A stretch of 64,000 nucleotides of DNA from Chthoniobacterales bacterium (GTDB lineage: Bacteria; Verrucomicrobiota; Verrucomicrobiia; Chthoniobacterales; UBA10450). Shown piece by piece: positions 1-64,000 of the stretch. The first letter of the stretch is position 1; each line of letters starts with the position of its first letter. Position numbers and translations under genes: made by a program. The notes beneath the pieces were generated by a model. It was not told the origin of the DNA. It worked only from the letters and a program-made list of their open reading frames with translations, and did no database searches. The stretch covers positions 30,514 to 94,513 of the forward strand of contig JBBROO010000005.1 in assembly GCA_038229295.1 (NCBI GenBank), read 5' to 3'.

Positions 1-610
1 TGTTCGCTTCGATAAATTTCCGGAAGATCGACAACGAAGACTTGCCCGCGCTCTGCTTTGGAGCGCGGCCGCGCCGCTGGTCGTCATCAGTTTGATTCCG
101 GGCGCTGCGCCGCGTTATTCGCTGCCGGTGTTGACTCCGTTTTGTTGGTTCATGGGACTCTGTTTTGCCGCCGACGCGTTCGCGCGGCCACGCTGGCTTG
201 GAGCATTGGACAAACCAGTTTGGTCGCGGGTCGTCCCGGCCGTGGTCGTATTGTCGATGTTAGTTGGATTAGTCGGTTATCCCGTGGCGGCGAGGGCGGC
301 GCTGACGAAACGCCGCGAGAAAGTCAGGAATATTGCCGCACAGATCAATGCTGCCGTTCCGAAAACCGAAACGCTTTACGCGGTCGATCCCAATTATCAG
401 CCGTTGTTTTTTTACATGCAGTCGCCCGTTAAATATGTGTCCTCCATCGACGAACTGCCTTTTGAAACGCATTACTTTTTGGTTCGTCCGGACAATGAAC
501 AGGACGCGCTCGGGAGCGAGCAATGGGCCCCGCGAAAAGCGCACGCTATTTTGCGCGTGAAAGATTATCGCAAGCAAACCGTCATTTTGTTTGCGATCGA
601 TCCGGTCTGA
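1..610 (+). CDS. 3' part of a membrane protein gene entering from upstream of the window (possibly ArnT/PMT-type family 39 glycosyltransferase)
   Basis: Frame of ORF 92..610 stays open back to base 2; hydrophobic stretches then a soluble tail; family guess is from memory of similar C-termini, not a search. Confidence 0.4.
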   Translation, partial: VRFDKFPEDRQRRLARALLWSAAAPLVVISLIPGAAPRYSLPVLTPFCWFMGLCFAADAFARPRWLGALDKPVWSRVVPAVVVLSMLVGLVGYPVAARAALTKRREKVRNIAAQINAAVPKTETLYAVDPNYQPLFFYMQSPVKYVSSIDELPFETHYFLVRPDNEQDALGSEQWAPRKAHAILRVKDYRKQTVILFAIDPV

Positions 611-677
611 ATTTCAATTCGAGGCGGCGTGAACGCGGCGGGCGTGCGATGATCTAATAACGGAAAGCTCGGCACGC

Positions 678-1865
678 ATGGCAGACGATATACCAGAGGA
701 AAGGCGAGAGACGACCGGAAGCAAGATTCCACGATGGGCGTATTGGGTCGCGGGCGTCCTCGTGCTTTTTTTCTTACTGCGCGGTTGCTTCGGCAAGAAA
801 CAAATTTCAAGCGGGCCGCCACCCGCGCCGGTGATTGTCGATCTTGTAAAACAACAAAATGTGCCGGTGCAATTGCACGCCGTCGGTAACGTGCAGCCGT
901 TCACATCGGTCACAGTCAAGTCGCTCGTGTCCGGGCCGATCGAGAAGGTCCACTTCAAAGAAGGCCAGGACGTGAAGAAGGGCGATTTGCTTTTCACGAT
1001 CGATCCACGGCCGTTTGAAGCCGCGATGAAACAAGCGCAGGCGAATCTTGATAAGGACATGGCGCAGTCGTTGAATGCGCAGAAGGATGCGGTGCGCGCG
1101 TCAGACCTGGTCAAGAAAGGCGCGATCGCCGCGCAACAAAACGACCAGACGATTTCCAATGCGGTTTCCGAAAGCGCGACGATTCGCGGCGATCAAGCCG
1201 CGCTCGATACCGCGAAATTACAGGTCGAATACGCGTCCATTCGCTCGCCCATCGATGGACGCACCGGCGCGGTGTTAATCCACGAAGGCAACCTGGTGAA
1301 AGCGAATGATGATGCGTCGATTCTAGTCGTGATCAACCAGGTGCATCCGATTTACGTGCAGTTCTCGGTGCCGGAACAAAATCTGGACGCGATCCGGCCG
1401 CGCATGAAAGAGGGCGAGCTCGAGGTGGCGGCTAATCCGCCTAACGAGCCCGACCATATTTCGCACGGCGTGCTCACGTTGATCGACAACGCGGTCGATC
1501 AAAGTACTGGCACGGTGAAATTGAAGGCGACGTTCCCGAATGAAGACGAAGCGCTGTGGCCGGGAGAATTTGTGAACACGACGCTGACGTTATCGAATCA
1601 GGCGAATGCGATCACGGTGCCGACGAAGGCGCTGCAGCCGGGTCAGAAAGGGCAATACGTTTTTGTGGTGAAGTCCGATCAGACGGCCGAGATGCGCATT
1701 GTCGATCTTGCGCGAATCGAGGGGCCGATCGCGGTGATTAACAAAGGCGTGCAGGCGGGCGAGAATGTTATCGTGGATGGGCAGATCGCCGTTCGACCGG
1801 GCGGAAAAGTTCAGCCGAAGAATCCAGTGCCCGGCGGCGCGCCTAACAAACCAAGCCAGCCATGA
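678..1865 (+). CDS. RND efflux periplasmic adaptor (membrane fusion protein, HlyD/AcrA family)
   Basis: 395 aa, N-terminal TM helix, adaptor hallmarks (VTVKSLVSGPI, IRSPIDGRTG), ATGA overlap with the downstream RND pump. Confidence 0.85.
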   Translation: MADDIPEERRETTGSKIPRWAYWVAGVLVLFFLLRGCFGKKQISSGPPPAPVIVDLVKQQNVPVQLHAVGNVQPFTSVTVKSLVSGPIEKVHFKEGQDVKKGDLLFTIDPRPFEAAMKQAQANLDKDMAQSLNAQKDAVRASDLVKKGAIAAQQNDQTISNAVSESATIRGDQAALDTAKLQVEYASIRSPIDGRTGAVLIHEGNLVKANDDASILVVINQVHPIYVQFSVPEQNLDAIRPRMKEGELEVAANPPNEPDHISHGVLTLIDNAVDQSTGTVKLKATFPNEDEALWPGEFVNTTLTLSNQANAITVPTKALQPGQKGQYVFVVKSDQTAEMRIVDLARIEGPIAVINKGVQAGENVIVDGQIAVRPGGKVQPKNPVPGGAPNKPSQP

Positions 1866-4800
1866 GCATTCCAGAGCTCTTCATTCGCCGACCGGTCATG
1901 ACCACGCTGGTCATGAGCGCCGTCATTATTTTTGGCTGGGCGGCATATCGATCGTTGCCGGTGAGCGATCTGCCGAATGTGGATTTTCCGACGATCAACG
2001 TCGGCGCGAGTTTGCCCGGAGCGAATCCGGAAACGATGGCGTCATCGGTCGCGACCGTGTTGGAGCAGGAATTTTCGACCATCGCCGGCATTGATTCGAT
2101 GACTTCGATCAGCGCGCTTGGGAGCACGAGCGTGACGATTCAATTCAATCTTGATCGCTCGCTCGATTCCGCGGCGCTCGATGTGCAGGCGGCGATTTCG
2201 CGAGCGACGCGGCGATTGCCGCAAAACATGCCGAGTCCGCCCTCGTATCAGAAAGTAAATCCGGCGGACCAACCGATTCTTTATGTGGCGCTGATCTCGC
2301 CCACGCTGCCGCTGTCGCAAGTGGATGAGTTCGGGCAGACGACGATGGCGCAACGCATCTCGACGGTGAGCGGTGTCGCGCAAGTGCAGGTGTTCGGCAC
2401 GCAAAAGTACGCGGTGCGCGCGCAGGTCGATCCGAACAAACTCGCGGCGCGCGGGATCGCGCTCGATGAAGTTTCGGAAGCGATCAACAAAGCGAATGTG
2501 AATTTGCCGACGGGAACGCTCTACGGAAAAGAGCAGGCGTTTACGGTGCAGGCGACGGGGCAACTGCAGGATGCGATGGCGTTTCGCAAGTTGGTGGTGA
2601 CGTACCGAAATGGATCACCGGTCCATTTGGAAGAGCTCGGTAACGTCATCGACGGAACGCAGAACGATAAGGTCGCGAGTTGGTATAACGACACCCGCGC
2701 GATCGTGCTCGCGATTCAACGGCAACCGGGAACGAACACGGTCGCGGTGGTGGATGGCATTCGAAAATTACTGCCGACATTCGAGAAGCAAATGCCGGCG
2801 GCGATGGACTTAAAAATTTTGTTCGACCGCTCGGAATCGATTCGCGCGTCGGTGCACGATGTGAAGTTCACGCTCGTGCTCGCGATTTGCCTCGTTGTGC
2901 TGGTGATCTTTTTGTTTCTGCGCACGCTCGCGGCCACGCTCATTCCGAGCCTCGCCATGCCGCTGTCGATCATCGGGACATTTGGCGTGATGTATCTCTT
3001 CGGCTTCAGCCTCGACAATCTTTCGCTCATGGCGCTGACCTTGTGCGTCGGCTTCGTCGTCGACGACGCCATTGTTGTTCTCGAGAACATCATCCGTCAT
3101 GTCGAGCGCGGTGAGCCGGTGATGGAAGCGTCGCTACGGGGATCGAACGAGATCGGATTCACCGTCATTTCCATGACCGTGTCGCTGGCGGCGGTGTTCA
3201 TTCCGATTTTGTTCATGGGCGGATTGTTCGGCCGCTTGCTTCATGAGTTTGCCGTTACCATCACGACCGCCATTCTCGTCTCCGGATTTGTTTCGCTGAC
3301 GCTCACGCCGATGCTCTGCAGCCGCTTCCTCCGGCCGCACGATCCGAACAAACATCACGGCAGATTTTACGAAGCGATGGAGCGTGTCTTCGAACGAATG
3401 CGCAATTTTTATGAGCGCACGCTGCAGGTCGCGTTGCGGCACCGGCTCGCGGTTTTGGTCATCGCGATCGCCCTTTTGCCCGCGACGGCGCTTCTGTTCA
3501 AGCTGAGCAAAACCGGGATTTTTCCAACCGACGATCTCGGCGCCATTTTCGCATTTACGGAAGGATCACAAGACATCTCCTTCGATGCGATGGTCCAACA
3601 TCAGCAGCAGGCCGCGGCGATCGTGAAAGAGAATCCTTACGTTGATCGCTTTATGTCAACGGTCGGCGCGGGCGGGCCGAATATTTCCGGAAACTCCGGC
3701 CGCATCTTCATGCTTCTTAAGCCTCGATCGCAGCGGCCATCCGCGCAGCAGATTATCGAGCAACTGCGACCGAAGCTCGCCCAAATACCGGGCATTAAAA
3801 TTTTTCCACAGGTGCTGCCGACAATTCGTATTGGCGGCAATCTATCGAAGGCGGCGTATCAGTACACGCTTTTCGGGAGCGATCTGAAACAGCTTTACGA
3901 AGTCGCCCCGAAGTTTGAGGAGAAAATCCGAGGTATCTCTGGCCTAACGGATGTGAATTCCGATCTCTATCTCAAAACTCCGCAGGCGATGGTGAACATC
4001 GACCGGGAGAAAGCAGCCGCGCAGGGAATTTCGCCGGAACAAGTCGAAAACACACTCTACAACGCTTACGGCGCGCGCCAGGTCTCGACCATTTACACGC
4101 CAACAAATCAGTACTGGGTCATTCTCGAAGTCGAACCACGCTTTCAACGCGATCCCGCGTCGCTTTCGCAGCTCTACGTAAGATCGACAAATGGTAAGCT
4201 GGTCCCGCTCGGCGCAGTCACCAGGATTGACCGCACGGTCGGCCCGCTCACCGTTTCGCATCTCGGCCAGCTTCCCGCGGTCACCATATCGTTCGGGCTA
4301 AAACCAAACGTGTCGTTAGGCGATGTCGTCCCGAAAATTCAGGACATCGCCCGCCGCGAATTACCTTCGACCATCAGCACCGGTTTCCAGGGAACGGCGC
4401 AAGCGTTTCAAAGTTCTTTCGCCGGTCTGGGGCTGTTGCTGTTGATGGCCATCCTCGTCATCTATCTCGTCCTCGGTGTTCTCTACGAAAGTTTCATTCA
4501 TCCCATCACCATCTTGTCCGGCCTGCCGTCGGCCGGCTTCGGCGCGCTGCTCACGCTTTTGGTTTTTGGAATGGAGCTCAATATCTATTCCTTCGTCGGC
4601 ATCATCATGCTCATCGGCATCGTGAAAAAGAATGCGATCATGATGATCGATTTCGCGATCGACGCGCAACGCCGCGAAGGCAAAAGCCCGGCGGATGCAA
4701 TCTACGAAGCGTGCTTGGTGCGATTCCGTCCGATCATGATGACGAGTGTGGCGGCATTGATGGGAACGTTGCCGATCGCGCTCGGGTTCGGCGCGGGATC

Positions 4801-5008
4801 GGAATCACGACGCCCGTTAGGCATGGCCGTGGTCGGCGGTTTGCTCTTCTCGCAACTCCTCACGCTCTACATCACACCGGTGATTTATTTATATTTGGAG
4901 CGTTTGCAAAATGGGCGAACGACCAAAAGGCCGCGGCAAGATCGACATGTTGACCCCACGCCGCTTTCCGTTTCCGAGCGCGAGCCAGAACCAGTCGGCG
5001 CGCGGTAA
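1862..5008 (+). CDS. RND multidrug efflux permease (AcrB/MexB, HAE1 family)
   Basis: 1048 aa, 12-TM two-lobe architecture, conserved VVDDAIVVLENI and KKNAIMMIDFA segments. Confidence 0.9.
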   Translation: MSIPELFIRRPVMTTLVMSAVIIFGWAAYRSLPVSDLPNVDFPTINVGASLPGANPETMASSVATVLEQEFSTIAGIDSMTSISALGSTSVTIQFNLDRSLDSAALDVQAAISRATRRLPQNMPSPPSYQKVNPADQPILYVALISPTLPLSQVDEFGQTTMAQRISTVSGVAQVQVFGTQKYAVRAQVDPNKLAARGIALDEVSEAINKANVNLPTGTLYGKEQAFTVQATGQLQDAMAFRKLVVTYRNGSPVHLEELGNVIDGTQNDKVASWYNDTRAIVLAIQRQPGTNTVAVVDGIRKLLPTFEKQMPAAMDLKILFDRSESIRASVHDVKFTLVLAICLVVLVIFLFLRTLAATLIPSLAMPLSIIGTFGVMYLFGFSLDNLSLMALTLCVGFVVDDAIVVLENIIRHVERGEPVMEASLRGSNEIGFTVISMTVSLAAVFIPILFMGGLFGRLLHEFAVTITTAILVSGFVSLTLTPMLCSRFLRPHDPNKHHGRFYEAMERVFERMRNFYERTLQVALRHRLAVLVIAIALLPATALLFKLSKTGIFPTDDLGAIFAFTEGSQDISFDAMVQHQQQAAAIVKENPYVDRFMSTVGAGGPNISGNSGRIFMLLKPRSQRPSAQQIIEQLRPKLAQIPGIKIFPQVLPTIRIGGNLSKAAYQYTLFGSDLKQLYEVAPKFEEKIRGISGLTDVNSDLYLKTPQAMVNIDREKAAAQGISPEQVENTLYNAYGARQVSTIYTPTNQYWVILEVEPRFQRDPASLSQLYVRSTNGKLVPLGAVTRIDRTVGPLTVSHLGQLPAVTISFGLKPNVSLGDVVPKIQDIARRELPSTISTGFQGTAQAFQSSFAGLGLLLLMAILVIYLVLGVLYESFIHPITILSGLPSAGFGALLTLLVFGMELNIYSFVGIIMLIGIVKKNAIMMIDFAIDAQRREGKSPADAIYEACLVRFRPIMMTSVAALMGTLPIALGFGAGSESRRPLGMAVVGGLLFSQLLTLYITPVIYLYLERLQNGRTTKRPRQDRHVDPTPLSVSEREPEPVGAR

Positions 5009-5179
5009 AGCTGCTCAGAGCGGCGATTTCCTTTCGACTGAACTAGTGGCCGACAGCCTGGCGTCAATCTTTTGATTGCCACAACGAAAATGGACCACGC
5101 CATCTTCGATCTTGATCACGCGCAAGCCCGCGGTGCCGTTGGGGCGACGGGCGGTTGCCTCCCGCGCCAGATGTCGATC

Positions 5180-6475
5180 TTAAGCTGGCGTGGCTGCGCC
5201 TTGTCCGGCACGAACTGCGGCGATAGCCGGAAGCGGCGACGCTTGTAATTTCAACCCGGAAGATTTCGCGGTGGTCTCGTCCGGCCGTCGAACCTTCTTC
5301 AGCAATTCAATTTCGCGACGAATATTATTTTTGTTAGTCGAGAAAATCATCGCGCAGTCTTCCGTGATGATCTCTTGTTCGTAAGCCTTGAGTAATTCCT
5401 GGTCGAATGTATGCCAGCCGCGCGTGCTGCCCGCTTCAATAATGTCAGTGAAAGTGCGGTTTTCCGCTTCCCCGTAGAGCAATGTCTCGCGCGTGCGCAG
5501 ACTGCTGCCCATGATTTCAGTGATGAGTAATCGGCCGCCGGCGGCTTTGTTGACCAGGCGCTGACTAACGATATAGCGCACGGTATCGGCAAGGCGTTGT
5601 CGAACTTGCTGTTCGTCCTCTTTCCCGAACATTCCCAGAATTCGATTCACCGTCTGGCCGGCGTCGATGGTATGCAGTGTCGCGAAGACGACATGTCCGG
5701 TTTCCGACGCCGTTAACGCGATCTCCATTGTCTCGCGGTCGCGAATCTCGCCGACGAGAATCACTTTGGGGGCCTGACGTAACGCGGCGCGTAACCCTTC
5801 GGCGAAACTCGGGAAATCTTTTCCCAGTTCGCGCTGACTGAATATGCAGCGTCGCTGCGGATGCATGTATTCGATCGGATCTTCGAGCGTCACCACGTGC
5901 AATTCCTGCGTCACATTGAGCTCGTTCAACATCGCCGCCAGCGTCGTCGTTTTGCCACTGCCGGTGGCGCCGGTCAGAAAAATGATGCCGTTTTTTTCCA
6001 AAACGATGTCGCGAAAAATCTGAGGCAGTTCCAGCGTCTCGATCGTCGGGATATCCGCCGGCAATCGGCGCATGACGATCGAGTGTCGTCCCTTTTGCTT
6101 GAAAATATTAACGCGAAACCGCGCCAGACCGCTCAGCCCGTAACTGCAATCGCACGAGCCGCGCACATTGAAGTCCTCCAGCAAGCGTTTGTTGCCATCA
6201 ATGACGACATCGGCGATCTGCGCCATTTCTTCCTGGGTAAATCCCTCATTCCGCCCGCTCAATTGAAATTCCTTGAGCGTGCCGTGACTCTGCGCCACCG
6301 GTTGTTTCCCGACCACGAAAAGAAAATCGGGAGCGTCTTTGTCGCTCTCGAGCATCGCCGTCAGCAGCGTATCAAGCCACTGTTTCGTCATACTTTCGAG
6401 TTCTGCACCAGCTCTTTTCAGCAATATCCGCGCCCATATTGCCTCTGGCGTTGCCTGCGCAAGATCGACAATCAC
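5180..6475 (-). CDS. PilT-family type IV pilus retraction ATPase paralogue (431 aa, extended at both termini)
   Basis: Walker A GATGSGKTTT, Walker B/Asp box VILVGEIRD, His box ATLHT; GTG start; no neighbouring pilus genes. Confidence 0.85.
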   Translation of the reverse strand: MIVDLAQATPEAIWARILLKRAGAELESMTKQWLDTLLTAMLESDKDAPDFLFVVGKQPVAQSHGTLKEFQLSGRNEGFTQEEMAQIADVVIDGNKRLLEDFNVRGSCDCSYGLSGLARFRVNIFKQKGRHSIVMRRLPADIPTIETLELPQIFRDIVLEKNGIIFLTGATGSGKTTTLAAMLNELNVTQELHVVTLEDPIEYMHPQRRCIFSQRELGKDFPSFAEGLRAALRQAPKVILVGEIRDRETMEIALTASETGHVVFATLHTIDAGQTVNRILGMFGKEDEQQVRQRLADTVRYIVSQRLVNKAAGGRLLITEIMGSSLRTRETLLYGEAENRTFTDIIEAGSTRGWHTFDQELLKAYEQEIITEDCAMIFSTNKNNIRREIELLKKVRRPDETTAKSSGLKLQASPLPAIAAVRAGQGAATPA

Positions 6476-6504
6476 TCTGGCTAATGTTCTTTTAGTCGTG
6501 TCGC

Positions 6505-8565
6505 ATGAATGCGCCTACCGAACAGCGCCGGCTCGCCGCCATCATGTTCACCGATATGGTGGGCTACAGCGCACTTGCGCAACAGAACGACGCGCTCGCG
6601 CTGGAGCTGCTCGAAGAACATCGCCAAATTCTCCGCGCCATCATCGCGCGATTCCGCGGCCACGAAATCAAAACCATTGGCGACGCCTTCATGGTTGAAT
6701 TTTCGAGCGCGTTGGATGCGGCCAATTGCGCCATCGAAATCCAGCGCACCATGGCGAAGCGAAATCACGATGTGCCTAACGAACGCCAAATTGAGATCCG
6801 GATCGGCATCCACATCGGCGACGTCGTTCATCGCGAGAACGACGTTTACGGCGACGGCGTCAACATCGCCTCGCGCATCCAGTCGCTTGCCCGCCCGGCC
6901 GGCATTTGCATTTCGATGGATGTGGAACGGCAAATCCGGAATGCGCTCGAAGCGCGTTTCGAAAAACTCGCGCCGACCGAATTGAAGAACATTCAGTTGC
7001 CGATGGATTTGTTTCGCATCGTTTTGCCCTGGGAAAAACGTCCGGGCACGATGACCAAAGTGTCGCGCGCACGTCCGCGCGCTTTGTTCATGTCGATCTT
7101 GGCGTTGTCGATCTTGCTCGCCGGAATCGGCGCATGGTTTTGGCGCGCGCATCCGAAATCAACAGCGGTTGCTCCGGTCTCGAAATCGGTCGCAGTCTTG
7201 CCGTTCGTAAACATGAGCGCGGACAAGGAGAACGAATATCTGAGTGACGGGATTACCGAGGATCTCTGCACCGCGCTCACGCAAATCAAAGGACTGCACG
7301 TGCCTGCGCGCACTTCGTCCTTCGCCTTCAAAGGCAAAACCGAAGACATCCGCAAGATCGGCCAGCAATTAAACGTCGCGACGGTGCTCGAAGGCAGCGT
7401 GAGCAAAGCGGGAAACAAACTTCGCATCACCGCGCAACTCGTTAACGTGGCCGACGGTTTTCATCTTTGGGCGGCGAATTACGATCGGGAGATGACCGAC
7501 ATTCTCGACATTCGGACCGAAATTTCCCGGCAGGTAGTGGACGCATTGAAAGTCGAACTCGGGATCGAAGAGACGCAGCGCCTTGCGAAAAAGCCAACTG
7601 AGACTTCGGAAGCGTACCAGCTCTACTTGTTAGGCCGCTTTGAATTTAACCGGTTCACCGAAGCGGGTTTCAACAAAGCGGTCGAAGATTTCAAGCGCGC
7701 GATTGAGCTCGATCCTTCATTTGCTCTGGCTAATGCCGGTCTGGCCGAAGCGGACAACATGCTCGCCTACTGGAATTTTGTTTCGCCCAAAGTCGGTTTC
7801 CCCGAGGCCAAGCGAGCGGCTGAGCGCGCGTTGCAGCTGGATCCGGCGCTGGCCGAAGGTCACAGCGCACTCGGCTTCGTTCTTTATGAATACGAATGGC
7901 GTTTCGCGGATGGTGAGCGTGAGCTCGCCGAAGCTGTTCGGCTCAATCCGCGCTCCGCCACGGCGCACTTGTGGTATGGCGAGTTTCTCGTTGTCATGGG
8001 ACGTTTTCCCGAAGCGCGGGAGCAATTCGAGCGCGCGAAAGAATCCGATCCGCTCTCCGTCCGGTTAGTTGTCGATCTTGCGACCTGGTACTGGTTCCAG
8101 CGGCAAGCTGAACCGGCAGTGACGCAGTTGCAGAAAGCGATCGAGATGGATCCGGCGAACAGCCTTAGCCATCACTTCCTTGCTTTCATTCTTTTGCACA
8201 TGAACAAACTCCCCGAAGCGGTAAGCGAGGTGGAAAAGGCGAACACATTTGAGGCCATCTTCACCGCCGATGAAAATGCGGAGCTGCGAAAGACATACGA
8301 AACGTCGGGTGCGCCCGCGTTTTTTCGCAGAGAAGCAGAGATGATGCAGCGATGGATCGCGCGCGGACGATATCGTTCGGCCTTGATCATCGCGTTGCAT
8401 TACACCATCGCCGGCGACAACGAGCAGGCGCTTCATTGGCTCGATCGCGCGGTCGACGAACGAGCCGGCTGGCTGCCGGAATTGAAAAGGGAACCAACGT
8501 GGGACGCTTTTCGTTCGGATCCGCGCTTTGTCGCGTTGTTGAAAAAAATAGGATTGGAAAAATGA
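6505..8565 (+). CDS. class III adenylate/guanylate cyclase fused to a TM segment and TPR-like repeats
   Basis: N-terminal cyclase homology domain (FTDMVGYS, IKTIGDAFMVEF, RIGIHIGDV), one TM helix, C-terminal TPR-like repeats. Confidence 0.8.
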   Translation: MNAPTEQRRLAAIMFTDMVGYSALAQQNDALALELLEEHRQILRAIIARFRGHEIKTIGDAFMVEFSSALDAANCAIEIQRTMAKRNHDVPNERQIEIRIGIHIGDVVHRENDVYGDGVNIASRIQSLARPAGICISMDVERQIRNALEARFEKLAPTELKNIQLPMDLFRIVLPWEKRPGTMTKVSRARPRALFMSILALSILLAGIGAWFWRAHPKSTAVAPVSKSVAVLPFVNMSADKENEYLSDGITEDLCTALTQIKGLHVPARTSSFAFKGKTEDIRKIGQQLNVATVLEGSVSKAGNKLRITAQLVNVADGFHLWAANYDREMTDILDIRTEISRQVVDALKVELGIEETQRLAKKPTETSEAYQLYLLGRFEFNRFTEAGFNKAVEDFKRAIELDPSFALANAGLAEADNMLAYWNFVSPKVGFPEAKRAAERALQLDPALAEGHSALGFVLYEYEWRFADGERELAEAVRLNPRSATAHLWYGEFLVVMGRFPEAREQFERAKESDPLSVRLVVDLATWYWFQRQAEPAVTQLQKAIEMDPANSLSHHFLAFILLHMNKLPEAVSEVEKANTFEAIFTADENAELRKTYETSGAPAFFRREAEMMQRWIARGRYRSALIIALHYTIAGDNEQALHWLDRAVDERAGWLPELKREPTWDAFRSDPRFVALLKKIGLEK
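7091..7115 (-). repeat. tandem pair of the word inside the cyclase TM helix
   Basis: TGTCGATCTTggcgtTGTCGATCTT (offset 15 nt), translated MSILALSIL. Confidence 0.9.
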
Positions 8566-9485
8566 AGGCGCAGTTTGAAAAGGAACAATCGGATGCGGGT
8601 GAGTTTCAACGGCAGGAGGACGCATTCCGTGAATCGATTGGAAGATCGACATCTTATCCTGCGGTCGCGGGCCGCTATCATCTTTACGTTTCGCTGGCCT
8701 GTCCGTGGGCAAGTCGCACCATCATTTTTCGAAAGCTGAAAGGACTCGAAGAAGCGATCGGCCTAACGATTGTCGATCCAATTCGAGATGAGAAAGGTTG
8801 GGCCTTCCGGCCGGAGCGCGATCCGGTGAATGGCTTCGAGTATTTGCGCGAAGCCTACGCCGCGACCGATCCGAATTTCGATGAGCGTGTAACGGTGCCG
8901 GTGCTTTGGGACAAGGAAACGAAAAAGATCGTGAACAATTGCGAGGACGATATCTGCGTGATGTTCAACAGCGCCTTCAACGACGTGGCCGCAAATAAAG
9001 ATGTCGATCTTATGCCGAAAGAAATCGAAGCCGAGCATGCGAAACTGAGCGACTTCATTTACGACAACATTAACAACGGCGTTTACAAAGCCGGTTTCGC
9101 CACGCGCCAGCGGCCCTACGAGATTTCCTGCCGAAAACTTTTCGAAGCGCTCGATGAGTTAGAAAACCGCCTAACGAAATCGCGTTATCTTTTTGAGAAT
9201 CGAATTGTCGAAGCGGATTGGCGATTGTTTTGCACGCTCGTTCGTTTCGACGTTGTCTATCACGGCCACTTCAAATGCAACCTTCGCCGCATCATCGATT
9301 ATCCGAACCTGCAAGGCTATCTGATGGATCTCTATCAGCAGCCCGGCATCGCCGAGACGGTCAACTTCGATCACATCAAGCGTCACTATTATATGACGCA
9401 CGAGCAGATTAATCCGACGCGCATCGTCCCGTTAGGCCCGATTGTCGATCTTATGCAGGCGCACGGGCGAGAAGCGTTGCCGTAG
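8562..9485 (+). CDS. yqjG: Xi-class glutathione S-transferase / glutathionyl-hydroquinone reductase
   Basis: Start taken at MKAQFEKE (ATGA overlap with cyclase stop; tracked ORF 8352.. is over-extended); diagnostic YHLYVSLACPWASRT motif. Confidence 0.75.
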   Translation: MKAQFEKEQSDAGEFQRQEDAFRESIGRSTSYPAVAGRYHLYVSLACPWASRTIIFRKLKGLEEAIGLTIVDPIRDEKGWAFRPERDPVNGFEYLREAYAATDPNFDERVTVPVLWDKETKKIVNNCEDDICVMFNSAFNDVAANKDVDLMPKEIEAEHAKLSDFIYDNINNGVYKAGFATRQRPYEISCRKLFEALDELENRLTKSRYLFENRIVEADWRLFCTLVRFDVVYHGHFKCNLRRIIDYPNLQGYLMDLYQQPGIAETVNFDHIKRHYYMTHEQINPTRIVPLGPIVDLMQAHGREALP

Positions 9486-9896
9486 GTGCGCACCGCCCGT
9501 TCACTTGCGACATGATTTCGGCGTCTCCTTTTCTGCCTGTGCCGTGAGCGAGCATCCAAATACCGCCCACGAAAAGCGCTGCGATCCAAGCACAAGCCAG
9601 CACAGCGATTGTTAGAGTTTTTTTGTTTTGTGAGTGCAAGTGGAAGCTCCCTGCTGCCCAGCAATTTCAAGCAGGGCGCGTTCCATTTCGCGCATGCAAA
9701 AACGCGGGAAATCGCCGCCATCCGCTACGAAAATGCGCGCGGAAGTTCAGCGTTGAATGTCCAGCGATTTTTGTGGCCGATGACTTGCTCCTAAGATCGA
9801 CATGAAAGCCGCGCGGCGATTTTTTCGCGGCTCGTAAGAATCGGACATGGACGCAGCCACGAATCAGGTACAGCTTGCGCTGCGACCGCGCCTCAA

Positions 9897-11435
9897 ATGA
9901 GCGAAGACAAATCCAGCCGTTCTGGGCATGAAACCGAAGAACAGTTTCGCATGCTCGTCGAAAGCGTGGAGGATTACGCCATCTACATGCTCGATCCCGA
10001 CGGCAACGTCGTGACCTGGAATTCCGGCGCGCAAAAAATCAAGGGATACACCGCTGCCGAAATCATCGGCAAAAATTTTACCTGCTTTTATACCGCGGAC
10101 GACATCGCCAACGGTAAACCACAGCGGATTTTGCAGGAAGCAAAACGCACCGGGCGTGTTCGAGATCAAGGCCTGCGTGTTCGCAAAGACGGTTCCACTT
10201 TCCAGGCCGAGGTCGTCATCGCGGCCTTGCGCGATGCTTCCGGGAACGTTCGAAATTTTTCCAAAGTCACGCGCGACATCACCGAGCAACTGCGCAATCG
10301 CGAAACGGAAGCGGGCAAGATTGCGGCCGAGAGAGCGAACAAAGCGAAAGACGATTTTCTCGCCGCGCTCAGTCACGAATTGCGAACGCCGCTCACGCCG
10401 GCTCTGGCCGCGGCTGGTTATTTGGCTGAACACGCGTCAAAATTTTCCGACGAGTTCAACGAAGAGGTCGCCATCATCCGTCGCAATGTGCAATTGCAAG
10501 CGCGCCTCATCGACGATCTGCTTGATCTCACTCGCGCCACGCGCGGCAAACTCGATTTACATTTCGATCGCGTTGACGCACACCTCATCGCGCATGAAGC
10601 GCTGCAAATCGCGCAGGCCGACATTGCCGAAAAAAACCTAACGATTTCGTCGCAACTCGACGCTGCGCATCACTACATCTGGGCCGATCCCATTCGCATC
10701 CAGCAGGTCTTTTGCAATTTGATCAACAACGCCGTGAAGTTCACTCCGTCCGGCGGCAAGATCGACATACGAACGTCGAACGACGAGCGCAACCATTTCG
10801 AATTTGAAGTGACCGATACCGGGGTCGGCATCGCGCCAGATCAGCAACGCTCATTATTCAAACCGTTCGAGCAAGGCGAACGCGCCATCACGCGGCAGTT
10901 CGGCGGACTCGGTCTCGGCCTGGCCATCGCCAAACACCTTGTCGATCTTCACGACGGGCTCATCACCGTGCAAAGTCGTGGGCGCAGTTGCGGCGCAACG
11001 TTCAAGATCACGCTCGACGCCGTGTCCGAGCGCGTCGGTGAAACCGGAGTGTCCGCGCGCGTACCGTCGAAACCAAACAAAGGTCTGCGCATCTTGTTAG
11101 TCGAAGATCACGCCGATACGCGCCGAACTTTGTCGCGGCTGCTCAATCACTTTGGTCACGACATTTCCGTGGCTGATTGCACCCAGACCGCCATCGATAT
11201 CGTCGGGACAAAACAATTCGACGTCGTCTTGAGCGACATCGGTTTGCCCGATGGCAGTGGCTACGATGTCATCTCGCAGGCGAAGCGAACGCAATCACTG
11301 AAAGGCGTCGCCCTAACGGGTTTCGGCAGCGACGAAGATATTCGCCGCGGCAAGGAAGCCGGCTTCGATTTTCATCTGACCAAGCCAGTCGACTTTCACG
11401 AGTTGCGCAGCGTCCTCGATCAAGCGGGCGCCTAG
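9897..11435 (+). CDS. hybrid sensor histidine kinase (PAS, HisKA, HATPase_c, receiver)
   Basis: PAS-like N-terminus, H-box FLAALSHELRTPL, N/G boxes (NLINNAVKFT, DTGVGI, GGLGLGLAI), C-terminal receiver domain. Confidence 0.85.
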   Translation: MSEDKSSRSGHETEEQFRMLVESVEDYAIYMLDPDGNVVTWNSGAQKIKGYTAAEIIGKNFTCFYTADDIANGKPQRILQEAKRTGRVRDQGLRVRKDGSTFQAEVVIAALRDASGNVRNFSKVTRDITEQLRNRETEAGKIAAERANKAKDDFLAALSHELRTPLTPALAAAGYLAEHASKFSDEFNEEVAIIRRNVQLQARLIDDLLDLTRATRGKLDLHFDRVDAHLIAHEALQIAQADIAEKNLTISSQLDAAHHYIWADPIRIQQVFCNLINNAVKFTPSGGKIDIRTSNDERNHFEFEVTDTGVGIAPDQQRSLFKPFEQGERAITRQFGGLGLGLAIAKHLVDLHDGLITVQSRGRSCGATFKITLDAVSERVGETGVSARVPSKPNKGLRILLVEDHADTRRTLSRLLNHFGHDISVADCTQTAIDIVGTKQFDVVLSDIGLPDGSGYDVISQAKRTQSLKGVALTGFGSDEDIRRGKEAGFDFHLTKPVDFHELRSVLDQAGA

Positions 11436-11528
11436 ATTCGCGACCGCAATGCGCCGCCGCGAGTGACGTGGCCCATTTGTTAGGCAAGATCGACATCTTC
11501 ATGGCGAACTCTGGGCGAACTAACTGCA

Positions 11529-12656
11529 ATGAATGCGATTCTGCCCACGGCTGATAATTCGCGGCGAATCGTCGCCATCGACGGCTTTCGCGCCCTGGCC
11601 ATCACGATGGTCATGCTCCACCACGCCGTCTTCACGACCGACGCGCCGGAATGGCTTCGGCCGATCATGCGGATCTTCCCGCAAGGCGTCTTCGCCTTTT
11701 GGGTCCTGAGCGGTTTCCTCATTACCCGCAGCATTCTGCTTGAGGAAAAACGGCGCGGAGCGATTCAATTCCGTTTTTTTTATTCGCGTCAGGCCATCCG
11801 CTTTTTCGTGCCGATGGTCGCGTATCTCATCCCGATTGCCATTTTCGTCGCTTGTCGCGCACCCGAACTCAAATGGTGGGTGCTGTTTCGTCCGGTGATT
11901 CTCGATCCCAACACCTACTGCGTCGCGCAGGGCGTCACGCATCTTTACAGCCTCGTTATGCAAATCTATTTCTGGCTGGCATGGCCGGTGGTTCTAAAAC
12001 TTTCGCCGCCCCGGCTGCGATTGCCGGTCGCAATTGTGCTCTCACTCGCGGCCCTGACTTGGAAAATTTTCGGAGAAATCCTGGCCGCGCGATCGGGCTC
12101 ATGCGTCGGCCGGATCGATTATTTTTTTCCGGCGATCGTAATCGGCTCGTCCTTCGCGCTGGCGCAACCTTGGATCGACAAATTCAAAACGAAATTTGTG
12201 GAGACACGCGCTTTCGCGGCGGCGATTATCGCTGCGATCTTGGTTTTGATCCTGGTGCCGCATCCCGTCGCCCTTTTGTCTTCGATTATTCCCGCGGTGA
12301 GTTGGATTGCTGTTTCGTTGCGGCTCTACCCGGTGCTGTTGATCGCGTACAAGTTCGCTTGCTTACTGGCCATTTATCTCGCTTGGGGATTTCTCGTCTC
12401 CGCGTTGATGAATAACGCTCTGCCGCGAGCGAGTCGCGTATTGGGTTCTCCGGCCCTCACCTGGCTCGGCCGTATTTCTTTCAGCGTTTATTTATGGCAA
12501 ACCCTCTTTTGCTTCGGCCTTAGCGAAACTTTTCTGGATCGCTTTCCCATCAACATTTTCGCCTCGATCTTGCTCGGCTATTTCGCCTACCGCATTGTCG
12601 AACTGCCCTCACTTCGTTGGCGCAGCACGATAAAGAAGAATGCCACGTCCGCGTGA
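11529..12656 (+). CDS. acyltransferase family 3 membrane protein (OafA-like O-acyltransferase)
   Basis: 375 aa, about 10 TM helices, N-terminal IDGFRALAITMVMLHH signature. Confidence 0.7.
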   Translation: MNAILPTADNSRRIVAIDGFRALAITMVMLHHAVFTTDAPEWLRPIMRIFPQGVFAFWVLSGFLITRSILLEEKRRGAIQFRFFYSRQAIRFFVPMVAYLIPIAIFVACRAPELKWWVLFRPVILDPNTYCVAQGVTHLYSLVMQIYFWLAWPVVLKLSPPRLRLPVAIVLSLAALTWKIFGEILAARSGSCVGRIDYFFPAIVIGSSFALAQPWIDKFKTKFVETRAFAAAIIAAILVLILVPHPVALLSSIIPAVSWIAVSLRLYPVLLIAYKFACLLAIYLAWGFLVSALMNNALPRASRVLGSPALTWLGRISFSVYLWQTLFCFGLSETFLDRFPINIFASILLGYFAYRIVELPSLRWRSTIKKNATSA

Positions 12657-12681
12657 GGATCGACAACCGGCAAGATCGACA
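12656..12681 (+). repeat. tandem pair of the AAGATCGACA word (one 1-mismatch copy, one exact) between acyltransferase stop and tRNA-Arg
   Basis: tgAGGATCGACAaccggcAAGATCGACAat; the first A is the last base of the TGA stop; copies offset by 16 nt. Confidence 0.9.
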
Positions 12682-12716
12682 ATCCCTATTCGCAAATCTA
12701 AAATTGGCGATTCAGT

Positions 12717-12788
12717 GTCCCCGTAGTTCAACGGATAGAACGAGGGTTTCCTAAACCTTAAATGTGGGTTCGATTCCCGCCGGGGACG
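12717..12788 (+). tRNA. tRNA-Arg (anticodon CCT)
   Basis: 72-nt cloverleaf: acceptor GTCCCCG/CGGGGAC, D arm GTTC-AACGGATA-GAAC, anticodon stem AGGGT/ACCTT with loop TTCCTAA, T arm GTGGG-TTCGATT-CCCGC, discriminator G, no encoded CCA. Confidence 0.9.
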
Positions 12789-12797
12789 CTTTCTTCC

Positions 12798-12992
12798 CTA
12801 ACGCAGCTTCGCTTCTTTGTAGGCGACGTCGATCAAGCTCTCGAAGGATTGGTCAAACGCATCGCCGTTTTCCTTGTCGTCGCCGACAAACTTTTGTTTC
12901 CACGTCTTAAGATCGACATTCTTCCGGACGAGCTCCATCACTTCTTCCGCATCTTCGATTTTGAATGTCAAACCTTGGTGCAAGATCGACAT
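12798..12992 (-). CDS. small acidic hypothetical protein (64 aa), last gene of the carbamoyltransferase operon
   Basis: Start trimmed to MSILHQGLTFKIED (ATG supplied by the motif AAGATCGACATG); TAG stop lies inside a CGTTAGG word; no recognisable family. Confidence 0.35.
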   Translation of the reverse strand: MSILHQGLTFKIEDAEEVMELVRKNVDLKTWKQKFVGDDKENGDAFDQSFESLIDVAYKEAKLR

Positions 12993-13015
12993 GCATCGAA
13001 CGAGCGGCCGCGCGT

Positions 13016-13216
13016 TCAAAAAAGCGTGTAGATAAAAGGCGCCAGCGCGGTGCTGGAAACGAGGACGAGCGCACCTAACAGAAACAGCATGACTAGAATC
13101 GGCAGGAGCCACCATTTCTTGTTCTGACGCAGGAAGGTCCAGAATTCGCCGATGAGCCCTTTGCTCGAACTCTCAGCTGCGGCCCTCTCGAATTCAGTAT
13201 CAGATTTGCCTTCCAT
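13016..13216 (-). CDS. small membrane protein (DUF5989-like, usual partner of SxtJ/carbamoyltransferase genes)
   Basis: 66 aa, FLRQNKKWWLLPILVMLFLLG single TM helix; family and synteny recalled from memory. Confidence 0.5.
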   Translation of the reverse strand: MEGKSDTEFERAAAESSSKGLIGEFWTFLRQNKKWWLLPILVMLFLLGALVLVSSTALAPFIYTLF

Positions 13217-13235
13217 TGGATTCGCCGAATATCAA

Positions 13236-13652
13236 TTAAGATTGGTCAAAGTATCGCCGCATGCTGGCCGGCCTTGGTTTTGTTGACCAGTACGAATCTT
13301 TGTCAGGGCGCGATCGAACGTGCAGGGGATCGCGGCCAATTAGTCTAAAAACAAGGCCGATCGGCGTGAAGATGCCATAAAAAAGCAGTCCGAGCACGAT
13401 TTGCGATACCGTCCAGCCAATGGGAAAAGCAATCGCCATCCAGCTAACATAAATCCAGCGCATCGCTGCCGGTAGAAACAATCCGAGTGGGCCGATGGTG
13501 ACAGCGAGGATTCCCAGAATAACTCCCAGCCAGACGCGACCACGCAGCACGCCTTGCCAGAATGCTAAAGCGGTAAAGAAAAGGATCCATAAGATGGCGA
13601 ACTGGCGAAGAGTTCGCGTCGGCGGATTCAACTGGATTTCAGACCACTGCAT
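13236..13652 (-). CDS. SxtJ-like integral membrane protein
   Basis: Start trimmed to MQWSEIQLNPP (ATG at 13650-13652); 3-4 TM helices; sits directly downstream of the carbamoyltransferase. Confidence 0.5.
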   Translation of the reverse strand: MQWSEIQLNPPTRTLRQFAILWILFFTALAFWQGVLRGRVWLGVILGILAVTIGPLGLFLPAAMRWIYVSWMAIAFPIGWTVSQIVLGLLFYGIFTPIGLVFRLIGRDPLHVRSRPDKDSYWSTKPRPASMRRYFDQS

Positions 13653-13666
13653 AAAGGCGCGAATTT

Positions 13667-15519
13667 TTAATCGAGTTGAAACTGGGCGAGATGTTTCTCG
13701 CGCTCCGGCGCAGCGCGCGCGCTCTCGGACTCGTCTTTGCAAATGATGAAGTCGCCGAGCACAAGCGCGTCCATGTCCGTCGCCACAAAACAACGATAAG
13801 CATCTTGTGGAGTGCACACGATTGGCTCGCCTCGAACATTAAAACTGGTGTTAACCAGAATCGGGCAACCGGTCAGTCGATAAAATTCTTTTAGCAATCG
13901 ATAAGCGCGCGGGTTGCGTTCTTCGTCCACGGTTTGGAGGCGCGCGCTAAGATCGACATGTGTGATGGCGGGCACGGTCGAACGCATGACGTTGACGCGC
14001 TGACGCAAATCGGGCGCCTCGGTCATGGTGCGCTGTTGCTCCGGGGAAATGGCGAGGCGGTGCTTTTCGAGAACCGGCGCCACCATCAGCATGTATGGAC
14101 TTTCTTCCCCAGGCCGCAGGTCGAACCATTCGTGCGCGTGTTCTTGCAAGACCGACGGAGCGAAGGGCCGGAAGCTTTCCCGGAATTTGATTTTCAGATT
14201 CATCTTCGCCTGCATTGTCGCCGAACGCGCATCGCCGAGGATACTCCGCCCGCCTAGTGCACGCGGGCCAAATTCCATCCGGCCCTGAAACCATCCCACG
14301 ATTTTTTCGTCGGCTAATAATTGCGCGGTTTGTTCCATCAACCGTGTTTCGTTTTCGGCCTGCTCAAACGCAATCCCGCTCTCCTCCAACCAGCGCTGAA
14401 TCTCCGCCGCTGAAAATTCCGGGCCGAGAAAACTGCCCTGCTGTGAATCGTGCGGGGTTGGTGTGCGCGGCTTCTCGAGGAGCTGATGCCAGACAAACAA
14501 GGCGGCACCGAGCGCACCGCCAGCATCGCCGGCGGCGGGTTGAATCCAGATGGATTCGAATGGTCCTTCGCGCAACAGCCGTCCGTTGGCCACGCAATTG
14601 AGTGCCACTCCGCCCGCGAGCACCAGATTCTTGAGTTGCGTCTCGCGGTGGAGGTCGCGACCGATTCGAAGAACGATCTCCTCGGTAACCGCTTGAATGC
14701 TGGCCGCGAGATCCATGTGACGCTGCAAAATATCCGACTCAGGATCACGCGGCGGGCCGCCAAAAAGCTGATCGAAGCGGCCGCTGGTCATCGTTAGGCC
14801 GTGGCCGTAATTGAAGTAATCCATGTTCAACCAAAAGCTGCCGTCTGCTTTCAGATCGACCAGGTGCTCGTAAATTTTGTTTTGGTAAACCGGGCGGCCG
14901 GGGCGAGGCCCATCAGCTTGTACTCGCCGCTGTTGACTTTGAATCCGCAGTAATAGGTAAAGGCCGAGTAGAGCAGGCCGAGCGAGTGGGGAAACTGCAA
15001 GTGGCGGAGCAACTCGATCTTGTTGCCTGAGCCTGTGCCGCAGACTGTCGTGCTCCATTCGCCGACGCCATCGAGTGTGAGAATCGCGGCTTCTTCAAAT
15101 GGGCTCGGAAAAAACGCACTGGCCGCATGACTTTCATGGTGATCGGTGAAAACAAATCGCGCCTTTCTCGAATGGTGCAGTTCGCGCCGAAGAATGCGTC
15201 GGATCAGCAGCTTTTCTTTGAGCCATGTCGGTATGGCCATCGAAAAACTTCTCCAACCCCGCGGCGCAAAGGCGAGGTAGGTTTCGAGCAAACGATCAAA
15301 CTTGGCCAAAGGCTTTTCGTAAAAGACAACGTAATCAAGAGCGTCCGGCTTTACGCCGGATGCTTGTAGACAGTAGGCCACTGCGCCGCTCGGGAATCCG
15401 GCATCGTGCTTCTTCCGGGTGAAACGCTCCTCCTGTGCCGCCGCCACGATCTTCCCGTCGATGACCAATGCCGCTGCGCTGTCGTGATAAAAAGCAGAGA
15501 TGCCAAGAATCGCGGTCAT
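13667..15519 (-). pseudogene. NodU/CmcH-family carbamoyltransferase interrupted by a -1 frameshift
   Basis: N-terminal ORF 14851..15519 (ILGISAFYHDSAAAL, FTDHHESHAASAF, YKLMGLAP) and C-terminal ORF 13667..15058 (LNMDYFNYGHG, VNTSFNVRGEPIV) overlap in different frames; switch lies in the G/C run near 14890-14910. Confidence 0.8.
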
Positions 15520-15520
15520 T

Positions 15521-16786
15521 CTACGGCCGCGATGGATTCAATTCCGGTTTCGAACCGGAAGCGGTGAGTGCTTCGAAGAGCGCGTCGGCGGCGACGGCAT
15601 GTCCGATTTCGTTCCAATGCCCGTCGCTTTGTAAAAATAGACGCGCGCCATCGCGCGACGGATATTTTTTAAACGCGCTTAAAAGATCGACATACTCCAC
15701 CTGATGGTCGCGGCAGTAATCGCGTATCTTATTTGCAAACGGTTCCAGCGAAATGTCACAGTCGGCAAATCGATAAAATCGCCGGCCAATTTTCATTTCA
15801 TCGCGCGAAACGTTCCAGGCAAATGGAGTTAACGTGATCACCAATTTGACCTGTTTGTTTTCCAATAGCGTGCGGATGTTTTCCACATAGCCAAGGCTTC
15901 GCGCGACATTCGTTCGCGTGGCAGCGTCCCATTTATCGCTGGGTCGCGCGAGCTTAAGGTGGTTTCGGATCGACATGTTACTGGAATGCAAGCCGGGCAC
16001 TGCAGTCTGGGGCGCGATTCGGTCGAGCGCAGCGGCAAAGCTGCGTTCATCGGCGGCGAGGAGCGCGTCAATTTGCGACTGCGAAAATTGCGGACGCCAA
16101 TGTTGGCACAGAGCAGGGATTGTCCAGAAAGCGCGGCGAAAGAGCTGCAGCTTGTACGCGCCCCAATAGGACGCTGGGCTAATGTCGAAACTAGGGGTGC
16201 CATCGGGAGCGAAAATTGCGGATTTCACATAGGCGGCATCATCATGGCCGCTCTCAGCATCCCAAAAATCATTCGGGCACAACACCAGAACAACAGTGTT
16301 CGGCTCGAGCGTGAGCCCTTTTTTCAACAACCAATTCCATTCGAGCAATGGAGACCAACTGCTCATGCCGTGTTGCACCACTCGTACGTCCGGCTTGTCG
16401 ATCTTGCGCTCGAGCACGCGCCCAACTGTTTTATCGTAGTCGATGTGCAGAGCTTGAATGAACGAGTCGCCCAAAATCAGGATGCGTGATTCGCCTGGTC
16501 GTTTCGGCGGAATTTCTGGACCGCGAATGCCGAAGCTATTCACCGCAACTCTCATCGGTTTGTACTCGTCGCGAGATTCCGGATAACGAGTAAAGATTTG
16601 TCCCGGGCGATAATCGTGATGGAACTCGCGCGACACAATAATCGTGCTGAGACCGCTCTCAGCGGTGTTTTCGTCCGGGCTCTTGATTAATTGCAAAAAT
16701 AATTCCGCGCCGATGAGGCTGAGCGCGCTCGCCAGAAAAAGCACGCTTACCTTGATGAGCGCGCGCCGCAATTTTCTGTAAAACAT
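15521..16786 (-). CDS. SGNH/GDSL-type hydrolase-like membrane-anchored protein
   Basis: 421 aa, N-terminal TM helix, ILILGDSF block near residue 100 and C-terminal SDGHWN block; first gene of the operon. Confidence 0.6.
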   Translation of the reverse strand: MFYRKLRRALIKVSVLFLASALSLIGAELFLQLIKSPDENTAESGLSTIIVSREFHHDYRPGQIFTRYPESRDEYKPMRVAVNSFGIRGPEIPPKRPGESRILILGDSFIQALHIDYDKTVGRVLERKIDKPDVRVVQHGMSSWSPLLEWNWLLKKGLTLEPNTVVLVLCPNDFWDAESGHDDAAYVKSAIFAPDGTPSFDISPASYWGAYKLQLFRRAFWTIPALCQHWRPQFSQSQIDALLAADERSFAAALDRIAPQTAVPGLHSSNMSIRNHLKLARPSDKWDAATRTNVARSLGYVENIRTLLENKQVKLVITLTPFAWNVSRDEMKIGRRFYRFADCDISLEPFANKIRDYCRDHQVEYVDLLSAFKKYPSRDGARLFLQSDGHWNEIGHAVAADALFEALTASGSKPELNPSRP

Positions 16787-17009
16787 GAGTCGTTCCGGAG
16801 GTTGGGACCTTCCGTCGGTGGCCTGACGGTTATTGAATTTTTCCTGGTGAATTAACGAGAGAAGCGTTCCTGACTTGGTGCCGCCACCGAAAATGATGGA
16901 AATCCTCCGTTGCGCAAGTGTGTCGGCGTATTATTCGAGTGGAAGATCGACAAGGTGAAAAATTCCCCGACTTATCTGTGGTCGAAACGCGAATTGACTG
17001 GAGAAGAAT

Positions 17010-17936
17010 ATGACCAAACGCCGCGCTGAATTTTTCCCCGCCGTTGTCGATCTTTTCAAACAGACGGCCACGGAATGGATGGAGGACAAAGCGCCGCAGT
17101 TAGGCGCGGCGCTCGCCTACTACACCGTCTTTTCGCTGGCCCCGATGATTTTGGTTTTGCTCGCCGTCGTGGGCGTGCTTTTTCGCGACGATCCATCCGG
17201 CGCCTGGAGCAAAATCACGGAGCAGATGAGTTACTTCCTCGACAAAAGCGCCGTGCAGGTCGTGCAAGACATTGCACAGAAAGCGGCCGCGCCCGCGAAG
17301 AGCGCTCTCGCCAGCGTGATCGGTCTGAGCCTCGCGCTTTTCGGCGCGACCGGAGTGTTCGGTCAACTTCAAGACGCGCTTAACACCATCTGGGGCGTGA
17401 AACCAAAACCGGGCGTAGGCATTTGGGGGTTCATCCGCTCGCGCTTTCTTTCTTTCGCCATGCTCGGGGGCGTTTGTTTTCTCTTGCTCGTTTCGCTCGT
17501 GGTCGAGGCGCTGCTCAAAGCGTTTAGTCATTTTGTGCAAGCCCATCTTCCGGGCGGCCTCACCATCGCCATCAGCGTCTATCTCGTTTTCGATTTCGTC
17601 GTCGTGGTCGCTGTCTTCGGTATGATTTTCAAAGTTCTGCCGAATGCGAAAACGCGTTGGCGGGATGTCTGGGTCGGCGCGGCCCTGACCGCATTTTTTT
17701 TCCTGCTCGGAAAATGGGCGCTCGGAATTTATCTCGGCAGTGGAACGGCCTCGTCATCCTACGGCGCGGCCAGCTCGCTCATCACGCTGCTGCTCTGGAT
17801 TTATTATTCGTCGCAAATCCTGCTTTTCGGCGCGGAGTTCACTCAAGTCTATGCGAACCGGCTCGGCTCGCGCACCAAACCGGATAAATATTCTGTTCCG
17901 ATCGAGCAAAAAGAAGTGGAAAAAAGGAAGCGATAA
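17010..17936 (+). CDS. YihY/BrkB family inner membrane protein
   Basis: 308 aa, LGAALAYYTVFSLAPMILVL signature, 6 TM helices, GGAG-like RBS upstream. Confidence 0.8.
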   Translation: MTKRRAEFFPAVVDLFKQTATEWMEDKAPQLGAALAYYTVFSLAPMILVLLAVVGVLFRDDPSGAWSKITEQMSYFLDKSAVQVVQDIAQKAAAPAKSALASVIGLSLALFGATGVFGQLQDALNTIWGVKPKPGVGIWGFIRSRFLSFAMLGGVCFLLLVSLVVEALLKAFSHFVQAHLPGGLTIAISVYLVFDFVVVVAVFGMIFKVLPNAKTRWRDVWVGAALTAFFFLLGKWALGIYLGSGTASSSYGAASSLITLLLWIYYSSQILLFGAEFTQVYANRLGSRTKPDKYSVPIEQKEVEKRKR

Positions 17937-18018
17937 GCCCGTTGGCATCGTGGCTGCTTTAATGAATTCCGCTAGCTAGGAACACAACAAACTAAAAACT
18001 GATTTCCTCAGCTTCAGC

Positions 18019-18049
18019 AGCGCGGCCCTTACCGGCCGCGCTTTTTTTT
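18019..18049 (+). terminator. Rho-independent terminator between convergent genes
   Basis: 9-bp GC-rich stem AGCGCGGCC/GGCCGCGCT, 6-nt loop, then 8 T; overlaps the stop codon of the convergent thioesterase gene. Confidence 0.7.
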
Positions 18050-18467
18050 ACATTCGTTTCGCTGCGCCGGCCACTAGCCGATCGCGGGAAACGATGGCGC
18101 GTTTGTGAATGCCGCGACCGATTTCTCCGGCGGGATCGTGCGCGACAACTTCGAACACGAAAAGTTTTCCATCGCGTCCGCGATAAGTCGCCTTCGCGGT
18201 AACTTGCGCGCCGATCAGCGTCGCCGCAGTGTGGCTAACATCGACATGTGCGCCCACCGACATTTCGCCCGGCTGGAGCAGGGGATCCATCAAACGCGCG
18301 CCCGCCAGTTCCATCAAGGCGATCATGCGCGTCGTCGCAAAAACCGCCGGAAATTGATCGCGCGGATCGTTGCTTAATTGCAGCGCACACGCGCAATCCG
18401 ATTCCTTTACGACAAGATCGACAATCGCCTGCGCGCCGATCTCCGGCCCGGTCATCCCTGCTTCCAA
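18048..18467 (-). CDS. hotdog-fold thioesterase family protein
   Basis: 139 aa; VGAHVDVSHTAATLIGAQVTAKA...FEVVAHD pattern typical of small acyl-CoA thioesterases; overlaps the end of the RND gene. Confidence 0.6.
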   Translation of the reverse strand: MEAGMTGPEIGAQAIVDLVVKESDCACALQLSNDPRDQFPAVFATTRMIALMELAGARLMDPLLQPGEMSVGAHVDVSHTAATLIGAQVTAKATYRGRDGKLFVFEVVAHDPAGEIGRGIHKRAIVSRDRLVAGAAKRM

Positions 18468-21400
18468 CCGTTACCGTTCCCGCGCGCTAGCGCATACTCC
18501 GGCGCAAGATCGACATCTTCACCGCTCGGTTCCTCCTCCGCTTCACCGAGTGAACCCTCGTGATGCTCTTTCGCAATGAGCATGTAGAGCGACGGCACAA
18601 TGAACAAAGTAAAGATGGTTCCGATTGTCATTCCGCCGACCAGCACGAGACCAATCGAATTTCTCGCGGCCGCGCCGGCGCCACTAACGAGCGTGAGCGG
18701 GAAATGTCCGGCGATCGTCGCTGCGCTCGTCATCATGACGGGGCGCAAGCGAATGCGCGCGGCCTGTGCGATTGCTTCAAGTTTACCGAGACCCTGGCGC
18801 TGCAGTTCGTTGGCGAACTGAACGATCAGGATTCCGTTTTTCGAGACAAGGCCGACCAGCGTCACCAAACCGACCTGCGAATAAATATTCAGAGTCGTCG
18901 TCCAGCCATCAGTAAAGAAATGCCCGTTAGGCATTTTCAAAAACGTGAAAAGCAGCGCGCCGAACATCGCCAGCGGCACGGAGCCGAAGAGAATGATGAA
19001 AGGATCGCGGAAGCTGTTGAACTGTGCGGCCAGGACTAAAAAAATCAGCACGACGGCAAGCATGAAGGCCGGCAAAAATTTGCTTCCTTCCGTCCGCAAT
19101 TGCCGCGAGTCGCCGGTGTAATCGAGGATGTATCCCTTCGGCAAAATTTTGTGCGCTTCGTCTTCGAGGAATTTCAGCGCGACGTCGAGCGGCTGGCCGG
19201 ATACGCCGCTTATCTGCACGGCGTTGAGCTGCTGCATGCGGTTGAGCGAACGCGCGACCGTCTTGTGCTCAATCGTCGCGACTGTGCTCAACGGCACGAG
19301 CTGATTGTTCGGCCCGGTGACGTAAATGTTCTCGAGCTGATCAGGATTCAAACGATCGGTCCGTTTGATTTGCGGAATCACTTTGTAACTGCGTCCGGCT
19401 ATGTTGAAACGGTTCACAAAATTGCCGCCGATACTGGCCGACAGATCGGCACCCACTTGCTGCATATCGAGACCCATCGAGGACGCCTTGTCGTGATCGA
19501 ACACGATTTGCGCCTGCGGTTGATCGATCTTGGTGTCGATCTGCGGCGGGAAATAAAATATTCCGCTCTGCATCGCTTTCATTTGAATCTGTTTTGCGAA
19601 ATCGAGGATGCGCTCGGGATCGGCAGTCGATGCGATGATGAAACTAACTGGGAAACTGTCGCCGCCCGGAAGCGCCGAGGGCATTACCGGAAACATTTGA
19701 ATGCCCGGGATTGCGGCGAGCTTTTGCTGGACCTGGGGCAGGATCGCAGCCGTGGGCGTTTTACGAATGCCCCATGGTTTCAAGACCATGCCGCCAAAAC
19801 CTTGGTCGGGAAAAGTAATTTGGAACGTGAAGCGAGTGTCCGGAAAGCCGAGGAAAATCTTTCCGGCGGCGTCGGCATAACGAATCGTATCGTCGATCGT
19901 GGCGTTGGCCGGCGCCGTGACGATGCCGAAAATTACGCCTTGGTCTTCCGTCGGCGCCGGTTCGCTCGGCGACATTCGGTAGAAGACAACGCCTAAGACC
20001 GCCAGGGCAATCCATACTGTGTAGACCGCTGGCCGCGCGGCGAGCGTGCGGTCGAGCCGATTGCCGTACCAATCCCGAAAGCGATCGAACGTTCGGTTGA
20101 CCACGCCGCTGAATCCTTTGTCGGCATGTCCGGCCCGCAACAAGTTCGCGGACATCATCGGCGAAAGCGTCAAGGCCACGACGCCGGAAATAAAAACGGC
20201 GCCAGCTAGCGTCAGAGCGAATTCACGAAAGAGCGCGCCCGTTAGGCCACCTTGCAGCGCGATCGGCGTATACACCGCCGCCAACGTCAACGTCATCGCG
20301 ATGATCGGTCCGATCAATTCGCGCGCGCCTTTAAGCGCTGCTTGCACGCGCGACAAGCCTTCGCGCATGTGTCGTTCCACATTTTCGACGACGACAATCG
20401 CGTCATCCACGACCAATCCGACCGAAAGCACGATCGCGAGCAGGGTGAGCAGATTCAACGTGAAGCCGAAGAGCTGCATGAGGAAGAGCGCGCCGATCAG
20501 CGAAATCGGAATGGCGACGATCGGCACGATCACTGATCGGATCGACCCGAGGAATAAAAAGATCACGAGCATCACGATGAGCAACGTGTCGATCAAAGTT
20601 TTTACGACTTCGTGAATAGCGTCGTTGATGTAGGCGGTCGAATCGTAGGCGATTTGTCCGGTCATGCCGGTCGGCAATTCCTTCTGGATCTGCTCCATCT
20701 CGACGCGCACCCGTTTGATCACGTCGATTGAATTCGCGTTCGGCAAAACCCAGATGCCCATAAAGACCGCTTTTTGACCTGAGAACCGGACCTCGGTGTT
20801 GTAATCCTCCGCGCCGAGTTCCACGTCCGCAATGTCGCTGAGCCGAATCAAATTCCCTTTGTCCTGCCGCACGACCAGTTTCTTGAAATCATCCGCCGTG
20901 TGGAGGTCGGTGTTCGCCGTGAGATTTATCTGCAACAGCGAGCCTTTCGTGCTGCCGACCGCGGAGAGATAATTATTCCGCGCGAGCGCACTTCGCACCT
21001 GGGCCGGGCTGATATTCAACGCTGCCATTCGGTCCGGTTTCATCCAGATGCGCATGGCAAAGGTGCGGCCACCTAGAATGTCCGCCTTTTGCACGCCGCC
21101 GAGTGCCGTCAGCCGCGGTTGCACCAGACGCACCAAGTAATCAGTGACCTCGTTAGGCTGCAGCATCGTCGAAGTGAAACTCAAATACGCCGCCGCGAAG
21201 CGAGAGTCCGCCGCCTCGATATTGATCACCGGAATTTCTGATTCCGGTGGCAGGTCGCGGCGGATCGCGTCCACTTTCGAGCTGATGTCCGACAACGCCT
21301 TGTTCGCGTCGTAATTCAATTTCAAACGCGCCGTGATGAGCGAGCTGCCTTGTTTGCTTTGCGATTGGATGTAATCGATGCCGTCGGCCGCCGCGATCGC

Positions 21401-21643
21401 GCGCTCAAGTGGCGTGGTGATAAATCCGCGAACCAGTTCCGCGTCCGCGCCGACGTAAACCGTGGTGACCGTAATCGCGGCGATATCGCTCCGCGGATAT
21501 TGCCGCACGTTCAAACCCCCGAGCCCGGACATGCTCGGAAAAATTATCGGCAGAAGAGCTTTCGTTCCGGCAATGAGAATGACGAAGCTCACCACCAGCG
21601 CCAGCACCGGTCGCTTAATGAACAAATCGGTGAAAGAGCTCAT
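18452..21643 (-). CDS. RND efflux permease (AcrB/MdtB-like)
   Basis: 1063 aa, 12-TM architecture, VVDDAIVVVENV and SKNGILIVQFAN segments. Confidence 0.9.
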   Translation of the reverse strand: MSSFTDLFIKRPVLALVVSFVILIAGTKALLPIIFPSMSGLGGLNVRQYPRSDIAAITVTTVYVGADAELVRGFITTPLERAIAAADGIDYIQSQSKQGSSLITARLKLNYDANKALSDISSKVDAIRRDLPPESEIPVINIEAADSRFAAAYLSFTSTMLQPNEVTDYLVRLVQPRLTALGGVQKADILGGRTFAMRIWMKPDRMAALNISPAQVRSALARNNYLSAVGSTKGSLLQINLTANTDLHTADDFKKLVVRQDKGNLIRLSDIADVELGAEDYNTEVRFSGQKAVFMGIWVLPNANSIDVIKRVRVEMEQIQKELPTGMTGQIAYDSTAYINDAIHEVVKTLIDTLLIVMLVIFLFLGSIRSVIVPIVAIPISLIGALFLMQLFGFTLNLLTLLAIVLSVGLVVDDAIVVVENVERHMREGLSRVQAALKGARELIGPIIAMTLTLAAVYTPIALQGGLTGALFREFALTLAGAVFISGVVALTLSPMMSANLLRAGHADKGFSGVVNRTFDRFRDWYGNRLDRTLAARPAVYTVWIALAVLGVVFYRMSPSEPAPTEDQGVIFGIVTAPANATIDDTIRYADAAGKIFLGFPDTRFTFQITFPDQGFGGMVLKPWGIRKTPTAAILPQVQQKLAAIPGIQMFPVMPSALPGGDSFPVSFIIASTADPERILDFAKQIQMKAMQSGIFYFPPQIDTKIDQPQAQIVFDHDKASSMGLDMQQVGADLSASIGGNFVNRFNIAGRSYKVIPQIKRTDRLNPDQLENIYVTGPNNQLVPLSTVATIEHKTVARSLNRMQQLNAVQISGVSGQPLDVALKFLEDEAHKILPKGYILDYTGDSRQLRTEGSKFLPAFMLAVVLIFLVLAAQFNSFRDPFIILFGSVPLAMFGALLFTFLKMPNGHFFTDGWTTTLNIYSQVGLVTLVGLVSKNGILIVQFANELQRQGLGKLEAIAQAARIRLRPVMMTSAATIAGHFPLTLVSGAGAAARNSIGLVLVGGMTIGTIFTLFIVPSLYMLIAKEHHEGSLGEAEEEPSGEDVDLAPEYALARGNGNGWKQG

Positions 21644-21668
21644 GTCGATCTTAGCAGATGTCGATCTT
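21643..21668 (-). repeat. two tandem AAGATCGACA words filling the adaptor-pump intergenic spacer
   Basis: minus strand reads TGA tgc AAGATCGACA tctgct AAGATCGACA TG, the second copy running straight into the RND ATG. Confidence 0.9.
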
Positions 21669-21671
21669 GCA

Positions 21672-22850
21672 TCACGAATCGACCGGCTTCGGATTCATCT
21701 CCGGTTTCGGTGCGAGATCGTTGTTGATCACAACCGATTGTCCGTTCCGCAATTTGAAAACCCCGGTGCCCACGACCGTCTGCCCCGCTTTCAATCCCGT
21801 TTTCACGCCCACGAAGTCGCCGCGGGCTTCGCCGATGCGCACAAATTGCTGCCGGATGACTTGCGATTCCTGTCCCGTCTTCTCGTCCTTCTTTTTCTCG
21901 ATCACAAAAACCGAGTCCCCGTAGGGCGCATACGAAACCGCCGTCCCCGGAACGACCAGCGTCTTTTGCTTTTGCGGCAATACCACTTCGACTTTGGCGA
22001 ACATTCCGGGCAACAAAACGTGGTCTTTGTTTTCCAGCGTTGCTTGCAACGAAACATTCCGCGTGACTGCGTCTACCGCGGAATTGATGGCGGTTAATTT
22101 GCCGGAAAATTCCCGGCCCGATGCCGCATCCGTCCGCACGCGTACTTCCAGTCCGGGCGCGAGTTGGGCCAGGCGTTGCTCGGGCAATGCAAAATCGACA
22201 TATACTTGATCGAGCGATTGCAACGAGACCACTTGCTGACCAGGATTAATCGTTTGCCCGATGTTGACCTGGCGAATTCCGAGTTGCCCATCGAAAGGCG
22301 CGCGCACTTCCTTTTTCCCGCCCATCGCGCGAATGTTTTCCACGCCGCCCTCTTTTTGTTTGAACTTCGACTCGGCCGCATCGAGTTCTGCTTTTGAAAT
22401 AACCCGCCGTGTCGCCAGGTCGCGCGTGCGCAGCAAATCGCGCCGCGCTAATTCGAGGTCCGCCATCGCCGTGTTCAGCTGCGCGTCTTCCGAAGCCATA
22501 TCCAATTTCACCAACACGTCGCCTTTCTTTGCCAACCCGCCGTTTTGAAACAAAACTTCGCTTACCGTCCCTCCCAGTTCGGCCGAAACGACCGCGCCCT
22601 GTATCGCGCTGATGGAGCCGACGGACGAAAAAGTCGGCGCCCAATCCTCCTCCTTCACCACCACGCTCGTCACCGTTTCTGGCGGCGGCAGCATTTTTTT
22701 GCCCGCCGAAATCATGGTGAAAATCTGCAGCCCCTTGATTAATAGAAGCACCATCACCAGCGCCGCAATGGCGCCGATGGCCAGCCACAAAATCTTGCGC
22801 CGCGATTTCACCTCGCCTTCCATCGTCTCTGGTTTCGCCACGTCATGCAT
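21672..22850 (-). CDS. RND efflux periplasmic adaptor (membrane fusion protein)
   Basis: 392 aa, N-terminal TM helix, coiled-coil and barrel-sandwich regions (VRAPFDGQLG); overlaps TetR stop. Confidence 0.85.
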   Translation of the reverse strand: MHDVAKPETMEGEVKSRRKILWLAIGAIAALVMVLLLIKGLQIFTMISAGKKMLPPPETVTSVVVKEEDWAPTFSSVGSISAIQGAVVSAELGGTVSEVLFQNGGLAKKGDVLVKLDMASEDAQLNTAMADLELARRDLLRTRDLATRRVISKAELDAAESKFKQKEGGVENIRAMGGKKEVRAPFDGQLGIRQVNIGQTINPGQQVVSLQSLDQVYVDFALPEQRLAQLAPGLEVRVRTDAASGREFSGKLTAINSAVDAVTRNVSLQATLENKDHVLLPGMFAKVEVVLPQKQKTLVVPGTAVSYAPYGDSVFVIEKKKDEKTGQESQVIRQQFVRIGEARGDFVGVKTGLKAGQTVVGTGVFKLRNGQSVVINNDLAPKPEMNPKPVDS

Positions 22851-23502
22851 AAGCTGGTTGGATTTCCTTTTTAAACAACAGGCGCCAAAGTCTCCGCGTC
22901 ACTTCCAGTTGCCGCGCGCGCCGTTCCGCCGCCGTCATTTCTGGCGGCTGCAACACATCGCGCATTAACATTCCGCGGGCGACCGCAAAAATGAGTTCCG
23001 CCATCTCGTTAGGCCGCAAATCATGCGCCGCGTGCTTCACCTCCGGCGATTGCGCGATCAAATCCGTCACCCCATCCATCAACGTCTGCAAAACATCGCG
23101 CACCATGTCCGCCACTTTCGCATTGCGCGACGCTTCCGCGTAAAGATCGACAATGAACGCCGACTGCACCTTGGGAGAATTCTCACAGCAATGCGCCGTA
23201 AACAAAATCTCCAGCGACTCCAGCAGCGTCGGAGCCTGCCGCGCCTCTTCCAGCAATTCGTGGATCTCTTTCTTGTGTCGGCTCGCCATCGCCGCGATCA
23301 CCGCCTCTTTGTTTTCAAAATATCGATAGATCAATCCGACACTGATCCCAGCCTCCGCGCTGATATCGTGCATGCTCGTTTGATGGAATCCGCGCTTGGC
23401 AAAGCAAACCATGGCCGCTTCCAGAATCTGCGTCCGCCGATCCAGTCCCGCGTCTATTTGTGTTTGAGTCATCGGAGAATCGGAAGGTGAATGAACGTTC
23501 AT
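22843..23502 (-). CDS. TetR/AcrR family transcriptional repressor
   Basis: N-terminal HTH (ILEAAMVCFAKRGFHQTSMHDISAEAGISVGLIYRYF); true start may be MTQTQID at 23472. Confidence 0.85.
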   Translation of the reverse strand: MNVHSPSDSPMTQTQIDAGLDRRTQILEAAMVCFAKRGFHQTSMHDISAEAGISVGLIYRYFENKEAVIAAMASRHKKEIHELLEEARQAPTLLESLEILFTAHCCENSPKVQSAFIVDLYAEASRNAKVADMVRDVLQTLMDGVTDLIAQSPEVKHAAHDLRPNEMAELIFAVARGMLMRDVLQPPEMTAAERRARQLEVTRRLWRLLFKKEIQPAYA

Positions 23503-23505
23503 TCA
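23488..23505. promoter_or_regulatory. perfect 18-bp palindrome, probable TetR operator
   Basis: TGAATGAACGTTCATTCA, 16 nt upstream of the MTQTQID start of the TetR-adaptor-pump operon. Confidence 0.5.
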
Positions 23506-23561
23506 TTGTCAAATACCTGGCAGCCGTTGTAGCTGCCGCCGTCACTGGCGGCAATCCTCGA

Positions 23562-23600
23562 TTGGGCGTTGAACGTTGAGCGTTGAGCGTTGAACGTTTG
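23562..23600 (+). repeat. half copy (one arm) of the heptamer-array hairpin repeat
   Basis: TTGGGCGTT GAACGTT GAGCGTT GAGCGTT GAACGTT TG; same arm as at 49229-49267 and 54387-54425, no partner arm. Confidence 0.6.
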
Positions 23601-24561
23601 CACCGTGCGATCGCCGACGCCCATAATTCAGAACCCCCAATTCGCGCGCGATTTCCCGACCACGCGCCGCCACCTCGTCGGCGTCTCCGGCGGCCGCGAT
23701 TCCGTCGCCCTGCTTCATCAACTTGTCGATCTTGGCTTCAAAAGACTAATCGTCTGCCATCTCAATCATCAACTCCGTGGACGCGCCAGCAATGCCGACG
23801 CGCGCTTCGTCGAAAAGCTCGCCGAGAAGTACGATGTCGATCTTGCCCTCAGCTCCACCAATGTCCGCGCGCTTGCCGCGAAAAAGAAAATGTCGATCGA
23901 AACCGCCGCGCGCGAGGCGCGTTACTCCTTCTTCGCCAAAATCGCGAAGCGAAAAAAGTGCCGGACCATCTTTCTTGGTCATCACGCGGATGATCTCGTC
24001 GAAACTTTTTTGATTAATTTATTTCGCGGGGCCGGCGCCGCCGGATTAAGCGCGATGCGCGAATCCTCAACGCGCGAAGTTGACGATGTCGATCTTACGA
24101 TCGTTCGCCCGCTTCTCGGTGTGTGGCGTCGAGACATCGACAAATACGTCCGAAGCCATCACCTGAAATTCCGCGAAGACGCCTCGAATCAAAACCTAAC
24201 GCCGCTGCGCAACCGCATTCGTCACCGCGTCATTCCGTATCTCGAAAAAACCTTCGGCCGGAATATTCGCCAAAACATTTGGCGGACCGCCACCATTGCG
24301 TCAGAAGAAGAGAGCTTCTTCGAGACCTTGCTTCCTCCGAGCCTAACGACCATCGCCCTCAAGCCGCTGCGCGAAATGTCGGTCGCGCTTCAGCGCCGAA
24401 CCCTTCACCAATGGCTGCGCGCGGCCAACATCGCGGATATTGGCTTCGATTTAATCGAGCGCGTCCGTGCTCTCGTGGATGTGACCAATCGCGTTGCCAA
24501 AACAAATCTCCCGCAAGATCGACATGTACGTCGTCGCGCCGGAAAAATTTTCATCGAGTAG
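23590..24561 (+). CDS. tilS: tRNA(Ile)-lysidine synthase
   Basis: PP-loop VGVSGGRDSVALLH, 323 aa; TTG start lies in the repeat, so the exact start is uncertain. Confidence 0.85.
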   Translation: MNVCTVRSPTPIIQNPQFARDFPTTRRHLVGVSGGRDSVALLHQLVDLGFKRLIVCHLNHQLRGRASNADARFVEKLAEKYDVDLALSSTNVRALAAKKKMSIETAAREARYSFFAKIAKRKKCRTIFLGHHADDLVETFLINLFRGAGAAGLSAMRESSTREVDDVDLTIVRPLLGVWRRDIDKYVRSHHLKFREDASNQNLTPLRNRIRHRVIPYLEKTFGRNIRQNIWRTATIASEEESFFETLLPPSLTTIALKPLREMSVALQRRTLHQWLRAANIADIGFDLIERVRALVDVTNRVAKTNLPQDRHVRRRAGKIFIE

Positions 24562-24564
24562 CTT

Positions 24565-24642
24565 TGTCATCCCGAGCGGAGCGAGGGACCTCACAATCCC
24601 ATCGATGATTTGCGAGATCCTTCGCCTTCGCTCAGGATGACA
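24565..24642. repeat. REP/MITE-like inverted-repeat element, copy 1
   Basis: arms TGTCATCCCGAGCGGAGCGAGGGACCTCACA and TGCGAGATCCTTCGCCTTCGCTCAGGATGACA fill the tilS-gltX gap. Confidence 0.75.
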
Positions 24643-24647
24643 CCGCA

Positions 24648-25979
24648 ATGAATCCCGAAATCCGCGTCCGCTTCGCACCGTCGCCCACCGGCTTTCTCCA
24701 CATCGGCGGTGCGCGCACCGCGCTCTTCAACTGGCTCTTCGCGCGGCACCACGACGGGAAACTTATTCTTCGCGTCGAAGACACCGACAAAGCTCGTAAC
24801 ACCGAAGAAGCCACCGCCGCGATCTACGAAGGCTTGAAGTGGCTGGAATTAAATTGGGATGAAGGCCCGCAGGCGGGCGGAAATTTCGGCCCCTATTTTC
24901 AAGGCGAGCGCAGCGAAATCTACGAGCGCTATCTAAAAAAACTCCAGGACGCTGGTCACATTTTCGACGACGCCGGCGCGATTCGCTTTCGCTCGCCGCG
25001 CGAACACGTCATGGTCGACGATCTCGTTTGCGGCAAAATCGATTTCGATTTGTCGAACGAAGAAACGCATCCCGACATGACCGTGCGCCGGCCCGACGGT
25101 TCGTGGATTTTCCATTTCGTTAACGTCGTCGACGACATCGAGATGAAAATTTCGCACGTCATCCGCGGCGAAGATCATCTCTCGAACACGCCGAAGCACA
25201 TCGAGCTTTATCGCGCGCTCGGCGCGGAGCCGCCGCGTTTCGCTCACATTCCGCTTATCATGAACAAGGACGGCTCCAAGATGAGCAAGCGCGATCAGGG
25301 CGCGAGCGTGGACTATTATATGAAGCGCGGATTTTTGCCGGCGGCGGTGCGCAATTATCTTTGTTTGCTCGGTTGGTCGCCGAAGGACGATCGCGAGAAG
25401 ATGTCGATCGACGAGATCGTCAAAATTTTCGATCTCAAAAATGTTGTGCGCGGCCACGCGACCTTCGATCCCGCGAAGTTGCATTGGCTGAACGGCGAAT
25501 ACGCGCGCGAGCTGAGCGATGCAGATTTTTACGAACGCGGTCTCGCGGCGCTTCGCGCGAGCGCATGCAAGATCGACAATTTCCCTAACGATTACGTGCG
25601 CGCCGCTCTCGCCACGTGCAAAGGCAAGATCAACGTCTTCGACGAGTTGCCGGCGTATTGCGGATTTTATTTCACCGACGAGATCGTGTGGAATCCCGAA
25701 GGCGTGACCAAACATTTCACGGCCGAAAACAAACCGCATTTGCAAGCCGTGCGCGATGCTTTCGCCAAGATCGACAATTTCAACGCCGCGGAAATCGAAG
25801 CAACGTTGAAAGCGACCGCTGCGACTCTTGGTGGCAAAGTTGGTCTGTTAGTGCATCCGACGCGACTCGCCGTCACCGGCAGCAATGCCGGCCCGAGCTT
25901 GTATCATCTGCTCGAAGTTCTAGGTAAAGACAAAGTGCTCGCACGGATTGACCACGCGATGCACGAAATATCTGGGTAG
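24648..25979 (+). CDS. gltX: glutamate--tRNA ligase
   Basis: RFAPSPTGFLHIGGARTAL (HIGH) and KMSKR motifs, 443 aa. Confidence 0.95.
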   Translation: MNPEIRVRFAPSPTGFLHIGGARTALFNWLFARHHDGKLILRVEDTDKARNTEEATAAIYEGLKWLELNWDEGPQAGGNFGPYFQGERSEIYERYLKKLQDAGHIFDDAGAIRFRSPREHVMVDDLVCGKIDFDLSNEETHPDMTVRRPDGSWIFHFVNVVDDIEMKISHVIRGEDHLSNTPKHIELYRALGAEPPRFAHIPLIMNKDGSKMSKRDQGASVDYYMKRGFLPAAVRNYLCLLGWSPKDDREKMSIDEIVKIFDLKNVVRGHATFDPAKLHWLNGEYARELSDADFYERGLAALRASACKIDNFPNDYVRAALATCKGKINVFDELPAYCGFYFTDEIVWNPEGVTKHFTAENKPHLQAVRDAFAKIDNFNAAEIEATLKATAATLGGKVGLLVHPTRLAVTGSNAGPSLYHLLEVLGKDKVLARIDHAMHEISG

Positions 25980-26081
25980 CGCGCGCGTCTCGCGCGCGGT
26001 GCTCCGCGTCTCGCGGAGCACGTTTGCAGATGTGACGGACGAGACGCCCGCCACCACGCGCGAGACGCGCGCGCTACCCAG
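25972..26081. terminator. nested perfect inverted repeats between convergent gltX and glnS (probable bidirectional terminator)
   Basis: 25-nt arms CTGGGTAGCGCGCGCGTCTCGCGCG (25972-25996) / reverse complement (26057-26081), plus an inner 10-bp hairpin GTGCTCCGCG..CGCGGAGCAC; left arm contains the gltX TAG. Confidence 0.5.
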
Positions 26082-26091
26082 GCCGAAAAGA

Positions 26092-27786
26092 TCAGGGACG
26101 CGACGGAGCGCGTCCCTCCATTTTCGCCCACGTATCTCGCAACGTGATGGTGCGATTCCACACTTGTCGACCTAACGTCGTATCGGGATCTAGCGCGAAA
26201 TAGCCGAGTCGCTCGAACTGATAACGCTCGTTAGGCCGCGCATCTTTTAACGCCGGCTCGCATTTCGCGTGAACCACTTCGAGCGAATGCGGATTGATGA
26301 ACGCTTTGAAATCTCCATCGGCGTCCGGCTCGGGAACGGTGAAGAGCCGGTCGTAGAGGCGCACCTCCGCGTCGACCGCGTGTGCCGCACTCACCCAGTG
26401 AATCGTCCCCTTCACTTTGCGAGCGGAAGTCGCGCCGCCGGACTTGCTCTCCATGTCGATCTTGCAACGCAGCTCCGTTACTTCACCGGCTTCATTCTTA
26501 ATCACTTCCTCGCATTGGATGATGTAAGCGTATTTCAATCGCACTTCTCCGCCGGGTTTTAAGCGAAAATATTTCGGCGGCGGCGTTTCCATAAAATCCG
26601 CCGCGTCGATAAACACGTCGCGACCAAACGGAACTTTTCGCGTCCCTGAGTTCGGATCTTCCGGATTGTTAACCGCATCGAGTTCTTCAACTTGTCCCTC
26701 CGGATAATTCGTCAGCACCACCTTGATCGGTTTCAATACCGCCATTCGCCGCGCCGCGATGCGATTGAATTCATCTCGCATCGTGTGTTCGAGCACGGCC
26801 ATGTCGGTCATGCTCGGATATTTCGTGATGCCGATGTTGTAAGCGAACGCGCGTAACGAGCTCGCGGTCACGCCGCGCCGGCGCAATCCGGAAATGGTGA
26901 GCATGCGCGGATCGTCCCAGCCGTTCACCAGCTTTTCGTTAACGAGTTGAATCAACTTTCGTTTGCTCATGACCGTGTAAGTCAGGTTGAGTCGCGCGAA
27001 TTCGTATTGATGCGGCCTCGGTTCCGGGAGCTCGAGCGATTCCAAAATCCATTCGTAAAGCGGGCGATGCACTTCAAACTCGAGCGTGCAGACGGAATGC
27101 GTGATGCCTTCGATGTAATCGCTCAACGTGTGCGCCCAATCGTACATCGGATAAATGCACCACTTGTTCCCGCGATGATGATGCTCGGCGTGGCGAATGC
27201 GATACAGCACCGGATCGCGCAGCCAGATGTTCGGGGCCGACATGTCGATCTTAGCGCGCAGCGTCCGGCTGTTGTCCGGAAATTCGCCCGCTTTCATTCG
27301 GCCTAACAAATCCAAATTCTCTTCCACGGCGCGATTTCGAAACGGACTCTCTTTGCCCGTGCGCCGAAATTCATCCGTTTGTTCCGGCGACATGTCATCG
27401 ACGTAAGCCTTTCCTTTCCGCACAAGATCGACAGCGTAATCGTAAAGCTTCTCGAAATAATCCGACGCGTAGAGCGGTGCGCCGCCAAGATTGTTGTCGG
27501 CCCAACCATCGATCAACCAATGCACATCGGCCATGATTGAATCGACATACTCCGTTTCCTCTTTCGTCGGATTGGTGTCGTCCATGCGGATGTTGCAAAC
27601 GCCGCCGAACTCGTGCGCCATGCCGAAATTCAGGCAAATCGATTTGGCATGGCCGATGTGCAGATAACCATTCGGCTCCGGCGGAAACCGCGTCACGATT
27701 GTTTTGTGCTTTCCGGTACGCAAATCCTCCGCCACGACGTCGCGAATGAAGTCGGATGGAGTTGGATTCTCGACCGGCGTTGTCAT
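26092..27786 (-). CDS. glnS: glutamine--tRNA ligase
   Basis: RFPPEPNGYLHIGHAKS (HIGH) and VMSKRKL motifs, 564 aa. Confidence 0.95.
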   Translation of the reverse strand: MTTPVENPTPSDFIRDVVAEDLRTGKHKTIVTRFPPEPNGYLHIGHAKSICLNFGMAHEFGGVCNIRMDDTNPTKEETEYVDSIMADVHWLIDGWADNNLGGAPLYASDYFEKLYDYAVDLVRKGKAYVDDMSPEQTDEFRRTGKESPFRNRAVEENLDLLGRMKAGEFPDNSRTLRAKIDMSAPNIWLRDPVLYRIRHAEHHHRGNKWCIYPMYDWAHTLSDYIEGITHSVCTLEFEVHRPLYEWILESLELPEPRPHQYEFARLNLTYTVMSKRKLIQLVNEKLVNGWDDPRMLTISGLRRRGVTASSLRAFAYNIGITKYPSMTDMAVLEHTMRDEFNRIAARRMAVLKPIKVVLTNYPEGQVEELDAVNNPEDPNSGTRKVPFGRDVFIDAADFMETPPPKYFRLKPGGEVRLKYAYIIQCEEVIKNEAGEVTELRCKIDMESKSGGATSARKVKGTIHWVSAAHAVDAEVRLYDRLFTVPEPDADGDFKAFINPHSLEVVHAKCEPALKDARPNERYQFERLGYFALDPDTTLGRQVWNRTITLRDTWAKMEGRAPSRP

Positions 27787-27865
27787 CGTATCGCGCGACA
27801 GTAGCAGACGAACGCGCGGATCGACAACTCGCGCCGAGCAATAGCCTTGTTACATTACAACGCGA

Positions 27866-27972
27866 GTCATCCCGAGCGGAGCGAGGGACCTCACATGCTT
27901 TCGTGGATTACGCTGGTTATGTTGCGTGTTCAACGAGCTTTGGTGAGGTCCCTCGCCTCCGCTCGGGATGAC
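27866..27972. repeat. REP/MITE-like inverted-repeat element, copy 2
   Basis: GTCATCCCGAGCGGAGCGAGGGACCTCACA ... GTGAGGTCCCTCGCCTCCGCTCGGGATGAC, abutting the aroE ATG. Confidence 0.8.
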
Positions 27973-28911
27973 ATGAAAACAAAGCGCGCGAAAGAAATTT
28001 ACACGCTGGTTGATTTGCAGAAAGGGGCGGATCTCGATCCACCGATTCGCCTCGGTGTTCTGGGCGATCCGGTCGCGCACTCGCTTTCGCCGCAAATGCA
28101 AAACGCTGCGCTGAAACAGTGCAAGATCGACAAGGAGTATGCGCGGTTTCAGATTTCGGCTAACGAATTGTCTGAAGCGCTGCAGCTGATTCGCGAACAC
28201 GATTTCGTTGGCGTAAATCTAACCGTGCCGCACAAAATCACGGCGCTTCCGTTTCTCGACGAAGTCGATGACAACGCAAAACGCATCGGCGCCGCAAACA
28301 CCATCAAGATCGACAATGGAAAGCTGCGCGGTTTCAACACAGACGGAAAAGGATTCAGCCGCGCCATCCGCGAAGAGTTCGCTGTCGATCTTCGCGATTT
28401 GCGCGTGATGATCCTCGGTGCCGGCGGTGCTGCGCGCGCCATCGCATTGCAATGCGCGAAGGAACATTGCGAGCGTCTCGTCATTGCCAATCGCGCTTTC
28501 GACAAAGCCAAAGCGTTAAGCGAAGAACTGCGCGAATTTTTCGTTGGCCCGAAAGTGCTCGGCCCGGTTCCGCGTCTTCAAGCAATCCCGTGGGAAGAGA
28601 GCGCGCTGCGTTTCCAAATAGGAAATGTCGATCTCGTCGTCAATGCCACGGCGATGGGATTGAATGCGAGCGATGCGTCGCCGATTCCGTCGCGATTGCT
28701 CGAGCCGCACCTGATGATTTACGACACCGTTTATGCTGAAACGCGCACCGCATTTCTCGCTGCCGCGAACGAGGCCGGCGCGCGGGCGGCGAGTGGATTG
28801 TCGATGTTACTGCATCAAGGCGCGCTCGCGTTCGAGATTTGGTTTGGCCGCGAAGCGCCGCTCGATGTGATGCGACGCGCTCTGGTGGAACGCGATCTCC
28901 GAGCGCGTTGA
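27973..28911 (+). CDS. aroE: shikimate dehydrogenase
   Basis: Start trimmed to MKTKRAKE (tracked ORF reads through the repeat); GDPVAHSLSPQMQN, NLTVPHK, NTDGKGF, ILGAGGAARA motifs. Confidence 0.9.
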   Translation: MKTKRAKEIYTLVDLQKGADLDPPIRLGVLGDPVAHSLSPQMQNAALKQCKIDKEYARFQISANELSEALQLIREHDFVGVNLTVPHKITALPFLDEVDDNAKRIGAANTIKIDNGKLRGFNTDGKGFSRAIREEFAVDLRDLRVMILGAGGAARAIALQCAKEHCERLVIANRAFDKAKALSEELREFFVGPKVLGPVPRLQAIPWEESALRFQIGNVDLVVNATAMGLNASDASPIPSRLLEPHLMIYDTVYAETRTAFLAAANEAGARAASGLSMLLHQGALAFEIWFGREAPLDVMRRALVERDLRAR

Positions 28912-28967
28912 CACGCTCACGCGCCTCGCCGCCATTTTTATCATCGCGCCCGGAGGTCGCGATCCAC

Positions 28968-29771
28968 CTATTGATTTTCGCGCGCCATTTCTTCGGCGCG
29001 CTTCACAGCGGCTTCGACCGCTGCGATTAATCCGTCGCTTGTTTTCAATTTGTCCATCGCGGCGAGACCGGCGGCGGTGGTGCCGCCCGGCGTCACAACC
29101 ATTTTTCTCAATTCTTCCGGCGACATTTTTGTTTCTTTCGCGAGATGCGCGGCGCCAAGAACGGTTTGCGTGGCCAGCGCGAGCGCGTCTTGCGCAGCCA
29201 ACCCCATTTTCTCGCCGCCTTTCGCGAGCGACTCGATCACGGTGTAAACAAATGCCGGTCCACTTCCGGACAACGCCGTGACGGCGTCGATCTGCTCTTC
29301 TCCAATTTCAACGACCACGCCGATCGCGCTAAAAATTGTCCGTGCAAGATCGACATCTTCATTTGTGGACCGCGACCCACGAGCAATCGCGGTCGCCGCC
29401 TGACAAATCGCCGACGGCGTGTTCGTCAGCGCGCGCATCAAGCGCGCCTGGCAAACCGATTCCATCGCTTGCAATCGAGTTCCGGCCGCGAGCGAAATGA
29501 CAAGTTTGTCCGCGACCGGAATTTCCCGTAGCACCGACAACACGATTCCGGGTTTTACGCCCACGAAAACAACTTCGGCTTTCTGGGCGACTTCCGCATT
29601 GTCGGCCGAGAAAACAAAATCGACATCTTCACTCAGCGCGGCGCGCGCTTGTTCGTTAGGCTCGCTCGCGATGATTTCACTCGGCGAACAAAATTTCGCG
29701 CGCACCAAACCGCGAATGACCGAGCCGGCCAGTTTGCCCGCGCCGATGAAGCCGAGCCGATAATTCTCCAT
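28968..29771 (-). CDS. proC: pyrroline-5-carboxylate reductase
   Basis: Start trimmed to MENYRLGFIGAGKLAGS (Rossmann fold); C-terminal VVTPGGTTAAGL motif. Confidence 0.9.
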   Translation of the reverse strand: MENYRLGFIGAGKLAGSVIRGLVRAKFCSPSEIIASEPNEQARAALSEDVDFVFSADNAEVAQKAEVVFVGVKPGIVLSVLREIPVADKLVISLAAGTRLQAMESVCQARLMRALTNTPSAICQAATAIARGSRSTNEDVDLARTIFSAIGVVVEIGEEQIDAVTALSGSGPAFVYTVIESLAKGGEKMGLAAQDALALATQTVLGAAHLAKETKMSPEELRKMVVTPGGTTAAGLAAMDKLKTSDGLIAAVEAAVKRAEEMARENQ

Positions 29772-29777
29772 GCGTCG

Positions 29778-29885
29778 GTCATCCTGAACGAGGTGAAGGA
29801 CCTCGCACAAGCTGATTGATCACGCTGCGTTGCGGACGTGTGCCAGGTTCCATCGGTGAGGTCCCTCGCGCGGCTCGGGATGACA
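29778..29885. repeat. REP/MITE-like inverted-repeat element, copy 3
   Basis: GTCATCCTGAACGAGGTGAAGGACCTCGCA ... GTGAGGTCCCTCGCGCGGCTCGGGATGACA in the divergent proC/nadA gap. Confidence 0.8.
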
Positions 29886-29915
29886 ACGAGAACTTTGGCG
29901 CGGATAATAAGATCC

Positions 29916-30854
29916 ATGGTAAGTCTGGCTGTCGATCTTGCGAAGGAGTTGCGCGAGCTGAAACGCGAACGCAATGCCGTCATCCTGGCGCACAACTATC
30001 AGGTCGCGGAATTACAGGACGTGGCCGATTATGTTGGCGATTCGTTAGGCCTGAGTTATCAGGCACAAAAGACCGACGCCGATGTCATTTTGTTTTGCGG
30101 CGTCCATTTCATGGCCGAGACGGCGAAGATTCTCAATCCGACCAAGCGGGTGATCCTGCCTGATCTCGATGCCGGGTGTTCGTTATCGGAATCGTGTCCG
30201 CCGGAAAAATTGAAAGCGTTTTTGGAAAAGAACGCCGACAAGAATTATTACGTCATCGCTTACATCAATTGCAGCGCGGGCGTGAAGGCGCTGGCCGATG
30301 TCATTTGCACGAGCGGGAATGCGGACAAGATCGTGCGCGCGGCGCCGCAAGATCGACATCTACTCTTCGTGCCCGATCAAAACCTTGGCGCGTGGGTGAT
30401 GGAACGCACCGGACGCAAAATGGATCTGTGGCAGGGGAATTGTTACATCCATGTCGAGTTTACCGCGCGCAGCATCAGCAAGATTCGCGAAGAATATCCG
30501 AGCGCGCCAGTGGTCGCGCACCCGGAATGCACTTACGCCGTGCGCATGCTCGCGGACGAAGTTTGCTCGACTGAAAAGATGGTGACTTTTTGCAAGAACT
30601 CGCCGGCGCGCGAAATAATCATCGTGACCGAAGCGGGAATGTTGCACCGATTACAAAAAGAAATTCCCGACAAGATTTTCATTCCGGGGCCGACCGACAA
30701 TTGTTTCTGCGGCGAATGTCGATTCATGAAAATGAACACGCTGGAAAAAGCATATCGCGCGCTTTTGAATATGGAGCCGGAAATTATTTTGCCGGAACCG
30801 CTGCGCAAACAGGCGGAAGCGCCGATCCTGCGGATGCTTGAACTGAGCCGCTGA
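29916..30854 (+). CDS. nadA: quinolinate synthase
   Basis: Start trimmed to MVSLAVDLAKE; ILAHNYQ, FCGVHFMAETAKIL, conserved Cys ligands for the 4Fe-4S cluster. Confidence 0.9.
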   Translation: MVSLAVDLAKELRELKRERNAVILAHNYQVAELQDVADYVGDSLGLSYQAQKTDADVILFCGVHFMAETAKILNPTKRVILPDLDAGCSLSESCPPEKLKAFLEKNADKNYYVIAYINCSAGVKALADVICTSGNADKIVRAAPQDRHLLFVPDQNLGAWVMERTGRKMDLWQGNCYIHVEFTARSISKIREEYPSAPVVAHPECTYAVRMLADEVCSTEKMVTFCKNSPAREIIIVTEAGMLHRLQKEIPDKIFIPGPTDNCFCGECRFMKMNTLEKAYRALLNMEPEIILPEPLRKQAEAPILRMLELSR

Positions 30855-30915
30855 CGCGGCCAGTGACAGATCATGAGCGACGAGTGGCGAGTGATAAGAA
30901 AAAACGGGATTAATC

Positions 30916-32169
30916 TTGTCACTTGTCACTCGTCACTTTTCACTTCTGCGGATGGAACGACCGTCGATCTGGCTCATGCTCGCAATCGTGCTGGCCAGTC
31001 TCCTGTTTCTGCGCGAGCCGCGACTGCAGCGATACGACGAGCGGTTTCTGCGCTGGCTTCTCCGAAATTCTCCGCCGCATGTCGCTACGATTCCGTTAAC
31101 CGTGGTCGAGTTGGGGACCGACCCGTTAGTCAACAAGGAAGGCGCGGCCAAAACCACCGTGACCCCGCTCGAATTCTCGCTCTTTCTCCAAGGCGCTCTC
31201 GAATTCAAGCCGACCGTGGTGGCGTTCGAACCGGTCCTGCAATTTCGCGAGTCGAGCAAAGACCAGGAGCAGATTTTTGTCGATCAAGCGATGCACGTTC
31301 CGAAATTGCTCGTCGCAGCGGAACTCACCGACACGCCGGACCTCGATGCGCCGGTCACGGAGATACCCGGCTTCACGCAGGTGACGGGACGGCGCGGCGA
31401 TCTGCCGGTGTTTTCCGGAGTCGCGCGGCAACCCGATGAAGATATTCGATTGATCTCCACTCTCGGTTTTGTCAACACGCCTAACGAGGTCAGCGACGAA
31501 ATCCATATGCCGCTGCTTTTTCAATATCGCGGCGAGATTATTCCTTCCTTTGCTTTACAGGCGGCCATGCTTTGGATGCGCATCACGCCAGCCGAAGTGA
31601 AGATCGACATCGGATCGTTCATCACATTCCCGAACGGGAAAAAGATTCCGATCCGTTCCGACGGGACGGCTTTGATTAATCCGAACTCGGCCAAGCGCGC
31701 GCGCCATCTCAGTCTGAACGAGCTCCTCCTGGCGGCGCAGCAACACGAAAAGAAAGCGTCGGCTGCGTCCGAGTTCGCCAGCATCGGCGACGACATCGTT
31801 CTGGCGAGGGTTGCCCGCGAGGTCCGCTATTCGCCTGGTAATCTCGCCGCCACCATCGCCACGATTCAATCGAACTCGTTCGTAAAGCGCGTGAGTTGGG
31901 TTTTCGATTGCGCTTACATTTTGGCGCTCGTCGTCCTCAGCGGCATCGTGCGCCGCTTTTCGCGCATCGACATTGTGTTGATGACGCTCGCGCTCACGGC
32001 GGCGTATTGCCTGGTCGCGCTCATGCTGGTGTCACGTTCGTTCATTTGGCTGCCAGGCGTTTTGCCGCTGAGCGCGACATGGCTGGTGGCGGCATTTTGC
32101 CTGTTCGCGCCGCGGAGTAAAAACGATCCCGACTTGCCGACAGTCGCGCCGTCGCCGCCATCGCTTTAG
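30916..32169 (+). CDS. CHASE2-like sensor membrane protein without an output domain
   Basis: N-terminal TM, periplasmic region with CHASE2-like blocks (LTVVELGTD, GFVN...PSFALQAA), three C-terminal TM helices, protein ends directly after them. Confidence 0.5.
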   Translation: MSLVTRHFSLLRMERPSIWLMLAIVLASLLFLREPRLQRYDERFLRWLLRNSPPHVATIPLTVVELGTDPLVNKEGAAKTTVTPLEFSLFLQGALEFKPTVVAFEPVLQFRESSKDQEQIFVDQAMHVPKLLVAAELTDTPDLDAPVTEIPGFTQVTGRRGDLPVFSGVARQPDEDIRLISTLGFVNTPNEVSDEIHMPLLFQYRGEIIPSFALQAAMLWMRITPAEVKIDIGSFITFPNGKKIPIRSDGTALINPNSAKRARHLSLNELLLAAQQHEKKASAASEFASIGDDIVLARVAREVRYSPGNLAATIATIQSNSFVKRVSWVFDCAYILALVVLSGIVRRFSRIDIVLMTLALTAAYCLVALMLVSRSFIWLPGVLPLSATWLVAAFCLFAPRSKNDPDLPTVAPSPPSL

Positions 32170-32211
32170 ATTGCGCGATGTCCCTCGGATATCGAACGGC
32201 GCATCGCGCGC

Positions 32212-33213
32212 TTGCACGCACCGGGAATTGTCGATCTTCACTTCGATCTTCCCATGGATCTGTATGAGAAGCGGAATCGCGGCGGCGCTCTTGCGTCGCA
32301 TTATCTGCCGGAATTTGAAGCCGGCGACATCGGCGTGATCGGCGCCGCCATTTATGTCGAGGATCGCTACATGCCCGAGCTGGCACTGCGGGTCGGCCTC
32401 GATCAAATCGCGCAACTGTATGCGGAAGTCGAAAAGACGGAGCGCTTCGCCATTTGCAAAACGCACGACGACATCGAGCGCGCGCGCGGGGCCGGCAAAA
32501 TCGCGTTGCTCATCACGATGGAAGGGGTGGAGCCGTTAGGCGACGATTTGAATTTACTGCGCGTGTTTTATGAATTGGGCGTGCGCGTTATCGGTCTGAC
32601 TCATGCGCGCCGCAACGCCGCCGGCAGCGGCGGCATTTTTGCTGCGACCGGTTCATCGCGCGACGGGCTCACTGCTTTCGGTCGCGATGTTGTCCGGGAA
32701 TGCGAACGGCTTGGCGTGATTGTCGATCTTGCCCACATCAATCCGAAAGGCTTCGAAGAGATTGTCGATCTTACGACGAAGCCGCTCATCGTTTCACATA
32801 CCAACGCGCGAAAATTCCACGACATCGAGCGCAACATCAGCGACGAGCAGATCAAAGCGATCGGCCAACGCGGTGGAGTCATCGGCCTCAACGCCATCCT
32901 GGTTAGCGCGAGCCAGGAGCAGAGCACGCTCGATCATTACGTCGATCACATCGCGTATGTCATCGGGCTCATCGGCATCGACTGTGTCGGAATCGGATTC
33001 GATTTTTGCGAATATCTTTTCACCCAACTGCCGGCGTCGGTGCGCGAGGAACTCGCGGCCAAACTTACGAAGCCGTATTTTATTCCCGAGCTGACGAACC
33101 ACAGCCACGCGCGAAATCTGACGCGCAAATTGATCGAGCGCGGATTCGATGACGAGCAAATCGAAAAGATCTTGTTTCGAAATTGGATGCGGATTTTGCA
33201 GGACCTGCTCTAG
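32212..33213 (+). CDS. membrane dipeptidase (peptidase family M19)
   Basis: VDLHFDLP, IVDLAH and VSHTNAR metal-ligand blocks; TTG start. Confidence 0.8.
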   Translation: MHAPGIVDLHFDLPMDLYEKRNRGGALASHYLPEFEAGDIGVIGAAIYVEDRYMPELALRVGLDQIAQLYAEVEKTERFAICKTHDDIERARGAGKIALLITMEGVEPLGDDLNLLRVFYELGVRVIGLTHARRNAAGSGGIFAATGSSRDGLTAFGRDVVRECERLGVIVDLAHINPKGFEEIVDLTTKPLIVSHTNARKFHDIERNISDEQIKAIGQRGGVIGLNAILVSASQEQSTLDHYVDHIAYVIGLIGIDCVGIGFDFCEYLFTQLPASVREELAAKLTKPYFIPELTNHSHARNLTRKLIERGFDDEQIEKILFRNWMRILQDLL

Positions 33214-33237
33214 CTGTTTGGCAGCGAGGGATCGGAT

Positions 33238-34614
33238 TTGAAGTTCCTTAATTTGACTCGGCGCACGGAGATCGGCGCGAACTCGTACTATTTAGAGGGC
33301 GACGGCTATCGCCTTGTCCTCGACAGCGGGATGCATCCGAAATTCGAAGGCGAAGAGGCGCTGCCGAATTTCAAAGCGCTGCAAGATCGACAACTGGATG
33401 CGGTCATCGTTTCGCACGCGCATCAGGACCACATCGGCACACTGCCGTTATTGATGCGGCGACAGCCGAACGCGCGCGTGTTCATGCCCGAAGCGACGGC
33501 CGCGATCGGCGAAGTGCTTCTGCACAATTCAGTCAACGTCATGACGCGACAGCGCGAAGAACTTGGCGTCGCCCTGTATCCGCTCTTCACCCATCGCGAA
33601 ACGGAACGCGCCACTGATCTGTGGCAATCCTGTCCGACGCGTCAGCGCATTACGCTCGCGGGCGAGCGCGTTCCGGCGCGGGTGAACGATGTCGTGACGT
33701 TTGAATTTTTCGATGCCGGTCACGTGCTCGGCTCCTCCGGAGTCTTGCTGCGCGCACACGAGCAAAACATTTTTTACACCGCGGACGTGAACTTCGACGA
33801 CCAGACGATCATGCAGGCGGCTGTGTTTCCCGAAGACAAGATCGACATCTTGATTATGGAATGCACGCGCGGCGATCACGCGACCGCTCCCGAGTGGACG
33901 CGCGCGGGCGAAGAACAACGTCTGGCCAAAGCCATCGATGAAGCTTTCGCGCGCGGCGGCTGCGTCCTTATTCCAGTGTTCGCGCTCGGCAAAACGCAAG
34001 AGTTGCTCGCGATGCTCTACAAATTTCGCCGCGAAAATATCCTCGGCGATTTCCCGGTTTACATCGGCGGTCTCAGTTCGAAGATGACCGACATTTACGA
34101 TGCACGCGCGAGCATGAGCCGCCGTCAGCTTCCGCGGCTGCAACTGATGAACGAAATTTCGCCCTACATTTTGAATGGCCAAACCATTCACGATGCGCCG
34201 GCGCGCGCGGGCCGCGTTTATGCGCTTTCCAGTGGCATGATGACGGCCAAAACGCTCTCGAACAGTTTTGCCCGGCGCGTGATCGAGAATCCAATGCATT
34301 CGGTTTTCTTTGTCGGCTACGCCGATCCAGAATCGCCGGCTGGAATTTTGCGGGACGCGCAGCCTAACGACGACATCACGCTCGATCCCGAGCAACCGCC
34401 GCAGCGTCTGCGTTGTCACCGCGAACAATTTCAATTCAGCGCGCATGCCTCGCGCGAGTCGCTCATCGCTTACGCCACGAGACTCGCGCCGCAGAAAATC
34501 GTGCTGGTGCATGGCGATCTTTCCGCGGTCGAGTGGATGCGCGCAAAGTTAGTTGTCGATCTTCCGGGAACAGAAGTCATCGTGCCCGCGCCCGGCGTGG
34601 AGATCGAGTTGTGA
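33238..34614 (+). CDS. MBL-fold beta-CASP hydrolase (CPSF/RNase J-like ribonuclease)
   Basis: VIVSHAHQDHIG motif, beta-CASP-like middle region, C-terminal VLVHGD block, 458 aa. Confidence 0.75.
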   Translation: MKFLNLTRRTEIGANSYYLEGDGYRLVLDSGMHPKFEGEEALPNFKALQDRQLDAVIVSHAHQDHIGTLPLLMRRQPNARVFMPEATAAIGEVLLHNSVNVMTRQREELGVALYPLFTHRETERATDLWQSCPTRQRITLAGERVPARVNDVVTFEFFDAGHVLGSSGVLLRAHEQNIFYTADVNFDDQTIMQAAVFPEDKIDILIMECTRGDHATAPEWTRAGEEQRLAKAIDEAFARGGCVLIPVFALGKTQELLAMLYKFRRENILGDFPVYIGGLSSKMTDIYDARASMSRRQLPRLQLMNEISPYILNGQTIHDAPARAGRVYALSSGMMTAKTLSNSFARRVIENPMHSVFFVGYADPESPAGILRDAQPNDDITLDPEQPPQRLRCHREQFQFSAHASRESLIAYATRLAPQKIVLVHGDLSAVEWMRAKLVVDLPGTEVIVPAPGVEIEL

Positions 34615-34629
34615 TTTCCACACGCGCTC

Positions 34630-34744
34630 TGTCATCCCGAACCGCGAAGACGGTGAGGGACCTCACATCTGTCTATCGGTCACGCAAAGCAAACTGCGTG
34701 ACCCATCACCGACTGGGAGATTGTTCGCCTTGCTCACAATGACA
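34630..34744. repeat. REP/MITE-like inverted-repeat element, copy 4 (right arm degenerate)
   Basis: TGTCATCCCGAACCGCGAAGACGGTGAGGGACCTCACA ... GGGAGATTGTTCGCCTTGCTCACAATGACA; inner hairpin GGTCACGCA..TGCGTGACC. Confidence 0.7.
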
Positions 34745-34749
34745 AGCGT

Positions 34750-35514
34750 GTGAAAATTGCCTCCTGGAATATCAATTCGCTTCGCAAACGCCAGGAGCGA
34801 CTGTTCGCCTGGTTGGAAGAAACAAAGCCGGACGTAGTTTGTCTGCAGGAAACGAAGTGCACGGACGAACAGTTTCCCGAGCTGGCGCTAAAAGCGGCCG
34901 GCTATCATTCCGCATTTCAAGGCGAGAAATCTTACAACGGCGTCGCGATTCTCTCGAAGAGTCCGCCGCAAGATATGCGGACATCGTTAGGCGATGAAGT
35001 TGTCGATCCACAAACGCGCTTTATCTCCGCTAAGATCGACAAGGTGCGCATCTATTCGATCTACGCGCCGAATGGGCAGGCCGTTGGTTCGCCCGCCTAC
35101 GAATACAAATTGAATTGGTATCGCCGGCTGCGCGATTGCCTAACGAAAGAAGATGTCGATCTTATGGTCGTGTGTGGCGATTTCAATGTCGCGCCGGAAG
35201 ATGCCGATGTGCACGACCCGGATTTGTGGCGCGGCGCGATCATGTGCTCGGAAGGCGAACGCAAAGCGTTTCGCGAAATGTGCGATGTCGATCTTGTCGA
35301 CACTTTGCGCATTCATCACCCGGAAGGCGGGCTGTTCACGTTGTGGGATTACCGCATGCTCGCGTTTCCGAAAAATCGTGGTTTGCGCATCGACGCGGTG
35401 CTCGCGAACAAAGCGCTCGCGAAAAAATGCGCCGCGTCAGGAATTGATCGTGACATGCGCAAAGGGAAAGAGCCTTCCGATCACGCGCCAATCTGGGCAG
35501 AATTCACGATATGA
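34750..35514 (+). CDS. xth: exodeoxyribonuclease III
   Basis: KIASWNINSLRKR, LQETK, and C-terminal SDHAPIW motifs; GTG start. Confidence 0.9.
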   Translation: MKIASWNINSLRKRQERLFAWLEETKPDVVCLQETKCTDEQFPELALKAAGYHSAFQGEKSYNGVAILSKSPPQDMRTSLGDEVVDPQTRFISAKIDKVRIYSIYAPNGQAVGSPAYEYKLNWYRRLRDCLTKEDVDLMVVCGDFNVAPEDADVHDPDLWRGAIMCSEGERKAFREMCDVDLVDTLRIHHPEGGLFTLWDYRMLAFPKNRGLRIDAVLANKALAKKCAASGIDRDMRKGKEPSDHAPIWAEFTI

Positions 35515-35879
35515 GAGTTTCGAATCCGCCGGCGAAGCCGCTTTTGATCTGGGATGGCGATTGTCGATTTTGCCGGCGTTGGATCGAGCGCTGGCAACGG
35601 ATCACGATGGGCCAGGTTGATTACGTGACCTCGCAGGAAATCGGGAATCGATTTGCAGAAATAACACGCGAGCAATTTCGCGAGTCGGTGGTTTACATCG
35701 AGAACAACGGCGAAGTTTTTTTCGCGGCGGCCGCGGTGTTTCGTTCGTTACGATGTCGATCTTCGCACCGATGGTTGTGGTGGAGTTACGAACATGTTCC
35801 CGGGTTCGCCGCGATCTCGGAATTCTTTTACAAGATCGTGGCGCGAAATCGCGAAATCGTCTCCAAGGTTATCCCGTGA
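35511..35879 (+). CDS. DCC-family thiol-disulfide oxidoreductase (DUF393)
   Basis: WDGDCRFCRRW motif near the N-terminus; ATGA overlap with xth. Confidence 0.7.
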   Translation: MRVSNPPAKPLLIWDGDCRFCRRWIERWQRITMGQVDYVTSQEIGNRFAEITREQFRESVVYIENNGEVFFAAAAVFRSLRCRSSHRWLWWSYEHVPGFAAISEFFYKIVARNREIVSKVIP

Positions 35880-36017
35880 ACGGCAGCCGGAAGTATTGCC
35901 GTTGAGATCTTATAAGCGCAACTTATGTGCGAATTTCGTTTTCATTCTAGAGACGAGCGTTTGCCGAAAGGGCAAATCGCGCGGATAGTTGGAACGAAAA
36001 TTTAACTGGAGAGTATC

Positions 36018-36317
36018 ATGGCTGAAGAAAACAAAACGAATCAACGCACCACTGGGATGGCGAGCACCGCCGGCCCGCAAGACAAACTCGAAAGCAGCAA
36101 AACTCACGCAAGACAGGCGGCGGAGGATTTGCGCTCGGCCGCGGGCGCCGTGGCCACGGACTATCGCGATAAGGCGGAGCAGGTCTGGGATGACGCGCGC
36201 GACCGCGCCCGTACGTTTCAAGACGACGCCGAGCAATACGTGCGCGAAAACCCAACCAAGGCAGTCGTGACTGCGCTAGGAATCGGTTTCGTGCTCGGAA
36301 TGATTTTCCGGCGTTAG
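36018..36317 (+). CDS. DUF883/ElaB-YqjD family tail-anchored stress protein
   Basis: 99 aa, charged helical N-part and C-terminal TM ALGIGFVLGMIFRR; TAG stop lies within a CGTTAGG word. Confidence 0.75.
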   Translation: MAEENKTNQRTTGMASTAGPQDKLESSKTHARQAAEDLRSAAGAVATDYRDKAEQVWDDARDRARTFQDDAEQYVRENPTKAVVTALGIGFVLGMIFRR

Positions 36318-36328
36318 GCGCCGAATAA

Positions 36329-36757
36329 ATGATCGGCGAGATGCGCTCCCGCAATCCGGCGGGACGTAGCGGATTATTTCCGAACTTGTTCGCGCTCGCG
36401 AACGGGCTGGCGACATTCGCCGAGAGTCGGCTCGCGCTTTTCCTCAAGGAATCAAAAGGCGCGATCGCGCAATTGCTCGTGCTGGCCGCGTGTCTGATCG
36501 CGGCGTTGTTGCTGATCGCACTCGGGTATGTGTTTTTGGTAGCGACGGCCATAGTCGCCATCGCGCATGCCGCGGGAATTTCTTGGGAATGGACAGCGCT
36601 GATGGCCGCCGGCGTGCATTTTCTTCTCGCGCTCGTTTGTCTCCTCATTGCGCGCAGTCGGCTGACGAAACGTCCGTATCTCGAAACTGCGGCGGAATTG
36701 AAGAAGGACCGTGAATGGCTAAAAAATCTCGACCAAGCAAGCCGGCCGACGAATTAA
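36329..36757 (+). CDS. YqjE-like / holin-X family membrane protein
   Basis: 142 aa, two long TM helices, position after the DUF883 gene as in the yqjD-yqjE-yqjK arrangement. Confidence 0.5.
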   Translation: MIGEMRSRNPAGRSGLFPNLFALANGLATFAESRLALFLKESKGAIAQLLVLAACLIAALLLIALGYVFLVATAIVAIAHAAGISWEWTALMAAGVHFLLALVCLLIARSRLTKRPYLETAAELKKDREWLKNLDQASRPTN

Positions 36758-37107
36758 AAATCGAAATCGCGCGTTCGCGGGATCAGATCGCGCGCGATTT
36801 TCGCGGGTTGCGTTACGAGCTGGATATTCCGCGGCGGATTCGGCGCTCGTTTCGCCAGCAAACCCCGGTGTGGATCGGTGCGGCGGTGGCGGTGGGCGCG
36901 CTTTTGGTGTTGTTGCCGATGCGGAAGAAAAAAGTTTATGTCGATGCCAGAACGGGCGGCAAAGGTAAGCAAAAGGTAGCGCAGGCTGGATTTGCATTGG
37001 CCGCGGCCAAGCTGGGCGCGAGTTTGTTGAAACCGATCATCATAAAATTTGTTACTCAAAAAATGGGCGGCGGCCGAGTGCCGCACGAGACCGCGGCGAA
37101 ATGGTGA
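36715..37107 (+). CDS. hypothetical membrane protein (YqjK-like position)
   Basis: 130 aa, one central TM helix, basic; 43-nt overlap with the preceding ORF makes the start uncertain. Confidence 0.4.
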   Translation: MAKKSRPSKPADELKIEIARSRDQIARDFRGLRYELDIPRRIRRSFRQQTPVWIGAAVAVGALLVLLPMRKKKVYVDARTGGKGKQKVAQAGFALAAAKLGASLLKPIIIKFVTQKMGGGRVPHETAAKW

Positions 37108-37160
37108 CACGGTTTTGAGTTTACGGGCGGGGCGTTGGGCGTGATGATTTCGGCGCGCTC

Positions 37161-38258
37161 ATGACGGCAAAAGCAAAGTCTGCCTCATCCCATCCGTTAG
37201 GCCATGTCGATCAGTATCTCGCCGTGGGACAACAAGCCGGCGCGTCCGACATTCATCTTGGAGTCAATGCGCCGCCGCTCTGGCGATTGCATGGCACTCT
37301 GCAGCCGATCTGGCCCGACGCGCCGCGTTTGACCAGCGCGGACACGCTTGCGCTGGCGGAAGGTTTTCTGGCCGACACGCACAAGACATTATTGAACGAA
37401 CGTGGCGACGCCGATTTCGCCTACGCCAATTCATCCGGGCGATTTCGCACCAGCGTCGTTAGGCAACGCCTCGGTGTCGATCTTGTCTTCCGCATCATCA
37501 ACACCAATGTGCGCACGATGGATGAGCTCGGCTTGCCGGCGCATCTCAAATTGCTGACGCGTTATCAAAACGGCTTGATCCTTGTTACCGGTTCCGTCGG
37601 CAGCGGAAAATCGACCACGCTCGCCTCATTAGTCGAACAAATAAATATCGAGCGACGCGAACACATCATCACACTCGAGGACCCGATCGAGTATGTGTTT
37701 GAACCGAAAGGTTGTCACATCACGCAACGCGAAGTGCACACGCACACACGCTCATTCGCGGCGGCATTACGTGGCGCACTGCGCGAAGATCCGGACGTGA
37801 TTATGGTCGGCGAGATGCGCGATTTGGAAACGATCTCGCTCGCGATTACCGCATCGGAGACCGGACATTTGGTTTTAGGAACGCTCCATACTGGAAATGC
37901 TTCGCGCACACTCGATCGATTGCTCGACGTCTTCCCGGAAGATCAACAGGAACAAATCCGCATCATGGTGAGCGAATCGCTGCGCGGCGTGATCAGCCAG
38001 CAACTCATTCCGAAGATCGACAATCAAGGCCGCGTTCTCGCGCTGGAGACCCTAACGAATACGCCCGCGGTTGCCAACGTCATCCGCGAAGCGAAGACCT
38101 ACATGCTGCCCGGCATCATCCAGACCGGAAAAAAACAAGGCATGCAATTGATGGACGATGCACTTGTCGATCTTGCCGGTCGCGGGCTGATCAGCGCGGA
38201 AGAAGCGCACGCGCGCGCGGAGCAGAAACAGGAAGTGCGAACGCAGCTAAAAATGTAG
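37161..38258 (+). CDS. pilT: type IV pilus twitching-motility (retraction) ATPase PilT
   Basis: 365 aa; Walker A GSVGSGKSTT, VIMVGEMRD, LVLGTLHT, canonical PilT length. Confidence 0.9.
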   Translation: MTAKAKSASSHPLGHVDQYLAVGQQAGASDIHLGVNAPPLWRLHGTLQPIWPDAPRLTSADTLALAEGFLADTHKTLLNERGDADFAYANSSGRFRTSVVRQRLGVDLVFRIINTNVRTMDELGLPAHLKLLTRYQNGLILVTGSVGSGKSTTLASLVEQINIERREHIITLEDPIEYVFEPKGCHITQREVHTHTRSFAAALRGALREDPDVIMVGEMRDLETISLAITASETGHLVLGTLHTGNASRTLDRLLDVFPEDQQEQIRIMVSESLRGVISQQLIPKIDNQGRVLALETLTNTPAVANVIREAKTYMLPGIIQTGKKQGMQLMDDALVDLAGRGLISAEEAHARAEQKQEVRTQLKM

Positions 38259-38260
38259 TC

Positions 38261-39421
38261 ATGGCTTACCTCGATCAATTTCTGAGCGTGATTGTCGATC
38301 AAGGCGGATCGGATCTGCACATCGGCGAAGGCCAACCGCCGAAGATGCGCAAACACGGCGATGTCGCGCCCATCCGCGAAGGCGTGGTCACCCGCGAGGA
38401 AGCGTTGTCGATGTTGAGTGAAGTTTGCGGGCCGCATAATTGGGAGATTTTCGAGGAGCGCGGCGATTTCGACTTCGCTTACGAGATGGATGCGGCGTCG
38501 CGTTTTCGCTGCAACTACCTCAAGCAGGCGAACGGTTACGGTGCAGTTTTTCGTTTGATTCCGACGAAGATCGCGACGCTCGAACAACTCGGCATTCCGG
38601 CGGTCGTCAAAGAATTCGGACATCTGCGCGGCGGTTTGGTTCTCGTTACCGGCCCGACCGGCTCTGGAAAATCGACGACGCTGGCGGCGTTGATCGATTA
38701 CATCAACGAGAACTTTTCGCGACACATCGTTACGATCGAGGAACCAATCGAGTTCGTGCACGACAACAAACGCAGCGTCATCACGCAACGCGAAGTGCCA
38801 GGAGATTCCGCGTCGTTCCCGGCAGGATTGAAAGCGGCCTTGCGCGAAGATTCCGACATCGTGCTCGTCGGCGAGATGCGGGATCTCGAAACAATTTCGC
38901 TCGCACTCACCGCGGCCGAAACCGGCCTGCTTGTTTTCGGAACGCTGCACACAAACAATGCGCGCAAGACCGTCGATCGCATGGTGGATGTCTTTCCCGC
39001 TTCGCGGCAAGCGCAAGCGCGCGCCATGTTGGCGAACTCATTGCGCGGTGTGTTAGCGCAATTGCTCTTGAAAAAAGCTGACGGTTCAGGTCGCGTGGCG
39101 GTAAACGAAATCCTAATCGCGAACGCTGCCGTGTCTGCCATCATCCGCGAAGGCGCGACGCAAAAACTTCAAGACGTGATCGTTTCCGGCAAAGGGCAGG
39201 GGATGCAATTTATGGACGACGCCATTTGGGCGCTCTTGCAACCCGGAGTCGTTAGTCCGCATGAAGCATTCATGAAAGCGATCGACAAAAATCGATTCAA
39301 AACATTTTTGCCACCGGAAGAAGAACACCTCGGAGACGCGGCCGGCGCCGTGCCGGATGATGAGAAGCGCGCCAAAGGGAACTTCGTCAAACGCATCGCG
39401 CCTCCGCGGCCGGCGCGTTGA
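38261..39421 (+). CDS. second PilT-family ATPase (PilT/PilU paralogue)
   Basis: Start at MAYLDQFLSVIV (tracked ORF 37712.. is an out-of-frame overlap with pilT); GPTGSGKSTT, IVLVGEMRD, LVFGTLHT. Confidence 0.9.
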   Translation: MAYLDQFLSVIVDQGGSDLHIGEGQPPKMRKHGDVAPIREGVVTREEALSMLSEVCGPHNWEIFEERGDFDFAYEMDAASRFRCNYLKQANGYGAVFRLIPTKIATLEQLGIPAVVKEFGHLRGGLVLVTGPTGSGKSTTLAALIDYINENFSRHIVTIEEPIEFVHDNKRSVITQREVPGDSASFPAGLKAALREDSDIVLVGEMRDLETISLALTAAETGLLVFGTLHTNNARKTVDRMVDVFPASRQAQARAMLANSLRGVLAQLLLKKADGSGRVAVNEILIANAAVSAIIREGATQKLQDVIVSGKGQGMQFMDDAIWALLQPGVVSPHEAFMKAIDKNRFKTFLPPEEEHLGDAAGAVPDDEKRAKGNFVKRIAPPRPAR

Positions 39422-40113
39422 CAACAAAAAGGCCGGGTGATAAGGTCGCGCGATTTTCGGCGAGTCCAGCTGGTAACGAACAAGCGCCGCAAGATCGACA
39501 TGTGCATACGCAGTTAAACAGTCAGGTTTTGGTTCTAAACCGGTTGTGGCAGGCCGTGAATATTTGCTCGGCGCGCCGCGCCTTCTCGCTCGTTTATGCC
39601 GGACATGCTCATGTCGTTTCGTCCGATGCGGCGAACAACTTCCTCACACACGACTTCAATAGTTGGCGCGATTTTTCGAACGACGCACCGGACCACGAAC
39701 TGGTCACGACGATCTCGTGGAAGATCCGCGTGCCGCGCGTCATCGTGCTCTTGTTTTTCGATCGGCTGCCGAAGAAGGAAGTGAAGTTCACGCGCCACAA
39801 TGTTTTCGAGCGCGACAAGAACACCTGCCAGTATTGCGGCCACATTTTCGACCGCAACGATTTGAATCTGGACCACGTCATCCCGCGGGATCGCGGTGGG
39901 ACGACGACGTGGGAGAACGTGGTTTGCTCGTGTATTCCGTGCAATACGCGCAAAGGCAATCGGCTTCCGCGCGAAGCGCATATGGCGCTGGTGCGTAAAC
40001 CCAAGCGACCGAAGTGGCGGCCATTCCTGCACGTTACGTTTTCATCACCGCAGCACGAAAGCTGGCGACACTTTGTCGATCTTGCCTATTGGAACGTGGA
40101 GCTGAGCGACTAA
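39418..40113 (+). CDS. HNH endonuclease
   Basis: CQYCG...LDHVIPRDRGGTTTWENVVCSCIPCNTRKGN HNH/zinc-finger core; overlaps the stop of the preceding ATPase; true start may be the GTG near 39502. Confidence 0.8.
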   Translation: MTTKRPGDKVARFSASPAGNEQAPQDRHVHTQLNSQVLVLNRLWQAVNICSARRAFSLVYAGHAHVVSSDAANNFLTHDFNSWRDFSNDAPDHELVTTISWKIRVPRVIVLLFFDRLPKKEVKFTRHNVFERDKNTCQYCGHIFDRNDLNLDHVIPRDRGGTTTWENVVCSCIPCNTRKGNRLPREAHMALVRKPKRPKWRPFLHVTFSSPQHESWRHFVDLAYWNVELSD

Positions 40114-41543
40114 CGAGTCGATGTCGATCTAACGGCGGTCGGCTCGAGCGCTCTCAAAATCGGCTGCGGATAAATTCCGAGCCAAATGATTGCCACGATT
40201 AATCCAGTCATCGTGAGCCGAGATAAAGCGCTCACCGGAATCTGGTTGATGTTAGCGGCGGGCTGCCAATACATCGCGCGCACGACCTTGAGATAATAGT
40301 AGAAGCCGGCGCCGACCGTTATGATGCCGACGATGACGAGCGCGGTTTGATGCTGAGCAAGAGCCGCGGCGAAGATCAAAAATTTTCCAAAGAAGCCAGC
40401 TGTGAAAGGAACGCCGGCAAGCGAGACCATCGCGATCAACATGGCGAAGGCGAGAAATGGTGAGCGGCTCGCGAGTCCGTCGAAGTCGGAAATGTTTTCG
40501 CCCGTTTGTTGCGCCACGACGATCAAGACGGCGAAACTCAGCAGAGTCATGAGCAAATAGGCGACGAGGTAAAAGGTGACCGCGCGTCCATCGAGACAAA
40601 CGATACCAATGAGAAGATAGCCGGCGTGCGCGATGCTCGAGTAGGCGAGGAGACGCTTGAGATTGGTTTGCGGCAGCGCGGCGAGATTGCCGTAGACTAA
40701 CGTGAGCAATGCGATAATGACGAGGACGCGATCTATCCTCGGAAGCATCAGGAATGGCCGCAGCACACGAAGCAAAACGACGAAACCGGCGGCTTTCGAA
40801 CCGACGGAGAGAAATGCCGTCACTGGAGTTGGCGCGCCTTGATAAACATCGGGCACCCAAATCTGGAAGGGCACGGCGGCGATCTTGAAACCGAGTCCGA
40901 CGAGAACGAGCACAGCGCCGAATGTGGCTGCACTGCGTTCGATGTCGATCTTGCCGAAAGCGGCAGCGATTTGTTCGAGATTCGTGTGGCCGGTCGCACC
41001 GAAAATCCAAGTGATGCCATAGACTAAGAACGCGGTCGAGAGCGCGCTCAGCACCAGATATTTTACGCCGGCCTCGAGGCCTAACGGATCGCGGCGATTG
41101 AAACCGACGAGGACGTAAAAGGAAATGGTGACGAGCTCGAGCGAAACGAAGATCGAGACAAAGTCGATGGCGGAGGCCATGAACATTAATCCGGCGCAGG
41201 TGAAAATCGGGAGGGCGAAAAATTCACCGAGTGCAAATGACGATGTCGATCTTGGCGCGTAGTCGAGCATCATGATCAAAACCAAAATGGTAGCGAGCAG
41301 GGCGAAACGTTTGAAGAAGATCGACAAGGGATCGGCGGTGTAGAAGCTCCAGAAGCCGGCGGTGGGATCTCCGATTGGATTGGGGCCGAGAAACCAGGTC
41401 GCGAAAAAGACGGCGATTAATCCAACGATGCCGACATAAGCGAGTGCGCGTTTGTCGATCTTGGCGAGGAAGAGTTCGAGCATAAGAACGAACACGCCCA
41501 AAAACAGAACGGCGATCTCGAGTTTCGGCGCGGTCAATGTCAT
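40110..41543 (-). CDS. nuoN: NADH-quinone oxidoreductase subunit N
   Basis: Antiporter-like 14-TM subunit; start trimmed to MTLTAPKLE (ATGA overlap with nuoM stop). Confidence 0.9.
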   Translation of the reverse strand: MTLTAPKLEIAVLFLGVFVLMLELFLAKIDKRALAYVGIVGLIAVFFATWFLGPNPIGDPTAGFWSFYTADPLSIFFKRFALLATILVLIMMLDYAPRSTSSFALGEFFALPIFTCAGLMFMASAIDFVSIFVSLELVTISFYVLVGFNRRDPLGLEAGVKYLVLSALSTAFLVYGITWIFGATGHTNLEQIAAAFGKIDIERSAATFGAVLVLVGLGFKIAAVPFQIWVPDVYQGAPTPVTAFLSVGSKAAGFVVLLRVLRPFLMLPRIDRVLVIIALLTLVYGNLAALPQTNLKRLLAYSSIAHAGYLLIGIVCLDGRAVTFYLVAYLLMTLLSFAVLIVVAQQTGENISDFDGLASRSPFLAFAMLIAMVSLAGVPFTAGFFGKFLIFAAALAQHQTALVIVGIITVGAGFYYYLKVVRAMYWQPAANINQIPVSALSRLTMTGLIVAIIWLGIYPQPILRALEPTAVRSTSTR

Positions 41544-43018
41544 GGCAACGCGGCGGTTTTGAAATAGGTGCGGAAAGCTGGCGCGACGACGCGGACGATT
41601 TGTTGCGGAAAGAATCCGAACCAAAGCGAGACCGCAATCAGCATCGTGGCGGGCAAACGCAGACCAATGCGAAGATCCACAAGTTGATTCCAGCGCTCGT
41701 TAGGCGCGCCCATGAAGACGGAGCGGTAAGCGCGCAGCATGTAAACGGCGGAGATGACGACGCCCCACAAGGCCAGCACGGTGGCGATTTGGAAGGTGTG
41801 AAAATGTTCGATGTCCCAGCCGTTCCGAAACGCGCCGAAGAAAACCATAATCTCGGCGGCGAAGTTGGCGAAGCCGGGGAGACCGATGGCAGCGAATGCG
41901 CCGAAGCCGAAAGCTAATCCTGCGAACGGCATCACTTTGGCAAGGCCGCCGAGATCTTCGAGGACGAGTGTGCCGGTGCGTTTTCGGATTTCGCCGGCGA
42001 TGGCGAATAAGAGCGCGATCGACAATCCGTGGGCGAACATCAGAGTCGCCGCGCCGATTGTCCCGAGAGCGTTCGCGCTGGCGATGCCGAGAAAGATGTA
42101 ACCCATGTGCATGACGCTGGAGTAGCCGAGCATCCAATCGAGTCGCTTCTGCGCGATGGTGACAAGGCCGATATAGATGATGTTGCCTAACAACAACGCG
42201 ATGAGAAGACCGGACCAATATTGTGCGCCGGCTGGAAGCAGCGGAACGGCCAGGCGGAGTAAACCGTAGAGGCCGAATTTCTTCAGCACGCCGGCGTGCA
42301 ACATCGCAGCCGGCGCCGGCGCGGACGCGTACGCTTCCGGCGCCCAAGTGTGAAATGGGAAAAGCGAAATCAAAATTCCGAAGCCAATCAGGAGGAGGAG
42401 ATAAATGTTTCGTTGCGCATCGGGAGGGATTTGTCCGGCGGCGGCTTTGAGCGCGCGCAGATCAAATGTGCGCACAGGCGCGGGCAGACTTTGATAAAGC
42501 AGGATCAACCCGAGCAACAGAATGAAACTCCCGATGGCGAGATAAATCGTGATCTTCCAGGCGGCGGCGCTGCGATTGCCGCTGCCCCAGATTCCGATGA
42601 GCAAAAAAGTCGGAATGAGTGCGAGCTCGTGAAAGGCGTAAAAGAAAAAAAGATCGAGCGAGGCAAACGCGCCGATGGCGCCGCCGGAAATCAAAAGCAG
42701 ACAGGCGTAAAACGCGTGTTCGTGCTTGTCGATCTTATCGGTAAACCAAATGGCCGCGACAGTGACGATAGTCGCGAGTAAAACCATGACCAGACTCAGG
42801 CCGTCGAGTCCGAGTGTGAAACTGAAATGCCATTCCGTCGAAATTGGAAATGAGATGACGTATTGAAAACTGCGGCGCGATTCTTCGAACTGGCGGAGCG
42901 CGAGCAGTGCCAAAAATAAACTGAAGATGGAAGCGCCGAGCGCGGTCTTGCGCGGCGGTGCGCCGAGAATGATGGCGAGCGCGGCGAAGATCGGTGCGAG
43001 AACGAGAAGGAGAAGCAT
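41540..43018 (-). CDS. nuoM: NADH-quinone oxidoreductase subunit M
   Basis: Antiporter-like subunit; start trimmed to [11 protein letters not shown] overlapping the nuoL stop (TGATG). Confidence 0.9.
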   Translation of the reverse strand: MLLLLVLAPIFAALAIILGAPPRKTALGASIFSLFLALLALRQFEESRRSFQYVISFPISTEWHFSFTLGLDGLSLVMVLLATIVTVAAIWFTDKIDKHEHAFYACLLLISGGAIGAFASLDLFFFYAFHELALIPTFLLIGIWGSGNRSAAAWKITIYLAIGSFILLLGLILLYQSLPAPVRTFDLRALKAAAGQIPPDAQRNIYLLLLIGFGILISLFPFHTWAPEAYASAPAPAAMLHAGVLKKFGLYGLLRLAVPLLPAGAQYWSGLLIALLLGNIIYIGLVTIAQKRLDWMLGYSSVMHMGYIFLGIASANALGTIGAATLMFAHGLSIALLFAIAGEIRKRTGTLVLEDLGGLAKVMPFAGLAFGFGAFAAIGLPGFANFAAEIMVFFGAFRNGWDIEHFHTFQIATVLALWGVVISAVYMLRAYRSVFMGAPNERWNQLVDLRIGLRLPATMLIAVSLWFGFFPQQIVRVVAPAFRTYFKTAALP

Positions 43019-44826
43019 CAGCGTAAGACCGCGAAATAAATCACTGCGACAATGCCGAGCCCGAAGAGAAACGAATATGCCTGCAGGTTTCCGATTTGCG
43101 CGAGGCGCAGCAGCGCGCCGATTCCCCACGTGCCTCCGCTCAATCCGCGAATGGCGCCGGCATCAATAATCCAGCGGTCTATAAATGCGCTAAGACGCGC
43201 CAGAAATTCCTGCGTCGCGTTGATGAGCCAGGTGTAGAGCTCGTCGAAATAAAATCGGCGTCGCACAAGATCGACATGAAACGCTTCCGCGGTGCGATTG
43301 CGATAAACGAAGATGGCGAGCGCGCTGCCGGCGAGCATCGCGAAAAGCGCGAGCGCGGGAACGACCATGTTCATTTCCTTTTCGTGCGGAACGACGAGAA
43401 AGTTTCGGGCGAAGAAAGTGAAACCGCCGATGAACGCGAGCATGGCGAGAACGATGAGCGGTCCGGTCATGACGAATGGCGATTCGTCGCTGCTGCGCGC
43501 GGCGTCGCTGCGCGGTTTGCCGAAAAAGACGACAACCATCAGACGCATCACGTAGAACGCGGTCAAAAACGCGGTGAATACCGCGACGGCGAAGATCGAC
43601 ATGTTATGTTCGAAGGCGAGCGCGAGGACGGCGTCTTTGCTGAAGAAACCGCTGAATGGTGGACAACCGATAAGCGCGAGCGAACCGACCGCGAATGTTA
43701 GAAACGTGATCGGCAGCTTTTTGGCGAGCCCGCCCATCTTCCAAATGTCTTGCTCGTGATGCAGCATTAAGATGACGGAACCTGCGCCGAGGAAAAGGAG
43801 CGCTTTGAAAAACGCGTGCGTGAAAAGATGGAACATGGCGGCCTCGTTAGACGAAAGGCCGACGGCCATAATCATGTAACCGAGTTGCGAAAGAGTGGAG
43901 TAGGCAAGGATGCGTTTGATGTCGCTTTGTTGAGTGGCGATGAGCGCGGCCATGATGGCGGTGAAGACTCCGATCCACGCGATGACTAACAACGCCGTTT
44001 GCGATGCTTGAATTAAAAAACCGACGCGTGCGAGCATGTAAACGCCGGCGGCGACCATGGTCGCGGCGTGGATAAGCGCGGAAACCGGCGTCGGGCCTTC
44101 CATCGCGTCGGGCAACCAAACGTGCAGCGGAAATTGCGCAGACTTGCCGACGGCGCCGCAAAAAATCAAAAGCGCGGTGGCGGTGAGATAGCCGGAGTTG
44201 CTGGTCAAGATCGACATCTTCGGCGCGATATCATCGAACACGATCGATCCGGTCGCGCTCCAGACCATGAGGATGCCGAGCATGAAACCGAAATCGCCGA
44301 TGCGATTCGTTAGGAACGCTTTCTTGGCCGCGTCGGCCGCGGCTGCACGAGTGAACCAGTGCCCGATGAGAACGTAGGAGGTGAAGCCGACGAGTTCCCA
44401 AAAAATGAAAAGCATGACGAAATTATTCGCCAGCACGATTCCGAACATGGCGAACATGAAAAGGGAGAGCGCGGCGAAGTAGCGCGATTTGCCGTCGTCG
44501 TCCCGCATGTAACCTAACGAGTAGATGTGGATGAGCGCACCGACGCCGGAGACGATGAGAAGCATCGTCCGGCTCAAATTGTCGAGGACGAGGCCTAACG
44601 GGACCTTGAAAACGCCGGCGATGTCGATCCAAGATAATTCCGCGGCAGAGGGGTCGGTTCGGCGGAAGATCATCCAACTGCAAATAAAACTCGCGATGAC
44701 CGCCGCGACGGAGATGAAACTGCTCAACGTTTTCCATCGGCGCGTGAAGAGTGTGATGAGCGCCGCCGACGCCAGCGGCAGCAGCAGCACATACCAGGGC
44801 AGCGTGGTGTTGATGGTGAAATTCAA
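43018..44826 (-). CDS. nuoL: NADH-quinone oxidoreductase subunit L
   Basis: 602 aa antiporter-like subunit with C-terminal extension; TTG start overlapping nuoK stop. Confidence 0.9.
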
Positions 44827-45146
44827 AACTTCAAAGTGTTGATGTCTTCGACATGCGTCGTTCGTCGCGCGCGATAAAGCGCGACGATGATGGCGAGTCC
44901 GACGGCAACTTCGGCGGCGGCGACGGTGATGATGAAGAAGACGAAGACTTGCGCGCTGTAGTTAGGCAAATGGCTCGTTAGATCGACATGGAAACGTGAG
45001 AAGGCGACGAGCGATAAATTCGCGGCGTTCAACATCAACTCGAGCGACATGAAAATGGTGATGATGTTACGGCGCAACATCACGCCGGCGAAACCGATGG
45101 TGAAAAGCATTCCGCTGACGGTGAGATAATGGCCGAGCGTGATCAT
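44823..45146 (-). CDS. nuoK: NADH-quinone oxidoreductase subunit K
   Basis: 107 aa, three TM helices, position between nuoJ and nuoL. Confidence 0.9.
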
Positions 45147-45652
45147 TTGTTAGGCAGCTCGCGTTTGCTCAATACGACCACGCCGATCGTCGCGACGAGC
45201 ACGAGGACGCCGATGATTTGGAAGGGGAAGTTGAAATTGGTGAAGAGGAGCGCGCCGATGTTGTGCACGTCGTCGATTGTCGATCTTGGCAACGGCGCAA
45301 ACGATTGCTGCGCCATTTTGGAACGGCCGATGACGGAGAGGATTTGCAGAAGAAGAATGAGAGCGACGACAACTCCACCGGCGGTCGCGACCCAGTTGAT
45401 CTTGCGCAACTCTTCCGCGCGCAGATCGAGCAACATGATGATGAAGAGGAACAGGACCATGACGGCGCCGGCATAAACGAGCACTTGGATGACGCCGATG
45501 AAGAAGGCGTCGAGCATGACGAAAAGAGCGGCGAGACCGAGAAATGAAACGACGAGGCTGAGCGCGCTCGCGACAGGATTGCGATTGAGGACGACGGCGG
45601 CGCCGAAGACGAGCATCAACAGCGCGAAAACCCAAAACAGAATCAGCTGCAT
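45143..45652 (-). CDS. nuoJ: NADH-quinone oxidoreductase subunit J
   Basis: 169 aa, five TM helices, ATGA overlap with nuoK. Confidence 0.85.
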
Positions 45653-45690
45653 GATACGTCGTAAGCTAATTGCGCATCGCTAAAGTGCGC

Positions 45691-45807
45691 TGTCATCCTG
45701 AACGAAGTGAAGGACCTCACATTCGAAGTTTGGATTACGCAAGGTCGCGAGTGTGATTCAATCATCCTATGTGAGGTCCCTCGCCGTCTTCGCGGCTCGG
45801 GATGACA
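45691..45807. repeat. REP/MITE-like inverted-repeat element, copy 5, inside the nuo operon
   Basis: TGTCATCCTGAACGAAGTGAAGGACCTCACA ... TGTGAGGTCCCTCGCCGTCTTCGCGGCTCGGGATGACA fills the nuoI-stop / nuoJ-start gap. Confidence 0.8.
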
Positions 45808-45812
45808 GCGCG

Positions 45813-46343
45813 TTATTTTTTCTCGTTCCATTTCAAAACGACGCCGTGCATGACGCCGCCGATTTCGAGCAGCTTGTCTTTGTGATGCACCATTTCTTCG
45901 CGCGTGAATCCGGTAATGGCGTAATCTTTGCGCAGGAAAATAGCCTGCTCCGGGCAAACTTCTTCGCACATGCCGCAGTAAATGCAGCGGATCATGTCGA
46001 TGTCGAATTCCTCCGGATATTTCTCGACCTTCACGAAACGATCGTTCGACGGAATTTCGCCGGGGATGATTTTGATGGCGCGCGGCGGGCAAATGAATTC
46101 GCAGAGTTGGCAGGCGACGCAACGAATGCGGTCATCCGCGTCGCGCACGAGCGCCGGCGCGCCGCGATAATAATCGGGCATGCTCGCGTCCCATTTTTGT
46201 TCGGGGTATTGCATGGTCACTTTGGTGCGACCGAAAAGCATGTTCACGAAATGCTTCATCGTAATGGCGAGACCGGCAACAATGGCCGGCAGATACATGC
46301 GCTCGCGCCAATTTAATTTCGGACGTGGAACGGTGATGGCCAT
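45813..46343 (-). CDS. nuoI: NADH-quinone oxidoreductase subunit I
   Basis: Two 4Fe-4S ferredoxin motifs CVACQLCEFICP and CIYCGMCEEVCP. Confidence 0.9.
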   Translation of the reverse strand: MAITVPRPKLNWRERMYLPAIVAGLAITMKHFVNMLFGRTKVTMQYPEQKWDASMPDYYRGAPALVRDADDRIRCVACQLCEFICPPRAIKIIPGEIPSNDRFVKVEKYPEEFDIDMIRCIYCGMCEEVCPEQAIFLRKDYAITGFTREEMVHHKDKLLEIGGVMHGVVLKWNEKK

Positions 46344-46349
46344 GTCGAT

Positions 46350-47414
46350 CTAAGCGGGAAAGTAGGCGACGATGCCGGCCGCAATGAAAATGTTAACGAG
46401 CGCGATCTCGAAAAAAAAGAGCCAGCCGAGCCGCATTAATTGATCGTAGCGAAATCGCGGCAGAGTCCAGCGCACCCAGATGAAGAAGAGCAAGATGACG
46501 CTGACCTTGGCGAAAAAGATCGCGATGTTGATGAGGCCGAAGATCGGCCCGTGAGAGCCGTCCGGGATTCCGGGAAAGTGCCAGCCGCCAAAAAATAAAG
46601 TCACGATGACGGCCGAGCCGGTGATCATAGCCGCGTATTCACCGAGGAAAAACAGAGCGAATTTCATCGACGAATATTCGGTGTGATAACCGCCGGCTAA
46701 TTCTTGCTCGGCCTCGGGAAGATCGAATGGCAAGCGATTCGTTTCCGCGAACATCGCGACCACGAAAACGAAAAAGGAAATGATCATGGGAACGGCAAGA
46801 AGCCATTTCGCCGGGTTCGACCAATCGCCGATGAAGGGAGCGATCATCCAACCGTGGTCGATTTGGTAGCGAACAACTTCGCTCAGGCGCAATTGACCGA
46901 CGACCATGAAGATGGGGATGACAGCCAGGCCTAACGAGAGCTCGTAGGAGATCATTTGCGAACTGGAACGGACGCCGCCGAGAAATGGATATTTGGAATT
47001 GGAAGCCCAACCCGCCAGCACGATGCCGTAAACGCCTAACGAGGCGATGGCGAAGACGAACAGAATGCCGACGTTAATATCGGCGATGACCATTGGGATG
47101 CCGAACAGCGTGCTGCCGAATGGAACGACGGCGATGGTAATGATGGCGGGCATTACGGCGAGGCAGGGCGCGAGCCAGTAGTAAAAGGTGTTCACGCCGG
47201 CGGGTGTGAAATCTTCTTTGATCAAAAGTTTGACGACATCGGCAATGGGTTGGAGAAGGCCGGCGGGTCCGACGCGATTCGGTCCCGGTCGATCTTGAAT
47301 GAATGCGCTGACGCGGCGCTCAGCGTAAACGCTGTAGGAAACCATCGGCAGAATCACGAGAAATAAAATTCCGACGATCTTGAGCAGCGAAGTGAAAATG
47401 AACCAGGAGTACAT
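46350..47414 (-). CDS. nuoH: NADH-quinone oxidoreductase subunit H
   Basis: Start trimmed to MYSWFIFTSLL; 8-TM NuoH/ND1 pattern (RRVSAFIQDRPGPNRVGP, ETNRLPFDLPEAEQEL). Confidence 0.9.
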   Translation of the reverse strand: MYSWFIFTSLLKIVGILFLVILPMVSYSVYAERRVSAFIQDRPGPNRVGPAGLLQPIADVVKLLIKEDFTPAGVNTFYYWLAPCLAVMPAIITIAVVPFGSTLFGIPMVIADINVGILFVFAIASLGVYGIVLAGWASNSKYPFLGGVRSSSQMISYELSLGLAVIPIFMVVGQLRLSEVVRYQIDHGWMIAPFIGDWSNPAKWLLAVPMIISFFVFVVAMFAETNRLPFDLPEAEQELAGGYHTEYSSMKFALFFLGEYAAMITGSAVIVTLFFGGWHFPGIPDGSHGPIFGLINIAIFFAKVSVILLFFIWVRWTLPRFRYDQLMRLGWLFFFEIALVNIFIAAGIVAYFPA

Positions 47415-47424
47415 GTCGATCTTA
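47412..47424 (-). repeat. AAGATCGACA word forming the whole nuoG-stop / nuoH-start junction
   Basis: minus strand reads TAA-GATCGAC-ATG: stop codon, 7-nt spacer and start codon all lie in the extended word. Confidence 0.9.
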
Positions 47425-49143
47425 GCGGCCGGGCGGGCGCTTCGCTTCAGCCAGTTCGATCTCATCCGCTTTCGGCGCCGGAGCCGGGGCGGGCGATTCG
47501 TCGATCCGCACTAGCTGCACACCGAGATCGCCAATCTTGCTTAAACTTAACCCGGCAAACTGCGGCACGACTTCACTCATCTGCCGAAAAACATCTTCGA
47601 TGGAATAAATGCCGTTGCTTCCGGTGATCGCTTGGTGGAGATCGCGCAAGATTTCCCAATCGTCGCGCGCTTGTCCCGGCGGCCGCACCGCGCGATTCAA
47701 TCTTTGCAATCGCCCATCGCCGTTAATCATCGATCCGCGTTTCTCGGCAAATGCGCTCGAAGGCAAAACGCATGTGGCCAGATCCGTCGACTCGTTAGCC
47801 AAGATCGACATGTTGATGAAGGCTGGAAGGTTTTGGATTTGTTCGAGGTTAAATCCGCATTCGAGTGGATTTTCGCCAAGAGCGATGAGCGCCTGCACTT
47901 GACCCGACTTCATCGCTTCGGCCATGGCGGCGAGTTTCGCGCCGGGCATTTCCGTTAGGCCGAGCAATCGCGCGCCGTTGGTATTCGGGTTTCGATCTTC
48001 ACTTAGCAGAATGTCATCGCCCGGTCCGCGCCGCGGCACGATGTCGATCCACTGCACTCCGAGCGATTTGGCGATTTGGGAGGTGAGCCACATCTCCTCG
48101 TTCGTCATTCGGCCGGAGGCGAGGATAGCGGTGTTCCAGCCGGAAAAATGTTTCAACTGTAATGCCGCATGCGCGATCGCCGTTTTCCAATCAGCCGGAA
48201 CCAGTTTGTTGTTCTGGAAAATTCGCGGCTCGAGCAAACGCTTGTCCGATTCGACGTAATCGAAATTCAAACGTCCGTAGTCGCACATCCAACATGAATT
48301 GACGGCTTCATTTTCGCGCGGCGTCTGCCGATAGATTACATCCTCGCGCGTGCCGATGAGCGTGTTGCAACCGGTCGCGCAACTCGTGCAAAAGCTTTTC
48401 GTCTCTTTCAAAAACCAAACGCGCATTTTGAATCGGAAATCGGTCGAGGTAAGCGCGCCGACCGGACAGATGTCGACGGTGTTGAGCGAGTAATTATTTT
48501 CCAGACGCTTGCCCGGATGCGCAGTCAATACGGTGTGACTTCCACGATCGACAAAACCGAGGACATCGTCCTGCGCGATTTCCTGGCAGAACCGAATGCA
48601 GCGCGAGCAAAGAATGCAGCGTTCGTCATCGAGCGTGACGCGCGGTCCGAGCTCGACGTTTTTCGGCTTCTTCACTTTATTCTCGAGAAATCGCGAGGCC
48701 TGATTTCCGTACTCGACGCTGAATTCCTGCAATCGACATTCGCCGGCCTGGTCGCAGATCGGGCAATCGAGCGGATGATTGATGAGCAGAAATTCCATCA
48801 CGCCGCGCTGACATTCCTTCACCAGCGGGGAATTTGTGCGCACGGCCATGCCGTCGGCGATGTCTTGCGCGCAGGAAATTTGCGGACGCGGCATCCAATT
48901 GATCACCGGCCTGCCGTCGGCGCCGAGTTCCGGTTTGCGATCCGGCCCGAGGCGCGGCATTCCCATCTCGATCAAACACATTCGGCAATTGCCGGGTGAG
49001 CTGAGTTTTTTGTGATAGCAATAGCGCGGGACATAACTGCCGGCTTGCTCGCAGGCTTCGATGAGACGCGTGCCTCTCGGAAACTGATGCCACACGCCGT
49101 CGATCTGGACGTTGAGCAATGGAGCCGGCGGTTCGTTAGGCAT
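47422..49143 (-). CDS. nuoG: NADH-quinone oxidoreductase subunit G
   Basis: Start trimmed to MPNEPPAP (tracked ORF starts inside the hairpin repeat); 2Fe-2S CYHKKLSSPGNCRMC, HPLDCPICDQAGEC, CILCSRCIRFC clusters. Confidence 0.9.
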   Translation of the reverse strand: MPNEPPAPLLNVQIDGVWHQFPRGTRLIEACEQAGSYVPRYCYHKKLSSPGNCRMCLIEMGMPRLGPDRKPELGADGRPVINWMPRPQISCAQDIADGMAVRTNSPLVKECQRGVMEFLLINHPLDCPICDQAGECRLQEFSVEYGNQASRFLENKVKKPKNVELGPRVTLDDERCILCSRCIRFCQEIAQDDVLGFVDRGSHTVLTAHPGKRLENNYSLNTVDICPVGALTSTDFRFKMRVWFLKETKSFCTSCATGCNTLIGTREDVIYRQTPRENEAVNSCWMCDYGRLNFDYVESDKRLLEPRIFQNNKLVPADWKTAIAHAALQLKHFSGWNTAILASGRMTNEEMWLTSQIAKSLGVQWIDIVPRRGPGDDILLSEDRNPNTNGARLLGLTEMPGAKLAAMAEAMKSGQVQALIALGENPLECGFNLEQIQNLPAFINMSILANESTDLATCVLPSSAFAEKRGSMINGDGRLQRLNRAVRPPGQARDDWEILRDLHQAITGSNGIYSIEDVFRQMSEVVPQFAGLSLSKIGDLGVQLVRIDESPAPAPAPKADEIELAEAKRPPGR

Positions 49144-49175
49144 GATCAAATCGTGCGCGCCATTGAAGACGGCAG

Positions 49176-49267
49176 CAAACGTCCAACGCTCAACGTCCAA
49201 CGCTCAACGTCCAATGCAGAACTCTGAATTGAGCGTTGAACGTTGAGCGTTGAGCGTTGGGCGTTTG
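49176..49267. repeat. heptamer-array hairpin repeat between nuoEF and nuoG
   Basis: left arm (CAACGYY)n CAAACGTCCAACGCTCAACGTCCAACGCTCAACGTCCAA, loop containing TCTGAAT, right arm is its near-perfect complement (GAGCGTT)n. Confidence 0.8.
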
Positions 49268-49279
49268 CAGCTTCCATCC

Positions 49280-51268
49280 TTAAATCGTTCCGGCTGCGCC
49301 CGCTTTTTCCCAACCTGGGTCGCGCGCCAGCGGCCTAACGGGGATTTGTTGTTCTTCGATCAATTCTTCCGGAGTGATTTCCGGCGGTAACGGCGGCGGA
49401 TTCGGTTTCAACGCGCGCGCGGAAAATTCCTCCGGGAACTTCTCGACGAAACTTTGCGTCGGCCATGCGCACGCTTCTCCGAAGGCGCAAATGGTCCGTC
49501 CGGCAATGTTATCTCCGATCGTTTTCAACGTGCGCGGATCTTCGGTGACGCCGCCGCCTAACAACATCCGATCAGTAATCTTTTTCATCCACAACGAACC
49601 TTCGCGGCAGGGCGTGCACTGACCGCACGACTCATGCGCGTAGAATTCATTGATGTTGTTCAGCGTCCAAACCATGTCGCGCGAATCATCCAACACGATC
49701 ACGCCGCCGGAGCCGGCCATCGAACCAGCCGCGGCTAACGAATCGAAATCCATCGGAATTTCCTCGATCGACATCTCGCGTTCGATTGTCGATCCATCCG
49801 CTTGTCGATCTTTCATTTTGAAGCGCTCATCCGCACGCAAGACTTTGGCCGAGCTGCCGCCGGGGATAACCGCCTTCAATCGCCGCCCAAATTTCAAACC
49901 GCCCGCCATCTCGAAGATGAGCTGACCTAACGTGACTGCGCCCACTTCGATTTCGAAATACCCCGGTTGTTGCACGTCGCCGCTGACGCAAACAATGCGT
50001 GTGCCGGTGTTGTTAGGCCGACCCAGCCGCGAGTATTGCGCTCCGCCCATCGCGATGATGTGCTTCACATGACAAAGCGTTTCGACGTTGTTCACGATGG
50101 TCGGACACATGTAGAGCCCGAGCACGGCTGGAAAATAAGGCGGCTTGATGCGCGGATACGCGCGCTTGCCTTCGAGCGATTCGATCAATCCCGTTTCTTC
50201 ACCGCAGATGTAAGCGCCCGCGCCGCGGTGAATGTAAACTTCGACATCGAATCCCGAGCCGAGGACGTCTTTGCCGACGAAATTTTGCTCGCGCGCTTCT
50301 TCGATCGCGTTCTCGAGGATCGTTGCGCCCTCCGGAAATTCGCCGCGTATATATATGTACGCCGTCTTGGCGTTGAGGGCGAAGCACGAGATCAGGATGC
50401 CCTCGAGCACTTGGTGCGGATCTTCGTGAATAATGTAGCGATCTTTGAAAGTCCCCGGCTCTGATTCGTCCGCGTTGCAAATCAAATAGACCGGCTTCTT
50501 TTCGTCCGGCTTGATGAAACTCCATTTCACGCCGCACGGAAAACCGGCGCCGCCGCGTCCGCGCAGACCGGACGTCTTCACTTCATTCACGATATCGGCG
50601 CGCGACATCGTCACCGCTTTCTTGAGTTGCTCGTAACCGCCGTCGGCGATGTAAGTGTCGATGTCGATCTTCCAATCGGCGCGTCCGATGTTTTTGAAAA
50701 TCAAACGATGCTCGAGAGGGTGCGGCGATTTTGGATCTTGGATTTTGGATTTTGGTTTTGCCAGAAGATCGACAACTGCATTCGCGTCGACGTTTTCGTG
50801 CAATTCATCCCCGACCATGCAAACCGGCGCGGTCCCGCAACTCGCGAGACACTCGACAAACTCAATGCTGTATTTTCCGTCGTCACTTACCCGAATCGGA
50901 TTGTGCATGCCGGTGTCGTGACGGTTGAGGTCGATGTTGCAAGCGGCGGCGACCGCGTCGCGCACCTGATAACTTCCCGCCATCGCGCAGCTCAACGTTC
51001 GACAAACGCGAATGTGTTTTCGGCCGATCGCCGCCTGCCGATACATCGGATAGAACGTGACCAGCTCGAGAATATTGATCGGTTGCAGCCTGAGTTTGGC
51101 CGCGATGAAATTCACGCCGTCATCGCTAATGAATCCGAAATGTTCCTGCCACAAATGCAGCAGCGGCATCGCGGCGCTCCGTTGTCGATCTTGCGGATAA
51201 CGCGCGATCGCCGCCTGCATCTTCCGCTCTAACTCGGCGGGAACGCGTGTGCTCGTCGAGTCCACCAA
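49280..51268 (-). CDS. nuoF: fused NADH-quinone oxidoreductase subunits E and F
   Basis: 662 aa single ORF: N-terminal NuoE 2Fe-2S thioredoxin-like part ([23 protein letters not shown]) then NuoF ([25 protein letters not shown]). Confidence 0.9.
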
Positions 51269-51277
51269 GGCGAAAAG

Positions 51278-51568
51278 CTATTCCGAGAGCGTGCTCTCTT
51301 TCGATTGCAGTTTGTCGTCTTTGAAAACGATCGTCACCGTCTCTTTGCCCTGCCGATAAACGTAGGTCGTTTTCTTCATGACGATGAAATCCTTGTTGTC
51401 GATGGAAGTGGGCGGGCCAAGAATCGATTCCACCTGCTTCTTCGACATGTTCTCCGTGATTTGATCGACGTTCGCTTTGGTGATGCGGCGTTCACTGCAT
51501 GATACGCCGAGCACGATTACGAGCACCAGCGTGAGTCGCGAAATGAATCGTAAGATCGACATGTTCAT
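51278..51568 (-). CDS. small lipoprotein (BamE/SmpA-OmlA-like) embedded in the nuo operon
   Basis: 96 aa, MNMSILRFISRLTLVLVIVLGVSC signal peptide with Cys, MSKKQVESILGPP block; ATGA overlap with nuoD stop. Confidence 0.55.
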   Translation of the reverse strand: MNMSILRFISRLTLVLVIVLGVSCSERRITKANVDQITENMSKKQVESILGPPTSIDNKDFIVMKKTTYVYRQGKETVTIVFKDDKLQSKESTLSE

Positions 51569-52899
51569 CTGTCGCATTCTCCCATGACGAAGTCCAGACT
51601 TCCGAGGACTGCCGGCACATCGCTGATCATGCAACCGGGGAGCAGTTCCGGCAATATGCTGAGATTCACAAACGACGGCGCGCGAATCTTCAACCGATGC
51701 GGCACACCGCCGCCTTTGCTGTTGATGTAGAAGCCGAGCTCGCCTTTCGGATTTTCGGCTGCGAAATAAATTTCTCCCGGCGGCGCCTTCAATCCTTCGG
51801 TCACGACAATGAAATGGTGGATGAGCTCTTCCATTTTCGTCATGACGTGCGATTTCGGCGGCGTCATGTTTTTCCAATCGACCACGTTGATGGGTCCGTT
51901 AGGCATTTTGTCGATGACCTGCCGCAAAATTTCCGCGCTCTCGCGCATCTCCTGCATGCGCACGAGGTAACGATCGTAACAATCGCCCGCGCTGCCGACG
52001 ACGACGTCGAAATCGTATTGCTCGTAGTCGAGATACGGATGTTTGCGTCGCAGATCGTGATCGACGCCGCTGCCGCGCAGATTCGGACCTGATAGCGCGT
52101 AGGCAATCGCGCGGTCTTTCGTGATGACGCCGACGTCTTTCGTGCGATCGACAAAGATGCGATTGCGCGTCAGCAATTTATCGCACTCATCCAGCGCCGG
52201 TGTGAATTGATCGAGAAATTCGCGCAAGATCGACATGAAGTTGTCCGGCAGATCGCGAATTTGTCCGCCGACACGCGTGTACGAAGTCGTGAAACGCGCG
52301 CCGGTCAAAAGCTCCGAGAGATCGTAAATCTTTTCGCGTTGCGTAAACGAATAAAGAAAGACGGTCATCGCGCCGAGATCGAGCGCCATCGCGCCGAGTC
52401 CCATGAGATGCGACGAGATGCGCGAAAGCTCGCAGCAAAGAACGCGGATCGCTTTGCCGCGCGGCGGAATTTCCCAGTCCATCAATTTCTCGACCGCGAG
52501 CGCGTAGGCGACATTGTTCGCCAGTGGCGCGAGATAATCGAGCCGGTCCGTGTAGGGAACGAACTGATTGTATTGCATGTTCTCGGCGATCTTCTCGTCG
52601 CCGCGATGCAGGAATCCAATATCGGGCGTCGCTTTCGTAATAATCTCGCCATCGAGTTCGAGCACGAGTCGCAATACGCCGTGCGTCGCGGGATGCGACG
52701 GCCCCATGTTGAGCACCATCTTCTCGCCAATATCCGCGTCGTTATGCAACGCCGCGTCGGCCGCGACGACTCGCGTCACCGGATCGGGCGATTCAATTTC
52801 GCGAACAGTAAATGCCATAAGATCGACAATCGCGGGTACGCTCGCGAGTGAGTCAGAGGGCGCAAGCGCAATTTTGGTCTTTGAAAGACGCGTTCGCAT
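51565..52899 (-). CDS. nuoD: NADH-quinone oxidoreductase subunit D
   Basis: LNMGPSHPATHGVLRL near the N-terminus, C-terminal LDFVMGECDR; start may be MAFTVRE at 52818. Confidence 0.9.
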   Translation of the reverse strand: MRTRLSKTKIALAPSDSLASVPAIVDLMAFTVREIESPDPVTRVVAADAALHNDADIGEKMVLNMGPSHPATHGVLRLVLELDGEIITKATPDIGFLHRGDEKIAENMQYNQFVPYTDRLDYLAPLANNVAYALAVEKLMDWEIPPRGKAIRVLCCELSRISSHLMGLGAMALDLGAMTVFLYSFTQREKIYDLSELLTGARFTTSYTRVGGQIRDLPDNFMSILREFLDQFTPALDECDKLLTRNRIFVDRTKDVGVITKDRAIAYALSGPNLRGSGVDHDLRRKHPYLDYEQYDFDVVVGSAGDCYDRYLVRMQEMRESAEILRQVIDKMPNGPINVVDWKNMTPPKSHVMTKMEELIHHFIVVTEGLKAPPGEIYFAAENPKGELGFYINSKGGGVPHRLKIRAPSFVNLSILPELLPGCMISDVPAVLGSLDFVMGECDR

Positions 52900-52915
52900 T
52901 GCTCATCATGATCTA

Positions 52916-53851
52916 ATGAAAAAGATCGCGTTGCTATTTGCCGGGCAAGGTGCGCAGGCCGTCGGGATGGGGCGCGATCTGGCGGAACAATTTCCCGCGG
53001 CCGCGGATTTGTTTCGGAGCGCGGACCAGATTCTGGGACGCAATCTCAGCGAGATCGTGTGGAAGGGGCCGATCGACGAACTGACGAAGACTTCGAATTG
53101 TCAGCCGGCGTTGTTTGTTCATGGGCTGGCCTGCTTGTCGATCTTGCGCGAGCTGGCCGGCGATTTTGTGATTGAAGGCGCGGCTGGGTTGTCGTTAGGG
53201 GAACTGACGGCGCATGCCGCCGCCGGCACTTTCGATTTCGTGAGCGGGCTCAAGTTGGTGCAGAAACGCGGCGAATTGATGGAGGAAGCGTGCGCGGCAA
53301 CTCAAGGCGGAATGGCGGCGATGATTGGTGCAGACGAAACTGTCGTTAGGCAATTAGCTGCGGATGAAGATGTCGATGTTGCCAACGTCAACGCGCCCGG
53401 GCAAATCGTCATCTCGGGTGAACTGGCGAAAGTAGAAGCGGCCGTCGGCGTGGCGAAGGAATACAACATTCGTCGCGCCACTTTGCTGAATGTGGCCGGT
53501 GCGTATCATTCGCGTCTGATGGAGAGCGCGTATGAAGGATTTGGACCGGCGCTGCTCGATGTGCAGATGGAATTGCCGAAATTCGCGGTCGTCAGCAATG
53601 TGACTGGCGAAGAAGTGGACACGCTGCCAGAAATTCGGCGCACGTTGCAGGAACAAGTGACCAGCACGGTGCGTTGGGTTGATTGCATGGAGCGATTGCT
53701 CGCGCGCGGATGCGATTTGTTTCTCGAGCTCGGCCCGGGCGGAGTGCTTGCCGGTTTGTTGAAACGCACACGTAAAGATGTCGATGTTATTTCGGTTAGC
53801 GATGTTGTATCGATTCGAAGCGCGGCCGAGCGCATTCGCGCTTCGACTTAA
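52916..53851 (+). CDS. fabD: malonyl-CoA:ACP transacylase
   Basis: Start trimmed to MKKIALLFAGQGAQ; active-site GLSLGE block, 311 aa. Confidence 0.9.
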   Translation: MKKIALLFAGQGAQAVGMGRDLAEQFPAAADLFRSADQILGRNLSEIVWKGPIDELTKTSNCQPALFVHGLACLSILRELAGDFVIEGAAGLSLGELTAHAAAGTFDFVSGLKLVQKRGELMEEACAATQGGMAAMIGADETVVRQLAADEDVDVANVNAPGQIVISGELAKVEAAVGVAKEYNIRRATLLNVAGAYHSRLMESAYEGFGPALLDVQMELPKFAVVSNVTGEEVDTLPEIRRTLQEQVTSTVRWVDCMERLLARGCDLFLELGPGGVLAGLLKRTRKDVDVISVSDVVSIRSAAERIRAST

Positions 53852-53876
53852 TGTGAGGTTGCCTTAGTTTTCGTTT

Positions 53877-54329
53877 ATGACATTGCCGGAACGGATCGAT
53901 TCGGATTTGAAGGAAGCTATGCGCGCTAAGGCGGCGCAGAAGCTGAGCGTTTTACGCATGCTCAAAGCCGCGCTCAAGAACGCCGCCATCGAGAAGTCCG
54001 GTGCCGATGCGGAGATGAGCGACGCCGATGTCACCCAGGTCATCCGCAAACAGGTGAAGCAGCGTCAGGATTCGATCGAGAGTTTTGAAAAAGGCGGGCG
54101 TGCCGAACTGGCGGCGAAGGAGAAAGAGGAACTGTCGATCTTGCAATCGTATCTGCCGCAGCAGATGGGCGCCGAAGAAATCGCCGACCTTGTGCGGCAA
54201 ACTATTTCCCTAACGAACGCATCATCCAAGGCGCAGATGGGCATCGTCATGAAAGCGGTGCAGGAGAAAGCCGCGGGACGGGTGGATGGGAAGACATTGA
54301 GTCAGGAGGTCCAGCGACAGCTTTCATGA
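53877..54329 (+). CDS. GatB/YqeY domain protein
   Basis: 150 aa, IDSDLKEAMRAKA...LSVLRMLKAALKN typical YqeY N-terminus. Confidence 0.8.
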   Translation: MTLPERIDSDLKEAMRAKAAQKLSVLRMLKAALKNAAIEKSGADAEMSDADVTQVIRKQVKQRQDSIESFEKGGRAELAAKEKEELSILQSYLPQQMGAEEIADLVRQTISLTNASSKAQMGIVMKAVQEKAAGRVDGKTLSQEVQRQLS

Positions 54330-54330
54330 A

Positions 54331-54425
54331 GAAAACGTTCAACGTTCAACGTTCAACGTTTAACGTCGAACGACTACATTCTGAATTGAACGTTGAGCGT
54401 TGGACGTTGAGCGTTGGGCGTTTTC
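54331..54425. repeat. heptamer-array hairpin repeat between yqeY-like gene and ispD
   Basis: GAAAACGTTCAACGTTCAACGTTCAACGTTTAACGTCGAACG, loop with TCTGAAT, TGAACGTTGAGCGTTGGACGTTGAGCGTTGGGCGTTTTC. Confidence 0.8.
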
Positions 54426-54435
54426 TGTTCTTCTG

Positions 54436-55122
54436 ATGTTGACCGCGATCATCGTTGCGGCCGGCAGCAGCCGTCGCATGGGCTTCGACAAACTTTTTGC
54501 GCCGCTCCTCGGCAAACCGGTGCTCGCGCACACGCTCGATGCTTTCGAGAGCGCGAATTCAGTGGACGAGATTCTGATCGTCGCGCGTGAAGATCGACAT
54601 GGTGAAATCGAAAAGCTGGTGCGCGATCAAGCGTGGAAGAAAATTCGAGCTGTCGTTAGGGGCGGAGAGCAGCGACAGGACTCGGTGCGAGCCGGTTTGC
54701 AAAGCTTGACCGAAAGGACGCATTACGTGGCTGTGCACGACGCGGCTCGACCGCTCGTCACTCCCGAACAAATCGAGCGCGTCTTCGAGCAAGCGCAGGT
54801 GGATGGCGCGGCCGCGCTCGCCGAAGCGGTGAGTGACACGTTGAAAAGAGCAGATGTCGATCTTGTCGTGACCGAGTCGGTAGATCGACATCAACTTTTC
54901 GCGATGCAGACGCCGCAGATTTTCGAGCGCGAGTTAATCGACGAAGCGTATCGCGCGGTGGCGACCGAAAAACTAAACGTCACCGATGAGGTGTCGGCGT
55001 TGCAACATATCGGTCGGCAAGTCGGACTCGTGCCTAACGAAGATTGCAACTTCAAAATAACTTACGAGCGCGACCTGAAATTGGCCGAGCTAGTCCTGCG
55101 CGAGCGGCAGGAACGCCGCTAA
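54436..55122 (+). CDS. ispD: 2-C-methyl-D-erythritol 4-phosphate cytidylyltransferase
   Basis: Start trimmed to MLTAIIVAAGSSRRMG (tracked ORF starts in the repeat); TAA stop fused to an AAGATCGACA word. Confidence 0.85.
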   Translation: MLTAIIVAAGSSRRMGFDKLFAPLLGKPVLAHTLDAFESANSVDEILIVAREDRHGEIEKLVRDQAWKKIRAVVRGGEQRQDSVRAGLQSLTERTHYVAVHDAARPLVTPEQIERVFEQAQVDGAAALAEAVSDTLKRADVDLVVTESVDRHQLFAMQTPQIFERELIDEAYRAVATEKLNVTDEVSALQHIGRQVGLVPNEDCNFKITYERDLKLAELVLRERQERR

Positions 55123-55131
55123 GATCGACAT

Positions 55132-56112
55132 CTATACCAGCATCGGATCGACCGGAACGAGCGGGCGAATGAGTTCGGCGATGGCGGGGATGTGTTTCAA
55201 TTTGAAGCGGCCGCCTTTTTTTAATTTCGTGGTTTCGAGTTCGCTGACGCGGAGGAGCTGGCCGTTTTTCCAAATCCATGCGTCGGGATTGTAGGGACCG
55301 ACGCGGCGCGGATCGGTCCAGATGTGGATCGACAACAGGCGATCGGTCACTGCCGCGGCGATGTGCATCGGTCCGCTGTCGACGCTGATGACGAAACTGG
55401 CGGCGCGAATGAGGCGGATCATTTGCAGCAGCGATGTCTGATTCGTTAGCTCGACGCAATTTTCCAGCGGTTCGATCTTGCGCGTGGATTTCCCGATGAG
55501 CACGACGCGCGTCGGAGCGAAGGCCCGGCAAATTTCTTCGATGATTTTGTTCGAAAGCGATTTGCCGTCGCCGCGCGCGAACGGATGCAAAACGACATAT
55601 GGCGGATACTCGTCGAAGCGCGGGAGTGGATCACCACTCGGGATTGGGCAGCGCAACGCCTCGCCAATCTTTCCGCCGGCGAGCTCGGCCAATTTCAAAT
55701 AACGTTCCACGGCGTGATCGCGCCGAGTCACTTTCGCGGTGCGATGATAAAACAAGCGTGAGCCTTCGCGCCCGTCGCTCATCCCATAAATTTGTTTCGC
55801 GCCGCTGGCTTTGGCGATAATGGCGCTACGAAGTAAACCCTGAAAATCGAGCGCGACATCGGGCCGAAGTTGTTTTGTTTGGCGCAGCCAGGAAAGGAAT
55901 CCGGCCGGCGCGCCCAATCCGGTTAATTCGCCGCGCGGGAAAATGTGAACGTGATTGATGTCCTGATTTCCGCGCAGCAGCGGGGCCCACTCCGGATTGA
56001 TGACCCAGGTGATTCGCGCGTGCGGATGCGCGTCGCGAACGGCGGCAACGGCGGGCAATGTGTGGACGACATCGCCTAACGAGCTCGGCTTGATGACAAG
56101 AATGGACTCCAT
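55132..56112 (-). CDS. glycosyltransferase family 9 (LPS heptosyltransferase-like)
   Basis: ILVIKPSSLGDVVHTLPAV N-terminus and C-terminal DSGPMHIAAA block. Confidence 0.8.
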   Translation of the reverse strand: MESILVIKPSSLGDVVHTLPAVAAVRDAHPHARITWVINPEWAPLLRGNQDINHVHIFPRGELTGLGAPAGFLSWLRQTKQLRPDVALDFQGLLRSAIIAKASGAKQIYGMSDGREGSRLFYHRTAKVTRRDHAVERYLKLAELAGGKIGEALRCPIPSGDPLPRFDEYPPYVVLHPFARGDGKSLSNKIIEEICRAFAPTRVVLIGKSTRKIEPLENCVELTNQTSLLQMIRLIRAASFVISVDSGPMHIAAAVTDRLLSIHIWTDPRRVGPYNPDAWIWKNGQLLRVSELETTKLKKGGRFKLKHIPAIAELIRPLVPVDPMLV

Positions 56113-56158
56113 TTCAGCTTCTCAAGATTTCAGCCCTTCCGCGGCGCACTTGTCGATC

Positions 56159-56881
56159 TTATCTTCCAAGCGCGAGCCTCTCCGCGAGTAGGCGCGGCAG
56201 CCCGGCGTCAATGATTTTTTTCTGCGCTACGGGCAAGTCGTATTTCACGCGGCGCTGTTCGACGCACTCGTTGTCGATGTTATAAACGCAATAAGCCGCC
56301 CGCCAATCGCCGTCACGCGGCTGACCGACGCTGCCTACGTTAACGAAATATTTTTTCGCCATCTCGATACGCAACTGCTCGACGCGCACGCGGCGCACGC
56401 CGTCGTCGCGAATAAAAGCCATCGGCACGTGGGTGTGGCCGAAGAAGCAAACAGTCGTGTGTTGGTAGGTAAAACTGGCAGCCGCGTCGAGATTGTTGAG
56501 GACGTAGCCCCATTGTGCCGGCGTATCGAGGGTCGCGTGGACGATGCTGAAATCGCGCACTTGTCTTTGCAATCGCAGATCGCGCAGCCATTCTTTGTCG
56601 TCGTTAGTCAAGTGTTCGCGTGTCCATTCAATGGCGTGCTCGGCCAGTTCGTTAAAGTCGCGCGATGATTCGATGAGCGATGCCTGTTCGTCGTGATTTC
56701 CTTTCACGATCGGGCAATCCATTTCCTGGATGCGGGCGACACATTCGTGCGGGTTGGCGTTGTAGCCGACGACGTCGCCGAGACAAACGAAGTGTGTGCA
56801 TTTTTGTTCGGCGGCGTCGTGCAAAACCGCTTCCAGCGCCTCGAGATTGCCGTGGATGTCGCTGAAAATGGCGATACGCAT
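56159..56881 (-). CDS. metallophosphoesterase (calcineurin-like)
   Basis: MRIAIFSDIHGN, CLGDVVGY, GNHD, GHTH motif series. Confidence 0.8.
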   Translation of the reverse strand: MRIAIFSDIHGNLEALEAVLHDAAEQKCTHFVCLGDVVGYNANPHECVARIQEMDCPIVKGNHDEQASLIESSRDFNELAEHAIEWTREHLTNDDKEWLRDLRLQRQVRDFSIVHATLDTPAQWGYVLNNLDAAASFTYQHTTVCFFGHTHVPMAFIRDDGVRRVRVEQLRIEMAKKYFVNVGSVGQPRDGDWRAAYCVYNIDNECVEQRRVKYDLPVAQKKIIDAGLPRLLAERLALGR

Positions 56882-56980
56882 TACGAACAGGTTTCTGTAG
56901 CGGCCGCCGTCCTCGGCGGCAAAAAATACATGATCGACATATACATATAACTGCCGCTGCGGACAGCGGCCTCTACAGAA

Positions 56981-57730
56981 TCAGCTTTTCGGGATGCGTT
57001 GATCTTGCGGGATGTCGATCTTGTCTTCGAGAAATTTTAATCGGCGCAGCAATGTCGGAAGTCGTTCCTTTTCGCCGGCATCGTAAAGTTGGCGCAAACG
57101 TTCATACGCCTCGCGCTCGCGCCCGTCGCAATACGAAAGTTCATAGGCCGAAAAGCGTTTGTCGTAACTGGGCGCGCCCGGCTGCGCCGCTGCTTTCGCG
57201 AAATACTCAGACGCATGTTCGTGATCGTTGTATTTGTCTTTGTAAAGGCGCGCTAACGCTTCGTAAAGCTGGGGCTTGTCCGGATTATTTTTAATTCCGC
57301 GCTCGAGAAAATCTTTTCCGATCGCGAAATATTCCCGCTGCTTTTTCAATCGCGCCGCCAGCGGCAGCGTTTGATCATTCATCGCGGCCACGCTCGCGTT
57401 CCACGCCATGTGCCATGCGGCCATGTCCCAAAACAAAATCGCGCGCGGTTGCAGAGTGGTGGCCTGGCGAAACAACAAAAAGACGCGGCCCCATTCGGTT
57501 CGCTCCCAGGCGACGTGCGCTTGAATGAAAACGATGTCGGCGATGATGGAGCGAAATCCGCTGAGCGCCGCGACGAAACCGAGCTGGCCGATTTGTTCGC
57601 GTAGACTGAGATCGAGTTGGGTTCCGCGCAAATGTAGTTGTCGATCTTGCGCGAGGAGATTGCGCTCGAGCGGGAGTCGCGCGGCGCCGAAGACGATCAC
57701 GATCACGATTACGAGCACGAGACGGATCAT
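56981..57730 (-). CDS. TPR-like repeat membrane-anchored protein
   Basis: Start trimmed to MIRLVLVIVIVIVFG (ATGA overlap with the permease stop); the rest of tracked ORF 56981..58066 overlaps the permease gene. Confidence 0.5.
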   Translation of the reverse strand: MIRLVLVIVIVIVFGAARLPLERNLLAQDRQLHLRGTQLDLSLREQIGQLGFVAALSGFRSIIADIVFIQAHVAWERTEWGRVFLLFRQATTLQPRAILFWDMAAWHMAWNASVAAMNDQTLPLAARLKKQREYFAIGKDFLERGIKNNPDKPQLYEALARLYKDKYNDHEHASEYFAKAAAQPGAPSYDKRFSAYELSYCDGREREAYERLRQLYDAGEKERLPTLLRRLKFLEDKIDIPQDQRIPKS

Positions 57731-58587
57731 AATTCCTTGCCGTAGAAAACGACGATGGCGAGAAGCGTGTAGACGATCGTGTAAAAAAATCCCATCGCGG
57801 CCGTTTTGAAAAACAACGCGAGCGGAATGGCGGTCCCGGCAACGACGGCATCTACGAGATTGAAGGCTTGCAGATCCGGAAAGATGAGCGCGACGAGCGC
57901 GAGAAACATTTGCGTCAGCCAACCAGCGCCTTGTTGTTGCAGCCAATATTCGCGCGCGGTTTCCTGGAGATGTCCGATGAAATAAACGAAGACCATGACG
58001 ACAACGGTGAAAATATTCGTCGTCGCGAATGTGGTAACGAACAACGTGAGCGCGGCGAGCAAACACGCTTTCAGGAAAATGAGGACGATGACGGCGAAGA
58101 TGTCGATCTTAAGAGCGGACTCGCGCACGACGCGCAAGGCGTCGTTGAGTTGTTCGTTAGGTGCGGCCGCCATTTGCCGCATGGTTTCGTGCATAACAGT
58201 TTGCTCGCGCGCGTAAAGCACCACGCAAAACAATGCACTCATGATGAGCGTGCTCAGTGCGAGCAAGGCGAGGACGCCGAAAAGTTTGCCGATGAGATAT
58301 TCAAACCGCGGCACCGGCTTAGCCAAAATGGTGTAGGCGGTGCGATCTTCGATGTCTTGCGGAAGCAATCGCGCGGTCGCGAGAATGGCGAGCAGCGAAG
58401 TAAAGATCGACATCGTGCCTAACGAAACATCTTTCAGGATCTGGAACTCCTGCTGAAAACTGAATCGCGCCATAAAGGCGGAGCTGCCGATGAGAATAAG
58501 TGCGAAGATGAGGACGAAGTAGAAAACTTTCTGGCGAATCAGATCGGTCAGCGTGTTCGACGCGATGGCGATAACGCGTGTGATCAT
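57727..58587 (-). CDS. ABC-2 type transporter permease
   Basis: 286 aa, 6 TM helices, translationally coupled to the upstream ABC ATPase. Confidence 0.6.
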   Translation of the reverse strand: MITRVIAIASNTLTDLIRQKVFYFVLIFALILIGSSAFMARFSFQQEFQILKDVSLGTMSIFTSLLAILATARLLPQDIEDRTAYTILAKPVPRFEYLIGKLFGVLALLALSTLIMSALFCVVLYAREQTVMHETMRQMAAAPNEQLNDALRVVRESALKIDIFAVIVLIFLKACLLAALTLFVTTFATTNIFTVVVMVFVYFIGHLQETAREYWLQQQGAGWLTQMFLALVALIFPDLQAFNLVDAVVAGTAIPLALFFKTAAMGFFYTIVYTLLAIVVFYGKEL

Positions 58588-59435
58588 TTGTCCTTGCGCG
58601 TCGCGTCGAGAAAGAAGCGCTCGAGTGTCGTTGTCGATCTTCGGCGGGCCACGAGTTTCGCGTTCGAATCTTTCGCGAGAACTTCGATTTGGTTCACGAG
58701 ATCGTTGGACGCATTTTCCAAAACGAGCTCGGTTTGGTTTTCGAGCGCGAGCAATTCTTCGAGGCGACCTTCGCGCACCAGCCGCCCGTTCGCGAGAATC
58801 CCGACGCGATCGCAGACTTCCTGCACTTGCGCGAGCAAATGGGAAGAAAGTAAAACGGTAATTCCGCGCCGCTTAAGATCGACAATCAAATCTCGGATGT
58901 CGCGCGAGCCGGCGGGATCGACACCGGCAGTCGGCTCGTCGAGCACGACGACTTGCGGTTCGTTGATCAACGCTTGCGCGAGTCCAATGCGTTGCAGCAT
59001 TCCTTTTGAGTACGTGCTCAGACGTTGATCGCGCGCGTCCGTTAGGCCAACGAGATCGAGCAATTCGTCGATGCGCCTTTGCAAACTGGCGCCGCGCAGC
59101 CGGCAAAGCTTTCCGAAGAAGCGCAGCGTCTCAGTGCCGCTAAGAAATTTATAGAAATATGGATTCTCGGGGAGAAATCCAACGGCTGCGCGACTGCGGA
59201 CGCGCGAACTGTCGCGGCCAAAGATCGCGGTGGTTCCGCGCGTGGCCGAGACGAGCCCCAAAATGATTTTCAGGGTCGTGCTTTTGCCAGAGCCGTTTGG
59301 CCCGAGAAGTCCGTAGACTTCGCCGGGCGTGACGGCAAGATCGACATCTTGCACTGCGATGATGGCGCGGCGCCCAAACGGCACCGGGAAAACTTTCGTT
59401 AGGCCGCGCACGACGATGGCTGGTTCAGTAGTCAT
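58584..59435 (-). CDS. ABC transporter ATP-binding protein
   Basis: Start trimmed to MTTEPAIVVRGL; Walker A GPNGSGKST, signature YSKGMLQR, Walker B VVVLDEPT. Confidence 0.9.
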   Translation of the reverse strand: MTTEPAIVVRGLTKVFPVPFGRRAIIAVQDVDLAVTPGEVYGLLGPNGSGKSTTLKIILGLVSATRGTTAIFGRDSSRVRSRAAVGFLPENPYFYKFLSGTETLRFFGKLCRLRGASLQRRIDELLDLVGLTDARDQRLSTYSKGMLQRIGLAQALINEPQVVVLDEPTAGVDPAGSRDIRDLIVDLKRRGITVLLSSHLLAQVQEVCDRVGILANGRLVREGRLEELLALENQTELVLENASNDLVNQIEVLAKDSNAKLVARRRSTTTLERFFLDATRKDK

Positions 59436-59703
59436 GGCGAATTTCAAAACCGCTGGCTTCGACCGGCGCTTCCAATTTGTTCTCGGTCGTCTTGCGAATG
59501 TGCGCGCGCAATTCGCTTTGCCCAATCGCTTCCAAAAATCCGCGCACTTCGCCCTCCTCGCCGCTGATCTGCATCTCAACGCGACCATCGACAAGATTCC
59601 GCACCCAGCCTTTGAGATCGAAACCCTTGGCGATGTGCCTAACGGACCAGCGGAAGCCGACGCCCTGGACGCGGCCCTCGAAAAAAACCTGCAGTGAGAT
59701 CAT
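59425..59703 (-). CDS. acyP: acylphosphatase
   Basis: 92 aa, GRVQGVGFRW and GWVRN motifs. Confidence 0.85.
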   Translation of the reverse strand: MISLQVFFEGRVQGVGFRWSVRHIAKGFDLKGWVRNLVDGRVEMQISGEEGEVRGFLEAIGQSELRAHIRKTTENKLEAPVEASGFEIRHDY

Positions 59704-59745
59704 GCGCGCAGCTTGATCTTACGAAAAGTGTGCCGGCGCGAAAGT

Positions 59746-60201
59746 CTAGTTGGGCGAAATCGAGGGACCCGGAATCGGTGTCGGCTCGAAATTCGGAGCC
59801 GGTTCGGAAGTCGGAAGCTTCGGCTCCGGATAATCGATATGCGGGATGGGCGTCGGCGTTGCCGTGACGGCAGCGACGAGCGTGGCGGGCGCGGGGCGGA
59901 TGTCATCGCTGGCGACAAAACCTTCTTCGCTGCCAGCAGCGAGTCTTACTTTCGCGTAGCCGAACGATGGATGGATCAATGTCATGAGCGCATCGCGTGG
60001 GAGTTTTTTGTCGGGGCCGTTGGCCTGTTGCGGGCCGTAATGATAAAATGCGGTGGTATCGGCGACGACGGCGTAGAATTTTCCACTGTTGGCCGCGCTC
60101 GGACGATTCGGATTCGATTTAGCGCAGCCGAAAATAAACAACGCCGCGGCCGTGAATGCCGCCAGCGCGACGCCAGTTCTCATTGTCGATCTTGCAAGCA
60201 C
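59746..60201 (-). CDS. hypothetical lipoprotein
   Basis: Signal peptide ending FIFGC, proline-rich C-terminal tail. Confidence 0.45.
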   Translation of the reverse strand: MLARSTMRTGVALAAFTAAALFIFGCAKSNPNRPSAANSGKFYAVVADTTAFYHYGPQQANGPDKKLPRDALMTLIHPSFGYAKVRLAAGSEEGFVASDDIRPAPATLVAAVTATPTPIPHIDYPEPKLPTSEPAPNFEPTPIPGPSISPN

Positions 60202-60237
60202 AGCGCTCAGCTTAGCTTAAGCCGTTCCCACGGCGCG

Positions 60238-60702
60238 TTATTTATATGAGTAAACCAGGCAGAAGGTGCTTTCGCCGCCTTCGATCAGGTTGATGGAGAT
60301 GAAATATTGGCCGCTGGTCGTGGGCGAAAATCCGGCAGCAGCCCGGCTGCTTTCATTATAACCTTCGGTCGTGACCAACTTTCCGGTCTCGTCGTAAACG
60401 GTGACGTCGATTTTTTTGGCCGGATCAATTGCACCGACGGAAAACCAATACTGATTGCCGGCGTAAAGATTTACCGCGATGACGGTGTTCTCTTTTGGTT
60501 TGAGAATGCCGGCCCAATGTCCGTCGCGCATTTTAAATCCGTCATTGGAAAATGCGCCCGCGAGATCGAGCACGATCTTGTGCGCCTGCACTTCCTTGTC
60601 GCTTTCGGCGGGCGCGGGGAGAGCGGTCGCTAGGATCGACCCGCCTACGCACAAGGCTACGGCGTGGCGAGCAACGGACAAGATCGACAAGAACAACTTC
60701 AC
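60238..60702 (-). CDS. hypothetical secreted protein
   Basis: 154 aa, cleavable-looking signal peptide MKLFLSILSVARHAVALCVGGSILATALPAPA, beta-rich remainder. Confidence 0.4.
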   Translation of the reverse strand: MKLFLSILSVARHAVALCVGGSILATALPAPAESDKEVQAHKIVLDLAGAFSNDGFKMRDGHWAGILKPKENTVIAVNLYAGNQYWFSVGAIDPAKKIDVTVYDETGKLVTTEGYNESSRAAAGFSPTTSGQYFISINLIEGGESTFCLVYSYK

Positions 60703-61517
60703 TTCTTCTTCGCCTCGTCCTTGTGTTGAATCTGGTCCATCACTTTGCCGACCGCTTCGTTGACCTTGCGCACTTCGTCGGCATTCGGCGCTTTGTTAGG
60801 CGGAAACGAAACCAGCTTTTCGATTCCGACCAACTGTTCGCTCACCTCCTTCACCAGCGGATCGTCGCGCATGTCGGGCGAGATATCGCCCATCTTCGCG
60901 TGAATAAAATTGACCAACGCCGGTTGCCGTAAAATTTTCGCCGCGCGTTCGTCGTAGTTCTGCATCACTGACGAGCTAACGACTTGCGCTCCGCGGATCC
61001 ATCCGCCGACGCTGACGAGAATGACGAGGTCCTGATCGCGATGTGTCTGCATGGAAGATTTCACTTCGTTTTGCGTGGCCTCGAGTTCTTCCTGGAGCGC
61101 GTCCCACTCGCTGTTCTCGGCAAATTCGTTGATGCTGCTGCCGCGACTCAAAATGTTTTCGCTCACGCCCAGCGCCTTCGCCATCTTGATGATGTCGGTG
61201 CCGATATTTTTTACGGCCTGCCCATCCTGCGCTTCAATGGCGATGAATCCGTCGGCGATCAAGCCGCCGAGATTGAGCGCGATCTGCGGACGGTTTTTAT
61301 ATGTCATCGCGATTGGCCCGCGGAATTGTCCGGTCCAATTCGGCTTGCCCGGTTTTTCGAGCGCGGCAAAAAGTTCGCCTGGTGTGGGGATGCTGATGGA
61401 ATCGTGGCGGATCGCACGCGCCATTTGATCGGCTGGGAGACGCTGCGGCTCGGCGCTGATGACGACGCAGCACGCGAGCAGCGAAGCACCGACCGCGAAA
61501 TGTTTGCAGCGATTCAT
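60699..61517 (-). CDS. hypothetical secreted protein
   Basis: Start trimmed to MNRCKHFAVGASLLACCVVISA signal peptide; no recognisable family. Confidence 0.4.
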   Translation of the reverse strand: MNRCKHFAVGASLLACCVVISAEPQRLPADQMARAIRHDSISIPTPGELFAALEKPGKPNWTGQFRGPIAMTYKNRPQIALNLGGLIADGFIAIEAQDGQAVKNIGTDIIKMAKALGVSENILSRGSSINEFAENSEWDALQEELEATQNEVKSSMQTHRDQDLVILVSVGGWIRGAQVVSSSVMQNYDERAAKILRQPALVNFIHAKMGDISPDMRDDPLVKEVSEQLVGIEKLVSFPPNKAPNADEVRKVNEAVGKVMDQIQHKDEAKKK

Positions 61518-61597
61518 GCGGCCCAAGCGTACCCGCGGAGAGCGAGATTGCCAGTGGGAATTGCCGGGCCGCGGTTTGCGTTCAACAAAACATCGCA

Positions 61598-62785
61598 TTA
61601 CGGCACGTCGTAAAAGCCTTCCGCGCGCAGCAGCAGGAATGTGGTGGGGCTATAAACATTGCCGCGGACGAAGACCTGGTAGAATTGAAACGCATCCGTT
61701 AGGGCGACGATGGCGATGGCCAGACATAGGATGCGCCGCGACCAATTACTCCCGCAGCGTCCGGCAAGATCGACAATCGCAAACGCGGCGGCCAGGCGAA
61801 TAAACATGTCGATGAAAAGGACGAGCCGCACATTGACGATCGGCATTTGGCCGAAAAAGAGAATGGCGCTGGCGAAATAGATGAGTGCGAGATTGCGACC
61901 ATGCCGAACGGAATCGTTAGGCGAAGTCGCGAAGCCGACGATCGACAAAATGAAAACGACTGGCGCGATGGCGAAGAAGTCGAGCAGGTAGCGGAACCAC
62001 GGGCCTTTCTCGTAATGGACGGTGTAATCGAGCGTCTGTTGGAGGGACGCGTAGGTGCGATACGTCCGGAGGAAATTGCCGACGCCGCCGCAGATCGCGA
62101 TTTCGGTCGTTAGGTAAAGCAGCGGCGCTGCGATCAACGGCAGCAGCAGCCACTTCGACGGCCGCAATTTCATTGCCCGGAAATAATATGCGGCTGCAAT
62201 CGCCATCATCGGGTAAAGCAGCACCGCAGATTCTTTCGTCAACAACGCGAGGCAAAGCGAAAGGCCGAGCGCGATAAGATCGACAATGGAACGTCGTCGC
62301 CAGCATTGGTCGAAGAAGTAAAGGCACGCCAGCATGATGACCGCGGCGAAGGTTTCTTGCGTAGCGCGGCGCGAAAGTCCGGCCGCGAGCGGCGAGGTGA
62401 TCAAAAAAATCCCGCACAAGATCGACATGTTGCGGCCGGCGAGATTTTCGGCGAAGCGCGCGCCGAGGATGACCAATGCGATTCCCGAAATGAAAGAAAG
62501 CCACGCGATATTGTCAGGAGTGAAGCCGCCGAGAATTTTGCAAGTCAGCGCCGCCGGCAAAATAAATCCGATGCGCAGCGGCAACGGCGACTTCTGCAGA
62601 TTTTCGTTAGTCGGATAATCGTGCAGGATTTGGCGAATGCCGGCGACGCCGTGATCGTTGAATGTCTGCGCGAAGACGGTATAAGCGCGCTCGTCCCAAC
62701 CGGTGCGCTTCACGCCGAACATCGTCGGCAGACGAACGGCGATCGTGATTGCCAACAGCAGCAACAGCCAGGTTCTCGAACTCAT
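61598..62785 (-). CDS. polytopic membrane protein, probably family 39-like (ArnT/PMT_2) glycosyltransferase
   Basis: 395 aa, about 10 TM helices, first loop with DERAY-type acidic motif (GWDERAYTVFAQ). Confidence 0.5.
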   Translation of the reverse strand: MSSRTWLLLLLAITIAVRLPTMFGVKRTGWDERAYTVFAQTFNDHGVAGIRQILHDYPTNENLQKSPLPLRIGFILPAALTCKILGGFTPDNIAWLSFISGIALVILGARFAENLAGRNMSILCGIFLITSPLAAGLSRRATQETFAAVIMLACLYFFDQCWRRRSIVDLIALGLSLCLALLTKESAVLLYPMMAIAAAYYFRAMKLRPSKWLLLPLIAAPLLYLTTEIAICGGVGNFLRTYRTYASLQQTLDYTVHYEKGPWFRYLLDFFAIAPVVFILSIVGFATSPNDSVRHGRNLALIYFASAILFFGQMPIVNVRLVLFIDMFIRLAAAFAIVDLAGRCGSNWSRRILCLAIAIVALTDAFQFYQVFVRGNVYSPTTFLLLRAEGFYDVP

Positions 62786-62816
62786 CGACGAGCGAGAGTA
62801 ATCTGCGAAAAGTTAA

Positions 62817-64000
<1,184 letters not shown>

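Follow-up and report, generated by a model that had tools for sequence, protein, structure and literature searches.

The 64-kb window analysed here, to which all coordinates refer, belongs to a Candidatus Udaeobacter-like soil Verrucomicrobiota genome. It carries exactly 58 copies of the word CGTTAGG, 30 reading CGTTAGG and 28 reading CCTAACG on the + strand, in exact agreement with the number and coordinates given in the original prediction. The density is ~0.9 per kb, and nearly all genes carry copies. Genes were mapped with a self-trained ORF model, in which start codons are approximate and frames and stops are unaffected.

Frames and positions of the 58 copies

As claimed originally, the word falls in each of the four stop-free frames, on both strands: 16 copies encode xLG, 5 VR, 16 PN and 16 xLT, while four supply TAG stops and one is intergenic. 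The coding strand holds 25 copies (21 in frame and 4 at TAG stops) and the template strand 32. Each copy is given below with the strand of CGTTAGG, followed by its gene.

On the coding strand, TCGTTAGGC encodes S-L-G at 4314..4320(+) in gene 1862-5008(+), 30043..30049(+) in 29916-30854(+), 34985..34991(+) in 34750-35514(+) and 56075..56081(-) in 55132-56112(-). S-L-G is also encoded at 58418..58424(-) in 57727-58587(-), with AAGATCGACA 5 nt off, and at four sites compared with orthologs. These are 44513..44519(-) in 43018-44826(-), where S-L-G is found in 68/69 orthologs and spelled TCGTTAGGC in 12; 46930..46936(-) and 47035..47041(-) in the NuoH gene 46350-47465(-), with S-L-G in 76/80 and 77/80 orthologs, respectively, 33 of the latter spelled TCGTTAGGC; and 53193..53199(+) in the acyltransferase (FabD-like) gene 52874-53851(+). 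This last copy indeed spans the S-L-G of the G-L-S-L-G-E motif, and TCGTTAGGN is also present in 35/52 orthologs. P-L-G is encoded by CCGTTAGGC at 4815..4821(+) in 1862-5008(+), 32534..32540(+) in 32212-33213(+), 37195..37201(+) in the pilT-family gene 37161-38258(+) and 44594..44600(-) in 43018-44826(-), and T-L-G by ACGTTAGGT at 26171..26177(-) in 26092-27786(-). In the VR frame, GTCGTTAGG encodes V-V-R at 37457..37463(+) in the same pilT-family gene and at 53344..53350(+) in the acyltransferase gene, and TCCGTTAGG encodes S-V-R at 59638..59644(-) in 59425-59703(-).

On the template strand, P-N-E is spelled CCTAACGAG at 1440..1446(-) in 678-1865(+), 21151..21157(+) in 18452-21643(-), 23007..23013(+) in 22843-23472(-), 26229..26235(+) in 26092-27786(-) and 31480..31486(-) in 30952-32169(+), and CCTAACGAA at 6775..6781(-) in 6505-8565(+), 29654..29660(+) in 28968-29810(-), 49134..49140(+) in 47422-49200(-), 55033..55039(-) in 54400-55122(+) and 58155..58161(+) in 57727-58587(-). 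P-N-G is spelled CCTAACGGG at 18925..18931(+) in 18452-21643(-), and P-N-D is spelled CCTAACGAT at 25584..25590(-) in 24648-25979(+), with AAGATCGACA 5 nt off, and at 61915..61921(+) in 61598-62764(-), or CCTAACGAC at 34363..34369(-) in 33238-34614(+). G-L-T, spelled GGCCTAACG, is found at 3943..3949(-) in 1862-5008(+), 14792..14798(+) in 13667-14830(-), 20240..20246(+) in 18452-21643(-), 47953..47959(+) in 47422-49200(-), and 59040..59046(+) and 59397..59403(+) in 58584-59447(-). The other xLT copies comprise N-L-T (AACCTAACG) at 10637..10643(-) in 9897-11435(+) and 24195..24201(-) in 23590-24561(+); A-L-T (GCCCTAACG) at 11312..11318(-) in 9897-11435(+) and 61697..61703(+) in 61598-62764(-); S-L-T (AGCCTAACG) at 24342..24348(-) in 23590-24561(+); C-L-T (TGCCTAACG) at 35139..35145(-) in 34750-35514(+); T-L-T (ACCCTAACG) at 38051..38057(-) in the pilT-family gene; and Y-L-T (TACCTAACG) at 62108..62114(+) in 61598-62764(-), alongside two copies discussed below with their orthologs.

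Two TAG stops had been attributed to the word, and both are confirmed: the stop at 36315-36317 of the DUF883 gene 36018-36317(+), within the copy at 36312..36318(+), and that at 12798-12800 of gene 12798-13019(-), within 12797..12803(-). Two further stops, absent from the original prediction, lie at 8763-8765 (copy 8762..8768(-), gene 8763-9038(-)) and 9171-9173 (copy 9170..9176(-), gene 9171-9386(-)). The sole fully intergenic copy is at 9430..9436(+), with TGTCGATCTT 6 nt after.

A DNA word rather than a peptide

CGTTAGG is the top over-represented 6-mer and 7-mer in the window (z = 36), and its excess persists under dinucleotide- and codon-aware nulls (58 vs 2-5). Dinucleotide shuffles yield 2.8 +/- 1.5 copies (maximum 6 in 100 shuffles), order-2/3 Markov models with the word masked 1.8-2.1, and codon-order shuffles 3.3 +/- 1.6. 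Synonymous-codon shuffling within genes gives 5.4 +/- 1.8 (maximum 11 in 300 shuffles), an expectation that contains ~5 copies beyond the shuffle's reach. The full form is Y-CGTTAGG-C, a word of 7-9 bases that stands isolated between unrelated flanks. Position +8 is C in 42/58 copies, including 24/30 forward copies as originally counted, and position -1 is T in 37/58 and C in 16/58. Three variants had been called frequent; this holds for TGTTAGG (10 observed vs 1-3.7 expected) and CGTTAGT (8 vs 1.8-2.5), while CGTTAGC is just marginal (7 vs 3.3-4.9). One-off variants in the core are depleted (46 observed vs ~78 expected) and edge variants are enriched, a pattern that fits all-or-none recognition of CGTTAGG.

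The scarcity of TTA and CTA, originally an impression, is borne out by counting: 131 TTA and 62 CTA codons among 2147 Leu codons, of which 16/131 and 16/62, respectively, lie inside CGTTAGG, as do 16/55 CCT and 5/22 AGG codons. Peptides able to host the word are heavily used. CGTTAGG is carried by 16/28 (57%) of P-N-[ADEGV] sites, and 9/13 S-L-G sites are spelled TCG-TTA-GG and 5/7 P-L-G sites CCG-TTA-GG, giving 14/20 combined. A-L-G sites, where CGTTAGG would need G at -1, never use TTA (0/20). Since S-L-G and P-L-G use the word and A-L-G never does, the specificity extends to a position in the DNA (-1 not G) that means nothing at the codon-pair level.

At variable sites, CGTTAGG displaced ancestral residues, as at 49926..49932(-) on the coding strand of gene 49280-51268(-), where T-L-G stands against T-M-G in 65/66 orthologs. 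Other coding-strand copies encode P-L-G at 41080..41086(-) in 40110-41537(-), vs mostly P-A-T or P-I-T in orthologs; P-V-R at 49334..49340(-) in 49280-51268(-), vs mostly P-T-V; and V-V-R at 54654..54660(+) in 54400-55122(+), vs mostly I-I-P or I-V-P. Template-strand copies encode P-N-E at 41698..41704(+) in 41540-43018(-), vs mostly I/V-R-E; F-L-T at 44308..44314(+) in 43018-44826(-), vs F-I-T in 45/67 orthologs; P-N-G at 51897..51903(+) in 51565-52899(-), vs mostly P-S-G or P-G-G; and S-L-T at 54209..54215(-) in 53877-54329(+), vs mostly A-E-V or A-E-T. The frames, the saturation of host sites, the absence from A-L-G and the replaced residues together establish that the DNA word is maintained, not a peptide or codon pair. 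The core of the original prediction thus withstands the nulls and the rare-codon, four-frame, host-site and residue-replacement tests. The pressure on CGTTAGG suffices to bring in rare codons, TAG stops and replaced amino acids.

Relatives and known systems

Pooled over 160 related loci, CGTTAGG is enriched 4.5-fold vs 1.0-1.3 for control words of the same composition. Its intensity is highly unequal among lineages, with the nearest relative at 0.82 per kb and many relatives lacking any such word. Dialects also differ at -1, which is T in ~90% of copies in relatives vs 64% T and 28% C in the window. Even with word-rich relatives, ~70% of sites are unshared, and between close pairs point substitutions account for 4 gains and 6 losses, numbers insufficient to show a bias. 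Other words, GATCGACA and GAGCACGA, accompany CGTTAGG in varying combinations.

Chi-like behaviour had been suggested for the word. Its orientations are interleaved along the window, with no strand skew or switch for CGTTAGG (30:28) or a sister word (51:49), and Chi and KOPS roles are therefore rejected. Overall, co-occurrence with AAGATCGACA, also raised originally, does not depart from chance (16 pairs spaced by up to 60 nt, against 14.5 expected), with one small real excess in the arrangement CGTTAGG-N3-11-TGTCGATC (6 occurrences, scan-corrected P = 0.0012).

As a hyper-abundant genomic word, Y-CGTTAGG-C resembles both the DNA uptake sequences of Neisseriaceae and Pasteurellaceae and the HIP1 of cyanobacteria; no earlier description of CGTTAGG was found in the literature. 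Terminators hold about half of DUS/USS, frequently arranged as inverted pairs (bioRxiv 10.1101/2025.10.24.684340), whereas CGTTAGG has no intergenic or terminator bias in the window (1/58 copies intergenic) and no inverted pairs in per-copy contexts or among pairs <=30 nt apart. USS sit, like DUS, at poorly conserved residues, and USS frames track preferred codons (PMC2817400), whereas CGTTAGG uses rare codons in three of its four frames.

A candidate self-DNA tag

Y-CGTTAGG-C is best read as a DUS/USS/HIP1-class word, hyper-abundant and strand-symmetric. At the level of class, we hold with a probability of about 0.85 that it is under a DNA-level, orientation-independent drive or selection. 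A factor would read CGTTAGG on double-stranded DNA in either orientation and bias the persistence of alleles, so that the word would build up to ~1 per kb wherever protein function permits.

A self-tag for uptake or recombination is a tentative proposal for the mechanism, to which we give slightly less than even odds. The reader would most likely act in acquiring the DNA of relatives, through uptake and/or recombination of incoming DNA, and word-bearing fragments would be preferentially incorporated as a molecular drive. The window encodes three PilT/PilU type IVa pilus ATPases with scores above the curated cutoff; pili of type IV often occur where competence is lacking. Divergence between close relatives is mosaic (index of dispersion 3-7, patches 10-31% divergent), and the word signature occurs in 0 of 2.9 million viral contigs, a weak test in that no positive identification was made of any phage infecting these hosts. 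All three observations are compatible with DNA exchange.

Counting against the self-tag proposal, neither several unrelated words per genome nor unrelated words in sister species are expected of a single slowly evolving pilin receptor. Under the proposal, specificity may be conferred by a determinant that can be exchanged, for example a motif-specific methyltransferase, as reported for HIP1; this would explain unrelated words in different combinations in related species. HIP1 offers a precedent, as it raises natural transformation in a way that depends on methylation (bioRxiv 10.1101/2024.09.10.611283) and a correlation links its abundance to DNA-uptake machinery (bioRxiv 10.64898/2026.06.24.733823).

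CGTTAGG adds a soil Verrucomicrobia word that resembles self-DNA tags. To our knowledge, such tags (uptake sequences and HIP1) are known from just a few other bacterial groups.

Abundance and form of CGTTAGG

CGTTAGG and its complement CCTAACG occur 58 times in the window (30 copies on the forward strand, 28 on the reverse), or 0.9-1.0 per kb in DNA of 56.1% G+C. The original prediction counted at least 58 copies, and both that number and every position it listed are reproduced exactly. The enrichment it reported also persists under dinucleotide- and codon-aware nulls, with 58 copies against roughly 2-5 expected. Dinucleotide shuffling yields 2.8 +/- 1.5 copies (maximum 6), order-2 and order-3 Markov models with the word masked yield 1.8-2.1, and shuffling of codon order yields 3.3 +/- 1.6. 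Shuffling synonymous codons within each gene yields 5.4 +/- 1.8, a figure that contains about five stop-codon or intergenic copies beyond the reach of the shuffle. Over-representation in the window is about 20-30-fold, and in an unbiased k-mer scan CGTTAGG tops both the 6-mers and the 7-mers (z = 36). Only one other word falls in the same class, the 10-mer AAGATCGACA, with 100 copies.

Conservation extends one nucleotide to either side of the heptamer. Position -1 is T in 37 copies, C in 16, G in 3 and A in 2, and position +8 is C in 42 of 58, giving an informative length of about 9 nt, Y-CGTTAGG-C. Outside -1 and +8 the flanks are unrelated, indicating that CGTTAGG is not part of a longer repeat. 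One-mismatch neighbours, recomputed against a word-masked background and under a codon-aware null, are depleted at core positions 2-6 (46 observed against about 78 expected), transversion neighbours included, and enriched at positions 1 and 7 (30 against about 16). The commonest variant is TGTTAGG (10 against 1-3.7), and CGTTAGT is also frequent (8 against about 2). The core depletion holds with both corrections, and a background artefact was rejected as its source. Recognition thus looks all-or-none across the core and looser at the edges.

The sister word is very sharp, with 100 perfect copies of AAGATCGACA (51 forward, 49 reverse; for example at 7091-7115 and 21643-21668) against about 28 one-off variants altogether, and its 8-mer GATCGACA occurs 132 times. 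Ten of the 100 copies are fully and four partly intergenic, a mild enrichment against the 6.1% of the window that is non-coding. The co-occurrence of the two words, also raised in the original prediction, stands at chance overall; what survives is a small excess of one close arrangement, CGTTAGG-N3-11-TGTCGATC(TT), found six times against about 0.5 expected (9430-9452, 25569-25590, 34985-35008, 37195-37212, 37457-37484 and 58403-58424; scan-corrected P = 0.0012). Since the overall co-occurrence is at chance and the arrangement involves only 6 of the 58 copies, a composite signal of the two words was rejected.

Reading frames, rare codons and protein residues

The gene map, from a codon model self-trained on the window, holds 61 genes and is 93.9% coding, with approximate starts and robust frames and stops. 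Fifty-three copies (91%) lie within genes, read in four frames: NCG-TTA-GGN (x-L-G), CCT-AAC-GNN (P-N-x) and CTA-ACG (L-T) account for 16 copies each, and GTT-AGG (V-R) for 5. Four further copies supply the TAG stop of a gene (at 8763, 9171, 12798 and 36315), of which two had been recognized originally and stand while two had been missed, and one copy is intergenic. Orientation relative to transcription is balanced (25 coding, 32 template). The copies are distributed across almost every gene of the window, and these genes are ordinary chromosomal ones, among them the nuo operon, GlnRS, GluRS, TilS, two RND efflux systems and enolase. An island scan of the window found no word-free segment and no island of atypical composition, and no hairpin-forming inverted pairs were found in the per-copy contexts or among pairs within 30 nt. 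A frameshift near 14830-14851 divides a carbamoyltransferase gene (NodU/CmcH-type) at 13667-15519(-) into separate ORFs for its N-terminal and C-terminal parts, which reflects either a pseudogene or an indel in the assembly.

The leucine codons TTA and CTA, first judged scarce by impression, are so by count (131 and 62 of 2147), and the word holds 12% and 26% of them, respectively. Likewise, 29% of the CCT codons (55 of 955 proline codons) and 23% of the AGG codons (22 of 1324 arginine codons) lie inside the word. The only tRNA gene in the window, tRNA-Arg(CCT) at 12717-12789(+), reads AGG, the very rare codon of the V-R frame, and sits 8 nt from the TAG-supplying copy at 12797.

Two lines of evidence agree with the earlier claim that the DNA word, rather than a peptide, is maintained. 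The first is a saturation test over the protein contexts of the window that could carry the word without a change of residue, with their spellings counted. The word is used at 16 of 28 P-N-[ADEGV] sites (57%), 9 of 13 S-L-G sites, 5 of 7 P-L-G sites and 2 of 6 T-L-G sites. None of the 20 A-L-G sites carries it; there the sequence would read GCGTTAGG, and TTA is never used. The absence of TTA from A-L-G rules out a codon-pair or peptide preference and fits a DNA element that disfavours G at position -1.

The second line comes from copies in the nuo region, aligned to 80 orthologous loci of other species. At invariant S-L-G sites, which also include 44513 and 46930, many species independently spell TCG-TTA-GGC, a rare spelling: it is present in 33 of 80 orthologs at 47035 (NuoH) and in 35 of 52 at 53193. 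The latter copy covers the active-site motif G-L-S-L-G-E of a FabD-like gene, as originally proposed. At less constrained sites the word in the window displaces ancestral residues, with T-M-G (65 of 66 orthologs) becoming T-L-G at 49926, A-E-V becoming S-L-T at 54209, P-S-G becoming P-N-G at 51897, F-I-T becoming F-L-T at 44308 and P-T-V becoming P-V-R at 49334. About half of the mapped copies lie at variable residues and alter them, whereas the others spell a conserved S-L-G synonymously.

Words and their turnover among relatives

Genome and metagenome scans place the window nearest to MAGs of Candidatus Udaeobacter, Chthoniobacterales and Verrucomicrobiota, with amino-acid identity reaching at most 85-86%, and none of three window proteins looked up has an exact match on record. 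The relatives compared are at least 14% divergent in protein; as the window's own species lacks a same-species sequence, close pairs among relatives were used for polarization instead. CGTTAGG is present 411 times in 160 related loci (2.18 Mb) against 91 expected, a 4.5-fold enrichment compared with 1.0-1.3-fold for control words of the same composition, and it exceeds expectation in 105 of 125 loci. Its intensity spans 10-fold, from 0.82 per kb in the nearest relative (L090), 0.99 in L078 and 0.71 in L077 to 0.1-0.3 in most others, where chance alone would give about 0.04. Relatives have T at position -1 in about 90% of copies, and the window accepts C as well as T, a dialect-like difference.

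Other words take the leading place elsewhere in the lineage. GATCGACA is dominant in a broad subclade of relatives and GAGCACGA in another, alone or combined, and about half of the loci lack any hyper-abundant word. In one subclade (L059, L061, L064, L066, L072 and L079) the intragenic form (C)GAGCACGA rises to 0.6-0.8 per kb, and GGTTGAGA/CTCTCAAC reaches 0.62 per kb in a single related locus, L062. AATGACGA, present at up to 2.3 per kb in some relatives (L005, L014, L034, L036, L099, L124 and others), was rejected as a further sister word: it belongs to a palindromic, REP/MITE-like insertion element, AATGACGAATTCGTCATT, and its copy-number differences between near-identical genomes fall in unaligned indel DNA.

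Only about 30% of the sites in the window recur even in word-rich relatives, compared with the 14-19% of arbitrary 7-mers that are identical in the alignments. Those in common encode invariant S-L-G and G-L-T peptides, so that about 70% of the window's sites are lineage-specific. In close pairs polarized by outgroups, CGTTAGG was gained 4 times and lost 6 times, with 3 further changes ambiguous, and GATCGACA was gained twice and lost 11 times. Nearly all of these are single substitutions, and the few multi-base differences fall in patches that are 10-30% divergent in genomes elsewhere 3-8% apart. These changes demonstrate that ordinary point changes and imported tracts both create and remove the word, in counts too small to establish a gain bias. 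Patches of 100 nt with 10-31% divergence are found in three pairs of related loci that differ by 2.5-4.7% in nucleotides (L100 and L135, L086 and L096, L040 and L057), and divergence of close pairs is over-dispersed (index of dispersion 3.3-7.1). This patchiness marks the lineages as mosaic recombinants and indicates frequent homologous recombination with more distant relatives.

Viral contigs scanned for CGTTAGG-N3-11-TGTCGATC and for AAGATCGACA paired within 30 nt gave chance or tandem matches only, and none has a host-like word density, in a scan that is uninformative on real phages of these hosts. CGTTAGG occurs as 7 isolated copies within 12 kb of one unrelated viral contig from a human-microbiome sample (L171, IMGVR_UViG_7000000433_000137, 66-10260; 44.6% G+C). 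All of them are on a single strand, C is not preferred at +8, and the scan itself probably selected for this case.

Candidate mechanisms and their meaning

In its statistics CGTTAGG has what defines both uptake sequences and HIP-type words, and it departs from each in one defining feature: in contrast to DUS/USS it neither associates with terminators nor keeps to preferred codons, and in contrast to HIPs it is not a palindrome. Like the DNA uptake sequences of Neisseriaceae (DUS) and Pasteurellaceae (USS), which are 9-12 nt long, it is a short non-palindromic word at about 1 per kb, equal on the two strands, inside genes in several reading frames and apparently by preference where the protein tolerates it. 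Related species of those families have variant dialects, to which the difference at position -1 here may correspond, and molecular drive can explain such words without a benefit from every copy (PMC2817400, PMC3630211). About half of DUS/USS lie in terminators, often as inverted pairs (bioRxiv 10.1101/2025.10.24.684340), whereas CGTTAGG is enriched neither in intergenic DNA nor in terminators and forms no inverted pairs in the contexts covered, and its 91% in ORFs compares with 35-65% for DUS/USS (PMC2817400). Coding copies of USS lie at poorly conserved residues in frames set by preferred codons, unlike the frames used here, which employ the rare TTA, CTA and CCT (PMC2817400). Also unlike DUS/USS are the presence of at least two unrelated words per genome, with unrelated words in sister species, the host phylum Verrucomicrobiota, and a link to uptake that is putative.

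The cyanobacterial HIPs, which are 15-300-fold over-represented, resemble the word in lying mostly in genes, in all frames, at roughly 1 per kb and with no gene-level function, and in being replaced by other words in particular lineages (PMC4390886, PMC5861425). One-off variants of HIP1 likewise concentrate at outer positions (Elhai, PMC4390886), and the same candidate mechanisms apply, namely biased repair, selection and a role in transformation. HIPs are, however, GC-rich palindromes tied to known methyltransferases (CGATCG, GATC), whereas CGTTAGG is non-palindromic, has a rare TTA/TAG core and lacks a known cognate methyltransferase.

The observations establish a pressure that is DNA-level and orientation-independent; beyond this, the mechanisms discussed below are ones we infer. 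A reader of double-stranded DNA, indifferent to orientation, would bias the survival of alleles through its action, and the word would be a self-DNA tag in the uptake or recombination of DNA from relatives. We assign this reading a probability of roughly 45%, and several factors favour it. Firstly, density and symmetry match USS/DUS, and the proteome is overwritten as documented for them (PMC2817400). Secondly, the lineage visibly recombines. Thirdly, three PilT/PilU-family type IVa pilus retraction ATPases are encoded in the window alone, at 5180-6424(-), 37161-38258(+) and 38261-39421(+) (356, 415 and 428 bits; cutoff 319). Finally, no viral contig carries the signature, although this is a low-power test. 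No pilin, ComEA or ComEC gene was seen in the 64-kb window. The pilT-family gene at 5180-6424(-) is itself free of both words, a property that among genes longer than 1 kb is matched only by 21672-22850. A standalone HNH endonuclease gene (HNH_5) at 39529-40113(+), between pilU and the nuo operon, has weak similarity to IscB/Cas9 HNH domains; an HNH endonuclease beside pilT/pilU was rejected as the driver, as word density in relatives does not vary with its presence (0.21 versus 0.22 per kb).

A tag specified by a methyltransferase would account for the patchy, combinatorial use of unrelated words. Tentatively, Udaeobacter-like soil Verrucomicrobia may have a repertoire of independent, exchangeable tagging systems, each with a non-palindromic word (Y-CGTTAGG-C, AAGATCGACA, CGAGCACGA and others) driven to about 1 per kb by sequence-specific, perhaps methylation-dependent, self-DNA discrimination in natural transformation.

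Biased repair is the strongest of the rival explanations, and in our judgement a rather unlikely one. An orphan methyltransferase would mark the word, and methyl-directed or sequence-specific mismatch correction would favour the word-bearing strand, keeping replication errors that create the word and reverting those that destroy it; abundance would then be a by-product with no role in DNA exchange, as in Elhai's HIP model. For such a process, saturation is predicted at about the density found here, near 1 per kb (PMC4390886). One-off deviations at the first and last positions with a depleted core, as for HIP1, also agree with it, as do the predominance of single substitutions between close relatives and the patchy combinations of words in sister species, which resemble a distribution of methyltransferase specificities. 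TGTTAGG, moreover, is a possible 5-methyl-C deamination product at position 1. Yet no gene for a methyltransferase or for a Vsr-like or MutH-like protein lies in the 64-kb window, the Nanomotif text and supplements contain none of the words, and many relatives are without any hyper-abundant word, so that the word cannot be the clade's general strand-discrimination signal. Very-short-patch repair in E. coli (CCWGG) illustrates that sequence-specific repair can raise a target word and deplete its neighbours, but its word bias is small and it corrects T:G only. The enrichment here is about 25-fold, and transversion neighbours, which T:G-specific repair would leave unaffected, are depleted too.

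Alternatively, each copy could be directly selected for chromosome structure as the binding site of a nucleoid-associated or chromosome-organizing protein. Such a role has been proposed for HIP1 from site conservation and periodicity, with Xu et al. arguing for selection (PMC5861425), and it would suit the orientation-independent, even spread over genes and the roughly twofold excess of sites common to word-rich relatives. Spacing is slightly, although non-significantly, more regular than random (CV 0.86 versus 0.98 +/- 0.12). The role is possible but weak. Independent saturation of invariant S-L-G and G-L-T peptides predicts the same sharing, and most sites are lineage-specific; the lack of such a word in many close relatives is unexpected for an architectural role, and two or more unrelated words per genome would require several such proteins.

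A Chi-like (RecBCD/AddAB) or polar KOPS (FtsK) signal is very improbable. Chi and KOPS/AIMS are likewise short over-represented oligomers read by a DNA-processing machine, but they are strongly co-oriented with replication, and E. coli Chi is several times less dense than the approximately 0.9 per kb of CGTTAGG. For HIP1, a Chi-like role was among the two mechanisms put forward to explain its part in transformation (bioRxiv 10.1101/2024.09.10.611283). The Chi-like strand skew entertained in the original prediction is, however, absent: strands are balanced for CGTTAGG (30:28) and for the sister word (51:49), orientations are interleaved across all 64 kb without a switch point, and transcription imposes no bias (25:32). 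The lack of any skew leads us to reject Chi, KOPS, primase and transcription signals alike, and two unrelated words in one genome are a further difficulty. An artefact, whether from base composition, from codon usage, from some recurrent peptide or from REP/MITE remnants, can be dismissed, as nothing speaks for it in the case of CGTTAGG, which contrasts with the AATGACGA/AATGACGAATTCGTCATT element in having no longer conserved element around it and 91% of its copies inside genes in four frames, while its enrichment outlasts every null, control words are not enriched, and TTA is used in most S/P-L-G yet never in A-L-G.

To our knowledge, hyper-abundant genomic words have been found in very few bacterial groups, the Neisseriaceae, the Pasteurellaceae and cyanobacteria, and in each they are central to understanding how bacteria recognize their own DNA. 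In the searchable literature, the present words occur in no paper except as primers, and we found no description of them, of any uptake-sequence-like word or of competence in Udaeobacter or Verrucomicrobia. The Udaeobacter-like lineage is uncultured and among the most abundant in soil, and the word in these relatives of Candidatus Udaeobacter points to sequence-specific DNA self-recognition, possibly natural transformation. It also points to a force, probably non-adaptive, that can overwrite conserved positions in core enzymes, including Nuo subunits and FabD active-site codons, and determine which stops are used. The different combinations of unrelated words in sister species amount to a natural experiment, in which phylogenetic profiling could identify the reader proteins that are still sought for USS and HIP1 as well. 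As markers, the words could also assist binning, flag DNA that was acquired recently and guide the design of DNA for transforming these organisms. If the proposed tagging repertoire is true, the lineage would be naturally transformable with a combinatorial self-recognition code, a system without precedent outside Proteobacteria and Cyanobacteria and the first in which one genome carries several unrelated tags.
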